Positions 1-64,000 of a stretch of DNA of 64,000 nucleotides are shown one piece after another. This DNA comes from an uncultured Gemmatimonadaceae bacterium (lineage in GTDB: Bacteria; Gemmatimonadota; Gemmatimonadetes; Gemmatimonadales; Gemmatimonadaceae). Each line of letters begins with the position of its first letter. Position 1 is the stretch's first letter. The stretch covers positions 64,001-128,000 of the forward strand of contig CAWHHI010000010.1 of the NCBI GenBank assembly GCA_963829055.1. Direction: 5' to 3'. Both the position numbers and the translations under genes were made by a program. A model generated the notes under the pieces. The model had not been told where the DNA came from, searched no databases, and saw only the letters and a list, made by a program, of their open reading frames with translations.

Positions 1-822
1 CGGCGCCGAGCCGGAGACGAACAGCCGCGCGCGCTCGCCGATGCGGTGCGCCGCGTCAGGCGGCAGCTCCAGCAGACGGATGTAGATCGTGGGCACGCCG
101 AAGAAGAGCGTCGGCTGAAACTCCTCGAAGAGCGCGGCCGCGCGCTGATGCTCGAAGCGTTCGACGAGCCGCATGCGACACCCGCTCACGAGCCACGCGC
201 ACACGCCGTTGCCGAGTCCGTGTACGTGGAAGAGCGGAAGCACGGCGAGGTAGCGGTCGTCGCTCGTGATGCGCCAGCACGTCACGAGATTCACCGCGTT
301 GGCGGCGAAGTTGTTGTGCGAGAGTGTCGCGCCCTTGGATCGCCCGGTGGTCCCTGACGTGTAGACGAGCGCCGCCGGCTCGTCGCCGTCGATCGTGAGG
401 CGGATGCGCTCCGCCGACTGCGCAGCGGCTTCGGTTGCGACGTCCTCGATGTCCACCACCGTGCTTCCGCCGAACAACCCCGTATGCTCGGCCGACGTTA
501 TGCTGAAGCTCGGAGCGGCGTCAGCGACGATGTGGCCGATCTCGCGCTCCCGGTACAGCACGTTCACCGGAACGAAGATCACGCCCATGCGCACGCAGGC
601 GAGGAAGAGATCGAGGAAGTCGACGCGGTTCGCGAGGTGCACGCACAGGCGATCACCACGCACGAGCCCACGCGCCGCGAGCGCGCGCGCCATCCGGTTC
701 GCGCGCGCGTCGATGTCGCCGAACGTCAGTGTGCGGGTGAGGCCGTCAGACGCGTCGTGCTCGAGCGCGACGGTGTCGCGCCGGCCGACGAGCGAGAGAT
801 CGAAAAGGTCGCCGAGTTGCAT
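1..822 (-). CDS. AMP-binding acyl-CoA synthetase (malonyl-CoA synthetase-like), N-terminal part, runs off window edge
   Basis: Manual translation from ATG at 822: MQLGDLFDLSLVGRRDTVALE...RGDRLCVHLANR...; adenylation motif LVYTSGTTGRSKG near 330-370. Absent from the ORF track because no stop lies in the window. Confidence 0.85.
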   Translation of the reverse strand, partial: MQLGDLFDLSLVGRRDTVALEHDASDGLTRTLTFGDIDARANRMARALAARGLVRGDRLCVHLANRVDFLDLFLACVRMGVIFVPVNVLYREREIGHIVADAAPSFSITSAEHTGLFGGSTVVDIEDVATEAAAQSAERIRLTIDGDEPAALVYTSGTTGRSKGATLSHNNFAANAVNLVTCWRITSDDRYLAVLPLFHVHGLGNGVCAWLVSGCRMRLVERFEHQRAAALFEEFQPTLFFGVPTIYIRLLELPPDAAHRIGERARLFVSGSAP

Positions 823-870
823 GCGCGCAGATGGTAGCTCGCGAATGGCCGCGGGCGCGAGGGCCGGAGC

Positions 871-1341
871 TTACGTAGGACGCAAGCGCGCCTGAGCCAG
901 GTCGTCCGGCTCGTTGGCGCGCGCGACCAGCTCGAGTGTCTTCCGCAACGAGCGTACGGCCGCACTTCCGGCATCGCGGACCAGGCGTCGCTCGAACGCG
1001 GCGTGGAACCGCCGTGCGGCCGCCAGTGCGTCGCGCCCCCGCTTGGCGAGGCGAAGGCGCTTGACGCGCGCGTCGTCGGGATCCGCCCGCCGCTCTACGT
1101 ATCCGCGATCGACCATCTCCGTCAGGATCTTGGCCGTCCCCTGATCGGTGATGCCGAGCCTGCCCGCCAGCTCACGCTGACTCAGCTCGTCGGCCGAGAG
1201 CGCGCGGAATACGTAGCCGTACGCCCCTCCGAGATCATCGAACCCCTGAGCGGCGAGCGCTGCGCGGAGCTCATCAGTGAACCCCTGATAGGCGAGGCCC
1301 AGCAGAATGCCAAGATCAATATCGGATATTTGTTCAACCAT
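871..1341 (-). CDS. MarR family transcriptional regulator
   Basis: 156 aa with winged HTH (SQRELAGRLGIT...GYVERRADPDDARVKRLRLAKRG). Confidence 0.9.
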   Translation of the reverse strand: MVEQISDIDLGILLGLAYQGFTDELRAALAAQGFDDLGGAYGYVFRALSADELSQRELAGRLGITDQGTAKILTEMVDRGYVERRADPDDARVKRLRLAKRGRDALAAARRFHAAFERRLVRDAGSAAVRSLRKTLELVARANEPDDLAQARLRPT

Positions 1342-1381
1342 GGTTGATCATCTGTGGTGAAGTATATATACTGTGCGCACC

Positions 1382-1498
1382 GTCATTCCGAGCGAGCGAC
1401 AGCGAGTCGAGGAATCCTTGGCTTCGTGGTAGAGGGCCCTCTCCTCGGTAAGCAAGGATTCCTCGACTGCGCGCCTCCGGCGCTTCGCTCGGAATGAC
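1382..1498. repeat. REP-like palindromic element, subfamily B (GTCATTCCGAGCG...CGCTCGGAATGAC)
   Basis: Terminal inverted repeats plus internal GTCGAGGAATCC/GGATTCCTCGAC pair; similar copies at 13832, 16814, 26001. Confidence 0.9.
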
Positions 1499-1536
1499 AA
1501 CCCTGCACTCCACCCCTAGCACCTAGAAGAGGATAT

Positions 1537-1911
1537 ATGCCACTGATCACCACACCGATGTCACCGGTCTTCGAGCTTCCCTTTCTCTCGGTTACCGGCC
1601 TCGCCGCACCAAGCCGCGGCGCGCAGGAAACGTGCGTATGGCGCCTCACCCTCGCGCCGGGAGCGCCCGGCACCGTCCACTCGATGGATCGCGAAGAGAT
1701 CTTCGTCGCGTTCGCGGGACGCGCCACCGTCGCCATCGACGGTCAGGAGATCGACCTCAACGCCGGCGACGCCTTCATCGTTCCCGCAGGGGAGCTGTTT
1801 TCCCTCGCGAACCCCGGCTCGGAGCCGTTCTCGGCCGTCGCGCTGGCTCCGGTCGGTGGGCGGGCAACTCTGCCGGGCGGTGAACCTTTCAGCCCGCCGT
1901 GGACGGAGTGA
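1537..1911 (+). CDS. Cupin domain protein
   Basis: HSMDREEIF and GDAFIVPAG cupin motifs; GAGGA RBS; divergent from MarR. Confidence 0.85.
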   Translation: MPLITTPMSPVFELPFLSVTGLAAPSRGAQETCVWRLTLAPGAPGTVHSMDREEIFVAFAGRATVAIDGQEIDLNAGDAFIVPAGELFSLANPGSEPFSAVALAPVGGRATLPGGEPFSPPWTE

Positions 1912-1932
1912 GTGCAACGCGCGGTGGTCGAA

Positions 1933-3081
1933 TCAGCGTGGCAAATGCACCGTGAACGCCGTGCCAGCGTCATCGGCCGATGTCACGTCGATTCGACCTC
2001 CGTGCGCCGCAACGACTCGCTCGGCGATGTAGAGACCAAGACCGAAGCTGGTCGAGCTGCTCGATGGCGTCTCGCCCGATTGGAGTCGCTTGAACGGTCG
2101 GAAGAGACCCGGGATCGATGCCGCGGGAATAGCGGGACCGTAGTTGTGCACGCGAAGCACGATCTCATCTCGCGCACCCTGGATCGTCATGACGATCGTC
2201 GTGTCCGCCGAACCGTGTTGCACCGCGTTGCCGAGCAGGTTCGCGAGCAGTTGGCCGATGCGCGCGCAGTCCCAGTTTCCGCGCAGATCGCCTGACGTGT
2301 CCAGCTGAATCACGCGGTTCGGATGCGCCGAGGACAACTCGGCGACAGCGTTGGCTGCCTCGTTCGCCAGGTTCATCTCCTCACGCACGATGGGGACGCT
2401 CGAGCCCAACCGGCTGCGTGTGAACTCCAGCAGATCCCCGACCATTCGGTTCATTCGCTTCGAGCTGCGGACGATGCCCGTCGTGAGCGTGAGCAGCGGC
2501 TCCTTCAGGTCGCCGGTATCGAGCATGAACTGCGACGACAGCGCAACGGCGCCAAGCGGCGAGCGAAGATCGTGACCAAGGATCGCCAGGAACATCTCCT
2601 TCGACTGGTCGACGTCCACCGTGTATCGCGTGATGGACTCGGCGAGCGACTGATCGATCGCTTCGTTGAAGCGCATCAGGTCATCAATGTCTGCACGGCC
2701 CAAACTTCCGTTCTCCAGCGTCCAGAGCCGGAGGACGCTCGCGCGCAACGCGCGGTATTCAGACACCATCTCGGCGACCGTGAAGCCACTCTCGGCGCGG
2801 CCAGCGCCGTGCACTTCGGCCGCTGTCTCTGTTCCGCTATCGGGGGGCTCGGCGTTTCCCTTGGACTTGTCGGCCTGTTCGAGCGGAGTCTGCGCCGTTC
2901 TGAGATCCGCGGTGATGGCTTGCAGCATCTCCAACGCGTGATCGCGAAGCGCCGCCATGTCCATCTTGCCGCCGGCCGGGCCGCAGGTTTCTGCGAACAG
3001 GGCCCATTCGACGAGAATGGGCTCGGCGTTCGTTTCTATGAAGTCGGCGAGTCGCAGAGTGTCTCCAGGGACGGCATCCAC
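1933..3081 (-). CDS. Sensor histidine kinase with RsbRD-like N-terminal domain
   Basis: H-box ILGHDLRSPL, N-box NLLGNAVQHG, G-box GLGLYIA; N-terminus RLADFIETNAEPILVEW and HGAGR...EYRALR. Confidence 0.9.
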   Translation of the reverse strand: MDAVPGDTLRLADFIETNAEPILVEWALFAETCGPAGGKMDMAALRDHALEMLQAITADLRTAQTPLEQADKSKGNAEPPDSGTETAAEVHGAGRAESGFTVAEMVSEYRALRASVLRLWTLENGSLGRADIDDLMRFNEAIDQSLAESITRYTVDVDQSKEMFLAILGHDLRSPLGAVALSSQFMLDTGDLKEPLLTLTTGIVRSSKRMNRMVGDLLEFTRSRLGSSVPIVREEMNLANEAANAVAELSSAHPNRVIQLDTSGDLRGNWDCARIGQLLANLLGNAVQHGSADTTIVMTIQGARDEIVLRVHNYGPAIPAASIPGLFRPFKRLQSGETPSSSSTSFGLGLYIAERVVAAHGGRIDVTSADDAGTAFTVHLPR

Positions 3082-3133
3082 CTGAACAGTAGCTGGCGAA
3101 CAAGTTCAGCGGCGAGACGCAGAACACAGTGAT

Positions 3134-3251
3134 TGTCATCCCGAGCGGCAGCGAAGCGGCAGCGAGGGATCTTCCGTGAAGGCATCGTAGCCGGTCTGGC
3201 CACGAGTACTTCACAGAAGGTCCCTCGTCGCTGCCGCTCCTCGGGATGACA
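3134..3251. repeat. REP-like palindromic element, subfamily A (TGTCATCCCGAG...CTCGGGATGACA)
   Basis: 12-bp terminal inverted repeat; close paralog including spacer at 10374-10479. Confidence 0.9.
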
Positions 3252-3259
3252 CAACCGGC

Positions 3260-5934
3260 TCAGTTCACGCCTAACCAGTAGCTCACCTTCACCACGAAGA
3301 AGTTGTCGCCCGGCACCTGCGTCGAGTTCCAGACATCGCGCGGGTTGATGAGCTGTCCGGTCGGTGTCCGATCCTGACGACTCTGCTGCCAGATCAGGTA
3401 ACGCCGTGCTGCCGGGCAGCCACTCCCATCGCAGCACGAGATTCGAGCGGAACGACAGCCGATTGAAGTCGAGCGCCGGAATCGTGAATGACGCCGCGCC
3501 ATCGCGTCACCGTGCTCACGCCGGCGGTGTCCTTCGTGATCGTCGTTCCCGTTCCCGGCGCACCATACGTTCGCAGCGTGCGGCTCCGCGGCGCCGGCAG
3601 CTCGCCGAAGTCGTAGAACCGTCCACTCGCCGCGAACGGCTCCGCGTAGGCCTCGACCGTGAAGTTCGGCGTGAACGCGTAGTTGAGCGCGGAACCGCGC
3701 CGACAGCGTACTGCGTTCGATGAACGCGAACACGTAGCGCCCGCCGAACGTCGCCGCGCTGCCGTCGCGCGCGCGTCATGACGTACTGGCGCCCATCCAC
3801 GGAGCGCGAGTACGTCGGATCCACGGACGCCTGCCACTGCGAGCGCGGGGCGAATCGCGATGCCCGTGCTCGCGTCCCAGCGCCAGCCGCCGAACTCGTC
3901 GTCGAAGTACTCGGTGCGCGCGTTCCACGTCGTCGGCACGTTCGGCCGGCTCGTCAGCTGCGCGGTGAGCGTGTACGCGTTCGGCGTGCCCATGAGCGGG
4001 CCGCCGCGCGTGAGGTCGTCGCTCAGCGAACGCCGGTGCAGGACGCCGCGGCCCGTGATGCGCCAGAAGTTGTGCAGCGTGAACTGGCACGTTCTCGTTG
4101 AACCGCAGGTACTGCTGGATGCCGCCGTAGTTCCAGCCGGCCTGCGTCGACGTCCCGAACTGGATAGAAGCGGACGTACTTGTTCGGCTTCGTGTCGCGG
4201 AGCTGGATGTCGGCGTTGAAGTCGATGTCGTCGCCGCTCCGCATCTGCCCGGCGTCGTTGATGTCGAACTCCGGCGACCGCGTCGACAGCTGAATGCCGC
4301 CGAGCGTGAAGCGGCCTGCGTTCTTGTCCAGCCGCAGCGACGCCGTGCCGCCGCTCAGCGACGTACGCGTCGGATCGAACGAGATGTGGTCCTGATCCGG
4401 TCGCTGGAAGTAGTGCGCACTCGCACGCTGCAAGCGCGCGATCGCGACGGAATCGCCACTCACGTGACTCCCGCCGACCCAGCCCGTGACCTCGTACATC
4501 CCTTCCATGTATCGAAGGCGCCAGTCTACGCCGCCGGTCACTGCGCTGCGTCGGCAACAGCTGCTCCAGGCCACCCCGATCGTCGAGCCAGCGTCTGACG
4601 TGCGTCAGCGACGCGCCGACGTTCGACTGGCGACTGCCGAATTCCTGCTGCAGGCGCAGCACGCCGTACGACGACGGCGGTTCGACCGCAATCCGGTCGG
4701 TGACGCCGGTCGTCGTATCGAACGTGCTTGCGTACTCGCGCGGCGTGATTGCGGCGAGTGCACCAACGGAGAGTCCCGAGGCCAGTCGACCCGTCACCTT
4801 CGCGGCCGAGATGATCGTCGTGTTCGTCGGCGCGTCCACGAAATCGCCTGACGCGAAGCCACGCGGCGACGCCCCGATGCGCCGACTGTAGAACCAGCTC
4901 GGCCGTCCGATGAAGCTCTGGCCTCGGCCCGTGAGCAGTTCGTTCCCCTCGATGAAGAATGGGCGCCGCTCCTCGAAGATCGTCTCGAACGCGGTCAGGT
5001 TCACGACGGCCGGATCGGCCTCCACCTGGCCGAAGTCCGGGTTGATCGTCGCGTCCAACGTCAGGTTCGGGCCGAGTCCGTACTTGAGATCGCCGCCGGC
5101 GCGAGCGCCGACTTTGTCGTCGAACGGGTTTTGCGGGTTGACGTTCGCGCGGTACGTGAGATCGCCGGCCACGTACGGCAGGAGCTCGAGTCGACGCGCG
5201 GGCGGAATGCCGGCAATGCCCTCGAGACGTCCGAAGTGCGACGAGAAGCCCGCGGCGGCAACGGGGATGAGCACCCACTGCAGCCGCTCGCTCTTGTCCG
5301 GGATGTTGCGCGTGAGCTCGAGTCCCCACGTCTGCTCCGCGCTCGCGTTGAAGCGAAGCTGCGAGAAGGGGATGTGCATCTCCGCCGTCCACCCCTGCTC
5401 GTCGACACGCGCCCGCGCCGTCCAGATCGGATCGTACTGCGCTTCGCGGCCCGAGTCCTCGCTGTCCTGCGAGTGGTAGGCGTCGCCGCGCACGCCGCCT
5501 GACGAGATCGAGAAGCTGTACGCCGTTCGTCGGTCGAGATACGGGTCGAGCGAGACCGTGAACACCTCGGCGTCGCTGTCGCCGTCACGCCGCGTGATGG
5601 ACGTGCGGATCGCGTTAGGATCTGGCCGTGAGAGGCGCGCGCCGACGTAGAGGCCGTGGTCGTCGTACAGCAACCGGACTTCCGTGGCGACGCTCGGCTC
5701 CGCGCCTTCGACCGGAATCTTCTGCACGAACGCGGTGATCGCCGGCGCCTGCGTCCAGGCCGGGTCGTCGAGGACACCGTCGATGCGGGGTGGAGAACCG
5801 ACGATGCGCACGGCGTTCGCCGTCCTGGTCGGAGCAGCCGGCTGAATCTGGGCCGCAAGCGAAGCGGTCGTTGCGGCGCTGAGCAGGAGCGTCGTCGCAA
5901 TGGTCCAGCGAATCGATGTCATGAAGCGTGGCAC
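3260..5934 (-). CDS. CBM9-like/DUF5916 domain outer-membrane or secreted protein (several frameshifts)
   Basis: Signal peptide; PRIDGVLDDPAW; TINPDFGQVEADP...FEERRPFFIEG...FYSRRIG; C-terminus FFVVKVSYWLGVN in ORF 3260-3733. Split over ORFs 3394-5934, 4023-4574 and 3260-3733. Confidence 0.85.
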
Positions 5935-6585
5935 CTAACGCGGTACGCGTATGGGGGTCCAGAGCTGTGGGCTCCGTTCGACCCGTTGCGCGGGGGTTCC
6001 GGACGCGGGCTCAGGCCAGCTCCACCAACCGTTCGGTCCATCGTTGTACGTGCGGAAGGCGATGCGAGGTGGCGCGGTGGTCGACGCGCCGAAGGCAGCG
6101 TCGCGAATGCGAAGCTCCACGGTCCAGCTGGAGGACGACGAGCTCGACGCGACGTCCCAGTCCTCGCCGCGACGGACGGGGCCGAGCATCGGCGGTTCCT
6201 GGCCTGGCGTGTTCCACCGACCCGATACGGCCGTGGAGACGATGCTGCTGTCGAGCGTGCGGCGAAGGTACCACTGACGGTCGCCAGGCTGCGGCGACGC
6301 GTCGGCGCTGCCGTTCGCGTCGAGGCTGACGACGAAGTCGTCGCCCCAGTAGAACGTGGAATCGGGGAGCGCGGCGGCGATGTAGACGAAGCCGTCGTGG
6401 CGCGCGAGCCAGACGCGGGCAACACCAGCGGCCGTCGTTATGCGGATCGGCTGGTCGCCATACTCCCGCTCGGCGACACGGCCATCCATGACGGGCGCCG
6501 CGCGCAGCGTCGCGGCATCGATCGTGTCCGCCGGTGCGTGCGTCGTGAGACCGCTCAGCGCGGCCAATGAAACGAGAAAATTCAT
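5935..6585 (-). CDS. Secreted hypothetical protein, CBM9/DOMON-like fold possible
   Basis: MNFLVSLAAL signal; PVMDG..EY and WTVELRI motifs; stop codon abuts next gene. Confidence 0.6.
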   Translation of the reverse strand: MNFLVSLAALSGLTTHAPADTIDAATLRAAPVMDGRVAEREYGDQPIRITTAAGVARVWLARHDGFVYIAAALPDSTFYWGDDFVVSLDANGSADASPQPGDRQWYLRRTLDSSIVSTAVSGRWNTPGQEPPMLGPVRRGEDWDVASSSSSSSWTVELRIRDAAFGASTTAPPRIAFRTYNDGPNGWWSWPEPASGTPAQRVERSPQLWTPIRVPR

Positions 6586-6860
6586 GATGGATGAATGCGG
6601 GTCGGGCCTGCGAGCGACTACGAGCATCTGTTACTCAGCGCGAATCTGCCGATTCCCCGGTGTCCGGGTCCATGACGCAGAGAAGATAGCGCGTGAATCC
6701 CGGCGGCTCGCCGTCCAGTGGGGTTTCGGAGGGGAGTCCACCCGGTACGACTCGCGCCTCATCATTGGCCCAGCACCGGGTTGGCGGGTGGATGCCGCAG
6801 GATCAAATTCACCGAGGAGCGTGTCGTGCGACCAGAGCGGTATGCCGCATTGGTCGTGAA

Positions 6861-7892
6861 TCAGCGGGTCCGCGACGCTGTGAGCCGATCGAGGAGGGCC
6901 TGTCGCTCCGCACCGTCGATGAACCGTCCGCCGAGCGTGATGGCGTCGATGCGGGCGGTGTTGCGGATATCGAGGAGCGGGTCGGCGTCGAGGATGAGCA
7001 GGTCTGCCAGCTTGCCGACCACGACGCTGCCGATTCGCTTGTCCCACCCCATGGTGCGGGCGGCGTCGAACGTCGCGGCTCGCAACGCTTCCACCGGCGT
7101 TAGGCCCGCCGCCACGAGCAGGCGCATTTCGTCGTGCATAGCGGCGCCGCTGGGCCGCGGGCCATCTGTGCCCGCAATGACGATGCCGCCCGCGTCGTGA
7201 AAGCGTCGCACGAATCGCATTGCGCCATCGCTGCTTCCCGTCACGAGCGTCGGCGCGAGCCAGACGTGGCGCTCGACCATCAGGCGCACGAGCGAGTCGC
7301 TAAAGAGCGAGTCGCTGACCAGCGAGTCGCGGAACGCGGTGTCCTGCGCGCCCTCGCTCCCGCGTAACGGCCGAATAGCGCCGGCCGACGCGATATACCA
7401 ACGATCGACGTTCGTGGAAACACGCAGGCGCGGCAGAGGTGCTTCGCGGTCGCGGGTGTCGCGTAACGCGGCGACGGCAACGTCGATCGCATGGGAGCTC
7501 ACCTCCTGCAGCGTCGTGACCCCGAACGGCACGAACGGTTCGAGTGGGTGATTGGTGCTGCCGGACGTTGTCGCGCTGTCGCCACTCCTGGCGAGATGCG
7601 AGTGGGTGTCGATCAACCCTGGGATCACGAACTTCCCGCGACCTTCGACGGTTCCGTAGCCGTCGGGGACGCGCACCTGCGAGCTCAGCCCGATGGTGGC
7701 AATGCGATCGCCTTCGACGATGATCGTCTGGTCGCGGAGGCGCGTGCCGTGCTCGACATCGATGACGGTGACGTGCGTGATCCCGATGGGGCGCGGCGCG
7801 GCAGCCCGGCCGCGGATCTCAGCGGCGTTCGTCGAGACAGCGTAGGCCGTCACGCAGACCGTCACGGCGAGTAGCGCGATCGCGGGTCGCAT
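6861..7892 (-). CDS. Secreted amidohydrolase family protein, internally shortened
   Basis: GKFVIPGLIDTHSH, IAGTD, GKLADLLILDADPL; GGAG RBS before ATG 7892. Confidence 0.85.
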   Translation of the reverse strand: MRPAIALLAVTVCVTAYAVSTNAAEIRGRAAAPRPIGITHVTVIDVEHGTRLRDQTIIVEGDRIATIGLSSQVRVPDGYGTVEGRGKFVIPGLIDTHSHLARSGDSATTSGSTNHPLEPFVPFGVTTLQEVSSHAIDVAVAALRDTRDREAPLPRLRVSTNVDRWYIASAGAIRPLRGSEGAQDTAFRDSLVSDSLFSDSLVRLMVERHVWLAPTLVTGSSDGAMRFVRRFHDAGGIVIAGTDGPRPSGAAMHDEMRLLVAAGLTPVEALRAATFDAARTMGWDKRIGSVVVGKLADLLILDADPLLDIRNTARIDAITLGGRFIDGAERQALLDRLTASRTR

Positions 7893-7936
7893 CGCTCCTC
7901 CGCTGAGCAGGTGGGACTCGCCTGACGATACTCGTA

Positions 7937-7999
7937 TCATCCCGAGGAGCGCTAGCGACCAGGGACGTTCTGTGCCCAGGCTTCCGCTCTCGGGATGAC
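7937..7999. repeat. Degenerate, inverted copy of REP-like subfamily A
   Basis: TCATCCCGAGGAGCGCTAGCGACCAGGGAC matches the reverse complement of the right arm of the 10374 copy; ends CTCGGGATGAC. Confidence 0.7.
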
Positions 8000-8106
8000 C
8001 CGTTGGCAGAACGCGGACAATTGACGACCTCCGCATTGTGGTGAAGATTCGCGGGCAGGTCACCCAGCGAAGCTGCTGCACCGGGGCGTTCCCAGGTGGA
8101 GAACCC

Positions 8107-9401
8107 ATGTCGAGCAGCGTCCTGCAGCAACCTGCGTCCGTCGCGATTCCGTCGACGCCCTTCGCGCTCGGCGCCGACCGGGCGGCTCGACGTCCTCGAC
8201 GTGCTGCGCGGCATCGCGCTGCTCGGGATGTACGTCGTCCATTTCAACGACTACGCCACGAGCGCGCTCGAAGGATCTCCCGCTGCCGCGTCGGCACCGG
8301 TGCGCGTGCTGGAATCGACTCATCTCGCTGTTCTTCGATGGCCGGTTCTACACGATGTTCGGAATGCTGTTCGGCATCGGATTCGCGCTGCAGCTGCGGC
8401 GTGCGGACGCTCGCGGCGAGCGCTTCACCGCGCGATTCGTTAGGCGCCTGGCCGCGCTCGCGGTCTTCGGCGCGATCGCCGAGGGGGTGTTCGGCTACAA
8501 CGTCCTGTTCGGCTACGCGCTCTGGGGATTGCCGCTGTTGCTGATCCGGCGGTGGCCGATTCGCGCGCTGGTGGTGCTCGCCGTTCTCTGCGCGGCGTCG
8601 CGGCCGATCTACAACGTCGGGCGGTTCGCGATTGTCGGGCGGGACCGGTTCGTCGCAGAAACCCAGGCGAAGGCAACGGCGTTCAGAGCTGCGTCTGCTC
8701 GCCGCGACACCGAGACGGAATCGCGCGACTTCAGGACCGTGGTCGCGGCGCGAGCTCGGTTCATGCCGATCTTCCACCGACAGTGGAGCGTGTTGCCCTG
8801 GGGAAGCTTCACGCTCTTCGTCGTAGGGCTGATCTGGTTCCGACTCGGTCTGTTCGACCAACCCGAGCAGCATCGCCGGCTGATCGTCGCGCTGATGGTC
8901 GCCGGGGCTGCGTCGTGGGCGATCGAAGACTGGGGCCTCCCCTTCGGCGCGCCTATCCCGCAACCGCTCCCGAAAGACATCTCCACGCTCGGCTTCCTGA
9001 CGGCGATCGCCCGTACGAATGGGCTCATGCTCTTCCGCGACGCGTGGCTCGCGTTCACGTACATCGGAGCAGTACTGCTACTGGTCGCCCACGATCGTTC
9101 GTGGCTGCGTCGACTCGCCCCGTTAGGCTGGGCCGGTCGGATGGCGCTGACCAACTACATGACGCAGGTCATCGTGCTGGACGTGCTGTTCTCGAAGTAC
9201 GGCTTCGGCCTTACGGTCACGCCATTCGTCGGGCCGCTGTGTGCGGTGACGCTGTTCGCCGCGCACGCGCTGTTCAGCCGCTGGTGGCTCACTCGCTACC
9301 GACTCGGCCCACTCGAGTGGGTGTGGCGGTCGGTCACCTACTGGAAGCTGCAGCCACAGCGTATCGCGGCCCCTGTTGCCGGTGCAGTGGCGACCGCCTG
9401 A
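8107..9401 (+). CDS. DUF418 (YeiB-like) membrane protein (frameshifts near 8170 and 8320)
   Basis: RLDVLDVLRGIALLG; GRFYTMFGMLFGIGF; GRMALTNYMTQ; GPLEWVWRSVTY. Confidence 0.9.
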
Positions 9402-9489
9402 CAGGATTTCCGTTCTGCAGGCGACACGGAGCTCCAACCGGGGATCAGGATTGCCGTGATGTCTCGAGGCGCGAGGGTAACTGCAACCC

Positions 9490-9928
9490 CAACTGCAACT
9501 GCAAGACAGGATGGCCAGGATGGCCAGGATTGGCAGGATGACGACTCTGCATTCACGCGCGCTCGCGCAACGGGCCGAGCCTGACGGAACAGCCGCTCGG
9601 GAAGCTACTCTCCCTGGGCTCTGGCCCCACAAAACGTTAGGCGGAGGAGGCGAGCGGCTAAACCCACGACGGGGCATCGGGCACGGGCTGCTGACGACAA
9701 CGGCAACTGCACGACAGGATTGACAGGATTTGCAGGATTGGACGCCTCTGCATTTACGCTTGCTGGCGCGAACGAGCCGAGGTGAGGGGAACCGCTGCTC
9801 GGGACGCCACTCTCCCCGAAGATGTGTTCCTTCATTCGTTAGGCCGCGCCGAGTCGCCGCTCGACGTCGAGGCGGTCATCGTGTCAATCCTGCAAATCCT
9901 GGCCATCCTGTCTTGCTGTTGTAGTTGC
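9490..9928. repeat. MITE-like composite element with CAGGAT-microrepeat inverted ends and internal ~150-bp duplication
   Basis: Left arm CAACTGCAACTGCAAGACAGGATGGCCAGGAT is inverted at 9887-9927; diverged direct repeats at about 9490-9645 and 9698-9848. Confidence 0.75.
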
Positions 9929-10067
9929 ACGCAGCACGCAGCCGGGCAACACCCGATCCGCCCTCGACAGGCCAACTGCCACCTCCACCTGTTGGTGAGT
10001 GGCAATAAGCACTACGATGGATGCGTTGTCGGCCACCAAAGGGTCTACGCTCCACACAGGAGGCAGC

Positions 10068-10367
10068 ATGTTGCTCATCCGCGACATCATGTACTGCAAG
10101 CCGGGGAAGGTGCGCGCGCTGGTCGAGAAATTCAGCGCCATGTCCAAGCTCAACGAGAAGCGCGGGCTGCCCAGGATGCGCATCATGACCGACGTTGCCG
10201 CCGAGCGTTACTGGACTGTCGTCTCGGAGATGGAGGTGCCGAGCATGGACAGCTTCATGTCGATGATGCAGAACCCCGACGACGCGAAGGAGTTCGAGAG
10301 CATCATGAAGGGCTATCATGATCTCGTGGACCAGGGTCGTCGGGAGATCTACAACATCGAGGCGTAG
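10068..10367 (+). CDS. Small NIPSNAP-like (dimeric alpha/beta barrel) protein
   Basis: AGGAGG RBS; MLLIRDIMYCKPGK...RIMTD...YWTVVSE...GRREIYNIE. Confidence 0.7.
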   Translation: MLLIRDIMYCKPGKVRALVEKFSAMSKLNEKRGLPRMRIMTDVAAERYWTVVSEMEVPSMDSFMSMMQNPDDAKEFESIMKGYHDLVDQGRREIYNIEA

Positions 10368-10373
10368 CTCAAT

Positions 10374-10479
10374 TGTCATCCCGAGCGCAGCGAGGGATCT
10401 TCTCGAAGGTCATCGTGGCCAGTCCCGCTACGATGACATCACGGAAGGTCCCTCGTCGCTGGCGCTCCTCGGGATGACA
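10374..10479. repeat. REP-like palindromic element, subfamily A
   Basis: TGTCATCCCGAGCGCAGCGAGGGATC...GGTCCCTCGTCGCTGGCGCTCCTCGGGATGACA, between convergent genes. Confidence 0.9.
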
Positions 10480-10484
10480 CGCCT

Positions 10485-11836
10485 CTAGGTGACGACGATC
10501 GTGCCCTGCATCTTCGGATGCAGCGAGCAGAAGTAGTGATACGTGCCGGCCTTCGCGAGCGTGACGCTGAACCGCTGACCGGTATCGAGCAGCGGTGACG
10601 CCTTGAAGCGCTGCTCCGTGTTCACGATGAGGTGCGGCACATCGTCGTCGTTGACCCACGTGACCGGCGTGCCCGCCTTCACGGTCAGCGTCGGCGGCGT
10701 GAACTGGAAGTTGTCGATGCCGATCTCGTTAGGCGCGAGCACGGTGCGCTTCCGCTCGGCCCGCGCCTGACTCGCCGCGTCGGCGAACGCCGGCGGCTCG
10801 CCGGACAGCGTCGCGTCGACGACGGCGAGCGTGCTGCGCCCGGGAATGAACGTCACGTCCGCGATACCAAGCACGCTCTTCAGCGTCTCCGGCTCGACCT
10901 TCATCGGACCCGGGGCCGGCGCGGTGCCAGGCGTCGGCTGCGGAAAGGCCGTGGACATCGCGGTGTGAAACGAGACGCTGCCTTCGACCTTCTGCATGAT
11001 CTGGTGAATGTGTCCGTTGAGCACGGTCACCGATCCGAAGCGCTTGACGAGCGCGAGCGCCGCCTCGGAGTCGTCCGTGCCCCAGCCCCACTCGGGGTAG
11101 ACCGTCCACAGCGGCACGTGCGCGAACAGCACGATCGGCGTGCTCGCGGGCAACCGTGACACGTCCTTCTCGAGCCACGCGATCTGCTCGGCGCCGAGCG
11201 ACCCGAGTCCGCCGGCCTTGAGGTCGAGCACGTTGACGAGGCCGACGAAGTGCACGCCCTGTGATCGAAGCTGTACCAGCCGCCGCCCTTCGTGCCCTTG
11301 CCGTAGCGCGCGAGGTACGAGACGCCGTTGTCGGTCGCGACGTCGTGCTCGCCCGGGACGTAGAGGACGCGGTCGGTCTTCACCTCCTTCAGGACTTCGT
11401 TGGCCGTGTCGAACTCCGCGGGCTTGGCGAGCTGCGTGATGTCGCCGGTGTGCAGGACGAACGCCGGGGGTTGTGGCAGCGCGTTGAGCTTCGCGACCGC
11501 CTCGCGCAGCGTCGCCGCGACATCCGGGTTCGCTTCCTTGTTGAAGCCGATGTGGCTGTCGCTGATCTGGGCGAAGAAGATGCTCTTCTGCTCGGTCTCG
11601 GTGAGAAACGGGATGCGGCTCATCGCGAAGGACTTTGGGACGCCGCCACTCATGGCCCAGACGGTGGCCGTTCCCGCCCACGCCATGCAGCGCAGGAAGC
11701 CTCGCCGATCGACGCCGTCGTCGCTCAGGTCCGTCTCGATATAGTTGTCGCCGTTGGGACGCGTGTTGGTCTCGTCGTCGAACCGCGCGTCGTCGCGGTC
11801 GTGGTGCGTGTCGTGTGTATCGTGTTCGTCGCTCAC
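10485..11836 (-). CDS. Tat-exported calcineurin-like metallophosphoesterase fused to C-terminal cupredoxin (frameshift ~11262)
   Basis: DRRGFL Tat motif; QISDSH, HTGD, PGEHD, AHVP, NGHIH; cupredoxin ligands VPH...YFCSLHPKM. Confidence 0.85.
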
Positions 11837-11866
11837 TGGAATGCCTCGAGGCAGGGACGCCGACCA

Positions 11867-11893
11867 AGACCGCGAGTCAATTGCCTTTATTCC
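11867..11893 (-). promoter_or_regulatory. Putative ECF promoter GGAATAAA-N15-GTCT for phosphoesterase-cupredoxin gene
   Basis: Minus strand reads GGAATAAA ggcaattgactcgcg GTCT; identical boxes and spacing at 11929-11955 on the plus strand. Confidence 0.7.
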
Positions 11894-11928
11894 GCCGAAT
11901 CCGTCCTTTATCCCTGTGAAAGGCGGCG

Positions 11929-11955
11929 GGAATAAACTCCATGCGTCTGGGGTCT
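11929..11955 (+). promoter_or_regulatory. Putative autoregulatory ECF promoter GGAATAAA-N15-GTCT
   Basis: GGAATAAA ctccatgcgtctggg GTCT directly upstream of the ECF gene. Confidence 0.7.
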
Positions 11956-11963
11956 AGTGATGC

Positions 11964-12515
11964 GTGAAGCCAGCCCGCGATCGGAGTCCAATGACTCAGG
12001 GAGACGTCCAGCGGTTCGAGCGCGTCGTCTTGCCGCACCTCGACGACGCGTATACGCTCGCGCGCTATCTGCTCCGCGATGAGCACGACGCGCAGGACGC
12101 CGTGCAGGAAGCGGCGCTGCGCGCGTTCCGCTACTTCGACGGCTACAGCGGTGGCGACGCCCGCGCCTGGCTGCTCGCGATCGTGCGCAACTGCGCGCTC
12201 AACTCGCGTCGCCGGAATCGCGTGGAGGAGCAGACCGTCTCCTTCACCGACGCCATCGATGTGTCGGCCGACGGAGTTCCGGGCGCTGACGCGGCGGCCA
12301 TCCAGGCGTCGGAACGCGCTCGCGTAAACAGAGCGGTCAACGAGTTGCCCGTCGAATTTCGCGAGGTGGTCGTGCTGCGCGAGCTTCAGGATCTGAGCTA
12401 CAAGGAGATCGGCGACGTGTTAGGCGTTCCGATCGGCACCGTGATGTCACGCCTTGCCAGGGCTCGCCGACGCCTTGCGACGCTGCTCGGCGCCGACGTT
12501 CGTGAGGCGAGCTGA
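11964..12515 (+). CDS. ECF RNA polymerase sigma factor
   Basis: DAQDAVQEA, RAWLLAIVRN, LSYKEIGDVLGVPIGTVMSRLARAR; alternative start at ATG 11991. Confidence 0.95.
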   Translation: MKPARDRSPMTQGDVQRFERVVLPHLDDAYTLARYLLRDEHDAQDAVQEAALRAFRYFDGYSGGDARAWLLAIVRNCALNSRRRNRVEEQTVSFTDAIDVSADGVPGADAAAIQASERARVNRAVNELPVEFREVVVLRELQDLSYKEIGDVLGVPIGTVMSRLARARRRLATLLGADVREAS

Positions 12516-12516
12516 C

Positions 12517-13285
12517 ATGCCCATGGATACGCTCTGTGCGAGATACCGTGATGCGCTCGACGCACGGCTGGATGGCGAGCTGCTGCCTGACGAGTCACGC
12601 GATCTCGACAATCATCTCGCCACCTGCGCGTCGTGCGCGCGCGAGTACGCGACATTGACCGACACTCATCGACTCGTATCGGAGAACCTGATGCGTTACG
12701 CAGCGCCCGATGTCCTCAAGGCACGAATTCGAGGCGCGTTGTCCGAGACCGCCGCACGTGCCACGCCGAAGCACATCCGAACGCCATGGTGGCGTCTCGC
12801 GGCCGCTGGTGTGCGTCATCGCCATGGCGAGCAGCGCGCTGACATTCGCAACGCTCGGCCGCTCTGCCGGCTCGAACGTCACCGACGAATTGCTCGCCTC
12901 ACACGTGCGGTCACTGCAACCCGGGCATCTCACGGACGTCGTGTCCACGAACCAGCATAACGTGAAACCATGGTTCAACGGTCGCGTGGACGTCTCGCCG
13001 TCGGTGCCGAATCTCGATTCCCTTGGCTTCCCGCTCGTGGGTGGACGCACGGACTACGTGGGCGGACGCGCCGTCCCGGTCACCGTGTACGCGCGGCGTC
13101 AGCACATGATCAACGTCTACGCGTGGCCGTCTGGTGACGAGGGCGACGCCCGCCCGCGCGAATCCACGCGGAACGGCTACCACTTCGTGGAATGGCGCTC
13201 GGCGGGACTCGAATATCGAGCGGTATCCGACCTGAACCCGAAGGAGTTGGACCAGTTCGTCGCGGCGTTTTCGAACGCCCGGTAG
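12517..13285 (+). CDS. Transmembrane zinc-binding anti-sigma factor (frameshift ~12810)
   Basis: LDGEL...HLATCASC (HxxxCxxC); DVVSTNQHNVKPWFNGR; AVSDLNPKEL. Confidence 0.9.
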
Positions 13286-13343
13286 CATGACGGCAACGCA
13301 CTGACCGCGGAGCCCGGCCTGCGGATTGCCTATCCGCGGGGAA

Positions 13344-13856
13344 ATGACGCATTTCAGGGAAGACCTCACACCCACGCGCGACGGCGGGCTCGTCGCGATC
13401 GCGTGCTTCAAGCTCCTCAAGGCCGCCGCGCTGATCGCACTCGGACTCGGCGCGTTCAAGCTGCTCAATCCCGCGACGGTCGATCGCCTCACGGGTTGGC
13501 TGCTGCACTTCACTCTGTCGTCCGGCCAACAGTTCCTCGATAGGGCCATCGATCTGCTGAGCACGCTGACCCGGCGGCGCGCGACGGCGCTCGGGGTTGG
13601 CGCGATCGCGTACGGATCGCTGTTCGGCGTCGAGGGGGTCGGCCTCTGGAAGGGGAAACGGTGGGCCGAGTATCTGACGGTTGCCACGACGGGGCTGTTG
13701 ATCCCGGTCGAGATCTACGAGCTCACGAGACGTTTCACCGCCCTGCGCGTGGCGGCGCTCGTGGTCAACATCGCGGCGGTCATCTATCTGGTCTATCGCC
13801 TGCGACACCCACGAGCTCAGACGCCGACCGCTGTCATTCCGAGCGGAGCGCCGTAG
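13344..13856 (+). CDS. DUF2127 membrane protein
   Basis: LVAIACFKLLKA; VEGVGLWKGKRWAEYLTV; IPVEIYE. Confidence 0.85.
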   Translation: MTHFREDLTPTRDGGLVAIACFKLLKAAALIALGLGAFKLLNPATVDRLTGWLLHFTLSSGQQFLDRAIDLLSTLTRRRATALGVGAIAYGSLFGVEGVGLWKGKRWAEYLTVATTGLLIPVEIYELTRRFTALRVAALVVNIAAVIYLVYRLRHPRAQTPTAVIPSGAP

Positions 13857-13977
13857 GCGCGCAGTCGAGCGAGTCGCTTGCTTGAGTCCGAGATAGAGCG
13901 GCTAAGGGCCCTCTACCGAGACGACCACGATTCCTCGACTCGCGCCGCGCCGCTTGGCGGCTCCGCTCGGAATGACA
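13832..13977. repeat. REP-like palindromic element, subfamily B, overlapping DUF2127 3' end
   Basis: TGTCATTCCGAGCGGAGC...GCTCCGCTCGGAATGACA, 18-bp terminal inverted repeat. Confidence 0.9.
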
Positions 13978-13981
13978 TCCG

Positions 13982-14488
13982 TCATCGCAGCGCGAGCCGG
14001 AACGCCTGCTCGCAATCCTCGCCCAGATTGGCGAACGTCGCCGCGTCGTCACCCGTGACCGGACGGAATCCGAGTCGCGTGTAGAGGCGGATCGCGTCGG
14101 TCATGACGTGCGCCGTTTCGAGCACGACGGCGTCCAGCCCGAGCGCGCGCGCATGGTCAATGACGCGCTGGACGGCGAGTTTACCGACGCCAAGCCCTCG
14201 CGCCGATCGGCGGAGGTACACCTTCTTCAGCTCCACCGTCCGGTTCGCGCCCGGCCGCCATCCGAGGACACCCACCGGTTCGTCATTCGACGCGGCGTAG
14301 ATAAGTTCGAACGCGCCGCCACGCGCGTCGTAGTGCGCCTCGAGATCGAGCAGGTCCTTGTCGGACGTCTCCAGCAACAGGCCAAGCCCGTGCTCGGCGA
14401 GCGCTTCGCGGACGATTGCCTGCGCGGTCGCGCAGTCGGCGTTCGTCGCCCGCCGAAATTCCAGCTTCGCTGTCGGCCGCTCGATCAT
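13982..14488 (-). CDS. GNAT family N-acetyltransferase
   Basis: ELKKVYL...RGLGVGK; AIRLYTRLGF. Confidence 0.9.
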   Translation of the reverse strand: MIERPTAKLEFRRATNADCATAQAIVREALAEHGLGLLLETSDKDLLDLEAHYDARGGAFELIYAASNDEPVGVLGWRPGANRTVELKKVYLRRSARGLGVGKLAVQRVIDHARALGLDAVVLETAHVMTDAIRLYTRLGFRPVTGDDAATFANLGEDCEQAFRLALR

Positions 14489-14554
14489 TCGTACCTCCGT
14501 ACGACAGGACGACCCAAATCACTCAGCATGCCGAAATATGCGCAGGCCCGTCCA

Positions 14555-15376
14555 ATGGACGCCAAGCAGTACCTCGATGGCGTACGCATCGTCACGATGG
14601 CGCAGAACGTCCCGGGTCCGCTCGCGGCGGCACGACTGCGTGAAGCCGGGGCGCGCGTGACGAAGATCGAGCCGCCCGCGGGCGATCCGTTCCTGCTGGT
14701 CTCGCCGGCATGGTACGCGGAGATGCACGCCGGCATCCAGGTCGAGCGCATGGATCTGAAAGCCGAGAGCGGGCAAGCCCGAATAGCCGAGTTGCTCGAT
14801 GGCGCCGATGTATTCGTGACGAGTCAGCGACCGTCGGCGTTGACGCGCCTTTGCCTCGACGCCGACACGCTCCGCTCGCGGTTCTCGCGACTGCGCATGC
14901 TCCGCATCGTCGGCAGCGTCCGCGATCCCGAGCGCCCCGGACACGACCTCACCTATCAGGCACAGCGCGGATGCCTCGGCGACGCCATGCCGCGGATGCT
15001 CGCCGCGGACGTGATGGCGTCGGAGCGTGCATTCGCCGCGGCGCTGGCGCTGCTGCAACAGCGGGCTGGCTCCGTGATGGACGTCGGGCTGGTCGAGAGC
15101 CTCGACCCGCTGCTCGCGCCGCTGCGGCATGGTCTGACCGCGCCTGGTGGCACGTTCGGAGGTGGAACGCCGCGCTATCGTCTGTACAACGCGAAGCTCG
15201 GACGGGTTGCGGTTGCGGCGCTCGAGACGCATTTCGAGATTCGGCTCTACGAGCACCTCGAACTTCCTCTCGGCTCGGACCCGTCCGCCCGCTTTCTCGA
15301 GCAGACGGCGGCCGAGTGGGAGGAGTGGGCTCACCAGCGTGACATACCAATCGTTGCTGTGAGAGACATGGATTGA
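14555..15376 (+). CDS. CoA-transferase family III (CaiB/BaiF-like), short form
   Basis: LDGVRIVTMAQNVPGP...GARVTKIEPPAGDP; PGHDLTYQA. Confidence 0.9.
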   Translation: MDAKQYLDGVRIVTMAQNVPGPLAAARLREAGARVTKIEPPAGDPFLLVSPAWYAEMHAGIQVERMDLKAESGQARIAELLDGADVFVTSQRPSALTRLCLDADTLRSRFSRLRMLRIVGSVRDPERPGHDLTYQAQRGCLGDAMPRMLAADVMASERAFAAALALLQQRAGSVMDVGLVESLDPLLAPLRHGLTAPGGTFGGGTPRYRLYNAKLGRVAVAALETHFEIRLYEHLELPLGSDPSARFLEQTAAEWEEWAHQRDIPIVAVRDMD

Positions 15377-15407
15377 GCCATCGACAGGGATCTCAACATC
15401 CACCGTC

Positions 15408-16811
15408 GTGACGGAGACACTGATGGACACGGTCAGCTCGGCACCGCCTCTCGAACGCCCGGCGCTCACGCCGTTCGTGGAGACGCCTAACGGCAACTTC
15501 GTGATGAGTCGGGCAACGCCGGCATGGCCGCTGTGGCAGCGGATCCTGTTCCGCTTCTTCGCCGTCTACTTCGTGCTCGTGGTCGAGCCGTGGGACTGGT
15601 TCCGCGCCATTCCTGGCCTGTCGTGGCTGCTCCAGCCGTACGAGATAGCGATGGACTGGCTCGTGCGCACTGGCAACGCGCATCTGTTCCACGTGCGCGA
15701 GACGCTCGTGCCGCAGAACGGGAGCGGCGACACGTCGTACGGGTGGGCGCGCGTCTGTCTCAACCTGACGCTTGCGGTGGTCGTCTGTCTCGTCTGGACG
15801 GTCCTCGACCGGAAGCGCCCGCATTACGAGCGAGCCGCGTACTGGCTGCGACTCATCGTGCGCTACTACGTCGCGATCGCGGCGCTCAGCTACGGCATCA
15901 TCAAGCTGTTCGTGCTCCAGATGTCCTTCCCGACGCTGAGCCAGCTCGCGACGCCGCTCGGCGACCTCCTGCCGATGCGCCTCTCGTGGCTGTTCATCGG
16001 CTACTCGACGCCGTACCAGGTGTTCTCGGGTGCGATGGAGACCGTCGCCGGGTTGCTGTTGCTCAACAGGCGCACCGTGACGGCGGGGCTGTTCGCTGCC
16101 ACGGGCGCGTTCACGAACGTCGTGATGATCAATCTCGCGTACGACGTGCCGGTCAAGATCTTCGCGTCGCACCTGCTGTTCTCGTGTCTGTTCCTGCTCG
16201 CGCTCGACTCCAGGCGACTGATCGGATTCCTGTTCCTCAATCGTCCCGCGCCGCCAACGCACGCGTACGATCCGATCTTCGTGCGGCCGTGGCAGTGGTG
16301 GGGCAGCATCGCGGTGAAGCTGTTCATCGTCTACCAGATTCTCGTGCAGCCGCTGCAACGAAGCTGGACGCGGTATCACGACCTCAAGAAGCCGCCCGTC
16401 CCGGGACCGTTCGCGGCGGGCGTGTACGACGTGCGGAGCTACGTCGTCAATGGAGATACGGTGCCGCTGACGAGTGCGGACACGCTCCGCTGGCGGGACG
16501 TCATCATCGACAACGCCGGCGCGGGGAGCGTGAACTCGAGAGATCCGGTGTTCTGGCAGCGGTATCGGCGCGGCTATTTCCGCTATCGTCCGGATACAGC
16601 GACGCGCACGGTCGCGGTGTGGAAGACATCGACGATTCCGGGCGACAGCACGTTCCTGTTCACGATGCGGTACGAGGTCCCGGATTCGACGACGGTCCGG
16701 TTCGCGTTAGGCCTGCGTGGGGATTCGGTACGGGTCGATCTCGTGCGCACGCCGCGCCACTTCCAGCTGACGGAGCGTCAGTTCCACTGGCTGTCGGAGT
16801 ACAACCGATAG
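15408..16811 (+). CDS. Multi-pass membrane protein (DoxX-like)
   Basis: GSGDTSYGW; YGIIKLFVLQM; PMRLSWLFIGYS; INLAYDVPVK; C-terminal FQLTERQFHWLSEYNR. Confidence 0.75.
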   Translation: MTETLMDTVSSAPPLERPALTPFVETPNGNFVMSRATPAWPLWQRILFRFFAVYFVLVVEPWDWFRAIPGLSWLLQPYEIAMDWLVRTGNAHLFHVRETLVPQNGSGDTSYGWARVCLNLTLAVVVCLVWTVLDRKRPHYERAAYWLRLIVRYYVAIAALSYGIIKLFVLQMSFPTLSQLATPLGDLLPMRLSWLFIGYSTPYQVFSGAMETVAGLLLLNRRTVTAGLFAATGAFTNVVMINLAYDVPVKIFASHLLFSCLFLLALDSRRLIGFLFLNRPAPPTHAYDPIFVRPWQWWGSIAVKLFIVYQILVQPLQRSWTRYHDLKKPPVPGPFAAGVYDVRSYVVNGDTVPLTSADTLRWRDVIIDNAGAGSVNSRDPVFWQRYRRGYFRYRPDTATRTVAVWKTSTIPGDSTFLFTMRYEVPDSTTVRFALGLRGDSVRVDLVRTPRHFQLTERQFHWLSEYNR

Positions 16812-16813
16812 GT

Positions 16814-16972
16814 TGTCATTCCGAGCGGAGGCCGTCAGGCCGCAGTCGAGGAATCGCGATCGTCCCGATAGAGCGGCCCCTCTACCTGTATGAGCGCGAT
16901 TCCTCATGCGCCCACCTTCGGCGGGCACCCGGCTGTCGCTCGCTCGGAATGACACCCTTCGCTCGGAATGAC
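16814..16972. repeat. REP-like palindromic element, subfamily B, with duplicated right end
   Basis: TGTCATTCCGAGCG left end; TCGCTCGGAATGAC occurs twice (ending about 16953 and 16972). Confidence 0.9.
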
Positions 16973-16975
16973 GAA

Positions 16976-17672
16976 TCAGCGCGATCGGTCCGTGAAGATG
17001 TACGCCACCCCGCGCTTCTGCGCTCGCTGCATCGCGACGAAGACGTCAGGCACGAGGACCGCTCCCTCGACGAGTCCCGCCGCCAGCTCGTCGTGCAGCG
17101 CCTCAGGCGTTGTGCCAGCGCGCGCGAGACGCTTCGACAGGTTGAGCACCGCGACGTTGCAGACCACGAACGTCACGCCGCGCTTCATGAGGTCCGCCAC
17201 CGCCGCGTCGGGCGGCTCCCCGTCCTGCGGCGTGAGGTAGATGTTGCGCGTCGCTGGCGCGCTGGTCTTCGGATCGTTCACCTTGTAGAACTCGCCTAAC
17301 GCGAATCGCTGCCACACGTCGTCACGAAACAGCCCCTGGATCGCCGACCCGTGCGTGATGACGGCGATGCTCTGCTGCCCGTCCGGAACGCCATACATGT
17401 CACGCGCATTCGCCAGCATGTTCCGCGCGTCGACGAGCGCGGTCATGAAGTACTGATGCGCGTGGATCATGACCTTCTGCTGGCCCTTGAGGCGCGCGAT
17501 CCACGCGTCCGGGTCAGCGTTGCCCGAGAGCAGCCGCGGGTGTCGTCGCCGATTCGAGGCGACCGGGATCGACGAGCAGTGCGGAGAGTGCGGCCGTCGC
17601 CTGGGACAGGCGGACAAGAAAGCCGCGACGCGCGACGGCCCGCGCGACTGGTGGCGAGGACGTGTGTTGCAT
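16976..17672 (-). CDS. Tat-exported DsrE/F-like protein (frameshift ~17525)
   Basis: ARRGFL Tat motif; AVITHGSA; RGVTFVVCNVA; QRAQKRGVAYI. Confidence 0.7.
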
Positions 17673-17879
17673 GACTCCTCCACGTTCGACGAGTCCTTGA
17701 CGCGCTCCCGCCTCCCTCGGCAGGCTCTGGCGCGCAGCGGAGGCTCCGTCGATCCGTCTACAATAGCAGCCGCGGGGGCGAACGGGAAGATCAGCTGGGT
17801 GAGCTCGCCTCGGCCGCAGACCGGTCAATGGCGACCACACGCCCTCCAACAGCTCGGACGATGAGCATGCCCATCGTGC

Positions 17880-20800
17880 CTAACGTCCGGCGCTCGCACG
17901 CTCGAGCCGGGCGAGCTCCGCCCGCACATGCGACACCTCGGGCACGAGCGCCGGCTCGGGATTCGAACGCCTGATGAGGTAGATCCGATACGCCCGGATC
18001 GCGGCTTCCCTATCGCCCACGAGCGCGGCGAGACGTCCTGCTTCTCGCTGCCACGCCGATTCGTAGTGATTCGGGCCGGTACCACGAACTCGCCGCCTCA
18101 AGGCCGCGAGCGCGCGACGCTGATCCCCGCGTGCTTCCCACAGGCGAGCAGCCACACGACCCGCAATCGTCGTGAAGCGGGCGTCGTGGTGACCGAATCG
18201 CGTGGCGCTATCGAGACGCGCCAGCACGTCGCTCGCGTCCGGGCGTCGCTCCAGAGCTGCCACCTGCGCATCGAGCAGGAGCGCGCGCTCCTCCGTCACC
18301 TCGGCCAGCCAGCTGCTGTCCTTTGGCGGCACGTAGGCACGGAGCCAGGAGACTGTGCGGCGAGCAACGGACGCGTCGCCCATCGACAACCGATACTGAG
18401 CGAGTACGAGTGCGGCGTCCACGCGGTCTGCGAGCGCGACGTCCGCCCTCGGGTCCTTGCTGTCACCCGCGGCTCCGACCGGCGACGACGTTCTCAACGC
18501 CGCGGCGACGATCGGTTCGAGCGTCCGCGCCGCCGCTGCGCCGGCAACGGAATCACCGTCGGCGAAAACCGATGCGAGCGCGACCTCGCGCGCGACCGCG
18601 GGAGTCGCGAGCATGTCGGCCGAAGCCGCAGCAGCTTCGCGAGGACGTCCTCGCTCTATCGGGACACGCAAACGCCAGATGCGCGAGTTGCAGTCGCTCC
18701 TCTGACGTGATCGTCTGCGGGGCGAGCAGATCGAGCGCGCGCTGGGCGACGTCCAGCCCGCGATGATTGTACAAGGTGCCAGGGACGATCCCCGCGAGGA
18801 CCGGCCGGGGAAGGCGCGGCATTTCCGCACGGAACGCTCGCGCGCGCACGCTGTCGGCCTCGAGCAATGCGAGCTGCAGCCCGTAGAACCCTTGCGCGAG
18901 CGCAGGGATTCGGCGCTGGCCAATGGCGAACAGTTGCCGGTAGTGAGCGGAGTCACCTGCTTCGGAGTAGAGGCCCGACAGGTGGATGTACGACGGAGTG
19001 AAGGCGGAGTCGAGCGCGATGGCGCGGGAGAACGCGCGGAGCGCGCGCTCGTCGGCATCGGCAATGCCAAGGATCCCTCCTCCGTGGTAGAGCGCATCGC
19101 CGAGGTCGAACCAGCCTTCCGCGTTGTCGGGCGCGAGACTCGTTAGGCGCTCCGCGGCGTCGAACCACTCGGAATACGTCTTGGGGGCGGGGTACCTGGG
19201 CCCCAGCGTCGCCTCCGCAAGCGCAGCATCGGGTCGGGAAAGCCGAGCACGGCCACGCGCGAGGATGTGTCCACCGACCGCGATGGCGCGTGCCTGGTCC
19301 GCCGCGGTCTGACCGCCCCATCCCGCCGTCCGCACCAGGCCAAGCGCGGCGAGCGTGAAGGAAGAGTCGAGCTCCACGGCGCGGAAATAGGATTGCATGG
19401 CAGCGCTCGCGTTCCCCGCGCGATACAACGATCGCCCGTCCAGGTACGCCCGGAGTGCCGGCAGTGATGTGCTCGTCAGAGCGGCGAGGCGAGGCGCGGA
19501 CTCGCCGGCGCCTAACGATCCCAGCTGGGCCGCGAGTCGATCGACGAGCGCGGGAAGGCTGTCGGCGGGTCCTGTCGCGGTTGCAGGCTCGCGGCCCGGC
19601 TGAGCCGGGACGAGTGTGGCGGTAAGGGTGAGGTTCGCGCTCGTACCGGCGAGCTCCCCCAGGATGAGTCTCCCCGCGCCGATCGCGTGCGCGACACGCA
19701 ATGCGTCCTCGTCGACGAGATCGCCATCGCCCCTGGCTGCTCGATGCCACGCGCCCAGCGTGGTGCGAGGGTCGATGGCCCGCAGACCTCCGATTCCTGC
19801 CACCTTCGCGGCCAGCAAGTCCACCATGCCGTCGCGGAGGTAGTGCAGCGATGGATCGGCCCCGGACACGCGGAACGGGGCGATCGCGACGACGTTCAGG
19901 CTGGGATCTACAGGCGCGGCCCGACCGCGCCACCAGGCTGCTCCGGCGCCTAACGCGCCGGCCAGCAGCGCGAGCGCAATGGGTGCGCGCCACCTCGAGC
20001 GCGCCGGCGACGCCGCACCTGGCCGGGCTTGGGGACTCGACGACTCCGGCGACGAGCCGATCGTATCGAGCAGTCGCAGGACCTCCGCGGCGGTCGCCGG
20101 CCGATCGTCCGGACGCTTGGCGAGCAGTCGCATGACGAGCGAGCCAAGGGCGGCTGGAACGTCGGCGCGATGCGTCACGACATCGGGCGGTGTTTCCGCG
20201 ACGTGCGCCGCGATGACCGCCTGCCCTGTTCGATCGCCGAACGGCAGTCTTCCGGTGAGCGTCTCCCACGCAAGCACGCCCAGGGCATAGAGGTCGACGC
20301 GGTGGTCCGCGGCGGGATCGGCGAGCGCCTGCTCCGGCGCCATGTAGGCCGGCGTGCCTAACGCCATTCCGCGCAGGGTCATGCTACTGGTCGAGGGCTC
20401 CCTCGCGCTCTCAGCGCCCGCGCTGCGGGCACCCGCCTCGGGAGCCTCGGGACGGTGACTGCCGCTCGCGGCGGTCAGTGCCTTCCCAATGCCGAAGTCG
20501 GCGACCAACGCGACGGGACCGGAGAGCAGCACGTTGTCCGGCTTGATGTCCCGATGCACGACGCCTTCACCGTGGGCGTACGCGAGCGCGCGCGCGACGT
20601 CGCGCAGCAGGCTCACGACGTCGGCGACTGGGAGCGCCCCTCCCTGCGCAAGCCGGTGGCGCAAGGACTCCCCGCGCACGAACGGCATGGTGTAGTACGG
20701 GAGTCCGCCGGCGGTCCCCGCGGTCAGGAGCGGGACGATGTTGGGATGCTGCAGCCGCGCCACGAGCCTCACTTCACGCGTGAACCGATCGGCCGACAGC

Positions 20801-20964
20801 CCTTCCGCCAACTCACGCGGCAGGACCTTGAGGACGACGGTCCTGCCTAACGCTGGCTCGTGCGCCACGAAGACGCGGGACATGCCACCGCCGCCGAGCT
20901 CACGCTCGATGGTGTAGGCCGTGCCCAACGCCGATTGGAGGTGGGCGCCGAAGTCGGATTGCAT
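17880..20964 (-). CDS. Ser/Thr protein kinase with TM segment, TolB-like and TPR-like C-terminal region (frameshift ~18665)
   Basis: ELGGGGMSRV, VLKV, HRDIKPDN, DFG, YMAPE; TM helix then VVAIAPF. Confidence 0.92.
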
Positions 20965-21033
20965 TGGCGGGCCGGTCACGTCGAGCCGCGGTTCAGACGA
21001 CCCAGTCGCACGACCATCGGGCGGCCGACAACG

Positions 21034-21252
21034 TCAGACGGACATGTTGACGGCCATCAGGTCGTCGCCGGCGTACGGGCGAATAGCCGTGGCGTTGCCA
21101 TCCTCTGTTTGCAGGCGCCAGATGAAGCCAGGCGTCTCGTCGGCAAGCGCGTTGATCGGATCGAGCTGCGTCCGAAAGCCTTCCATGATCGGCGTGTCGA
21201 GCGGCGCCCGAAATCGCCCAATGTTCACTTGTGCCAGGTGAAAACGCGTCAC
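21034..21252 (-). pseudogene. Truncated DUF3291 family gene (N-terminal half only)
   Basis: FHLAQVNIGR...INALADETPGFIWRLQTEDGNAT...VNMSV then stop; no room for the rest before the kinase gene. Confidence 0.75.
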
Positions 21253-21303
21253 TGCTCGCCTCCAGTGCCCATCGCGTGACGCCGGCGTTAGGCCGGCGTT
21301 GGT

Positions 21304-22204
21304 TCACGATTTCGATTTCGCAGCCTTCTGCTTCGCCAACTCCGACCGGAACTCCTGCTCCTTCTGCGCGATGAACGCCGCACAGCCTTTCGGATCGACG
21401 AACGCGTCAGCGGAGCCCGCCTGCTTTCGCGCGTACTTCGCCTCCATGTCGAAGTACGCGCCGTGCGCGCCGAGGAAGAGATCGCACGGCAGCGACTCGA
21501 GCACGCGAAACGTTCGCTCGTAGTCCTGCGCGATCGTCGGATACGTTCGCGTTGTCGACGAGCTTGTAGCCCGGGTTGACGTTAGGGCTTCCGATGATCA
21601 CGGCGTTGTAGGTCTTGCCACCATCGCGCACCGTCAGCGTCCACGTCGTACACCCCTTCGTGTGACCGGGAGTGAGATGTGCCACCAGCACGACGCCGCC
21701 GAGCTTCACCTCGTCGCCGTCGTGCAGGACGCGGTCGACTCGCACGGGCGTATACAGTGTGGTCGCGTCGCCGGCATAGTGGAAATCGGTCTTGCCCCCG
21801 GATTCGACCACGGGAACGTCGGCATCCATCACCATGTAGCTCGCGCCCGTGAGCGCCTTCACCTTCGCGCTGCCGGCGTCGTGGTCCCAGTGCGCGTGGC
21901 TGATCAGCAGGATCTTCACATCGCTGAACTTGAAGCCGAGCTGCTCGATGCTCGCCTTGATGAGCGGCACGTTCGCGTCGAGGTCGCTGTTGATCAGGAT
22001 GTGGCCCTGCGGCGTCGTGATCAGATAGTTCGCCAGGCCCTTGCTGCCGACGTAGTAGAGATTGTCGGCGATGCGGAATGGCGGAAACGGCTCGGTCCAG
22101 GCGGGCGGACTGCCCTGCGACGATGCCCTGCTGGCTGTGATGGCAATCAGGATCGACGCGACAGCCGCGATGGCCCGCGCAGATGTTTTGGCCAGGGTTT
22201 TCAT
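21304..22204 (-). CDS. Subclass B3 metallo-beta-lactamase (frameshift ~21545)
   Basis: PFPPFRIADNLYYVG, SHAHWDH, TPGHTKGCTTW, LPCDLFLGAHG; signal peptide. Confidence 0.92.
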
Positions 22205-22261
22205 GGTACCGCGAATCTTCATGCCGTCCACAGGTGAGTCAACGGGAAGCGCCAGGTGCGC

Positions 22262-24606
22262 CTAACGCACCCCCATCTCCCGATCGATGCGGTCCGCGAG
22301 CCGCGCAAAGCGCGCATCGGAGCGCAACGGATCCAGTCCGGGATCGCTTCGCACCGCGCGGTGAGGGAACTTCCAGTTGCTGCGCTCCAGCCAGACGAAG
22401 GCGCTGTCGGACTGGCGTAGGGCCACGTACGCACGTCCGATGTTGAACGGCTCGATAGGCTGGACCTTCGCTCGCCGCAAGCTCTCCAGCGCCGCCTCGA
22501 TCTCGCCACGCAGTGCCTGGACGAAGGCGAGGTCCGCCAGAAAATCCGGACGTTCCGGTCCGAGCTCGACCGCCTTCCGCTGTGCGCTCACTGCATCGTC
22601 GAGCATTCCCTTCTGCGCGTAGGCAAGGCCGAGACGGTTGTACCCCCTCGCCCAGCTCGGGCTGATCTCCAGCGCCCTTCGCTGCTGGGCGATCGCGCAG
22701 TCATAGTTGCGAGCGAGATAACACTGCCAACCGTAGTTGCCGGTGACGACAATCGCGAACGGGTCGAGCTCATCCGCGCGCCGACTTTCTTCGAGTGCTT
22801 CCGGCAACCTACCCAGCCCTGCCAGCAGCAGGGAGTACCAGCTGTGCGTGGTCGCGTTGCCAGGATTCAATTGAACGGCCCGGCGAAACTCCCGCTCGGC
22901 GCCTGGCCAGTTTCGTTGCCATTGGAGTGAAACCGCAAACGATGTATGGGCATCGGCGGACTTGTCGTTGATCGCGAGCGCCCGTTCCGCCGCCCATTTG
23001 TGGCGCGAGTTGATCTCCTCCTCAGGGAGGCTCGAGATATTGAGCTGGTAGGCCGTCATGTACGCGTCCGCGAGTCCCGCGTAGGCATCCGCGAAGCCGG
23101 AGTCGCGCTCGATCGCCCGGCTGTAGTAGTCAACGGCGCGCTCGTGCCCGTCCTTGGTTCTTGTGTTCCAGAGATATCGGCCACGACGGTACAGCTCGTA
23201 CGCCTCCGCGTTTGTCGTCCCCTGGGTCACGAGCGCAGTTCGCCCCCGCTCCCCTAGCTCTATCTCGAGAGCCCGGACGACTTCCCGCGCGATCTTCTCC
23301 TGCACTCCGATGATGTCCGGCAGGTCGCTGTCGAATGTCTGCGCCCAGAGATGAGCGTCCGCGCGCGCATCTGATCAGTTGTGCGGTAATCCGGAATCGC
23401 AGGCCATTCTGCCGCACGCTCCCCTCGAGGATATGCGCGACCTTGAGCTCACGTGCGATCTCCCGTAGCGGCTCGTTGCTTCCTTTGTAGTGCATCGCCG
23501 AGGTACGCGAGATCACCTTGAGCTCGGGTAGGGCCGAGAGGCCTGTGATGATCTCCTCGGTGAGACCATCGGTGAAGTAATCGCGGTCGGCGTCCGCAGT
23601 CAGATTGACGAAAGGGAGCACGGCAATCGAGCGCTCGGGGTGACCATCGAGGGGCCAAGAACCTCCAGAGCGCCGCCACCACAAGAACAGCCGCCAGGAG
23701 CGCGAGCAGACCCGCCCGCCGAACGAGCCTCCTCGGTTCACCACCGGCTCTGCGTTCGGCGGTCGCCGCCGGCGACTCAGGCGTCGGCGACGCGGGAACC
23801 GATTCAGGCGATGGGGCAGGCGATACGGAAGGCGATTCCGTCGGAGCGGACACGCTCACCGCGGCAGCGGGTTCCCGTCGCAACCGTTCGGCAAGGGCGG
23901 CAATCTCGGGATTCCCCGCTATCCCAAACTCCTCCTGAAGGAGTCGCTGGTGAATCGCCGCATGCTGGAGTGCCGCAGCCGGGTTGCCACTTGCGTCCAG
24001 CGCCTGCATGAGGCGGAGGGCAACACGCGAGTCGTACAGATCCTGTGCTGCCCTCACCTTCCACCACTCGGCCGCCCTCGAAAAGTCCCGCGCCGCCTCT
24101 GCCTCCTGAGCGAGAGCTTCCAACGCCTTTGCATAGCCGGCCGCAAGCCGTTCGCGCTCCCGGCTCACCCACTGCTCGAACTCCGGCGCGTCGCTGAGAA
24201 AGAATCCGTCGAGAAAGGGACCTCTGTAGAGAGCTACCGCTCGCGCGTGATCCGCACCCGCCAGCGCGGTGTCGAACTCGGTCGCATCCACCCGGACCAC
24301 GTCGGCATTCAGCCGCAGGTCATCCCCCTCCGATAGCACGGCGGCTTCGCCCAGCGACGTTCGCAACACGTAAGTCGAAACCTTGAGCAGGTTCCGCCCC
24401 CGCTCGGCGTCGCTCTCAGGCCAGAGGTAGGCGATCAGCTTGTCGCGACTGAGCCGAGCCAATGGGGCCGTGGCGATCAGCGCGAGCAGCGCGAGGCGAT
24501 GGCGCTGCGCAACTCGGCCCGTAAGCGCGGGCCCGCCCTCTCGTTCGATCGATGGGCTACCGAAGAGCCTGAGATGGAAGGTCGGAGGCGAGTCACGCGA
24601 GTTCAT
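22262..24606 (-). CDS. SARP/BTAD transcriptional activator with TM segment, TolB-like and TPR domains (frameshifts ~23660, ~23370)
   Basis: LSRDKLIAYLWPE, AVALYRGPFLDGF...FEQW; TM helix; SIAVLPFVNL...DYFTDGLTEE; TPRs; DPLRSDARF. Confidence 0.9.
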
Positions 24607-24655
24607 CGCGAGTTCACCGGCGCGACACGCCGCGTTCACCGTCCCGCCTCACCAT
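24596..24655 (+). promoter_or_regulatory. Putative SARP-binding direct repeats (GTTCA at 24601, 24612, 24634) and candidate -10 box
   Basis: CGCGAGTTCA repeated at 11-bp spacing, third copy 22 bp further, CACCAT at 24650-24655. Confidence 0.65.
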
Positions 24656-24770
24656 TCGCGCGCCACACCCGACGTGAGCGACCGAGCAACGCAGGTCGCC
24701 GGCAGTCGCGGTGTTGGATCCTTCGAAACCCATCTCAGCACTGAGTGATTCAGTCGCATCAGGAGGTCGT

Positions 24771-26000
24771 ATGTCACGAAGTCGGCTCTACACCATTCCA
24801 ACTCTCGCGCTGGTTGCCGCCATGGCAATGGCGTGCTCGGAGCAGAGCACTGCTCCGACATTGAGAGCAACTAGTGATGAAGGTTCAGGTCGAGACGCAT
24901 CGAAGCAATCTGTAACACCCGCGAGTGTGGGGTGGCAGGAGCAGGCGCGCTCCCTCGTCGCCGCGAATAACGTGAACGTACTCGCCGCGGCGCGTATCTA
25001 CGCGGCGCTGAGCGTCGCGCAGTACCGTGCGGTGATGGCCGTCCATGATCCCGATGCCCACGGCAATTCGACCCCTGAGGGTATCGGCGCCGGCGGACGG
25101 AGCGAACTCGAGGCACAGCGCGGGGCCGTCGCCGGCGCGTCGGCCCAGGTGCTGAGCTTCTTCTTTCCGGCGGCCGCCCCGAATCTGGAGCACAACGTAC
25201 TAGTAGAAGGCGAGACGGGACCAGGGAACATGCACCCGCAGTTCACGCGGGGGTTGGCTATCGGGCGGCACATGGGGGACGTGCTCGTGGACCGCGCGAA
25301 AAGTGATCACTTCACCGCTCCCTGGACCGGAAGCGTTCCCGTCGGAGCCGGGAAGTGGGTGGCCAACGGCCCGCCTGGCGGCGCGACGTTGGGCGGTGTC
25401 ACCCCGTACTTCCTCACGTCTGGCGATCAATTCCGTCCCCCGCCACCACCGGAATTTGGTTCGGCGGCATTCATGGCAGATCTGAACGAGATCGCGACGC
25501 TAGCCGCCAACCGCACGCCCGCACAAACAGCCAGCGCTGTGTACTGGAATTTCCCAACGGGGACGTTCACGCCGGCCGGTTACTGGAACCTCGTCGCTTC
25601 CAATTATGTGGAAGCGAATTCGCTCGATGAGCGTGCCGCGACGCGTGCGTTCGCGCTGACGCATGCAGCCATGATGGACGCGCTCATCGGCTGCTGGAAC
25701 GCGAAGTATTACTACTGGATGTTGCGGCCATCACAGGCGAACCCAGTGATCACGCTGACGTTCGCGTTGCCGAACTTTCCGGCGTATCCCTCGGGACACT
25801 CGTGCGTGTCGGCCGCGGCCGCGACGGTGTTGGGCTCTCTGTTTCCTGAACGGACAACTGAGCTCGACACGTTCGTAACGGACGCTGGCCTCTCTCGAAT
25901 GTACGCCGGCATCCACTACCGCTTCGACATTACCGCCGGACGAGAGCTCGGTGAAGCGGTGGCGCGCTGGGCAATTGCACACGCCAGTCTGCTCGACTGA
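24771..26000 (+). CDS. Lipoprotein, vanadium haloperoxidase/PAP2 superfamily
   Basis: AGGAGG RBS; lipobox AMAC; KYYYWMLRP, YPSGH, SRMYAGIHYRFD. Confidence 0.88.
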   Translation: MSRSRLYTIPTLALVAAMAMACSEQSTAPTLRATSDEGSGRDASKQSVTPASVGWQEQARSLVAANNVNVLAAARIYAALSVAQYRAVMAVHDPDAHGNSTPEGIGAGGRSELEAQRGAVAGASAQVLSFFFPAAAPNLEHNVLVEGETGPGNMHPQFTRGLAIGRHMGDVLVDRAKSDHFTAPWTGSVPVGAGKWVANGPPGGATLGGVTPYFLTSGDQFRPPPPPEFGSAAFMADLNEIATLAANRTPAQTASAVYWNFPTGTFTPAGYWNLVASNYVEANSLDERAATRAFALTHAAMMDALIGCWNAKYYYWMLRPSQANPVITLTFALPNFPAYPSGHSCVSAAAATVLGSLFPERTTELDTFVTDAGLSRMYAGIHYRFDITAGRELGEAVARWAIAHASLLD

Positions 26001-26111
26001 GTCATTCCGAGCGGAGCGAGAAACCCTGCACTCTTACTAGAGCGGATTGCCTCTCTACCGGGACACCAAGGATTCCTCGCTCCGCTCGGAATGACAACCC
26101 CTCGGAATGAC
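26001..26111. repeat. REP-like palindromic element with duplicated right end
   Basis: GTCATTCCGAGCGGAGCGAG...CTCGCTCCGCTCGGAATGAC, followed by an extra CTCGGAATGAC. Confidence 0.9.
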
Positions 26112-26118
26112 GGCAGGC

Positions 26119-27061
26119 CTACTCGCTGCGAAGTGTCACCGCCGGGTCCACCGCAGCGGCACGCGGAACCTGAACGCCGTCACTGGAAACGTGATTCCAA
26201 CTTCGAACGGCAGCCCCGGGATGAACGTCGTGACGGTGCGCAGCACGAGCCAGACACCTGTGAGCGCCGCGATACCCAGTAGCGCGCTCTCCGTCAGGAG
26301 CTGTCGGATGAGCCGAGTTCGCGCCGCACCTAACGACAGGCGGATGGCGATCTCGTGCCGTCGCGCCGTCGCGAGTCCCGTCAGGAGCGCGCTCACGTTC
26401 GTGCAGGTGACAAGCAGAACGAGCAGGCCCAGCAGACCGACCGAGACCGTCATCAGCTAACACGGAGAAGTAGTTCTCTGTTACGAACGTCACTCTCGCC
26501 GCGAGCCTCTGCCGCTCGGCGCCATCGCCCACCGTCAGTGCCGCCGACGCATCCGTCCAGCCGGCGACGGCGGAGAAGTGAGTCGTCAGCTTTCGATGTT
26601 CGAGAAACTCCTCTTCGGAGAACGTGCGATACCCGCGCTCCGGCCCGCCGTACGTTCGGCTGCCGCGAATGCGAACGAGATCGTCCTCGAGCGTGACGCC
26701 GGGCGGCGGCTGCTTCGCGTATGCGTACACGTAGGTGAACAGCAGCGTGCTTATCGTAAGACCGGCGACGAGCACGACGAGCATCGTCAGCGTCGTTCCC
26801 GGCTTTCGCGCGAAGTGGCGGAGCGCGAATCGCGAGTCGGCGGTCAACGCGTCCACCCAACCGGCACCTCGTGCGTCGCGCGCTTCTTCCTGCAGGTAGG
26901 CGACGTTGCCGAACTCGCGCAGCGCCGCGTACCTGGCGTCCTTCGGGGAAAGGCCCCGTGCGACGAGCCGCGCAGTCGAGTGGGGGTTCGGCCTGCATTT
27001 CCCGCTCGAGCCGGCGACGCAGCAGGAGGGACCGAACCCGTTGGCGTACGCGGTTGAGCAT
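26119..27061 (-). pseudogene. Degraded ADOP/FtsX-type ABC permease
   Basis: RRLEREMQAE prefix; DSRFALRHFARKP; VTENYFSVL jumps directly to [11 protein letters not shown]...[10 protein letters not shown]...QLLTES; only ~0.95 kb against ~2.45 kb for the intact paralog. Confidence 0.85.
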
Positions 27062-27168
27062 CAGGTCACCCGGAGGATGGCCGTGTCGGCGAGAAGGCGT
27101 CGGCTGCGGGTCGGTCGACTGACCCTCCACCAAGTGATCGGGTGGTCAGGTGCAGTATGGATACGCCA

Positions 27169-27187
27169 CCACTAGACAGTCAAGTGG
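27169..27187. promoter_or_regulatory. Putative PadR-type operator (CCACTAGACAGTCAAGTGG)
   Basis: Imperfect palindrome upstream of the ADOP pseudogene; same TnGA-N3-TCnA core as 36229 and 36262. Confidence 0.55.
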
Positions 27188-27240
27188 TAGCTACCGGCTG
27201 CGGTGATCAATGACCGGTCGTCACGAACACCTCCAGCACG

Positions 27241-27654
27241 TCACTGCTCCTCGATGCGAATGGCTTGCGCTCCGGTCCGCAGCAGCGCGGTCCCGATCTC
27301 CGCAAGGCGACTGGTGTCGCCGGCGATCGTCGCGAAATGGTTTCCGGCCAGCGGACCCGCGTTGCAGGCGAAACGCGTTAGGCCGTAGGGGATGAGAATC
27401 TCCGTCTCGCTCACACCGCCGGGGTACAACAACAGCTCACCCGCCTTCGGCTCGGTCTTCGCGTTCTCGGCGGTTCGCGCCACTTGCAGGTCGCCGAGCG
27501 GAAGCCACGCGGCTTCTCCGCTCCAGCGCGCGTGAATGATCTGGCCATCGAGCGGCAGGAGACGGCGGACCGTCTCGCACGTCAATGGTGCCGCGTCTTC
27601 CTCCCAGAAGGCGTCGAACCGCTGTGCGCCAATCGTGATCGTCAGTCGTCGCAT
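27241..27654 (-). CDS. DUF3830 family (cyclophilin-like fold) protein
   Basis: APLTC...IIHARWSGEAAW; LLYPGGVSETEILIPYG; GPLAGNHFATI. Confidence 0.85.
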   Translation of the reverse strand: MRRLTITIGAQRFDAFWEEDAAPLTCETVRRLLPLDGQIIHARWSGEAAWLPLGDLQVARTAENAKTEPKAGELLLYPGGVSETEILIPYGLTRFACNAGPLAGNHFATIAGDTSRLAEIGTALLRTGAQAIRIEEQ

Positions 27655-27878
27655 GAATTCTCCGGTTGGAGACGAAGTTAGACGCCGACCGTGTCGTAGA
27701 ACAGCCGTGGGTGACACATACTCGCGCGTTCACCTTCGAGCTTGACGTCCCGTATCTACCGACGTTAGGCGGATCCGGCCGACTGCATCCATTACTCGCC
27801 TCGCGCTCGCGAGATTCTGACCGTCGCCGGACATCGCCTCCGCTTGCGCTCGTCAACACGCGCGCGGTACGCTACCGA

Positions 27879-29773
27879 ATGCCTATGCCAGCTGTCCTTC
27901 GCTCCCTGCAACGCCTTCTGTTCCGCATATCCCGCTCGGCTCTCGTACTAGCGGTCGTCACGACGCATCCTCGCGCGCACGGTGATGGCGCAAGGCAGCG
28001 CCGAGTACGAGCGCCGCGAGCTGAAGATTCCGATGCGCGACGGCGTCACACTGTTCGCTGTCGCGCTCATCCCCAAGGGGGCGACCGCTCCGCTCCCCAT
28101 CCTCCTCATCCGCACTCCGTTCAGTGCCGCTCGCGAGTTCGGGAGCACCACGTTGCCGGTGTCGCTCCGCGAGCTCGGAGAGGACGGATACATCTTCGTC
28201 TCGGAAGACATCCGCGGACGGTTCGGATCGGGAGGGACCTTCGTCTCCCTGAGACCTCAACGTGACCCGCGCGACGCGCGCGGGGTGGACGAGTCGACCG
28301 ACGCCTGGGACACCGTCGACTGGCTCGTCCGCGAGCTGCCTAACAACAGCGGCAAGGTCGGCGTCCTCGGTATCTCGTATCGCGGCTGGCTCGCCGCCCT
28401 CGCGGGCGTCGGGGCACACCCCGCGATCAAGGCGATCTCGCCGCAGGGGCTCGTTGCCGACGTATGGCTCGGCGACGATTTCTTTCATCAGGGGGCATTC
28501 CGCCAGGCCCAGGGCGTTGCGTACGCGGCCTACATCGAGGGGACCAACGGGCTCTCGATCCCCGACTACGACCAGTACGACTTCTACCGCAAGCTCCCCA
28601 CGCTCGACACGCTGGCCAGGGCGACCGGCGTCGCCGACCTCCCGTCATGGGTGGGCTTTCGCACGCACCCGAGCTACGACGCCTACTGGGAGGCGCGCGC
28701 GCTCCAGAACGTGTACCGAACGCCCGAGGTCCCGACGCTCGTCGTCGGCGGCTGGTGGGATGAGGAAGACCTCCTCGGTCCGCAACTCATCTATCGCACG
28801 CTGGAACGCGCGGACACCGGCCGGCGCAACTTCCTCGTGATGGGACCGTGGTCGCACGGCAGCTGGTCACGCCCCGGCGGCGATTCGCTCGGTCCCGTTA
28901 GGCTCGGCGGGAAGTCGGCGGACTACTTCCGAGCCAGCATCCAGCGTCCATGGTTCGCCCACTACCTGCACGGCAAGGGCGACGGCCGCTTCCCCGAGGC
29001 GCAGGTCTTCGAGACCGGGGCGAACGAGTGGCGCCGCTTCGACGCCTGGCCGCCGAAGAATGCCATTCCGCGCCGACTCTACCTGCGCGGAGAACGGGCG
29101 CCTCGCCTTCGATCCGCCGGCAGCGTCCACCACGTCGGGCAGCGTTAGGCCTGCTCGCGACCCGATGCACGCCAACGACTTCGACGCGTTCGTCTCCGAC
29201 CCCGCCCATCCCGTCCCGTACATCCCCCGTCCCGACAACGGCGACGGGTGGAGCACGTGGCTGGTCCAGGACCAGCGCTTCGTCGACAACCGCCCCGACG
29301 TCCTCACGTGGACGTCGGAGCCGCTCAGCGAGGATCTCACGATCGCCGGTGACGTCGTCGCGCACCTCTTCGCGTCCACCACCGGCACCGACGCCGACTG
29401 GGTCGTGAAGCTCATCGACGTCTATCCCGACAGCGTCGCCGATCGCCCTCGGCTGGGCGGCTATGAGCTCATCGTCAACGCCGACATCTTGCGGGGTCGC
29501 TACTGGAAGGGCTTCGCGCGCGCGACGCCGATCCCGGCGAACACGGTAACACCATTCACGGTGGACCTGCACGGGCAGCTGTACCGCTTCCGGAAGGGGC
29601 ATCGGCTCATGGTGCAGGTGCAGAGCACGTGGTTTCCGCTCTACGATCGCAACCCGCAGCGCTTCGTGCCTAACGTTTTCTCCGCGAAGCCCGACGACTT
29701 CCAGACGCAGACGCACCGCGTCTGGCATACGGCGACCCAGCCCTCGCACCTCAGCATCGCCGTGTTGCCCTGA
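27879..29773 (+). CDS. CocE/NonD family serine hydrolase (frameshifts ~27975, ~29090)
   Basis: IPMRDGVTL, DIRGRFGSGG, GISYRG nucleophile, GWWDEED, MGPWSHG, QVQSTWFPLYDRNPQ. Confidence 0.93.
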
Positions 29774-29807
29774 CCGCGTTGGCGCGGTTCGAACGACGCC
29801 GACGTCG

Positions 29808-30361
29808 TCACCAGCCCGACGTACCCGGGCCACCCTTCCACGGCCCGACGATCTCGCTCGTCACCCATCCGCCGTAGAACCCGCCATCCTGCGCGCGCAC
29901 GCGCTCCCCATCGACGAAGCACGCGACACGACCCGGATACACGGAGAAGCACGCTCCGATCGCCTCGTACGGCGCACGCGGGCGGGATAATACCACCCCG
30001 CACGTGTCGCGATCTGGTCGCGGGCAACGACGGACAGATAGCGCGCACCACCCTTCCACTCGCACTGGGAGCCGAGTGCGTCGGAATCCTCGACGAGCGA
30101 GTCTCGAAGGACTTCGGCCAACGGAAGGTAGAACGTCGGCGGGCTCGCGGTCTCGAGTAGCCGCAGGGCGTGGCGGGTGCGTATGATCTCGACGCCCGCA
30201 AAGCTCACGACGACTTCACGACTGTCCTGCAGCAGCTTCGGCGGTCGAGGGTAGTCCCACACCGACTCCTGGCCTGTAACGTTAGGCATGGCGAACAATG
30301 GTCTGTCCTCGCCGGTATAGCGCCAGAGTGCACGGGCGCGAGCATGCTCATCGCTGGACAC
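29808..30361 (-). CDS. DUF427 domain protein (frameshift ~29980)
   Basis: ESVWDYPRPP, LETASPPTFYLP, CEWKG, FYGGWVT...GPWKGGPGTSGW. Confidence 0.88.
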
Positions 30362-30364
30362 CGT

Positions 30365-31325
30365 TCAGTTCCGCCGTCCGTACTGGTCGTACCAGTCCAG
30401 CACTCGGCGAGCACGCAGCGTGACCCATCGATTCGGCTCACCGACGGTGCCGGCCAGCTCCTCGTGAAGGGTGTCGCGGTGTCGCACGTCGAGCAGCCAG
30501 CGGCCATCGCCCTGGCGCCGTTCGACGCACGATCGCGACCGCCTCCTCGACATGGCTGTCGGGCCTACACGCCAGCCGCGCGCAGATAGTCCAGCGCACG
30601 CAGCACGTCGTAGTGCCAGAGCGGCGGAAACGCGAACTGCGTCCACTCGCATTGATGATCTCGCCGGTCGACAACCGTCGGAGCAGACGCCGCTCGAGGA
30701 GATATTCCTCGCCGCGCTTGCGCGCGTCCGTCACCGCCGGCGCGGCGCCGAACGCCTGCTCGAACGCGAGCAGCCCTTCGAGCACACAGATCGTCGTGTG
30801 GAACGACGAGCGCACCGAGCCGCGCTCGGCCTCGCAGTTCCAGCCGCCGTCCGCGAGTTGTTCACTCAGCAGGCGATCGACGAGCCGATCGCTCCGCTCG
30901 CCGAAGTACGCGCCTAACGCGACGACTCGGCCGTTGATGCACGGCTCGACCTCGCCCTCGAAGAACGGCGAGTCTCCGAACTCGGGTCCCCAGGTGACGT
31001 GGTCGCGAACGAGATCGATCGCCGCTCGCACGCGCGCGCTCGCGGGGTCGACACCCAGGTCGCGCAGGAACACGCAGCGTGTACATGTTCGACCACCAGA
31101 ACGGCGTGGCGATGCCGTCGCCCCACTGGCCGTCGGGGCGCTGCTGGTCGAGCAGCCGCGGGCCCCAACCCTCGTCGCGACCCGCGACCGCTCGGCCGCG
31201 ACGATCTCGGCGGGCGTGTCCGTGAGATCGCGCATGACCTGCCAGCGGATCGACGGGTCGGCGTCGAGGAGCCAGTCGATTACGGGGTCGGTCGAGGATC
31301 GAGGGTACTCGCTAGTCGGGCTCAA
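30365..31325 (-). CDS. Prenyltransferase/squalene-cyclase-repeat-like hypothetical protein (several frameshifts)
   Basis: WLLDADPSIRWQVMRDL, EVEPCING, QLADGGWNCE, SSFHTTICVLEG, GEPNRWVTLRA. Confidence 0.75.
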
Positions 31326-31344
31326 ATCTCGTTAGGTCTTGGGT

Positions 31345-32344
31345 CTAATGGGGAGGCAGCGGGAGCTTTCCATCCAGCTCGTCGTACACGCGACGGATCG
31401 CGGTCTCGAGCTGGCTCCCGAACAACGTCCAACTCCTGAGCGCTCCCCAGTCGCCCTTCGCCGCAGCCTCGCATGGCTCGCCTGGCGAGGTGGTACCTGC
31501 CCCGCCACGAGCGCCAGTTGGAGGCGCGGCACACGGAACCTTCGCCGCATGCAGCCGCGTCGCCTCGGCGATCACCAACTCGAGCGCGCGGCGGTACGCC
31601 GGAAGGTCGGCCTTCAGTGTTGTCGCATCGTCGACGAAGCCGTGCCCCGGCACGTACCACGTGGCGTCCATGGACTCGGCGTTCTTCAGCGTCTGCACCC
31701 ATTCCAATGGATAGGCCGAGCGCATCGCGGGGAAGATCCAGTGCAGGTAGGCCTCGCTCATGAACAGCACGCGATTGCCCGGCAGATAGACGCTCAGATC
31801 ACCACCGGTGTGCGCGCGACCGAGGTCGAGGATCTCGATAGCTCGTGTCTCCCATCCGCATAACGCGCTTGTGCGACACGGTGTCGAGCGGCGTCGGCGG
31901 GCCATTCGGACCGCTCGACATGGCTCGCACCGACGCTGGCGTCGCAATGAAGGTGACACCGGCGGGGAACGCGGAGTTGCCGCCTGTATGGTCGCCGTGA
32001 TCGGAGCAGATGACGACGTACTTGATTGGCTGCGCCGTCGTCTTCGCGATCCAGTCGACCATCTCCCTCGTCTGCGTCGCGTTCCCCTGCCCGTCCGCGA
32101 CGAGAACGCCGTCACTGGTGATCACGATGAGGCTGACCGTGGTCATCTTGCCGCCGGGGTCTCCCCCGCGTAACGCCTCGTACGAGTAGACGCCGGGCGC
32201 GAGCTGCCTCGCGCGCGGGAAGTCGCGCTCGGTGAGGCCGCGCTTGGCGACGTCGGCAGTCTGCATCACCTGCGCAAACGACGCATGCGTTGGTGCGCCC
32301 ACGAGTGTCAGGCCGAGGATCGTCGTCGTGACGAGTCGCTTCAT
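31345..32344 (-). CDS. Secreted MBL-fold metallo-hydrolase (frameshift ~31860)
   Basis: GVLVAD, CSDHGDHTGGN, GRAHTGGD, VPGHG. Confidence 0.85.
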
Positions 32345-33168
32345 ACGCTGATGTGCTGGGTCAGTTGGCGGACATGCCGAGCTCCTTCGTCACGCGCATT
32401 TCCGCCGTGTAGCGCAGCTCGGCGAACCGCACGAGGAGGTCCGCCTCGGTCACTCCGCTGCCGCTCGTCTCCTGTGAGGTCGGCGACGATCATCCCGCGG
32501 TGCATCATGATCGTCCGATCGCCGAACCGCACCGCGTGATCCATGCTGTGCGTGACCATGAGCGTCGTGAGCGCGTGCGTGCGGACCACGTGGTCGGTCA
32601 CGATCATGATCTGCTCCGCGGCGCGCGGGTCGAGCGCCGCGGTGTGCTCGTCCAGCAACAGGAGCTCCGGACGGGTGAGCGTCGCCATCAGGAGCGTCAC
32701 CGCCTGCCGCTGCCCGCCGGACAGCGTCCCCATGGACGCTTCCAGTCGCCCCTCGAGCCGCATACCTAACGACTCCAGCCCGGCCCGGTACCGCTCGAGG
32801 CACGCGCGGTCGAGGCCCACCCGCAACCCACGTCGCTTCCCGCGCAACTCGGCCATCCGCAGGTTCTCCGCGACCGTCATCGATGGGCAGGTTCCCTTGA
32901 ACGGATCCTGAAAGACACGTCCCACCAGCGCAGCACGCCTGTGCTCCGACCAGCGCGTCACATCCGTGTCCGCAATGCGAATCGTGCCGGCGTCGGTGAG
33001 GTAGGTCCCGGCAATGACGTTCAGGATGGTCGACTTCCCCGATCCGTTGCTGCCGATCACGGTGAGGAACTGGCCGGCGGGAATCGTTAGGCTCACACCA
33101 CGGAGCGCGGGGACACGATCTCCACCCGGCTGGTCGAATGTCTTGTCCAGCGAAGCAACCTCGATCAT
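32341..33168 (-). CDS. ABC transporter ATP-binding protein
   Basis: GSNGSGKS, LSGGQRQ, LLLDEHTAALDP; likely frameshift near 32450. Confidence 0.93.
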   Translation of the reverse strand: MIEVASLDKTFDQPGGDRVPALRGVSLTIPAGQFLTVIGSNGSGKSTILNVIAGTYLTDAGTIRIADTDVTRWSEHRRAALVGRVFQDPFKGTCPSMTVAENLRMAELRGKRRGLRVGLDRACLERYRAGLESLGMRLEGRLEASMGTLSGGQRQAVTLLMATLTRPELLLLDEHTAALDPRAAEQIMIVTDHVVRTHALTTLMVTHSMDHAVRFGDRTIMMHRGMIVADLTGDERQRSDRGGPPRAVRRAALHGGNARDEGARHVRQLTQHISV

Positions 33169-35110
33169 CGCGTCGCCCCCCGGCGTCGGCCAAAGTTCAG
33201 GTTAGGCAGCGCCAGCGTCGCGAGCACGAACGCCGCGGTCGCGAGCTTGAGGTCGATTGGATTGAGGCCGACGCGGAGCGCCACGCCGATCAGGCCGCGA
33301 AAGACGATCGCGCCCACGGCCACCATCGCGATGGTCGCCCCGAGACGCCAGCGCCGAGGCTTGAGCGTCTCGCCGAGGATCACGGCCGCCATGCCGGCGA
33401 CGAGCGTGCCCACGCCCATGGTGACATCGGCGAACCCTTGGTACTGCGCGATCAGCGCGCCCGAAAACGCCACGAGCCCGTTCGCCAGCGCGAGCGCCAG
33501 CTCCACCATGCCGCGCCGGTCGACGCCCTGCGCGATGATCATCGCTGGATTGTCGCCCGCGGCCCGCATCGCCGTGCCGAAGTCCGTGCGCAGAAACCAC
33601 GTGAACCCCACCCCGAGCACGAGCGTGAGCGCGAGGAACACCGCACCGAACGAGAAGTCGTTAGGCCAGGCGGCAGTGGCCGGCAGCATCGCGTGCAGGC
33701 GAGTCGCAACCGTCGCGCGGTCGAGCAGCGAGATGTTGGATCGTCCCATCACGTGCAGGTTGACCGAGTACAGCGCGGTCATCACCAGAATGCCCGCGAG
33801 TAGTTCGGTGACGCGGAGTCGGGTGTGGAGCACGCCGGTGATGTAGCCCGCCACCATTCCGGCGAAGAACGCCACGACCGTCGCCACGAGTGGATCGACG
33901 CCGCCGGCGACCAGCGTTGCAGCCACCGCGGCGCCGAGCGGAAAGCTTCCGTCGGGAGTGATGTCCGGAAAACGCAGCACCCGCGACGCGATGTAGACTC
34001 CCCATGCGAGCGGAGCAAACGCGAGACCGAGCACCAGCGCGGATAACCAGAATTCCCATGCTGCCGCCGTGCGGTTGCCATCACCGGAGCGCGCGGCCGG
34101 CCTCGGCGCGACGTATCCGACGGTGTCTCCTCCGCGCTTGAGAGGGATGACGGTCGTTGCGCGCGCAATGACTTCCGGCGGAATCGTGACGCCGAAATCG
34201 GCGGCCGCACCGAGATCGACGATCATCTGCGGATTCGCCGAGACGCGAAACGGGATGTTCGCTGGACTCTCGCCACGGATCACGCGAATCATGATCAGCC
34301 CCTGCGCGTACCCGTTGTCGTAAAAGCTCGCGCCGAGCGAGAGCGGCGCACCGACGAATCCGGTGTTGGCAGAGACGACGGGGATGCCCAGCTCGCGCGC
34401 CTGTTTGACGAGCGCCGGAAAGCCGCCGCCGATCATGATGCTCGGGATCTGCATGATCCCACCGGCTCCCTGCGCGCGGAGCGCCTGGACTCCCGTCGCA
34501 ATGTCCTGCGGACTGGTGCAGGCAACGGTCAGGAACCGGATACCGAGTTGTTGTGCCTTCCGCTTGGCCATGTTGACGTAATGCTCGGCAAACGGATCGG
34601 CGGGATCGAACAGCGTGCCCCAGACTTTCGCGGCCGGGAACGTCGAGATCGCGACGGACAGCGCCGAATCGACGGGGAGCGGGATCTCGGCACCGGTGAC
34701 GTTAGGCCGATGTGCCGTGGGGCTCGTGCCAGCGCTGATGATGTAGGGGTTGGCGACCGAGCCGAAGACGATTGGCCGGTCGGTGATGACCTTCATCGCC
34801 GTCTGCGTCGCGACCGATGACATCGTGGCGACCTGCGTGACGCCCTGCTGCAGGAACTCGCGCATGATGAGCGACAGCGTCGGGATGTCGCCCTGGGCGT
34901 TGCGCTCGATGAACGTGATGTTGACGTCGCGGACGAAGCCCGAGTCGGCGAGCGCCTTGTAGAAGCCTTCGCGCGCCGCGTCGAGCTGAGCGACCGAGGA
35001 CACCTGGACGACGCCGACGATCGGTCGTCCGGCGTGTCCGTCGTCGCGGCAGCTCGCGAGAGCGGGATGATGCAAACGAGCCTCAGTGAGACCGCGGCAA
35101 GCGGCTTCAT
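33165..35110 (-). CDS. ABC transporter substrate-binding domain fused to permease (frameshift ~35045)
   Basis: ERNAQGD, PIVFGSVANP (ABC_sub_bind-like) then FPDITPDGSFPLGAA, ILVMTALYSVNL, QYQGFADVTMGVG in one continuous frame. Confidence 0.85.
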
Positions 35111-35404
35111 CACGCTATCGGGCGCCGAAACGATTCGTCGAAGGACGCTGCATGCGCGGGATCGAGGCCGAGCGGCTGTGTCATGTTCGCGGAGCTTCGG
35201 GGCGTCGATGGGTGCGGCGTTGGTGGGAGGCGCCGGCAAACCTACGAACGAGCCCGGTAAACTCGCGAGCAGGGCGCTCTCGTAGGTCCAATCCGATCGG
35301 ATCGGACGACTTCTCATCCCTGCGCACCCAGTTTCTGGCCGTTCACCAGGGCGACCCAGTCGCCGACCGAGATTCGCCAACGACCACGAGATAGTGAGGC
35401 ATCC

Positions 35405-36223
35405 ATGACGTATAGAAATCTGACCACCGCGGGCGTAGTGCTAGGCATCGCCCTGCATCCGGACAGCGGCGGCGGCGCAGACCGCCGGTCAACCGCAGCT
35501 CCATGTCAATCCGGAATGGAAGGAGTGCTCGTTCCAGCTGAGCCCCTCGCTGACCCAGACGGCGTGGCGTCAGTTCACGCAGGAGGCCGGCCTCGTCGCG
35601 TACTTCCGTCCCCTGTCCAATGCGCGGCCAATGGGCAAAGGGCATTTCGAGCTATCAATGCTCCAGTGGAAGACCGGTATCGACGCCAAGGACGCTGCGT
35701 GGAACGACACCTTCGTCCATCCCGACTCGGCGCATTGGCTGTTCGAGGGCGAGGGGCTCAAGTTCCCGGGCGTCATGGCTCGGGCGGGCGTCGGCGACGA
35801 CACGGACGTGGGCGTCTATTTCACCAAGAGCCCCGGCGCGAACTACGGGTTCTACGCCGCCCAGGCGCAGCACTCCATCGTCAACAACCCGGCCCGAGCC
35901 TGGGCCGCGGCGGCGCGCCTGAACTTCATGTCCTTGTACGGGCCCGACGACCTCGACTTGAGGGTGTACGGCGTGGACCTGGTCGCGAGCCGGAAGTTCG
36001 CGATCACTAGCTGGGCGGCAGTGTCGCCCTATGTCGGGGGTTCCACGTACCTCTCGACCTCGCACGAGAAGTCGGCCGTGGTGCGGATCTCGATGATGAA
36101 CACGTGCTCGGCACACAGGCGATGGTCGGCGCCACGCTCCAGGTGTCCACGGCCCGACTCGGCGTGGAGTACAACGCGGCGAAGGTAAGCTCGTTCTCGC
36201 TCAAGGTGGGCATCGGGGGATGA
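35405..36223 (+). CDS. Hypothetical exported protein, possible outer-membrane beta-barrel (frameshifts)
   Basis: GAGG RBS; signal-like N-terminus; core ORF 35631-36188 with alternating beta-strand pattern; final frame ...FSLKVGIGG*. Confidence 0.55.
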
Positions 36224-36228
36224 CTCTT

Positions 36229-36274
36229 GTCGACATTCTACCAGAGTATTGCGCCCTTCTAGTAGAATGTCAAC
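36229..36274. promoter_or_regulatory. Paired putative PadR-type operators (GTCGACATTCTAC, GTAGAATGTCAAC)
   Basis: Two 13-bp imperfect palindromes that are inverted copies of each other, upstream of the ADOP permease. Confidence 0.65.
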
Positions 36275-36369
36275 CAGAGGGCCGGATTCGCCGGGCTCAC
36301 TGGCGCTTGAAACGATCACTCCGACGCTGTCGTACCCCCAGACAGTCCTCGAGTCCCCGGAGACCCGCC

Positions 36370-38820
36370 GTGCCTTCTCTCGTCAGCGATGTCCGCATCG
36401 CGATTCGCCGCGCCCGAAAGCGTCCCGGCTTCACCGTCGTTGCGCTGCTTTCATTGATGCTCGGTATCGGCGCCAACACGGCGGTGTTCAGCCTCGTGAA
36501 CGCGATCCTGCTCCGACACACTCCGGTCCCGCATCCCGAGCAGATCGCCGAAGTCTATCAACGACAGAGCGATTTTCCCTTCGCGCCGTTCTCGTACCCG
36601 GACTACGTCGACTTCCGCCGCGCCTCGGCAGGCACGTTCTCCGAAATCTCCATCTCGCAATTCTCCATCGCCGCGCTCGACGCCGGCGATCACGTCGAGT
36701 CGCTCACCGCGGAGCTGGTGAACGGCGATTACTTCCCGCTACTCGGCCTTCGCGCGCAGGTCGGCCGGCTGCTTGGCCCCGAGGACGACGTGGCACCTGG
36801 AGCGCACCCGGTTGTCGTTCTCTCGCACGACTACTGGCAGCGCGCGTTCGCCAGCGAGCCGACCGTTGTCGGACGCAAGATGCGGCTCGCGGGCCGCGAG
36901 TACACGATCATCGGCGTCGCCCCGGGCACGTACACCGGGACGATCAGCGGCATCGTGCCGGCCGTATTCGCGCCGATCATGATGGTCAACCAGCTACAGC
37001 CGGACGTCCGCGATCAGCTCGCGCAGCGCGGCACTCACTCGGCGTTCCTCAAGGCGCGCCTGGCGCCGGGCGCATCGATCGTGAACGCACGTGGAGTCGC
37101 CGAGCGGTTCACGGCGGATATGGCGAAGCGCTACCCATCGAACTGGCCGGATGGCACGTCGCTGGTCGTGATTCCGATGAAGGACATCGCCGTCAACCCA
37201 CTGGTCGACTCCGTCGTCGTACCTGCGGCGGCGGCCCTGATGGTCGTCGTCGGACTGGTCCTGCTCGTCGCGTGCGCAAATCTCGCGAGCTTTCTCCTGG
37301 CGCAGGCGCGCGATCGGCGGAAGGAAGTCGCCATTCGACTCGCGATCGGCGCGAAGCGGAGTGCGCTCGTCCGACAGTTCCTCGTCGAGTCGTTGCTGCT
37401 CGCCGCTGTCGGTGGTGTGCTCGGCGTCGTGCTGTCCGGCATCGCGCTGCGCATGCTGTTGCGCGCGGACCTGCCGGTACCGATCCCGATCACGCTCGAT
37501 GTCTCGGTCGATTGGCGCGTGCTCGCCTTCGCGTTAGGCGCGTCAGCCGTCGCCGGCGTGTTGTTCGGGTTGCTGCCCGCACTGCAAGCGACCCGTGCGA
37601 CGGTCGTCGAGACGATCAAGAACGAGAACGCCAGCGGTGGCCCGTCGCACAGGTTCACCGTTCGCAATGCGCTCGTCGTTGGACAGGTGGCGGTGTCGCT
37701 GTCATTGCTCATCACAGCGCTCCTGTTTCTCCGCAGCCTCCAGGCGCGTGCGAAGGTCGATCCGGGGTTCGGTACCGCGCCGGCGGGCATGCTCTGGCTC
37801 GCGATTCCGGCCGATCGGTATGACTCGACGCGACGCCAGCTACTGCTCGATGACATTGAACGGCGCATGGCCCGAATCCCGGGCGTCGTGACAGTCGGCG
37901 CGACGGACAACATTCTGCTCAGTTCGATCAGCCAGCAGTCAAAACGCATTCGCGTGCCTGGTGTCACGCCTCCCAAAGGCAAGGATGCGTTCGACGTCGA
38001 TTTCTCCGCCGCCGACTCCGGATATCTCGGAGCGATCGGTGTGTCGGTGATCAGCGGTCGAGGGATCACTGCCGCCGACAGTCGGAGCGCGCCCAAGGTG
38101 GCCGTCATCAACGAAGCGATGGCGCGGCAGTTCTGGCCAGGCAAAGAGGCGATCGGCCAAACCTTCAACACCGATTCGAGCGTGTACCGCGTCGTCGGCA
38201 TCACGCGGACGACGAAGGTTCGCTCGCTCGGCGAGGAGCCACGGCCGTTCATCATCACGTCGTACGCGCAGGAGTTTTCGGCGACGCCGATGATCATCGC
38301 GCGCACCAACGGCGACGCCGATCGCGTCGCGACGCAGATGCTCGCGACGCTTCGTGAGATCGACCCCGGCCTGATGGCGATTCAGGTCAAGACGATGTCA
38401 CGCCACCTTGCCGCAATGCTGCTCCCCGCGCGGCTGGGCGCAATCGCGTTCACGCTCTTCGCGGGGCTCGCGCTCGCGCTGGCCGTTCTCGGCGTCTACG
38501 GCGTGGTCAGCTACGCCGTGGCGCGACGCACACGCGAGGTCGGTATTCGGCTGGCCGTAGGCGCGCAGCCGCACGCCCTCGTGAGACTTCTCATGCGCGA
38601 AGGCGTCGGCCTCGTGACCGCCGGCATTGTGCTCGGACTGCTGCTCGGCTTCGGCAGCGCTCAGGTTCTCGGTTCACTGCTGTATGGCATCGGGGCGGTG
38701 GACCCGCTCACGTTCGTCGGCGCTCCAGTATTGCTGATGCTCGTCGGGGCACTCGCTGCTTTTCTGCCAGCTCGCCGAGCGAGTCGCGTCGATCCAGCGA
38801 GCGTGCTTCGCGCGGAGTGA
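36370..38820 (+). CDS. ADOP family duplicated FtsX/MacB-type ABC permease
   Basis: DVRIAIRRARKRPGF, LGIGANTAVFS, ACANLA, EVAIRLAIGA, RTREVGIRLAVGA, PARRASRVDPASVLRAE. Confidence 0.93.
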   Translation: MPSLVSDVRIAIRRARKRPGFTVVALLSLMLGIGANTAVFSLVNAILLRHTPVPHPEQIAEVYQRQSDFPFAPFSYPDYVDFRRASAGTFSEISISQFSIAALDAGDHVESLTAELVNGDYFPLLGLRAQVGRLLGPEDDVAPGAHPVVVLSHDYWQRAFASEPTVVGRKMRLAGREYTIIGVAPGTYTGTISGIVPAVFAPIMMVNQLQPDVRDQLAQRGTHSAFLKARLAPGASIVNARGVAERFTADMAKRYPSNWPDGTSLVVIPMKDIAVNPLVDSVVVPAAAALMVVVGLVLLVACANLASFLLAQARDRRKEVAIRLAIGAKRSALVRQFLVESLLLAAVGGVLGVVLSGIALRMLLRADLPVPIPITLDVSVDWRVLAFALGASAVAGVLFGLLPALQATRATVVETIKNENASGGPSHRFTVRNALVVGQVAVSLSLLITALLFLRSLQARAKVDPGFGTAPAGMLWLAIPADRYDSTRRQLLLDDIERRMARIPGVVTVGATDNILLSSISQQSKRIRVPGVTPPKGKDAFDVDFSAADSGYLGAIGVSVISGRGITAADSRSAPKVAVINEAMARQFWPGKEAIGQTFNTDSSVYRVVGITRTTKVRSLGEEPRPFIITSYAQEFSATPMIIARTNGDADRVATQMLATLREIDPGLMAIQVKTMSRHLAAMLLPARLGAIAFTLFAGLALALAVLGVYGVVSYAVARRTREVGIRLAVGAQPHALVRLLMREGVGLVTAGIVLGLLLGFGSAQVLGSLLYGIGAVDPLTFVGAPVLLMLVGALAAFLPARRASRVDPASVLRAE

Positions 38821-38873
38821 TGCCGCGAGGCGCGCGCCGCGTGTGGCGGCGCCTCCAAGGGCTGGCGCTTTCT

Positions 38874-41800
38874 TCATTGGCGTTCGCGGCGACGCAGCGC
38901 GTCGAGATCCTCGCGCTCCTGCACCCAGAACGGCTTCGGAAACTTGCGCGCCGACGGCCAGACGCGATCGAGCGTCGCCGCCTCGAACAGCTCGCCGTTC
39001 TTCATCACGTATTTGATCGAGGTCGAGTTGCGGATGTTCTCGAGCGGATTCGCGTCGAGCACCTGCAGGTCGGCCAGCTTGCCCGGCTCGATCGAGCCCA
39101 GGTCGGCGCCATAGCCGATCGACTCCGCGCCGTAGATCGTCGCGATGCGGAGCGCTTCCATCGGCGTCATGTCGCCGCTCTGGAGCATCCACAGCTCCCA
39201 GTGCGCGCCGATGCCGTCCTGCTGCCCGTGCGATCCGAGGCCAGCGCGGCCGCCGGCGCGAACCACGTCGCGCACGCCACGGGCGATCGCCGGGAAGTTG
39301 TAATCCTCTTCCACGATCAACGGGCGACGACGTGCCTGACGCTGGAGCACGTCCGCGGGGGTGAAGAACGATGTCTTCGGGTCGGTGTCGAGGTCCGTTC
39401 GCGCGCGCCAGTACGTGTCGCCTCCCGGCGCCCCGTACGCCACCACGAGGGTCGGCGTCCACACGATCTTCGACTCGGCGAGGACGGTGACGACGTCCTT
39501 GTAGAGCGGTACCTGGCCGATCGAGTGCTCGAGCGCGGTGTAGCCGTCGAGCGCCATGGTGATATCGGCCTTGAGATCCGCCGCGCCCTCGTTGGTCGCG
39601 TTGATCCCCTCGGCCAGCGCCGCCTGCAGGATCCACTGCCGCTGGATGCGGCGCGGCTGCAAATATTGCTTCAACGAGTTCACGCCCTGCGCCTTGTAGC
39701 GCCTAACGATCTTGAGCGCGTCGTCGTAGCTCTTGATCGGCGCGTTGTTGCTCGTGAGCGGGAAGCCGGTGGCGTAGATGCGTGAGCCGACCATCTCGCC
39801 GGCGTCGATCAACTCGCCCCACGCCACGTTCCAGCGCGTGCCGCTCGGGTTGCGCGTGGTGGTGACGCCGTACGCGAGGTTCGACGCGATCGACCACTCC
39901 TGTTCCTCGGGCATCTCGCGGCCCGTCTTCGGGTGCGCGTGGACGTCCACGTAACCCGGGATGATCGTCTTGCCAGTGACGTCGATCACGCGTGCGCCCG
40001 CGGGCGGCGTTAGGCTTGGGCCCACCTGCGCGATGCGGTCGTTCGTCACGAGCACGTCGCCCTTCTCGATGACCTCGTCGCCGCGCATGGTGACGACGCG
40101 CGCGCCGCGAAGCAGCACGCTGCCCTGCGGAACGGCGCGCGGCACCGTGAGCGAGACGACCGCGTGCGTGGTCCCCCACTTCGTCGCGTCGGCGTACTTG
40201 AGGATCGAGTCGGTCGGGGCGCGGTAGATGTGATTGGCGAACGACCAGACGATGGTGCGCCCACCGTCCCCCCAGTCGGCGTAGTTCGCGCCCTCGGTCG
40301 TCAGGCGACGGAGCGGCACCGTCGGCGACGCGAAGTTCACCGTCAGCCCCTCGCTCCCCACGTCGGTGAGCGGGAAGGCGTAGACGTCGTCCCGATCGAG
40401 GACGATGACGCCGCGCCCGTCCGGGGCGACCCGGGCCGTGATGCCGATCGCCTGGCTCGTCGTGATTTTGGCGTGCGTGCGCTTGTCGGATCCGTCGAGC
40501 CGCACCGACACGAGCGCCGTCGTCTGCGTGGCGCTGAAGCCCGGAGTCGCGTTAGGCACGACTTCGGTGTAGTAGACCCGCGCCAGCGCGCCGTTCGTCG
40601 CGGCGGTGACGCCGGCCGGTCCCGTCGTCCCGCCAGACCCGCCGCTCGCCGAGGTGATGCGGGCGGCCGCGCCGCCGTTCGCGCCGACGACGCGCAGCTC
40701 CCCCATCGCGGCGACCCCACCGCCGTCCACCCCCGCCTGGCGTGGTGAGGCGGCGAACACGATCCGGTCGCCTTCCGGCGTCCATCGGGGCCACGACACC
40801 CATGCCCCGTCATTCGTCAGGCGCACCGGCTGGCCGGCGCCGTCGGCGCGCGCCTTCCAGATCGCCCCGCCCGCCGAATCGGACCAGGACGCAAACGCGA
40901 CCCAGCGCCCGTCGGGGGAGAAGCTCGGGTAGTACTCTCGCCCGGTCGCGTTCGTGATCCGGCGCGGCGCGCCAAACGCCAACCCGTCGCGCGTCGCGAC
41001 GTACACCTTCCCGACGGCCGAGAACGCGATCCGCCGCGCGTCCGGCGACTCGGCCACCGTGACGAGCTGGGTCACCTGGACCGGCGCGTCGCTTGCCTTG
41101 AGCGGCACGAAGAGGTGCTGGCCAAGTCCCACCTCCACGTTCGCGGAGAACGGGATCACGCTGACCTGGCGCGTCGCGAGGTCCACCCGCTTGATCTTGC
41201 CGCCGCCGTAGAAGACGACGCTCTTCGAGTCCGGCGTGAACGCGTAGCCGGGGAAGACGTCGTTAGGCGCGTAGCCCTCGGCGTCGTCGCGCTGCGTCTC
41301 GCCGACGAGCCAATGGTCCTCCTGCGTCGTGAGATCGCGGACGCGGAGGGCGGTCTTCGTGCCCGCGCGCGTCGCGTAGACCAGCCATCGGCCGTCGCGG
41401 GACGTGACCGGCCGGTACGCGCCGCCGGAGCTCGCGGTGAGCGCGGTCTCGGTGCCGCGCTCGCGGTCGAAGGCGATGATCTGGTAGGCGGCGAAGTTCT
41501 CGCCGGTGTAGCCGCCGGGATGCGAGCCGAAGTACACCGTGCGGCCGTCCGCGGAGAAGGCGGCGCCGGTGTTCGTCGTCTTTCGCGTCGCGACCGACGG
41601 AAAGAGCTGCACGCCGTTACCGCCACCCACGTGGTAGAGCCAGAGCGGGACGTTCGTGAGGTAGTTCTCCTCCGTCGGGTACGCGCCGAAGCGGCGGACC
41701 ACGACGTATTGCCCGTCGGGAGACCAGCTCGGCGACGACAGCGCGTTGTCGACTTCCTTCGTGATCCTGCGCGCGCCCGTGCCGTCGGCGTTCACGAGCC

Positions 41801-42158
41801 ACAGGTTGTCGCCGCCGTCGCGGTCCGAGATGAAGGCTATCGTGCGGCCGTCCGGGCTCCAGCGCGGCATGCAGTCCCACGCCGTTCCAGTCGTGAGGCG
41901 TGTGGCGGTGCCGCCGGCGATCGGAATGGTGTAGAGGTCACCGAGGATGTCGAAGACGATCGTCTTCCCATCGGGCGAGACGTCCAGCGAGATCCACGTC
42001 GCTTCGTCGGTGGTGAAGCGGACGGTCCGAACCGACTTGATCGGAAGGGAGAGCGCGGTGTCGTTCGCGGCGGCGGTGGGTTGCTGCGCGGCCGCAGGCG
42101 TGGGGAACGACGCGCCGAGCGTGAGCGCGGCGAGAGCGGCGAGGCGGCGAGGCGACAT
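38874..42158 (-). CDS. PD40/TolB-like beta-propeller plus amidohydrolase protein
   Basis: Signal peptide; repeated WSPDG motifs; IIPGYVDVHAH; GSIEPGKLADL; intact frame. Confidence 0.93.
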   Translation of the reverse strand: MSPRRLAALAALTLGASFPTPAAAQQPTAAANDTALSLPIKSVRTVRFTTDEATWISLDVSPDGKTIVFDILGDLYTIPIAGGTATRLTTGTAWDCMPRWSPDGRTIAFISDRDGGDNLWLVNADGTGARRITKEVDNALSSPSWSPDGQYVVVRRFGAYPTEENYLTNVPLWLYHVGGGNGVQLFPSVATRKTTNTGAAFSADGRTVYFGSHPGGYTGENFAAYQIIAFDRERGTETALTASSGGAYRPVTSRDGRWLVYATRAGTKTALRVRDLTTQEDHWLVGETQRDDAEGYAPNDVFPGYAFTPDSKSVVFYGGGKIKRVDLATRQVSVIPFSANVEVGLGQHLFVPLKASDAPVQVTQLVTVAESPDARRIAFSAVGKVYVATRDGLAFGAPRRITNATGREYYPSFSPDGRWVAFASWSDSAGGAIWKARADGAGQPVRLTNDGAWVSWPRWTPEGDRIVFAASPRQAGVDGGGVAAMGELRVVGANGGAAARITSASGGSGGTTGPAGVTAATNGALARVYYTEVVPNATPGFSATQTTALVSVRLDGSDKRTHAKITTSQAIGITARVAPDGRGVIVLDRDDVYAFPLTDVGSEGLTVNFASPTVPLRRLTTEGANYADWGDGGRTIVWSFANHIYRAPTDSILKYADATKWGTTHAVVSLTVPRAVPQGSVLLRGARVVTMRGDEVIEKGDVLVTNDRIAQVGPSLTPPAGARVIDVTGKTIIPGYVDVHAHPKTGREMPEEQEWSIASNLAYGVTTTRNPSGTRWNVAWGELIDAGEMVGSRIYATGFPLTSNNAPIKSYDDALKIVRRYKAQGVNSLKQYLQPRRIQRQWILQAALAEGINATNEGAADLKADITMALDGYTALEHSIGQVPLYKDVVTVLAESKIVWTPTLVVAYGAPGGDTYWRARTDLDTDPKTSFFTPADVLQRQARRRPLIVEEDYNFPAIARGVRDVVRAGGRAGLGSHGQQDGIGAHWELWMLQSGDMTPMEALRIATIYGAESIGYGADLGSIEPGKLADLQVLDANPLENIRNSTSIKYVMKNGELFEAATLDRVWPSARKFPKPFWVQEREDLDALRRRERQ

Positions 42159-42171
42159 GGTGTCGGGTTCT

Positions 42172-42228
42172 CTAGAAGAAGGCTCTGTGCAATCGAACCG
42201 CGCGCAATACATCGGACAGTGGGTCCAT
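42172..42228 (-). pseudogene. Relic N-terminus of an AraC (Cupin_6) regulator
   Basis: MDPLSDVLRAVRLHRAFF* resembles the typical MDPLSDVL..VRL start of this family. Confidence 0.5.
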
Positions 42229-42290
42229 TCCCAAATTTTCCAGCGCGCTATCCGAGTCGGCAAGGTGGCCGGACCCTCGCGGCACCGTCG

Positions 42291-42755
42291 CTATCGTGGC
42301 GGAAGCGGGATGCGGAGCCCGAGCGTATACACGGCGGCCTCCGCCCCGATCGGCGCATACGTCAGGCGCACGCTCGACGTATCGAAGTACGCATCGCCAG
42401 TTATCGCCCGAGGATACTTCGCGGCCGTGGCGCCCATGTACACGACGATGGTCCCGGTGTCCGGAGAAACCGGTGCGGGCCCCTCGCGGCGATGCACCGT
42501 CACGGAGAACCGACCGAGTGAGTCCACGTCGATCGCCACCGTGCGACACCCGCACTGCGGCGTGACTCGCACGACACCCGTCACGCCATCCAACCCCAAG
42601 CCGTCGGGCCCGACGACAGTTCCGTTGACCACCGCGCAGCCGAACGAGGGACTTCCGTCCGCCGGCCGGTCGCAGCGAACCGGGCCCGATACCGTGGGCG
42701 AGGTCTCGCTGAAGCAGCCGGCGATGATGACTACGAATACCATCACCACTGCCAT
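42291..42755 (-). CDS. Hypothetical lipoprotein
   Basis: Hydrophobic stretch ending IAGC; paired Cys; start uncertain. Confidence 0.6.
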   Translation of the reverse strand: MAVVMVFVVIIAGCFSETSPTVSGPVRCDRPADGSPSFGCAVVNGTVVGPDGLGLDGVTGVVRVTPQCGCRTVAIDVDSLGRFSVTVHRREGPAPVSPDTGTIVVYMGATAAKYPRAITGDAYFDTSSVRLTYAPIGAEAAVYTLGLRIPLPPR

Positions 42756-43070
42756 CGATCGCACCTGACGAGTCCTTCCGATGTTCAGTCGCAATTCATC
42801 ATCGTCCCTGTGGGAACAGGAACTATACCGCGCGTTGTCCGCTGCCCCGCACCCGGCGCCACATACCTCCGCGAATTTCAGGGAAGCGGCGCCTGGTCGA
42901 GCGCCGCGCCGCGACGAAGCGATCTCGGCCGGTCCTCTCGCGCGGGCATCGCCTAACGCGGAGCCGCTACGCGCTGTCGGCGTGCGAGCAGGCGATGGTG
43001 CTCTGGCAGAACGAGCCACGGCGGATACAATATCCTCCTGGAGCACGCCAACTCCCACGGAGCTTGTACC

Positions 43071-45415
<2,345 letters not shown>

Positions 45416-45441
45416 TCCACGGGCAGGAGAAAAAGTCCACT

Positions 45442-45798
45442 ATGTCCTCGACCCAGAAAGTGTTCGAGCACCATCTCGCGTGCTTCGCCGCTGGGGACCT
45501 CGAAGGTACGCTCAGCGATTATACCGAGCAGTCCGTGTTGATGACCCCGCTGGGTGCAATTCGCGGTCTCCCGGAGATCCGGAAGTTTTTCGAGGTCGCC
45601 TACGCCGAGTTCAGGGAGCCTGGGACCCAGTTCACGACGCATCTGATGCTGGTGGAGGGAGACTGCGCGTTCATCGCGTGGGACGCCGAAACGAGCGCCA
45701 ACAAGTACGAAGGAGCGTGCGATACCTTCATCATCCGCGACGGTCGGATCGCGGTGCAGACCTTCTCGGCAAAGGTGACGCCCAAACGCGCGACCTGA
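45442..45798 (+). CDS. SnoaL-like/NTF2 fold protein
   Basis: Own [30 protein letters not shown]...[15 protein letters not shown]. Confidence 0.8.
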
Positions 45799-45807
45799 CG
45801 CATCAGA

Positions 45808-48800
45808 CTAGGAAATCACTTTCGGTTTCGGCGTCAGGATACGCGGAGTCGTGCCGAACAGCTTGTTGATCGCGTCGATGCGCGTCCCGATCAGCCGATC
45901 GAGCCGCGCCTGCGCGGCGTCGGTCTCGGTCTTGAGCTCCGACGTGCGCAGCGTCTCGCCCGCCGTCGGCGCGTGAATGCCGCGCCACACCATGCCCGCC
46001 ACTCCGGTCACCTCCTCGCGGAGCCGCGGATATTGCCGATAGCCCATGACCGGCTCGGGCCTAACGAGCGTGGAGTCGCGGAAGTGCGTGAGCTCCTTGA
46101 TCGTGCTGTCCACGAGTGCCAGCGCCTGGTCGCGCTGCGCGACCTGACGCCCCCCTGAATCGAGCTGCTGTTTCAGGCCCTTGAGCTGCGTGAGCAGGTC
46201 GTTCGTGTTATCGACGATCCTGTTCACCCGCGCCGTGAGGTCTCGCAGCTCGAGTCCCGTGCGCTCCTGCGCGACGACGTCCGCCGGCGGCAGGTCATAC
46301 CGCGGATCGATCTCCACCACGACCGGCTTCGTGAGCTTCTTGCCGTCGACGTCGAGCGTGAGCGTGTATCGCCCGGCCTTCACCATCGGGCCCGGCGGCG
46401 TTCCGAAGCTCTCGAGCGTCACGTCGCGGTCGTAGACGCGCCACGGACCCTTGGGCGGCGGCGGCGCGTCGGGGCGCGGCCGCTCCACGCCGCCCTCGGG
46501 CGGCTCGAAGCGGAGATCCCACGTCGTGCGGTTGAGCCCCGACTGGTTAGGCAGCTTCTTGATCGTGCGGATGACGGCGCCGCTCGCATCGCTCACCGTC
46601 ATCGTCACCGCTTTGGCCGAGTCCTTGAGGACGTACGCGACGATCGCGCCGTACGGCGGATTTTCGCCGGCCCAGGCGCGGTAGCCGAGGTTGCCGTCAC
46701 GATTCGAGAAGTTCCAGCGGACCGCGGGGCGGACATCGAAGAGGGTGACGTCACTGCCTAACGCCGTTCGAATCTCCTGCAGCGGCGTGATGTCGTCGAG
46801 GACGTACAGGCCGCGGCCGTGCGTGGCGACGAGCAGATCGTTGTCGCGCGGGTGGATCTGGATGTCGCGGACCGGCACCACCGGCAGGTCGCCGCGGGCC
46901 GCGACCCAGTGGCCGCCGCGATCCCACGAGACCCACAGTCCCAGCTCGCTGCCGAAGTACAGGAGGTCGTGCCGGCGTGGATCCTCACGAATCACGTGGC
47001 CCCAGCCGGCGGTCTTCGGGAGATCGCCCACGATCGACTTCCACGTGCGCCCGAAGTCGGTCGTCATGAACACGTACGGCGCGTAGTCATCGTCCTGGTG
47101 GTGGTCGGCCACGACGTACGCGGTCCCGGCCGCGTCGCGCGACGCCTCCACCGTCGGAATCCAGGCGTTAGGCGCGAGGCCCGGGACGTTCTTGAAGACG
47201 TTCGCCCACGTCTTCCCGCCGTCGCGCGTGACCTGGACGTTGCCGTCGTCGGTGCCGACCCAGATGACGCTGGAGTCGAGCGGCGACGGCGCAATGCTGA
47301 GGAGCGTCGTGTGAAACTCTGCCGCCGTGTTGTCCACGACGATCTGACCGCCGGAGTTCTGCTGCTTCTTCGGGTCGTTCGTCGTGAGATCCGGCGAGAT
47401 CACGTCCCAGGAGTTTCCGAAATCGCGCGACCGGAAGAGCACGTTGCCGCCGAAGTACACGGTGCCCGGCTGGAGAGGCGTCACCGCGATGGGTGAGTTC
47501 CAGTTGAAGCGATACTTGTGGCCGAACATCATGTCGCCCACCGAGCCGACGCGGTTCGGGTAGGGGTAGATCGTCTTGATGTTGCCGGTGCGCGCGTCGG
47601 TGATGGTGATCATCCCGCCCTGCGCGTCGGAGTAGACGAGCCAGGGCTTCGCCACGTCCGGCACGGTGAAGAAGCCGTCGCCGTACGAGATCGGCACCCA
47701 GTCCGCGCGCTGCACGCCGCGCAGCGCGAAGCCCATGGTCGTGCCGCACCAGTTGCCGTTGTCCTGCAGCCCGCCGCACACGTGGTACGGCCGTTCCATA
47801 TCCACGTTGATGTGGTAGAACTGCGTGAACGGGTAGTTGTTCACCACGTCCCACGTGCGGCCGCCGTCGCCGCTCACTTGCCACCCGCCATCGGACCCTT
47901 CGAGAATGCGTCGCGGGTTCAACGGGTCGATCCACATCGCCTGATGGTCGCCATGCACATCGCCGCGAAGCTGCGTGAAGTTCGCGCCACCATCCTCCGA
48001 CAGGTACAGATTGCCGGAGAGCGCCCAGATGCGATTCGGGTTCTGCGGATCGACGCGGATGTCGGCGTAGTAGAAGGGGCGGAAGTTGATGTTCGGGTCC
48101 TTGTTCACCATGCGCCACGATTCGCCGGCGTCGTTGCTTCGCCACAGCTCTCCTTCATCCACCGTCTCGGTCACCACGTAGACGATGTTCGGATCACTCG
48201 GCGCCACGGCGACGCCGATCCGGTCCATCACCTTCTTCGGCAAGCCGCGTGTCTCGTTAGGCCCGCTCAGTCGGGTCCAGTGATCGCCGCCGTCCACCGA
48301 CTTCCACACCGACGTGTTCCCCGCCCCCGACTCGAGGTGCCATGCCCGCCGAAGGAACGTGTACATGCCGGCGTAGATCACGTTGCTGTTGCCCGCGTCG
48401 GCGGAGATGTCGGAGCAGCCCGTCTGCGCGTCGATGAACAGCACGCGCTTCCACGTGCGGCCGCCGTCAGTGGTCTTGAAGACGCCACGGTCCTCGTTCG
48501 GTCCCCACTCGCGCCCGAGTGCACACGCGTACACGACGTTCGCGTCGCGCGAATCGATGACGAGGCGTGCGATGCGGTCGGTCTTCTCGAGACCCATGCG
48601 GACCCAGTGCTCCCCACCATCGACCGATCTGTACACACCGTCGCCGAACGACGCATTGTTGCGCGGGTTCCCTTCACCGGTGCCGGCGTAGACCACGTTC
48701 GGATTCGACGGCGCCACCGCGATGGCCCCGATCGACGCGACGGACTGCCCGTCGAACACTGGCTTGAACGTCGTCCCGCCGTTGGTGGTCTTGATGATCC

Positions 48801-49023
48801 CTCCGTTGGCGCCGGCGACGAAGTACGTGGAGGGATCGCCCGCAATACCGGCGACGACCGAGACTCGGCCGGCATTGTTCGTTGGCCCGAGCGATCGCCA
48901 CGGCAGGCGGCCGAGCGTGGCGAGCTCGCGCGAGAGGCCGGGCGCTGGGGCGGGAACCTGCGCGTCGAGCGTAGGCGCGCCGGCGAAGACAACGGCGGTT
49001 GCGATTGCGAAGAGAGAGCGCAT
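45808..49023 (-). CDS. BNR/Asp-box (sortilin/VPS10-like) beta-propeller, glycosyl hydrolase-like
   Basis: WRSLGP..GR; repeated S.DGG.TW boxes; GGLQDNG; DLLVATHGRG; intact 1071 aa. Confidence 0.92.
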   Translation of the reverse strand: MRSLFAIATAVVFAGAPTLDAQVPAPAPGLSRELATLGRLPWRSLGPTNNAGRVSVVAGIAGDPSTYFVAGANGGIIKTTNGGTTFKPVFDGQSVASIGAIAVAPSNPNVVYAGTGEGNPRNNASFGDGVYRSVDGGEHWVRMGLEKTDRIARLVIDSRDANVVYACALGREWGPNEDRGVFKTTDGGRTWKRVLFIDAQTGCSDISADAGNSNVIYAGMYTFLRRAWHLESGAGNTSVWKSVDGGDHWTRLSGPNETRGLPKKVMDRIGVAVAPSDPNIVYVVTETVDEGELWRSNDAGESWRMVNKDPNINFRPFYYADIRVDPQNPNRIWALSGNLYLSEDGGANFTQLRGDVHGDHQAMWIDPLNPRRILEGSDGGWQVSGDGGRTWDVVNNYPFTQFYHINVDMERPYHVCGGLQDNGNWCGTTMGFALRGVQRADWVPISYGDGFFTVPDVAKPWLVYSDAQGGMITITDARTGNIKTIYPYPNRVGSVGDMMFGHKYRFNWNSPIAVTPLQPGTVYFGGNVLFRSRDFGNSWDVISPDLTTNDPKKQQNSGGQIVVDNTAAEFHTTLLSIAPSPLDSSVIWVGTDDGNVQVTRDGGKTWANVFKNVPGLAPNAWIPTVEASRDAAGTAYVVADHHQDDDYAPYVFMTTDFGRTWKSIVGDLPKTAGWGHVIREDPRRHDLLYFGSELGLWVSWDRGGHWVAARGDLPVVPVRDIQIHPRDNDLLVATHGRGLYVLDDITPLQEIRTALGSDVTLFDVRPAVRWNFSNRDGNLGYRAWAGENPPYGAIVAYVLKDSAKAVTMTVSDASGAVIRTIKKLPNQSGLNRTTWDLRFEPPEGGVERPRPDAPPPPKGPWRVYDRDVTLESFGTPPGPMVKAGRYTLTLDVDGKKLTKPVVVEIDPRYDLPPADVVAQERTGLELRDLTARVNRIVDNTNDLLTQLKGLKQQLDSGGRQVAQRDQALALVDSTIKELTHFRDSTLVRPEPVMGYRQYPRLREEVTGVAGMVWRGIHAPTAGETLRTSELKTETDAAQARLDRLIGTRIDAINKLFGTTPRILTPKPKVIS

Positions 49024-49128
49024 TGGGCGTCTGGGTTCGTGACGCGGTGAAGGTCGCGCGATGAAGGCCAGCGCACAACCGAGACGCAGATTCCAGAGGG
49101 CGCTCGATGTTCGTTAGGTATGCGCGTT

Positions 49129-49258
49129 AGATGTTGATAGCAGGCGATTCTGGCCCCTAGCCAGAATTGGCAAATGCGCTCCGCATCGCGCCTGTCACGG
49201 AAGCGCTGTCCGTTGCCAATTCTGGCTATAGGGCCGGCCTCGCCTGCTATCAACATCT
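49129..49258. repeat. 130-bp element with ~45-bp imperfect terminal inverted repeats
   Basis: AGATGTTGATAGCAGGCGA...TAGCCAGAATTGGCAA at 49129-49173, inverted at 49213-49258. Confidence 0.85.
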
Positions 49259-49263
49259 CAAAC

Positions 49264-51928
49264 TCATCCGGCGGAGGGCCTGGAGCTGTCGATCTGGAAA
49301 TGCATGCGCTCCAGCAGCGCCGCAAACCGAGGATCCGAACGGAGGACGTCGAACCCGGGCGTCACCTTGAGCCCGTCCATGAACGACGCGTGCTCGGTGT
49401 ACCCGCGCTCCAGCCAGCGGAATGCCGCGTCCTTGTCACCGAGTCCGGCGTACGCGAGCGCGATGTGAAACGGCGGCAGGTAGCGACTTCCGTCGGAGGC
49501 CACCAGCGACTCGATGAGGCGTTTCCCATCGTCACGATGACCAGTGACGGCGTAGCCGTAGGCGAGGTGCGCGGAGTCGCGGACGCCGTTCAGCGCCGCC
49601 GCACGGCGAAACGCGTCGATTGCCTGGTCGTTCATTCCTTTCTGCAGGTACGCATGCCCGAGCAATTGAAGCGCCAGGTCGGATCGCGGGTTGAGCTCCA
49701 GCGTCTCCTGGAGGTCGCGGATCGCCTCGTCGGGCCGTCGGCTGCTCAGGTACACACGACCTGACATCAGGCCGGTAGGCGAAAGCGGGTCGAGCTCGCG
49801 CATAACGCGAAGTTGGGCCAGCGCTTCTTCCCCACGGCTCCGTCCCCACAGGAACGCGGCGTACCAGATGCGGGCCTGGGGGTACTTCGGATCCAACGCA
49901 ATGGCGGTCTTGAACGACGCTTCCGACGCCTTCCAATTCCATTCGTACGTCATCTGCTCGTGTGCGAGCGCGGCATGCGCTTCGCCCAGGTTCGGGTCGA
50001 GCGCGAGGGCGCGCTCCGCCGCCGCGCGAGCTTTCGGGGAAACGTCGCGCGGGCGCTCGAAGCCGAAAATGCCGAGCGACGCATACGCAGACGAGAGTCC
50101 AGCGTAGGCGCGCGCAAAGCCCGGATCCCGCTGCGTAGCCTCGGCGAAGTACTGCACTGCCCGGTGCAGCTCCGCCCGTCGCCGCGTGGAGACGAAGTAC
50201 TGGCCCTTCAAGTACAGCTGATACGCCTCGAAGTCTTCGGTCGGCCGCTCGGCGAGGCGGGTCGGCACGTCGCTCCCGGTCAGACGAACCGACAGCGCGG
50301 TCGCGATGGCACGCGCGATCTGTTCCTGAACGGCGAAGATGTCGCGGCGATCACGATCGTAGCTCGCCGACCACACCACGCGGTCGTCTCGTGCGTCGAC
50401 GAGCTGAGTCGCTACCTTCAGCCGCTCCTGGTCCCGTCGCACGGTGCCCTCGACCACGTAGTTCACGTGCAGCGTGTCGGCGATGGTTCGGGCGGCGAGA
50501 TTCTTCCCCTTGAGTGCAAAGCTCGAAGTGCGCGGGCGGACTGTCAGAGCCGGAACTCTGCCAAGCGCGGCGATCAGATCGTCCGTCAGCCCGTCGGTAA
50601 ACGGCTCGTCGTCGGCATTGCCGCTCGTGCTGACGAACGGAAGCACGGCAATCGACGGCGCCGCTGGCGCGACACGCGGGTCGGTGCGCCAAAGCGTCAC
50701 CAGCAACGCGGCGGCGGCAACGACGAACAACGAGACAGCACCGAACACGCACCCGCCTCGAGACGCGCGCGCGATACGACGTCGGACGAGTGACCGCTCG
50801 CGGGTCGGTGGCGATCGTGGCGTCGTCGAGGACGCGCAGCACCTGCGTCGCATCCTGCGGCCGCTCGGCGGGAGCCTTTGCCAGGAGCTGCATAACGAGA
50901 CTCCCGAGTGCCGATGGGACATCCGGCCGCAGGACGCCAATCGGTGTGGGAGGCTTGGTCAAATGCGCCTCCGTCAGCTCTCGCACGCTTCGGCCGGAGA
51001 ACGGCGTCGCGCCGGCAAGCATCTCATACGCCACCAGGCCGAGTGCGTAGAGATCTGCGCGGTGATCCGTCTCGGCATCGCCGAGCGCCTGTTCCGGCGC
51101 CATGTACGCGCGTGTGCCGATCACCAGACCGATCGCGCTGAGCGTTTCGTGCGCCTTCTGCTCGTCGGAACCCACAGCCGCAGCCAGCGCCTTTGCCACA
51201 CCAAAGTCGGCCACCAGCGCATCGCCATCGCGGTTGAGCAGGATGTTCTCGGGCTTGATGTCCCGGTGGACGACGCCGTGTCTGTGGGCGTGGGCCAGGG
51301 CGCGGGCGACATCGCGCAGCACGCGAACGGCATCCTCGATCGGCAGCGGGCCGTCGCGGGCGAGACGAGCGCGTAAGCTCTTCCCGTCCACGAAGGGCAT
51401 GATGTAGTACAGATGTCCGGAGCCCGCGCCGGAGTCGTACAGCGGCAGGATGTGCGGATGGTTGAGCTGTGCCGCGATCTCGATCTCGCGCTGAAATCGG
51501 CGGGCGCCTGACGACGCACCGACGACGGACGTGAGCGCCGGATGGACGACTTTGAGCGCGACGGCGCGGTGATGTCGTTCATCACGGGCGAGGTAGACGG
51601 TGGCCATGCCGCCGCGCCCGAGCTCTCGCTCGATGGTGTACCGGTCGCCTAACGCTGCCTGCAGCTCGGCGGGCACCTCGTGCGTTGCGCCGAAGTGGGC
51701 CGCGTCGACGTGCTCGAGCAACGGTGCGGCGAAGAATGGTGCGGGCTCTCTCAGAAACCCGTCCGCGGCGTCCGCCTGCTCGCACCCGCGCAGCAGATGC
51801 TCGACTTGCGCCCGCAGGTCCGGGTCGGTGCAAGCCTGCTCGAGGAACGCGACGCGCTCGTGCTCGGGCCGCTCGAGGGCATCGGCCGCGAGCCGCTTCA
51901 CCTCCTGCCAGCGTTCGACACTAGTCAC
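49264..51928 (-). CDS. Ser/Thr protein kinase with TM, TolB-like and TPR domains (frameshift ~50780)
   Basis: ERWQEVKRL N-terminus; GRGGMATV, HRDIKPEN, DFG, YMAPE; SIAVLPF; TPRs; LRSDPRF; start overlaps ECF stop. Confidence 0.93.
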
Positions 51929-52517
51929 GCCGGAGCTCCTGATAGAGCCAGCCCCTCGCGGTGACCCACTCGCGCGCGACGGTGCGTTGCGAGACACCGA
52001 GCGCCGTTGCCGTTTCCTCTTCCGTCAGGCCTCCAAAGAAGCGGCATTCCACCACGCGGGCTTGCCGCTCATCGAGTCGGGCGAGCCGCTCCAGCGCCTC
52101 ATCCAGCGCAACCAGTGCGTCGGCACGCTCGGCGACCGGAATGTCGGTGTCTTCGAGCGGAACGGGTCGCACCGGCGCGCCATCGTCCCCGCCGCCCCGG
52201 CGCGCAGCGCGATACCGGCGCGCGTAGTCCACCAGAATGCGGCGCATCGCGCCCGAGGCCACGGCAAAAAAGTGCCCGCGATCCTGCCACTCGGCCCGCG
52301 TCTGATCGACCAGCTTCAGATACGCTTCGTGCACGAGCACGGTCGTGGAGAACGTGTGCCCCACGGGTTCCGCGCGAAGCTGCAGGTGGGCGATGCGCCT
52401 CAACCGCTCGTAGACGAGGGGCACGAGACGGTCCATCGCGTCGGGCGCGCCGTTGCGCAAGGCGAACAGCGCCTCCGTGATCGCCTCCGGATCCTCCGGG
52501 CTCGGCTCAACGCGCAT
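51921..52517 (-). CDS. ECF sigma factor, kinase-associated type (TIGR02999/ECF43-like)
   Basis: LVPLVYERLRRIA, HTFSTTVLVHEAYLKL, AMRRILVDYAR, VECRFFGGL, VAREWVTARGWL. Confidence 0.93.
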   Translation of the reverse strand: MRVEPSPEDPEAITEALFALRNGAPDAMDRLVPLVYERLRRIAHLQLRAEPVGHTFSTTVLVHEAYLKLVDQTRAEWQDRGHFFAVASGAMRRILVDYARRYRAARRGGGDDGAPVRPVPLEDTDIPVAERADALVALDEALERLARLDERQARVVECRFFGGLTEEETATALGVSQRTVAREWVTARGWLYQELRRD

Positions 52518-52626
52518 GCACCGTTGGCATCTTCTGTCGGTTTTCTGCGCGTGGCTTGATGGGGAAAGACTTCACGTTGGTTGCCCCCGAACGAAATCCA
52601 CCTGTCACCCATCAAGGAGATTTTCG

Positions 52627-53186
52627 ATGCGTCCCATGTCCGCACGAACTTCGCGCGCGGCGCGCGTTGCCGCCATGCCGCTCGTGGCCGCCGTCCTGGT
52701 CAGCTCAGCGTGTAGCGACCAGCCCACTGCCACGGCTCCGATTGGCGTCCGTCCGCGAAGTGTCCGCCCAGCCGGTTTCCACCAGCATCTCCACCGATCC
52801 GATAACGGACATCGTGACCGCCGTGACCGCGGCCTGGACTGCCAAGGACGCGTCGGCGTACACGGCAGCCTATGCGGAAGATGTGCAGGTGATCAATCCG
52901 CTCGGTGAGCTCCATCACCGGCCGGGACGCCCTTCGCGCGCAGCACGCGTTTCTCTTCGCCGGTCCATTCGCCGGCAGCACGCAGACGATCGAGGTGCGC
53001 GACATCCAATTCCTGACTGGAACGATCGCGATCGTTTACCAGGACGTGTCACTCACCGGGTACGCTTCTCTCCCGCCCGGGCTGCCGTCCAGCGGCGGAG
53101 TCGTGCGAACCCGCGTGACGTGGGTGGTGGAAAAGCGCGGCGGGAGCTGGGAGATCGTGTTCCAGCAGATGACGCCGCGCCTCTGA
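52627..53186 (+). CDS. Lipoprotein with SgcJ/EcaC-like (NTF2) domain (frameshifts ~52745, ~52910)
   Basis: AAGGAG RBS; lipobox SSAC; AWTAKDASAYTAAYAED; GRDALRAQHAFLFAGPFAGS; WEIVFQQMT. Confidence 0.8.
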
Positions 53187-53214
53187 GCGGCATCGAGCTC
53201 ACGCGCGCGGCCGC

Positions 53215-53280
53215 CGAGCTGACCTCGACGTGCAACGTCGCCGGAGCCTAACGACTCGGCGACACGTCGAGGTCAGCTCG
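53215..53280. terminator. Long hairpin between convergent genes, with GCCTAACG in the loop
   Basis: 18-bp perfect arms CGAGCTGACCTCGACGTG/CACGTCGAGGTCAGCTCG plus an inner imperfect stem; no clear U-tract. Confidence 0.55.
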
Positions 53281-53306
53281 CTGTGCGGCGACGGCGCACT
53301 GACACG

Positions 53307-54089
53307 CTAGAAGGCCGCCAGCCTCGCGTTCGGAATGTCCGTCACCAGCATGCAACCCGGCGCGTGCGTGATCGCGAACGGAATCCTTGCCGACACGATC
53401 GCCGCCTGGGGGGTGACACCACACGCCCAGAACACCGGCAGCTCATCCGCCGCGATGTCGACCGCGTCCCCGTAGTCCGGTCGTGCGAGATCTCGAATCC
53501 CGATCAGCGCCGGGTCGCCCAGGTGTACCGGCGCGCCGTGCACGGCCGGAAAGCGCGACGTGATCTGGATCGCGCGAATGGCATCCGCGGCGTTCATCGG
53601 CCGCATCGATACCACCAGCGGCCCTGAAAACCGGCCCGCGGGCTCGCACATCACGTTCGTCCGGTACATCGGGACCGTCGTGCCGGCGCTCAGGTGCTCG
53701 AGTGGAATCCCCTCGGCGGTGAGTGCCTCCTCGAACGAGAACGAGCACCCGATGACGAACGCGACGAGATCGTCGCGCCAGATATCGGCGACGCTCGGAG
53801 TCGACCCGACCAGGGCACCGTCGCGCCACACGCGGTAGCACGGAAGGTCGGTGCGGAGATCCACGTCTTCACCTAACGACGCGATGCGCGGATCACCCGG
53901 CTCCGACACCGCGATCAATGGGCACGGCTTGGGATTTCGCTGACAGAAGCGCAGGAAGTCGTCGGCGACGTTCGCGGGAAGCACCACGAGATTCCCTTGC
54001 ACGAACCCCGGCGCGAGGCCGGCGGTCTGCCCCGTGATGCGTTGCGCCCGAGCGGCCAGACGAACCGCGAGCGGGTCGGCGTTAGGCAT
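53307..54089 (-). CDS. Putative hydro-lyase / D-glutamate cyclase family (UPF0317)
   Basis: [52 protein letters not shown]. Confidence 0.92.
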
Positions 54090-54111
54090 GTCAGTGCGCT
54101 GTCAGCGGTTG

Positions 54112-55784
54112 TCAGTAACCGACGGCCATCCCGTCCTTTCGCGGGTCACTCGCTGCGGCGAACCCCTTCGGAAGTCGCACGATCGCCTGCGCACCGCCGA
54201 ACGCGACCGGAGGCTGGTCGATGAGCACATGGCCAAGAGCCTCGAGCGCCTTCCGGACGGAATCGGTCACGGGCGCCTCGAGCGCGACCCGCAGCCCGTC
54301 GTAGTGCCGGAACCGCGGCGCGTCGATCGCCGCCTGCAGATCCATACCGAACACGAAATAGTTGAGCAGGAACTGCACGTGTCCCTGTGCCTGCACGCCG
54401 CCACCCATGAGCCCGAAGCTCATGTACGCCTGCTCGCGGCCGTTCACCGTCTGCGTGACGAACGCCGGGATCAGCGTATGGAAGGGACGCTTGCCCGGCG
54501 CGACCGTGTTCGGGAGACCCGGCGTCAGGGTGAACCCGGCGCCACGGTTGTGCAGCACGAAGCCCGTCCCCGGCACGACGATCCCCGATCCGAAGTAGTC
54601 GTAGTTCGAATTGATGAACGACACCATGTTGCCCTCGGCGTCGGCGACCGTGAGGTAGACGGTCTCGCTCTTCGTGCGCGCCGGCCCCGGATCGACGCGC
54701 TCCTGCGCCCGCGTCGGGTTCATGTGACTGCGGCGCTCGGCGATGAACTCGTCGGTGAGCAGCTGCTCGGCGGGCATGTCGAGGTGGTCCGCGTCGCCCA
54801 CGAACCGATCGAGGTCGGCATAGGCGAGCTTCTTGGCCTCGATGAGGTGGTGCAGGTACGTCGGCGAGTTGTGCCCCATCGCCTTGAGATCGTACGTCTC
54901 GAGAATGCGCAGCATCTCGAGCGCCGCGATCCCCTGGTTGTTAGGCGGCAGCTCCCACACGCGGTAGCCGCGGAACGGCACCGAGATCGGTGTCACCCAG
55001 GTGGGAGCGTTCTTCTTCAGGTCATCGAGCGTGACGAAGCCATTGAGCGCGGACAGTCGCGCCACGATGCGCTGCCCCAAGCGCGCCGCCGTAGAACGTG
55101 CCGATGCCGTTCTTCGCGATGTCCTGCAGCGTGCGGGCGTAGTCGGGATTCTGGAACCACTCGCCCGCCTTCGGGGCGTGCCCGCCTCGGAGAAACGTGG
55201 CGGCGGCCGCCGAGTCGCGCTGGAGAAACGCGGTCTCATTCGCCCACTGCGCGGCGATGATCGGCGAGACGGGGAATCCGTCACGCGCGTACGCAATGGC
55301 GGGCTGTAGCGCCTGCGCGAGCGTTCGCTTGCCATGCGTGCGCACGAGCATGTCCCACCCCGCGAGCGCGCCGGGGACGGTCACCGACATGACGCCCTGC
55401 TGCGATCCGGCGCGAAAGCCGCGCGCCTGGAGCGTCTCGCGCGTCATGAGCGAGCCGGCGCGCCCGCTCGCGTTGAGCGCGACGAGCTTCTGCTCCCTGG
55501 CGAGCCAGACGATCGCGAACATGTCGCCGCCGATGCCGGTCATGTGCGGTTCGGTCACGCTCAGCACGGCGGCGGCGGCGACGGCGGCGTCGATGGCGTT
55601 ACCGCCCTGGCGCAGCACCTCGAGGCCAGCCGCGGAGGCGAGCGGTTGGCTCGTCGCGACGGCGCCGTTGGGGGCATAGACGGTGGATCGGCCGGCCAGG
55701 GTGGTCGGCCGTTGGGCCTGAAGCGCGACAGGGGCGGCGAGGAGCGTGGTGAGGGCGACGGCGATCGCGGCTGAGTCGGTTCAT
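54112..55784 (-). CDS. ggt: Gamma-glutamyltransferase (frameshifts ~55730, ~55080)
   Basis: GGNAIDAAVA, GIGGDMF, ELPPNNQG, catalytic Thr in SETVYL, KRPFHTLIP, MGG, DPRKDG. Confidence 0.93.
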
Positions 55785-57772
55785 CCGAGCTCCGACGGAA
55801 TGGCGTTAGGCGGCGACGGATGTGGTCGCGCGGGCGTTGCGCTGCGACGCAGCGTGACAGTGAAGGTCGCTCCCCCGTCGGGATTCTCGTGGGCACTGAT
55901 GGTCCCGCCATGAGCCTCGACGATCGTCCGCGCGATCGTTAGGCCTACGCCGAGGCCATTCGTCTTCGTCGTAACGAATGGTGTGAACAGCTTGCCCATG
56001 ATTTCAGCCGGCAAACCCGTTCCGGTGTCACACACGGAGACCTCGACGTCGGCGGCCCTGACCACGCTTCGTAACGTGATCTGACGCCGTGCCGGCCGAC
56101 TCTCAGGCAGCGCGTCCATCGCGTTCCTCAGCAGGTTGACGAGCACCTGCTGCAAGAGCACCTGATCGCCGTCGATGACGCAAGGCGTGGAAGAGAGATC
56201 GAGGGTCGCCTCGATCCGCCGCGCTCGCATGTCGTGGGCGACGAGGGCGAGGCTTTCATACATCACGGAGTGCAGGTCGATCGGCTTCCTCTGCAGCTCA
56301 TGGCTGCGGAGCATTGTCCGATGGCGATCAATGACCTGTGTGGCGAGGACGGCTTCGGCCTGGATATCGGCCAGGATCTCCCCTGTCGTGTCGGGCGTCG
56401 CCCGGTTGGCTGTGACCATCATCTGAAGCGCCTGCGTGTTGTGCATGATCGCGCTGAGAGGTTGCCCGAGCTCATGTCCGATCGAGGTCGTCAGCGCCGA
56501 CATCGTCGCGCGGCGGTTGGTATCGGCGGCGAGAGCCAGGTTCCGCCGGCTGTCGATCTCGGCGCGATGCCGTGCGCGGCGCTCGTGCAGGAGCCGCACG
56601 ATGAGGAGCGCCTGGAGAATCAGCGCGCCGAGCACAGCGAGAACCGTGAGCTTGTATTCACCCCACAGGGTCGGGCCACGATACATGACGGTGCTTCCCG
56701 GCGGCAACCGACTCTCGGGAATACCCCACCGCTGTAACTCGCGCCAATCGAAGATCGGCTTCCCCGCCATTTGTGGCGGTAGTCTGATGGTTCCAGCTGG
56801 CTCGCCGGACAGGATTCGGCCGGCCACGTCGGCCGAGTTGCGAGCAATTTCGGGTACGGACATCAGTGACCCACCGACAATGCCATGTCCGAGATATGAG
56901 CTCATCGCTCCAAAGATCGGGGCATTCGCCTTCTCGTGAAGGGCGGCGAACACTTGCTCGTCCGGGTACGCCCCGCCCACCGCGTCCGTGCCGAAGGTGA
57001 GATAAACAATCGCCGAGTGGCGTGGAAGGTTCGCGGAGCGGCGCACTATGTCGGGAAGGGACAACTCGTTGGACCAGAGGAATGTCACGCGACCCTGAAA
57101 TCGCTTGAGCCCGGGCTCGAGCTCCGGCTGCCAGAACCTGCCGATCGGTCCGGCCCCGACAACCATTAAGACCTGTTTGGTCTCGGGTAGTACCCGCAGG
57201 ACTTCATCGATGATGTGAGGAAAATCGTTGCTGACCATGACCGCACTCTCGTTCTCGCCAAGAGGCGCCCCGCGGAGGTATCGCTGATCCACCGAGGCGA
57301 ACAGGAGCGGCGTCTCCGGGAAAAGCTCCTGCCGATGCTTGCGCGCGAACACAGCCGCAGGGCCGCCGGCAGTCACAATGAGGTCCGGGGACGTCCGACC
57401 GGCAAAAATCGATCGGATGTAGTCGACGAGGTCTTGGTCGGGCGCGCCGACAAATCCTGTGGGCCCCACGACCACCTGGATGACGTTCACGGGTTGCCCG
57501 ATGCGCTGGTCCAGGTCTACACGGAAACCGCCGGTGAAGTGATCGAGCGGCAGGGTCCCGCGGTCGAGCGATTGCAGTACCAGAACGTGTTTGACCGGGG
57601 GCTGCGCTTCGCTCGTCGCGGCGCCGATCGCCAGCAACCCCCCCAGCAACGCACACTGCAATCTGCTGCGAACGCGGCACTCCGGACGCGTTCGGCCTGC
57701 CAGGGCCCTGGCCCTGGTGTCCTGGGCTGTGACCAAATTTCGGGTGCGGGCTGAAATCGCTGAGTCGACCAT
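55781..57772 (-). CDS. Sensor histidine kinase with extracytoplasmic ABC-substrate-binding-like domain (start uncertain)
   Basis: FDWRELQRWGIPESRLPPG; TM helix; IGHELGQPL; NLLRNAMDA; PFVTTKTNGLGVGL. Confidence 0.88.
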   Translation of the reverse strand: MVDSAISARTRNLVTAQDTRARALAGRTRPECRVRSRLQCALLGGLLAIGAATSEAQPPVKHVLVLQSLDRGTLPLDHFTGGFRVDLDQRIGQPVNVIQVVVGPTGFVGAPDQDLVDYIRSIFAGRTSPDLIVTAGGPAAVFARKHRQELFPETPLLFASVDQRYLRGAPLGENESAVMVSNDFPHIIDEVLRVLPETKQVLMVVGAGPIGRFWQPELEPGLKRFQGRVTFLWSNELSLPDIVRRSANLPRHSAIVYLTFGTDAVGGAYPDEQVFAALHEKANAPIFGAMSSYLGHGIVGGSLMSVPEIARNSADVAGRILSGEPAGTIRLPPQMAGKPIFDWRELQRWGIPESRLPPGSTVMYRGPTLWGEYKLTVLAVLGALILQALLIVRLLHERRARHRAEIDSRRNLALAADTNRRATMSALTTSIGHELGQPLSAIMHNTQALQMMVTANRATPDTTGEILADIQAEAVLATQVIDRHRTMLRSHELQRKPIDLHSVMYESLALVAHDMRARRIEATLDLSSTPCVIDGDQVLLQQVLVNLLRNAMDALPESRPARRQITLRSVVRAADVEVSVCDTGTGLPAEIMGKLFTPFVTTKTNGLGVGLTIARTIVEAHGGTISAHENPDGGATFTVTLRRSATPARPHPSPPNAIPSELG

Positions 57773-57865
57773 TGGAGTCGGCCAATCTGGGGGCCAAGCC
57801 TGCACAGCGGCAATACCGTTGGCACTAAGCGCGCCCGCGCGCCCGGGAAGAATATTCTTCACGTC

Positions 57866-59831
57866 GTGACCCATCCTTCGGCCGAGTTCCTCGACCTGCA
57901 GGCCGCCCTGGCCGGCGAGTATTCGCTCCAGCGCGAGCTCGGCCGCGGAGGCATGGGAGTGGTGTACCTCGCTCGCGACGTGCAGCTCGATCGCGACGTC
58001 GCCATCAAGGTCCTGCCCACGCACCTCGCCCGCGATCCGGAGGCGCGCGAGCGGTTCGTGCGAGAGGCCCGCATGGCCGCCGGCCTCTCGCACCCGCACA
58101 TCGTCCCGATCCATCGCGTGGGCGAGGTGCCCGCAGGGCATCCCGAGCGGAGCGAGGAACCTCGCTTCGTCTTCTTCGTCATGAGCTACGTGGAGGGCGA
58201 GACGCTCGGCGAGCGACTCCGCACGCGCGGCCCGCTTCCGCCCGCCGAGGCGACGCGCGTGATGCGCGAGGTCGCCTGGGCACTCGCCTACGCGCACGGA
58301 CGCGGCATCGTCCACCGCGACGTGAAGCCGGACAACATCCTGCTCGAGGCGGGCACTGGCCGCGCGCTGGTGACGGATTTCGGCATCGCCGCATGGCGGT
58401 GGCAGACCCGGTCACCGCGACCGACCCGGGAAAGATCATGGGGACCGCGCACTTCATGAGCCCGGAGCAGGCCGCGGGCGAAGCCGTCGATGGCCGCAGC
58501 GACATCTACGCGCTCGGCGTCGTCGGCTATCTCGCGGTGAGCGGCCGCCTGCCGTTCGAGTCGTCCAACCTGCCGGCGCTGCTCGTGCGCCAGGCCACCG
58601 AGCCGGCCGCCGAGCGTGATGCGCGCGGCGCCCGGGCTGCCTCCCGCGCTCGGCGCCGCGATCGACCGGTGCCTAACGCGCGATCCTGCCGGCCGATTCG
58701 CCGACGGCGAAGCGCTGGCCGAAGCGCTCGCGCCAGCGCCTGACGCGCGGCCCGCACTGCCGCCCGACGCTGCGCGCGTGGCTCGCGGCGCGAAATCCGC
58801 TTCTCGCTCCCGTATCTGGCCTGGTCCGGCGGGTTCAGCCTTCTCACGCTGGCGAACCTCGTTGCGTGGGTGACCGGCAACCGGCCCGACGGGCCGGCGG
58901 ACATCGTACTCCTGGCCGCGATCACGGCGTTGCCGCTGCTGCCGATCGTCGGTTTCCATCTGAACCAGGCGCACAGGCAATTCCGGGCCGGGCACACGCT
59001 CGCCGACCTGCGGGCGGCGCTCGCCGTCGCGCGTCGCGAGCGCGCGGAGACCGAAGCCATCACGCGAGAGGAAACCGAGACCCCGTACTCATCGCGTCCT
59101 GCGGCTCGCTCACGATCGCCTCGACGACGTGGCTTGGCATCACCGTCGGGCTGGTGATCTCAGGGGCGATCCACGAGAATCGGACGGCACCGAGTCGTGT
59201 TCATCGCGCCGCTGCTCACGACGATGTTTCTGGGAGCGGTGAGCAACGCGCTCGACGTGCAGTTCATTCCGGACAAGATCCGCGACTGGTGGCAGACGGG
59301 GATTCGTGAGCGCCTCTGGAACAGCCGCGCGGGTGAGTGGCTCGCGCGCCGGCTCGGCGCGCCCGAGCGCACGCAGTTGGCCGGCGCGTCGGCGTTTCGC
59401 GCAACGGAGGCGGCGTTAGGCGTGGCGGCGTCGGAGCTGTTCGCGGCGCTGCCGAAGGAGTACCGCGAGCAGTTGTCGGAGCTGCCGGCGATCGTCGCGT
59501 CGCTCGAGGCGCGCGCAGCCGAGGCGCGCGCCGAGATGGACGTGGTTGCCGCCCTGGCTCCGTCAGGGTCGGCGAACGCCGACGCACTGGCTGCGCGAAA
59601 GAACGCGGCGGCCACGCACCTCGCGGAGAGCGTCGCCGCGCTGGAGGGACTGCGTCTCGACCTGCTGCGCCTGCACGCGGGCGCCGCCGATCTCGCGCCG
59701 CTCACCACGCTGATGGATGCCGCGCGACTGGTTGGCGAGGACCTGAGCCGGTTGGCGGAGGCGCAGCGGGAGGCGGAGCACGCCGCGAGCGGCACCCTCT
59801 CGCCCCGGCGACTCCCGCCATCCACGCCTAA
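57866..59831 (+). CDS. Ser/Thr protein kinase with membrane-embedded C-terminal region (several frameshifts; 3' end approximate)
   Basis: ELGRGGMGVV, VAIKV, HRDVKPDN, DFG, FMSPE; TM segments and coiled C-terminus across ORFs 58393, 58616, 58870, 59197. Confidence 0.85.
58136..58165 (+). repeat. Half REP-like element inserted in frame in the kinase domain
   Basis: GGGCATCCCGAGCGGAGCGAGGAACCTCGC matches the left arm of the intergenic repeats; encodes GHPERSEEPR. Confidence 0.7.
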
Positions 59832-59879
59832 CGAGTCGTCCGACGCGTTAGGATCCCGTATTGCGGCACCCGCCGCGAA

Positions 59880-60409
59880 TCAGCGCCGTCCCGAGTCGGC
59901 GGGGGGACGCACCGGCGGCGCGGTGCGTGGATCAATCGACTCGTCCTCGAGCCGAATTCGGAGCGATCCGTCCTGCCGCTTGAGAAGCGCGGTATACGAG
60001 AGAATGATCGGGCGCTCTCGGATCTGCTCGTCCACGCGCCCAGGCCGGCCACGAGGACGGCATCCGACCCGACCGGCTCGAACGAGAGGTCGCGCCACTC
60101 GAAGGCGGCAGGCGGAGTCCAACGGGCGTCGCGATACTGCGCGACAACCGAATCATACGGCATGAATTCCTTTGAGCCGTTCCCGAGGCGATATGCTCCG
60201 GTCCGATCGTACCGCGCGCCGATCGCCGCACGATCACCGGCAAGCAAATCACGGGCGTACGTGTCCATGAACGCACGCGCCTCGTCGGTAATGGCGGCTC
60301 CCGGCGCCGGCGAGTCGCCCTGCCTAACGTTGCCGGCTTGCGAGCCATCGCACGCAACGATCCATGCCAGTGCGGCAACGCACAGTCCGACGCTGAATGC
60401 CGGCTTCAT
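59880..60409 (-). CDS. Lipoprotein with NTF2/DUF4440-like domain (frameshift ~60030)
   Basis: Lipobox IVAC; FMDTYARDLLAGDR; YTALLKRQDGSLRIRLEDES. Confidence 0.7.
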
Positions 60410-60458
60410 ATCACACTCGTAGACGTTAGGGACACCGCACTTGTTCCAGCTTCGCCAC

Positions 60459-61124
60459 TCACCGCACTGCGCGCAACGACGAGTGTTGATACATCGCCCA
60501 CGCGTGACCGCTCCACTGATACAGGTACTCCTTTCCCAATATCCTGATTCCGTCGCCTCCCGCCCCGACCGGCGACCGACAGCGCAATTCCACCGTGAGT
60601 CTTCCCTCCCAGCGTCCTTCGTACACGCCGACGACCGGTGCGGTCACTCTCGCGAGCAGCACGCGCGGCCCGCCTGCACGATCGAGGTCTGTCGGGCACG
60701 TGGGAAACGCGACCGCGCTGTCACCTTCCGCTCTCTCGCCCAGCGGCGCCTCGATGCCGCGTGCGAAGGCCGCGGCAATCGCCGCCGCTCTGGTCGTGGT
60801 CAGCGCCGCGCAGGCCGCGAGTGACGCGCTATCGACGAGCGGATGCGAAGGCTCGCAGAGGAGCGCTTCCGCCACCGCGCGGATCGGGTGGAGGCGGCTG
60901 GCGCGTCCGGCTTCCATCGCCAGCAGTTCCAGGGGCGGCATGCCGGTGGAGTCCAACGCCTGTGCCGTGAGGCTGCGGCAAGGCACGGCCAGCACGCCGG
61001 CCACGCCGAACAGCGACACACAGACAGCTGAGGTCGCGGACGAGAACCACCGCAGCCAGCATGAAACTCTGAGCTGGGACATCGACCCATCCTCCGACGT
61101 AACCTCGCGCGGGAGCTCGTCCAT
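60459..61124 (-). CDS. Hypothetical exported protein
   Basis: 221-aa ORF with hydrophobic N-terminal segment filling the gap between genes; no recognised motif. Confidence 0.45.
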   Translation of the reverse strand: MDELPREVTSEDGSMSQLRVSCWLRWFSSATSAVCVSLFGVAGVLAVPCRSLTAQALDSTGMPPLELLAMEAGRASRLHPIRAVAEALLCEPSHPLVDSASLAACAALTTTRAAAIAAAFARGIEAPLGERAEGDSAVAFPTCPTDLDRAGGPRVLLARVTAPVVGVYEGRWEGRLTVELRCRSPVGAGGDGIRILGKEYLYQWSGHAWAMYQHSSLRAVR

Positions 61125-61277
61125 GCGAGGGCTCGCGACCCTGACGAGCAGCTCGACCTGAACGAAAGCATCGATCCCACACGCACCGCGCCGGCGAAGT
61201 CAGCCGCCTGCGCCATAGCCAAACGCTGGTGCGCCACTGCAAAATACGCGAGACCCCCACCTCCACTGGAGCCCCGC

Positions 61278-63356
61278 ATGGTTTCTCTCCTGACGCGCCG
61301 AATGGCATGCGTCGTCGCGCTGCTCGCCACGGCCGCCACGGCCGACGCGCAGAGCAAGCGCCCCATGACCATCATGGACATCATGGACCTGAAGAACGTG
61401 GGCGGCGTTTCGCTCTCGCCCGACGGGTCGAAGGTCGCCTACGCCGTCAGCACCTGGGAGCACCCCAGCGCGCGTTCGTCCGCGGATTCCACGAAGCCGG
61501 ATACCGCGAAGGGCGACAAGCACGAGATGCGGTCGCACATCTGGATGGTTCCCGCCGGCGGCGGCACGCCGCGGCAGCTCACGTTCAGCGAGCGTGGCGA
61601 GAACGGCCCGCAGTGGTCACCCGACGGCCGCTCGCTCGCCTTCGTCTCGTCGCGCGGCAGCGGCACGGACGCGAAGACGCAGATCTGGATCCTGCCGATG
61701 GACGGCGGCGAAGCGTACCAGCTGACGACGTCGAAGGAGAACGTGACGGGCTTCGAGTGGTCGAAGGACGGGTCGCGTATCGCGTTCCTGGCGGTGGACA
61801 CGCTGCCGAAGACCGACGAGGCGAAGACGGCGCGGCGCGACGATCCGCAGGTGTTCGAGGACAACTTCCGACTCTCGCACGCCTGGGTGATCGACGTCGC
61901 GACGAAGCGCGCCACCGAAGTCGCCCATGGCAATCTCACCGTGGCCGGTGCGCCGAGCTGGTCGCCGGATGGGACGCACCTCGCGTTCCAGGCTGCGCCG
62001 ACGACGATGATCCGCGATACCCGCTCGGACATCTACGTCGTCACGATCGCCGACAAGTCGATGAAGAAGATCACGGCGAAGCCCGAGGCGGGATCGGCGC
62101 CGGCGTGGTCGCCGGATGGAAAGACGATCGCGTTCACGTGCTTCCGCAGAGTCACACGGCTCGCGCCGACAGCATCATGGATCGCGAGATCGGCAACGAC
62201 CATCTCATTCTCTATGACGTCGCGTCCGGAAAAGCGAAGGACACGTACGACGCGAAGATGGACATCTCGGCCGGCACGCCGCGCTGGACGCCTGATGGCT
62301 CGCGCGTGCTGTTCACGACGGGCGAGCGCGCGTGGTCCGCGGTGTACGCGTACGACGTCGCGTCCAACAAGCTGAGTCGCGTCATCGACAAGGTGCTGAT
62401 CGGCAACCCGTCGATCTCGAAGGACGGAAAGCTGGCCGCGTACACGTTAGGCTCGCCGAACGCGCCGGGGGAGGTGTACGTGAGCGACCTGACGTTCGCG
62501 TCGCCGAAGAAGCTCACGGACATCAACCCGCAGCTCCGCGAGATAGCGTTAGGCGAGACGGAAGTGATCACGTGGAAGAGCACCGACGGCACGCCGGTGG
62601 AAGGCATCCTGCTCAAGCCCGTCGGCTATCAGGCCGGACGAAAGTACCCGTTGCTCGTCGAGGCGCACGGCGGCCCGACCGGCGCCACGAACGCGGGGTT
62701 CAAGGCGAACTGGGGATCGCCGGGACAGGTGTGGGCGGGACAGGGCTGGGCGGTGTTGTACCCGAACCCGCGCGGCTCGACCAACTACGGCGAGAAGTTC
62801 ACGCGCGCGAACATCATGGACTGGGGCGGCGGCGACTACCGCGACATCATGACCGGCGTCGATGACGTGATCAAGCGCGGCATCGCCGACTCGTCGAAGA
62901 TGGCGTTCGAGGGCTGGAGCTACGGCGGCTACATGACGGCGTGGGTCGTGAGCCAGACGAGCCGGTTCAAGGCGGCGCGCATGGGCGCCGGCCTGTCGGA
63001 CCTGCAGAGCATGTACGGGACGACGGACATCCCGGGCTACATCGGCACGTTCTTCAGCGGCGTCCCGACGCAGAAGACGCTCGACTTCTATCGCGCGCGC
63101 TCAGCGATCACGTTCGTGGACAACGTGACGACGCCGCTCCTGATTCAGCATGGCGGAAACGATCAGCGCGTGCCGGTCGGTCAGGCGATGGAGTACTACC
63201 GCGCGCTCAAGGATCGAGGGAAGACCGGTGCAGCTGGTGTTCTATCCGCGCGAGGGACACGGCCTCGCGGAGTACTACCACCAGGTCGACAAGATGCAGC
63301 GCGAGCTGGACTGGATGACGAAGTACACGTTAGGCTCGCAGAAGATTGTTCCGTGA
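61278..63356 (+). CDS. S9C acylaminoacyl peptidase-like protein (frameshifts ~62140, ~63225)
   Basis: Signal peptide; WSPDG repeats; HGGP; NPRGSTNYG; GWSYGG; HGGNDQRV; REGH. Confidence 0.93.
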
Positions 63357-63362
63357 CGCGAT

Positions 63363-63398
63363 GACGAGAGGGCGGTGCCTAGGCACCGCCCTCTCGTC
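63363..63398. terminator. Perfect 36-bp palindrome between convergent genes
   Basis: GACGAGAGGGCGGTGCCT|AGGCACCGCCCTCTCGTC. Confidence 0.65.
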
Positions 63399-63431
63399 TG
63401 ACGCTCCCTGCAGTAAAGGAATCCGGCCGGC

Positions 63432-64000
63432 CTAACGACTTGGAGCTCGGCCGCGCGCCGCTTTTGGCGCCTCCGCTGCGACGACGGGTTGGGCGGCGTC
63501 TGGCGGCAACGCCGATGGTGGCCGCGTCGATCGTGCATCCTCCTCGGCCAGAGGCAACGCGACATAGAAGGCGGCGCCGCGGTCGGCCCTGCGCTCCGCC
63601 CACAGCCGCCCGCCTTGCGAGGTTATCAGTGTGCGGCAGATCGAAAGGCCCATGCCCAGGCCGCCAGCCTTGGTGCTGTGGAACGGCTGAAACAACGTCT
63701 CAACGTCGTCCGGCAAGCCGACTCCGCAGTCCAGCACGCCGATGCGCACCTCGTCCTCCGTGATGAAAGCCTTGAGCGTGAGGGTGCGGTCTTCCCGTGG
63801 ATTCGATTCCATGGCATCGCACGCGTTCACGATCAGGTTGAGGAGGACCTGCTGGAGTTGCACGCGATTCGTCCTGGCTGCGGGAAGGTCGCTGGGCGCG
63901 AGCTTCGAGACGGAGACACCGCGGGCAATGAGATCGGTGCGGACGAGGCGGAGGAGTTCGTCGAGACTCTCACTCACGCTCACCGCCTGGAGCACGACCT
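63432..64000 (-). CDS. Histidine kinase, C-terminal HATPase part (5' end outside window)
   Basis: VQLQQVLLNLIVNACDAM, DCGVG, FQPFHSTKAGGLGMGLSICR. Confidence 0.9.
   Translation of the reverse strand, partial: VVLQAVSVSESLDELLRLVRTDLIARGVSVSKLAPSDLPAARTNRVQLQQVLLNLIVNACDAMESNPREDRTLTLKAFITEDEVRIGVLDCGVGLPDDVETLFQPFHSTKAGGLGMGLSICRTLITSQGGRLWAERRADRGAAFYVALPLAEEDARSTRPPSALPPDAAQPVVAAEAPKAARGRAPSR

What the first reader, a model, noticed from the sequence alone, without database searches (positions are those of the whole stretch)
3269..63436. Non-palindromic motif CGTTAGGC/GCCTAACG is iterated about once per kb and written into coding sequence
Seen: by eye I count about 70 GTTAGG/CCTAAC hexamers (about 43 and 27 on the + strand). 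About 59 extend to GTTAGGC and about 52 to CGTTAGGC. Examples: 7099, 8439, 9122, 10728, 15485, 16706, 19142, 19510, 19948, 20356, 20845, 27377, 28897, 33086, 37533, 40009, 43418, 47167, 55805, 59415, 62446, 62548, 63329. A zero-order estimate at 68% GC gives only 2-3 octamers, so enrichment is roughly 20-fold. Most copies lie in genes and use different frames: TTA-GGC (LG, 9122), GTT-AGG (VR, 8439), CCT-AAC (PN, 15485), CTA-ACG (LT, 7099). These need codons that are otherwise rare in this GC-rich DNA, so the constraint appears to act on DNA rather than protein. Established comparators: Neisseria DUS and Pasteurellaceae USS uptake sequences, Chi, KOPS, cyanobacterial HIP1. This motif matches none of them. 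It does equal the integron core consensus GTTRRRY/RYYYAAC. Inference: a genome-wide protein-recognition system, such as DNA uptake, recombination, nucleoid organisation or a modification-driven mutational bias. I know of no description of it. The weak strand bias argues against a KOPS-like role.
Basis: partly seen in the sequence, partly recalled or inferred. Interest (0 to 1): 0.92.

Follow-up and report, generated by a model that had tools for sequence, protein, structure and literature searches.

The report
Genome-wide CGTTAGGC word, two phyla
This soil bacterium has written one eight-letter DNA word about 5,000 times through its ordinary genes against its own codon habits, much as Neisseria and Haemophilus tag their DNA for uptake, and the same word also fills some unrelated soil bacteria and their phages and is the core site of integron gene cassettes.

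Summary
The genome holds 5,004 copies, 19 to 83 times the Markov expectation. Inside genes there are 3,413 copies against 164±13 after synonymous codon shuffling.

- **Orientation and spacing.** Both orientations are equal, with no replication skew. Copies avoid each other within about 300 bp whatever their orientation.
- **How copies arise.** In rpoB the word is made at invariant residues by CTC/CTG→TTA, only in word-rich genomes.
- **Conservation.** Copies are kept two to three times better than average 8-mers between congeners.
- **Distribution.** It is patchy: 31 of 301 Gemmatimonadales genomes and 9 of 121 genomes of a Verrucomicrobiota order hold 300 or more copies. Phages also carry the word.
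- **Integron link.** The word equals the attC R' core of the order's integron cassettes, but integrase presence does not track richness.

The best reading is an orientation-blind DNA tag of the uptake-sequence kind (confidence 0.4). The reader protein was not identified. I found no description in print.

The parts
7098..7105 (+). word copy; antisense in ORF 6861-7940(-), GGC-CTA-ACG (G-L-T)
8438..8445 (+). word copy; sense in ORF 8355-9401(+), TTC-GTT-AGG-CGC (V-R)
9121..9128 (+). word copy; sense in ORF 8355-9401(+), CCG-TTA-GGC (P-L-G)
9635..9642 (+). word copy; outside called ORFs
9837..9844 (+). word copy; outside called ORFs
10727..10734 (+). word copy; antisense in ORF 10485-11255(-), GCG-CCT-AAC-GAG (P-N)
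15485..15492 (-). word copy; antisense in ORF 15408-16811(+), ACG-CCT-AAC-GGC (P-N)
16705..16712 (+). word copy; sense in ORF 15408-16811(+), GCG-TTA-GGC (A-L-G)
17294..17301 (-). word copy; sense in ORF 16976-17470(-), GCG-TTA-GGC
17878..17885 (-). word copy; outside called ORFs
19141..19148 (+). word copy; antisense in protein-kinase ORF 18553-20979(-), CGC-CTA-ACG
19510..19517 (-). word copy; sense in ORF 18553-20979(-), TCG-TTA-GGC
19948..19955 (-). word copy; sense in ORF 18553-20979(-), GCG-TTA-GGC
20356..20363 (-). word copy; sense in ORF 18553-20979(-), GCG-TTA-GGC
20845..20852 (-). word copy; sense in ORF 18553-20979(-), GCG-TTA-GGC
21286..21293 (+). word copy; outside called ORFs
22260..22267 (-). 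word copy; outside called ORFs
27376..27383 (+). word copy; antisense in ORF 27241-27654(-), GGC-CTA-ACG
27763..27770 (+). word copy; outside called ORFs
28896..28903 (+). word copy; sense in S15 peptidase ORF 27982-29148(+), CCC-GTT-AGG-CTC
29143..29150 (+). word copy; sense in ORF 29060-29773(+), AGC-GTT-AGG-CCT
29668..29675 (-). word copy; antisense in ORF 29060-29773(+), GTG-CCT-AAC-GTT
30280..30287 (+). word copy; outside called ORFs
30912..30919 (-). word copy; sense in ORF 30438-31073(-), GCG-TTA-GGC
33085..33092 (+). word copy; antisense in ABC ATPase ORF 32341-33168(-), AGC-CTA-ACG
33659..33666 (+). word copy; antisense in ORF 33165-35075(-), TGG-CCT-AAC-GAC
34700..34707 (+). word copy; antisense in ORF 33165-35075(-), CGG-CCT-AAC-GTC
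37532..37539 (+). word copy; sense in MacB/FtsX ORF 36370-38820(+), GCG-TTA-GGC
39701..39708 (-). word copy; sense in ORF 38874-42158(-), ATC-GTT-AGG-CGC
40008..40015 (+). word copy; antisense in ORF 38874-42158(-), AGC-CTA-ACG; polymorphic in metagenome contigs (40011 T>G, 40015 C>T in run X3)
40550..40557 (+). word copy; antisense in ORF 38874-42158(-), GTG-CCT-AAC-GCG
41261..41268 (+). word copy; antisense in ORF 38874-42158(-), GCG-CCT-AAC-GAC; shared with G005 ortholog
42951..42958 (-). word copy; outside called ORFs
43417..43424 (+). word copy; outside called ORFs
44630..44637 (+). word copy; sense in S9 peptidase ORF 44488-45798(+), GCG-TTA-GGC
46059..46066 (-). word copy; sense in ORF 45808-49023(-), CTC-GTT-AGG-CCC
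46756..46763 (-). word copy; sense in ORF 45808-49023(-), GCG-TTA-GGC
47166..47173 (+). word copy; antisense in ORF 45808-49023(-), GCG-CCT-AAC-GCC
48255..48262 (+). word copy; antisense in ORF 45808-49023(-), GGG-CCT-AAC-GAG
51647..51654 (-). word copy; outside called ORFs
53246..53253 (-). word copy; outside called ORFs
54080..54087 (+). word copy; antisense at the start of ORF 53307-54089(-), ATG-CCT-AAC-GCC
55804..55811 (+). word copy; antisense in histidine-kinase ORF 55781-58315(-), CCG-CCT-AAC-GCC
55937..55944 (+). word copy; antisense in ORF 55781-58315(-), GGC-CTA-ACG
58671..58678 (-). word copy; antisense in ORF 58393-58743(+), GTG-CCT-AAC-GCG
59414..59421 (+). word copy; sense in ORF 59197-60165(+), GCG-TTA-GGC
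59826..59833 (-). word copy; antisense in ORF 59197-60165(+), ACG-CCT-AAC-GAG
60322..60329 (-). word copy; outside called ORFs
62445..62452 (+). word copy; sense in S9 peptidase ORF 62105-63364(+), ACG-TTA-GGC
62547..62554 (+). word copy; sense in ORF 62105-63364(+), GCG-TTA-GGC
63328..63335 (+). word copy; sense in ORF 62105-63364(+), CAC-GTT-AGG-CTC
63430..63437 (-). word copy; outside called ORFs

Best explanation
CGTTAGGC is a DNA-level tag. A still unidentified factor reads it on double-stranded DNA in either orientation. A directional process that favours DNA segments holding at least one copy keeps it at roughly one copy per 1.5 kb.

The most likely process is that of the uptake sequences of Pasteurellaceae (USS) and Neisseriaceae (DUS). 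Competent cells would take up, or keep and recombine, fragments that bear the word. Alleles with the word would then replace alleles without it, and the word would spread through genes wherever the protein tolerates it.

Shown here:
- the excess of the word and its DNA-level nature;
- orientation blindness;
- mutual exclusion of copies at short range;
- conservation above background, together with turnover and parallel gains;
- spread to phages;
- a patchy distribution across two phyla.

For: 1. Excess beyond protein and codon needs. There are 3,413 copies in ORFs against 164±13 after synonymous shuffling. The word accounts for 45% of all TTA codons (1,340 of 2,981). It occupies 57% of X-P-N-[ADEGV] sites and 22% of [APST]-L-G sites.

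2. rpoB codon alignment (29 relatives plus G000). The word sits at invariant residues such as L-A-L-G-A-N as GCG-TTA-GGC in all 4 word-rich genomes, where all 25 others use CTC, CTG, CTA, CTT or TTG. At other columns it appears in scattered subsets, including genomes of another family (G036, G040). This points to repeated parallel gains. One D→N replacement creates a copy in G014.

3. Orientation blindness. Totals are 2,547 against 2,457. Adjacent copies share orientation 2,589 times and differ 2,395 times. Where GC skew is positive the split is 976/919, and where negative 1,387/1,382. In ORFs, 1,820 copies are sense and 1,590 antisense.

4. Spacing more even than chance.
- 215 neighbour gaps under 200 bp, against 611 expected.
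- Against a null that picks at random among the potential synonymous sites, pairs closer than 100/200/300 bp number 28/95/212. The null gives 174±11, 323±16 and 471±19, and no simulation of 200 came as low.
- The exclusion is as strong between opposite orientations as between the same orientation: 0.09-0.28 of expectation below 50 bp, about 1 beyond 400 bp. One copy in either orientation therefore makes a second one nearby redundant.

5. Kept above background. In 138 kb aligned with congener G005 (mean 83.7% identity), 67 sites are shared and 34 plus 34 are private. The chance that a copy is kept, against the chance that a random 8-mer window is identical, is:

| identity band | copy kept | random window identical |
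|---|---|---|
| 78-85% | 0.60 | 0.26 |
| 85-90% | 0.77 | 0.38 |
| 90-95% | 0.75 | 0.51 |

6. Graded specificity. One-letter variants are enriched only at positions 1, 8, 6 and 4: TGTTAGGC 435 against 25, CGTTAGGT 827 against 40, CGTTAGGG 428 against 31, CGTTATGC 583 against 62. Positions 2 and 7 are strict. In the Verrucomicrobiota loci the word carries a T before it in 91% of copies, which looks like a dialect.

7. Phages carry it inside their genes. Four viral records hold 29-43 copies each, 22-24 of them in ORFs against 1.2-1.7 after shuffling. Two encode integrases. Temperate Pasteurellaceae phages likewise accumulate USS (PMC6776037, passages read).

8. The parts needed for transformation are present in G000: ComEC, DprA, a ComEA-type HHH domain and type IV pilus PilM.

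9. DNA that looks foreign to the genome lacks the word.
Against: - No reader was found. The ComP_DUS family gave no hit, but that search also rang in none of the 14 control genomes, so it says nothing. One pilin-like gene tested has close orthologs only in the genus and about 40%-identical relatives in rich and poor genomes alike.
- The competence and pilus genes are in nearly all relatives whether rich or poor: ComEC 40 of 41, PilM 37 of 41, ComEA-type 41 of 41. They do not explain the patchiness. One genus has 4 rich species and 1 poor one, G155 with 66 copies.
- Known uptake words are private to one family. This one is shared by two phyla and is identical to the integron attC core. The uptake model does not predict that.
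- There is no excess of close inverted pairs of the kind DUS and USS form as terminators.
- One near-complete phage record (G317, 98% by CheckV) carries 29 copies, and none of its 49 scanned ORFs matched an integrase. If it is virulent, a process inside the cell fits better than uptake.
- Natural transformation of these bacteria is not known to me (recalled, not searched).
- In the G005 sample, aligned and unaligned DNA hold the word at similar density: 101 in 138 kb against 188 in 244 kb. USS are denser in core genes.
Confidence: 0.4

Rival explanations
1. The word is an intracellular tag. A cytoplasmic protein would read it on any resident DNA. That protein could be a nucleoid-organising protein, or a defence or surveillance machine that spares DNA carrying the word. 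Chromosome and phages alike would then be selected to carry one copy every kilobase or so.
For: - Even, orientation-blind spacing fits a site that must be met within a given distance.
- Phage genomes carry the word at host-like or higher density, 0.63-1.83 per kb, including a near-complete phage with no integrase found.
- Density is higher outside called ORFs (0.97 per kb) than inside (0.56 per kb).
- The patchy distribution within genera fits a gene system that is gained and lost.
Against: - No candidate protein was found.
- The only large methylase-helicase gene found is present in 39 of 41 relatives, rich or poor.
- Temperate phages of USS hosts also accumulate USS (PMC6776037), so the phage result does not separate this reading from uptake.
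- A structural site would be expected to be conserved in a whole clade, not to vary from 66 to 4,141 copies inside one genus.
Confidence: 0.2
2. The reader belongs to the integron world. An integron integrase, or a protein that shares its core-site specificity, would recognise the word. Alternatively, the uptake or retention machinery may have been tuned to the cassette core. In either case the genomic copies and the attC ends are read by the same factor.
For: - In word-poor relatives the word sits at the R' end of attC sites in same-strand cassette arrays. There are 38 copies in three arrays, 31 of them with a recognisable R'' box 70-130 nt upstream. One array lies next to an integrase gene.
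- The identity is 8 of 8. By simple counting, the chance for an arbitrary 8-mer is about 1 in 30,000.
- The same word arose or spread in two phyla (all 33 hits of a three-copy pattern among 185,579 species genomes; whole-genome counts).
- Integron integrases are common in the order (24 of 41 over the family cut-off).
Against: - Integrase presence does not follow richness. Poor G007, G008, G009, G011 and G016 have full genes. In rich G002 and G004 only Xer-level matches were found. In rich G014 the gene is in three frames.
- G000's borderline integrase gene (265.7 bits, cut-off 265) has no attC beside it: 12 of 12 nearby copies lack an R'' box.
- An attC model from relatives finds nothing in G000.
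- At most a handful of 5,004 copies look attC-like.
- Random orientation of thousands of active recombination sites would invite inversions and deletions.
- The tolerated variants (T at position 6, G at position 8) do not follow GTTRRRY.
Confidence: 0.12
3. The word is written by a biased mutation or repair process. This would be a sequence-specific mismatch correction of the very-short-patch kind, or a methylation-linked bias as proposed for HIP1. It would turn near-cognate sites into the word in all DNA replicating in the cell.
For: - It would act on chromosome and phages alike.
- Density is higher in non-coding DNA.
- Some private copies differ from the ortholog at 4-5 of 8 bases amid conserved flanks: 13% of private sites against 5% of all differing windows.
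Against: - In the 7.78 Mb (86% complete) no Vsr, no C5 methylase, no N4/N6 methylase (PF01555) and no N6_Mtase (PF02384) were found. The only finds were a D12-class gene split over two frames and the family-wide Eco57I-type gene.
- The C→T neighbours TGTTAGGC and CGTTAGGT are enriched 17- to 21-fold, not depleted as a very-short-patch system predicts.
- A site-by-site bias does not predict that copies avoid each other within 300 bp.
Confidence: 0.12
4. The word is a polar signal for an enzyme that tracks along DNA: a Chi-like stop for RecBCD/AddAB, or a KOPS-like guide for FtsK.
For: - It is a short non-palindromic word, like Chi and KOPS.
- Phage records show strand bias (21/8, 21/8, 9/22) and long same-strand runs.
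- One phage encodes a Mu Gam-like end-protection protein.
Against: - There is no strand bias against GC skew in 145 windows of 50 kb (Spearman 0.16, p 0.06; totals near 50:50). A contig with a clear skew switch shows only 59% against 47%.
- Opposite-orientation copies exclude each other as strongly as same-orientation ones. That should not happen if each orientation serves a different direction of travel.
- The phage bias is not consistent relative to transcription (sense to antisense 17:8, 19:6, 18:12, 9:17).
- Presence of RecBCD/AddAB was not tested.
Confidence: 0.04
5. The word is a by-product of amino-acid, codon or dinucleotide usage, or of assembly.
For: None found.
Against: - Dinucleotide shuffles, Markov models, and synonymous-codon shuffles and resampling.
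- Independent assemblies and runs.
Confidence: 0.01

Closest known systems
DNA uptake sequences: USS of Pasteurellaceae and DUS of Neisseriaceae
   Same: - A short non-palindromic word at roughly one copy per kb, with both orientations equal.
- Written into genes in the frames the proteins tolerate.
- More evenly spaced than chance.
- One-letter variants enriched at the less critical positions.
- Variants between clades.
- Present in phages of the hosts (PMC6776037 passages; titles and abstracts of PMC2817400, PMC3458573 and PMC3630211 seen in listing).
   Different: - Only 8 specified bases, with no flanking motif in G000.
- No terminator-like inverted pairs.
- The same word in two phyla.
- Identity with the integron core.
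- Very patchy, even within genera, although competence genes are universal in the order.
- Uptake bias and a receptor have not been shown.
Integron recombination core site
   Same: Letter-for-letter identity with the R' end of attC sites in relatives' cassette arrays, including the C before GTTAGGC.
   Different: - The genomic copies lack the rest of an attC (R'', L'', L').
- They lie inside ordinary genes, in both orientations.
- They do not depend on an integrase gene being present.
HIP1 (GCGATCGC) of cyanobacteria
   Same: A hyper-abundant octamer written through genes against codon habits, with function unsettled (recalled).
   Different: HIP1 is a palindrome linked to cognate methylases (recalled). 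This word is not a palindrome, and the major DNA methylase families were not found in G000.
Chi and KOPS
   Same: A short asymmetric word over-represented in the chromosome.
   Different: Those are skewed with the direction of replication (recalled). This word is not, and its two orientations are interchangeable.

Membership tests
DNA uptake sequences (USS/DUS) | Hundreds to thousands of copies of one short word, far above chance, on both strands equally | tested here: met
   5,004 copies against 60-257 expected; 2,547/2,457 by strand
DNA uptake sequences (USS/DUS) | Competent cells take up DNA with the word in preference to DNA without it | not testable with these tools
   Needs uptake or transformation assays
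DNA uptake sequences (USS/DUS) | A receptor that binds the word (ComP minor pilin for DUS) | tested here: inconclusive
   PF16732 gave no hit in G000 but rang in none of 14 control genomes. One of five pilin-like ORFs was tested and shows no link to richness.
DNA uptake sequences (USS/DUS) | Transformation machinery present (type IV pilus, ComEA, ComEC, DprA) | tested here: met
   It is also present in word-poor relatives, so this is necessary but not telling.
DNA uptake sequences (USS/DUS) | More even spacing than chance | tested here: met
DNA uptake sequences (USS/DUS) | Accumulates in temperate phages of the hosts | tested here: met
   comparison with PMC6776037
DNA uptake sequences (USS/DUS) | Close inverted pairs acting as terminators between genes (DUS, some USS; recalled) | tested here: not met
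   Only 3 convergent and 4 divergent pairs within 8-50 bp, about a tenth of expectation
Integron attC site | R' core GTTRRRY | tested here: met
   The word contains GTTAGGC and is identical to the attC R' of relatives
Integron attC site | Imperfect inverted repeat R''-L''...L'-R' of about 60-130 nt, arrayed on one strand next to an integrase gene | tested here: not met
   0 nhmmer hits in G000 with a model of 31 attC sites. 86 loose candidates, only a handful hairpin-like. No R'' near the 12 copies around the integrase-like gene.
Chi / KOPS | Orientation skewed with the direction of replication | tested here: not met
Chi / KOPS | Read by RecBCD/AddAB or FtsK | not tested
   No search for these genes was made in G000 proper. 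An FtsK gene was seen only in the probably foreign end of contig C6 and, at 47% identity, on C16.
HIP1-type palindromic word | Palindromic word with cognate methylases | tested here: not met
   The word is not a palindrome. PF00145, PF01555 and PF02384 were not found.
Very-short-patch-repair-driven word (Dcm/Vsr type) | C5 methylase with Vsr endonuclease, and depletion of the deamination neighbour | tested here: not met
   No Vsr and no C5 methylase found. C→T neighbours are enriched 17- to 21-fold. The genome is 86% complete, so absence is not proven.

The most novel reading that the evidence does not exclude
The word is a cross-phylum currency tag borrowed from integrons. Some soil Gemmatimonadaceae and Chthoniobacterales would have a DNA-entry or DNA-retention system whose specificity is the cassette core site CGTTAGGC. 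They would then preferentially acquire gene cassettes, each of which carries one copy, as well as each other's DNA. By molecular drive the same word has since flooded their own chromosomes and their phages. This would tie natural transformation to cassette traffic, and would explain both the 8-of-8 identity and the recurrence of one word in two phyla.
Probability: 0.12. Interest if true: 0.95.

Novelty: new variant of a known kind. Interest (0 to 1): 0.8.

Why it matters
Genome-wide self-tags are known from very few bacterial families, and their readers were hard to find. This case has several features that make it useful:

- It is strong and clean, and it lies in two abundant but little-studied soil phyla.
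- The same word appears in both phyla and in their phages.
- The word coincides with the universal integron core.

If the process is uptake, it would show sequence-selective gene exchange in soil and possibly a route for cassette traffic. If it is not uptake, it points to an unknown DNA-reading system.

There are practical uses too. The word marks host DNA against foreign or mis-binned DNA, and it links phages to hosts.

Tried and rejected
- **Maximal-order Markov ranking.** It hid the word because its sub-words are enriched too, so I replaced it with order-3 and masked models.
- **First gene caller.** It covered only 44% of the genome and was replaced (79%). Both are crude, and 'outside ORFs' includes missed genes and frameshifted ones.
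- **First small ortholog comparison (4 shared of 20).** It suggested no conservation. The larger sample overturned that.
- **Candidate readers that led nowhere:**
  - integron integrase;
  - ComEC, PilM and ComEA profiles;
  - the Eco57I-type methylase/SNF2 gene;
  - the D12 methylase, which is split over two frames;
  - Vsr and three methylase families, not found;
  - ComP_DUS, where the search was uninformative;
  - one pilin-like ORF.
- **tblastn of G000 proteins against 415 kb of Verrucomicrobiota loci.** It showed only ordinary conserved genes (at most 73% identity). The sample is far too small to find a shared reader.
- **Search for dialects in word-poor relatives (40-60 kb each).** G008, G016, G017 and G018 show no hyper-abundant word. 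G010 shows a weak CGTTTGGC. G021 shows a different, modest word.
- **Large repeats in G000.** They cover only 36.5 kb, too little to test whether mobile DNA lacks the word.
- **Polarity in phages.** Strand bias exists but is inconsistent relative to genes, so I draw no conclusion.
- **Read laying.** Only 40 of 1,158 differences were shown, so polymorphism at word sites could not be counted. One copy (40008-40015) is visibly polymorphic.
- **Literature.** No paper on this word or on uptake sequences in Gemmatimonadota turned up. In the octamer search only the first 20 of 478 papers holding the string were listed, and those were primers or unrelated work.

Full report
**1. The observation**

The octamer CGTTAGGC or its complement occurs 52 times in the window (32 on +, 20 on -). 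Dinucleotide-preserving shuffles give 0.95, with a maximum of 4 in 100. The heptamer occurs 59 times and the hexamer 70 times (43/27), against 6.3 expected. Window GC is 66.7%. The 18 hexamers that are not full octamers all differ only at octamer position 1 or 8.

By my own crude ORF calls, 39 of the 52 copies lie in ordinary genes: kinases, peptidases, ABC transporters and sigma factors. Four codon contexts are used: xCG-TTA-GGC (14), xxC-GTT-AGG-C (6), xGC-CTA-ACG (6) and xxG-CCT-AAC-G (13). The other two frames would put a stop codon in frame.

**2. The whole genome**

The window is C10:64001-128000 of a 7.78-Mb assembly in 20 contigs, 86% complete and 4% contaminated.

- The genome holds 5,004 copies (2,547/2,457), on every contig.
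- The word is the most over-represented 8-mer under an order-3 Markov model, 19-fold with 257 expected. It is 83-fold over a model trained after masking the word, with 60 expected.
- Nothing beyond the 8 bases is conserved. There is only a mild G preference on either side.

One-letter variants are enriched at positions 1, 8, 6 and 4 only. Positions 2 and 7 are strict:

| variant | observed | expected |
|---|---|---|
| TGTTAGGC | 435 | 25 |
| CGTTAGGT | 827 | 40 |
| CGTTAGGG | 428 | 31 |
| CGTTATGC | 583 | 62 |

**3. DNA, not protein**

- Called ORFs hold 3,413 copies. Shuffling synonymous codons within each gene leaves 164±13 (maximum 190 of 20 shuffles). Redrawing codons from word-free usage leaves 82±3.
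- The word accounts for 1,340 of the 2,981 TTA codons of the genome. TTA is 1.5% of leucine codons.
- 57% of all X-P-N-[ADEGV] sites and 22% of [APST]-L-G sites carry the word.

A codon alignment of rpoB shows how copies arise. It used 29 relatives plus G000's two frame-split pieces; the locus of unpublished G013 was left out.

- At invariant residues such as L-A-L-G-A-N, all four word-rich genomes read GCG-TTA-GGC, while all 25 others read CTC, CTG, CTA, CTT or TTG.
- At other columns the word appears in scattered subsets, including G036 and G040 of another family. This points to repeated parallel gains at the few permissive sites.
- In G014 a D→N replacement creates a copy.

**4. Orientation and spacing**

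Orientation is random along the genome:

- Neighbouring copies share orientation 2,589 times and differ 2,395 times.
- Across 145 windows of 50 kb, the strand bias of the word does not follow GC skew (Spearman 0.16, p 0.06). The totals are 976/919 where skew is positive and 1,387/1,382 where it is negative.
- Relative to genes, 1,820 copies are sense and 1,590 antisense.

Spacing is more even than chance:

- 215 neighbour gaps are shorter than 200 bp, against 611 expected. Gaps of 400-1,600 bp are in excess.
- A stricter null draws the same number of copies at random from the 15,472 sites where the proteins would allow the word synonymously. It gives 174±11, 323±16 and 471±19 pairs closer than 100, 200 and 300 bp. 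The observed numbers are 28, 95 and 212, lower than in any of 200 draws.
- The exclusion is at least as strong between copies of opposite orientation as between copies of the same orientation. It is 0.09-0.28 of expectation under 50 bp, about 0.4-0.5 at 100-200 bp, and 1 beyond about 400 bp.

So a copy in either orientation makes a second copy nearby redundant. This fits a reader of double-stranded DNA that ignores orientation. It does not fit a polar signal such as Chi or KOPS.

**5. Conservation and turnover**

A first look at a few orthologous pieces found 4 shared sites of 20. A larger sample changed that picture. I took 382 kb of congener G005, of which 138 kb aligned to G000 at a mean 83.7% identity. 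It gave 67 shared sites and 34 plus 34 private ones.

| identity band | copy kept | random 8-mer window identical |
|---|---|---|
| 78-85% | 0.60 | 0.26 |
| 85-90% | 0.77 | 0.38 |
| 90-95% | 0.75 | 0.51 |

Copies are therefore maintained, yet they turn over. Private copies differ from the ortholog at 4-5 of the 8 bases more often than differing windows in general (13% against 5%). One window copy (40008-40015) is visibly polymorphic in metagenome contigs.

**6. Who has it**

- All 7 genomes of the genus hold 2,501-5,112 copies. G014 of another genus holds 6,360 in 5.1 Mb.
- I sampled 301 genomes evenly from the order. Four unpublished genomes (G013, G094, G212, G266) count in that denominator, all as poor rows. 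Of the 301, 15 hold at least 1,000 copies and 16 hold 300-999. By family this is 24 of 141, 4 of 139 and 3 of 21. The rest mostly hold fewer than 100, which is about what composition predicts.
- Richness varies inside genera. One genus has four species with 3,244-4,141 copies and one with 66. Others range 173-858, 8-835 and 11-561.
- Word-poor relatives do not carry another hyper-abundant word in 40-60-kb samples. G010 shows a weak one-letter variant, and G021 shows a different, modest word.

A three-copy, mixed-orientation pattern scanned over one genome for each of 185,579 species hit 33 stretches, all from two groups. Seven lie in Gemmatimonadota MAGs and 26 in Chthoniobacterales or 'Verrucomicrobiae' MAGs, by their record titles.

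- The 415 kb of Verrucomicrobiota loci hold 538 copies (277/261; 1.3 per kb; GC 0.60), and 91% have a T before the word.
- Four whole genomes of that group hold 2,110-4,562 copies.
- In a sample of 121 genomes of that order, 4 hold at least 1,000 copies and 5 hold 300-999.

So the same core word is hyper-abundant, and patchy, in two phyla.

**7. Phages**

A two-copy pattern found 91 stretches in viral contigs, and 80 were fetched. Several GC-rich ones carry the word densely on both strands. Five records were counted whole:

| record | length | copies |
|---|---|---|
| G314 | 17 kb | 31 |
| G315 | 41 kb | 43 |
| G316 | 46 kb | 29 |
| G317 | 44 kb (98% complete by CheckV) | 29 |
| G318 | 31 kb | 10, all in the first 6.4 kb |

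- Four of these carry terminase, portal, head or tail genes. G318 was not annotated.
- Those four hold 22-24 copies inside ORFs, against 1.2-1.7 after synonymous shuffling, with a maximum of 4-7 in 200 shuffles.
- G315 and G316 encode integrases. None of the 49 ORFs scanned in G317 matched an integrase.

I first read this as evidence against uptake. However, temperate phages of Pasteurellaceae accumulate USS up to host-like levels, while large, probably lytic phages do not (PMC6776037, passages read). So the phage result parallels uptake sequences rather than excluding them. Only a clearly virulent word-rich phage would tell the two apart.

**8. The integron link**

In word-poor relatives the few copies cluster in same-strand runs spaced about 500-700 bp apart. 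Three such runs were read (G027:C95, G025:C3, G027:C80). They are cassette arrays with attC sites about 95 nt long.

- The R' end of these attC sites is exactly CGTTAGGC. There are 38 copies, and 31 of them have a recognisable R'' box upstream.
- One array abuts an integrase gene.

The 8-of-8 identity is unlikely to be chance. Yet the genomic copies are not attC sites:

- A profile of the 31 sites finds nothing in G000.
- A loose structural scan finds 86 candidates, of which only a handful look hairpin-like.
- The 12 copies around G000's borderline integrase gene (C20:208041-208958; 265.7 bits against a cut-off of 265) have no R'' box.
- Integrase presence does not follow richness.

The link is real but unexplained.

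**9. Looking for a reader**

- G000 has ComEC, DprA, a ComEA-type domain and PilM. So do nearly all relatives: 40 of 41, 41 of 41 and 37 of 41 for ComEC, the ComEA type and PilM.
- No Vsr, C5 methylase, PF01555 or PF02384 methylase was found. There is a D12-class gene in two frames. An Eco57I-type methylase fused to an SNF2 helicase is conserved in 39 of 41 relatives.
- One pilin-like ORF has close orthologs only in the genus.
- The ComP_DUS search was uninformative.
- RecBCD/AddAB were not searched.

**10. Reading**

The word is a DNA-level tag, read without regard to orientation, of which one copy per few hundred base pairs suffices. A directional process keeps it against codon preference, and that process also reaches phage DNA. 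This is the behaviour of uptake sequences, and I put that mechanism first at 0.4.

An intracellular reader (0.2), an integron-related reader (0.12) and a repair or mutational writer (0.12) remain open. Polar signals (0.04) and artefact (0.01) are disfavoured.

Three things set this case apart from USS and DUS:

- The same word occurs in two phyla.
- The word is identical to the cassette core.
- Richness differs sharply between close relatives.

**11. Novelty**

Full-text searches found nothing on this. I searched for the two strings (478 papers; the 20 listed were primers or unrelated), for uptake sequences with Gemmatimonad*, and for attC with Gemmatimonad*.

Earlier notes of this scan on other genomes describe the same word and the same leading comparison. 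They are not independent evidence. I re-derived here the attC identity, the phage finding and the Chthoniobacterales finding that they mention.

Noticed in passing
G000 contigs C6:5440-55037, C6:591808-623330, C11:1-46789, C2:33099-43593 (outside the window): These are long word-free stretches at contig ends, with GC up to 0.73. They carry housekeeping genes (FtsK, chorismate synthase, DAHP synthase, GreA, glutamine synthetase). Their second copies elsewhere in G000 are only 47-54% identical. They are probably chimeric joins or mis-binned DNA of another organism rather than islands.
   Followed up: partly
window 27982-29773 and 54112-55615; G000 C19:47991-52509 (rpoB); C8:73551-78317: Several genes are split over two or more frames: S15 peptidase, gamma-glutamyltranspeptidase, rpoB and the Eco57I/SNF2 gene. 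Relatives have single ORFs. This looks like indel errors of the assembly rather than pseudogenes.
   Followed up: no
G000 genome-wide: Other repeated words are present. TCGGAATGAC and its overlaps occur about 700 times, the 12-mer TGTCATTCCGAG 481 times and ACTGGGGACT 212 times. They are probably short dispersed repeat elements and were not examined.
   Followed up: no
L007 (G027:C95:1-20000), L008, L009: Word-poor relatives hold large chromosomal integron arrays. L007 has 23 word copies on one strand in 20 kb, most with full attC sites about 95 nt long. Similar same-strand runs are seen in G144, G106, G109, G099 and G083 but were not inspected.
   Followed up: partly
L106, L116, L122, L169 (viral contigs): These are low- or mid-GC viral contigs (GC 0.24-0.64) with 8-14 copies of the word nearly all on one strand. 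They look like cassette arrays or tandem units in unrelated organisms.
   Followed up: no
G021 sample L042-L044: A different modestly enriched word family (GGGAAGCG and its overlaps, about 30 copies in 60 kb against 7 expected) occurs in a word-poor relative. It could be that genome's own polar or signal word.
   Followed up: no
relatives, e.g. G008:C2:950016, G017:C13:89990: A gene of about 1,000-1,130 aa with an Eco57I-type adenine methylase domain is conserved in 39 of 41 genomes of the order. In G000 it is joined to an SNF2 helicase domain. Its function is unknown.
   Followed up: partly
L197:16713-19196 (viral record G316): A word-rich temperate phage encodes a Mu Gam-like end-protection protein next to a RecT-like annealing protein.
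   Followed up: no
G318 (L120/L147): In this 31-kb viral record all 10 copies of the word lie in the first 6.4 kb. This suggests a host flank or a mosaic.
   Followed up: no
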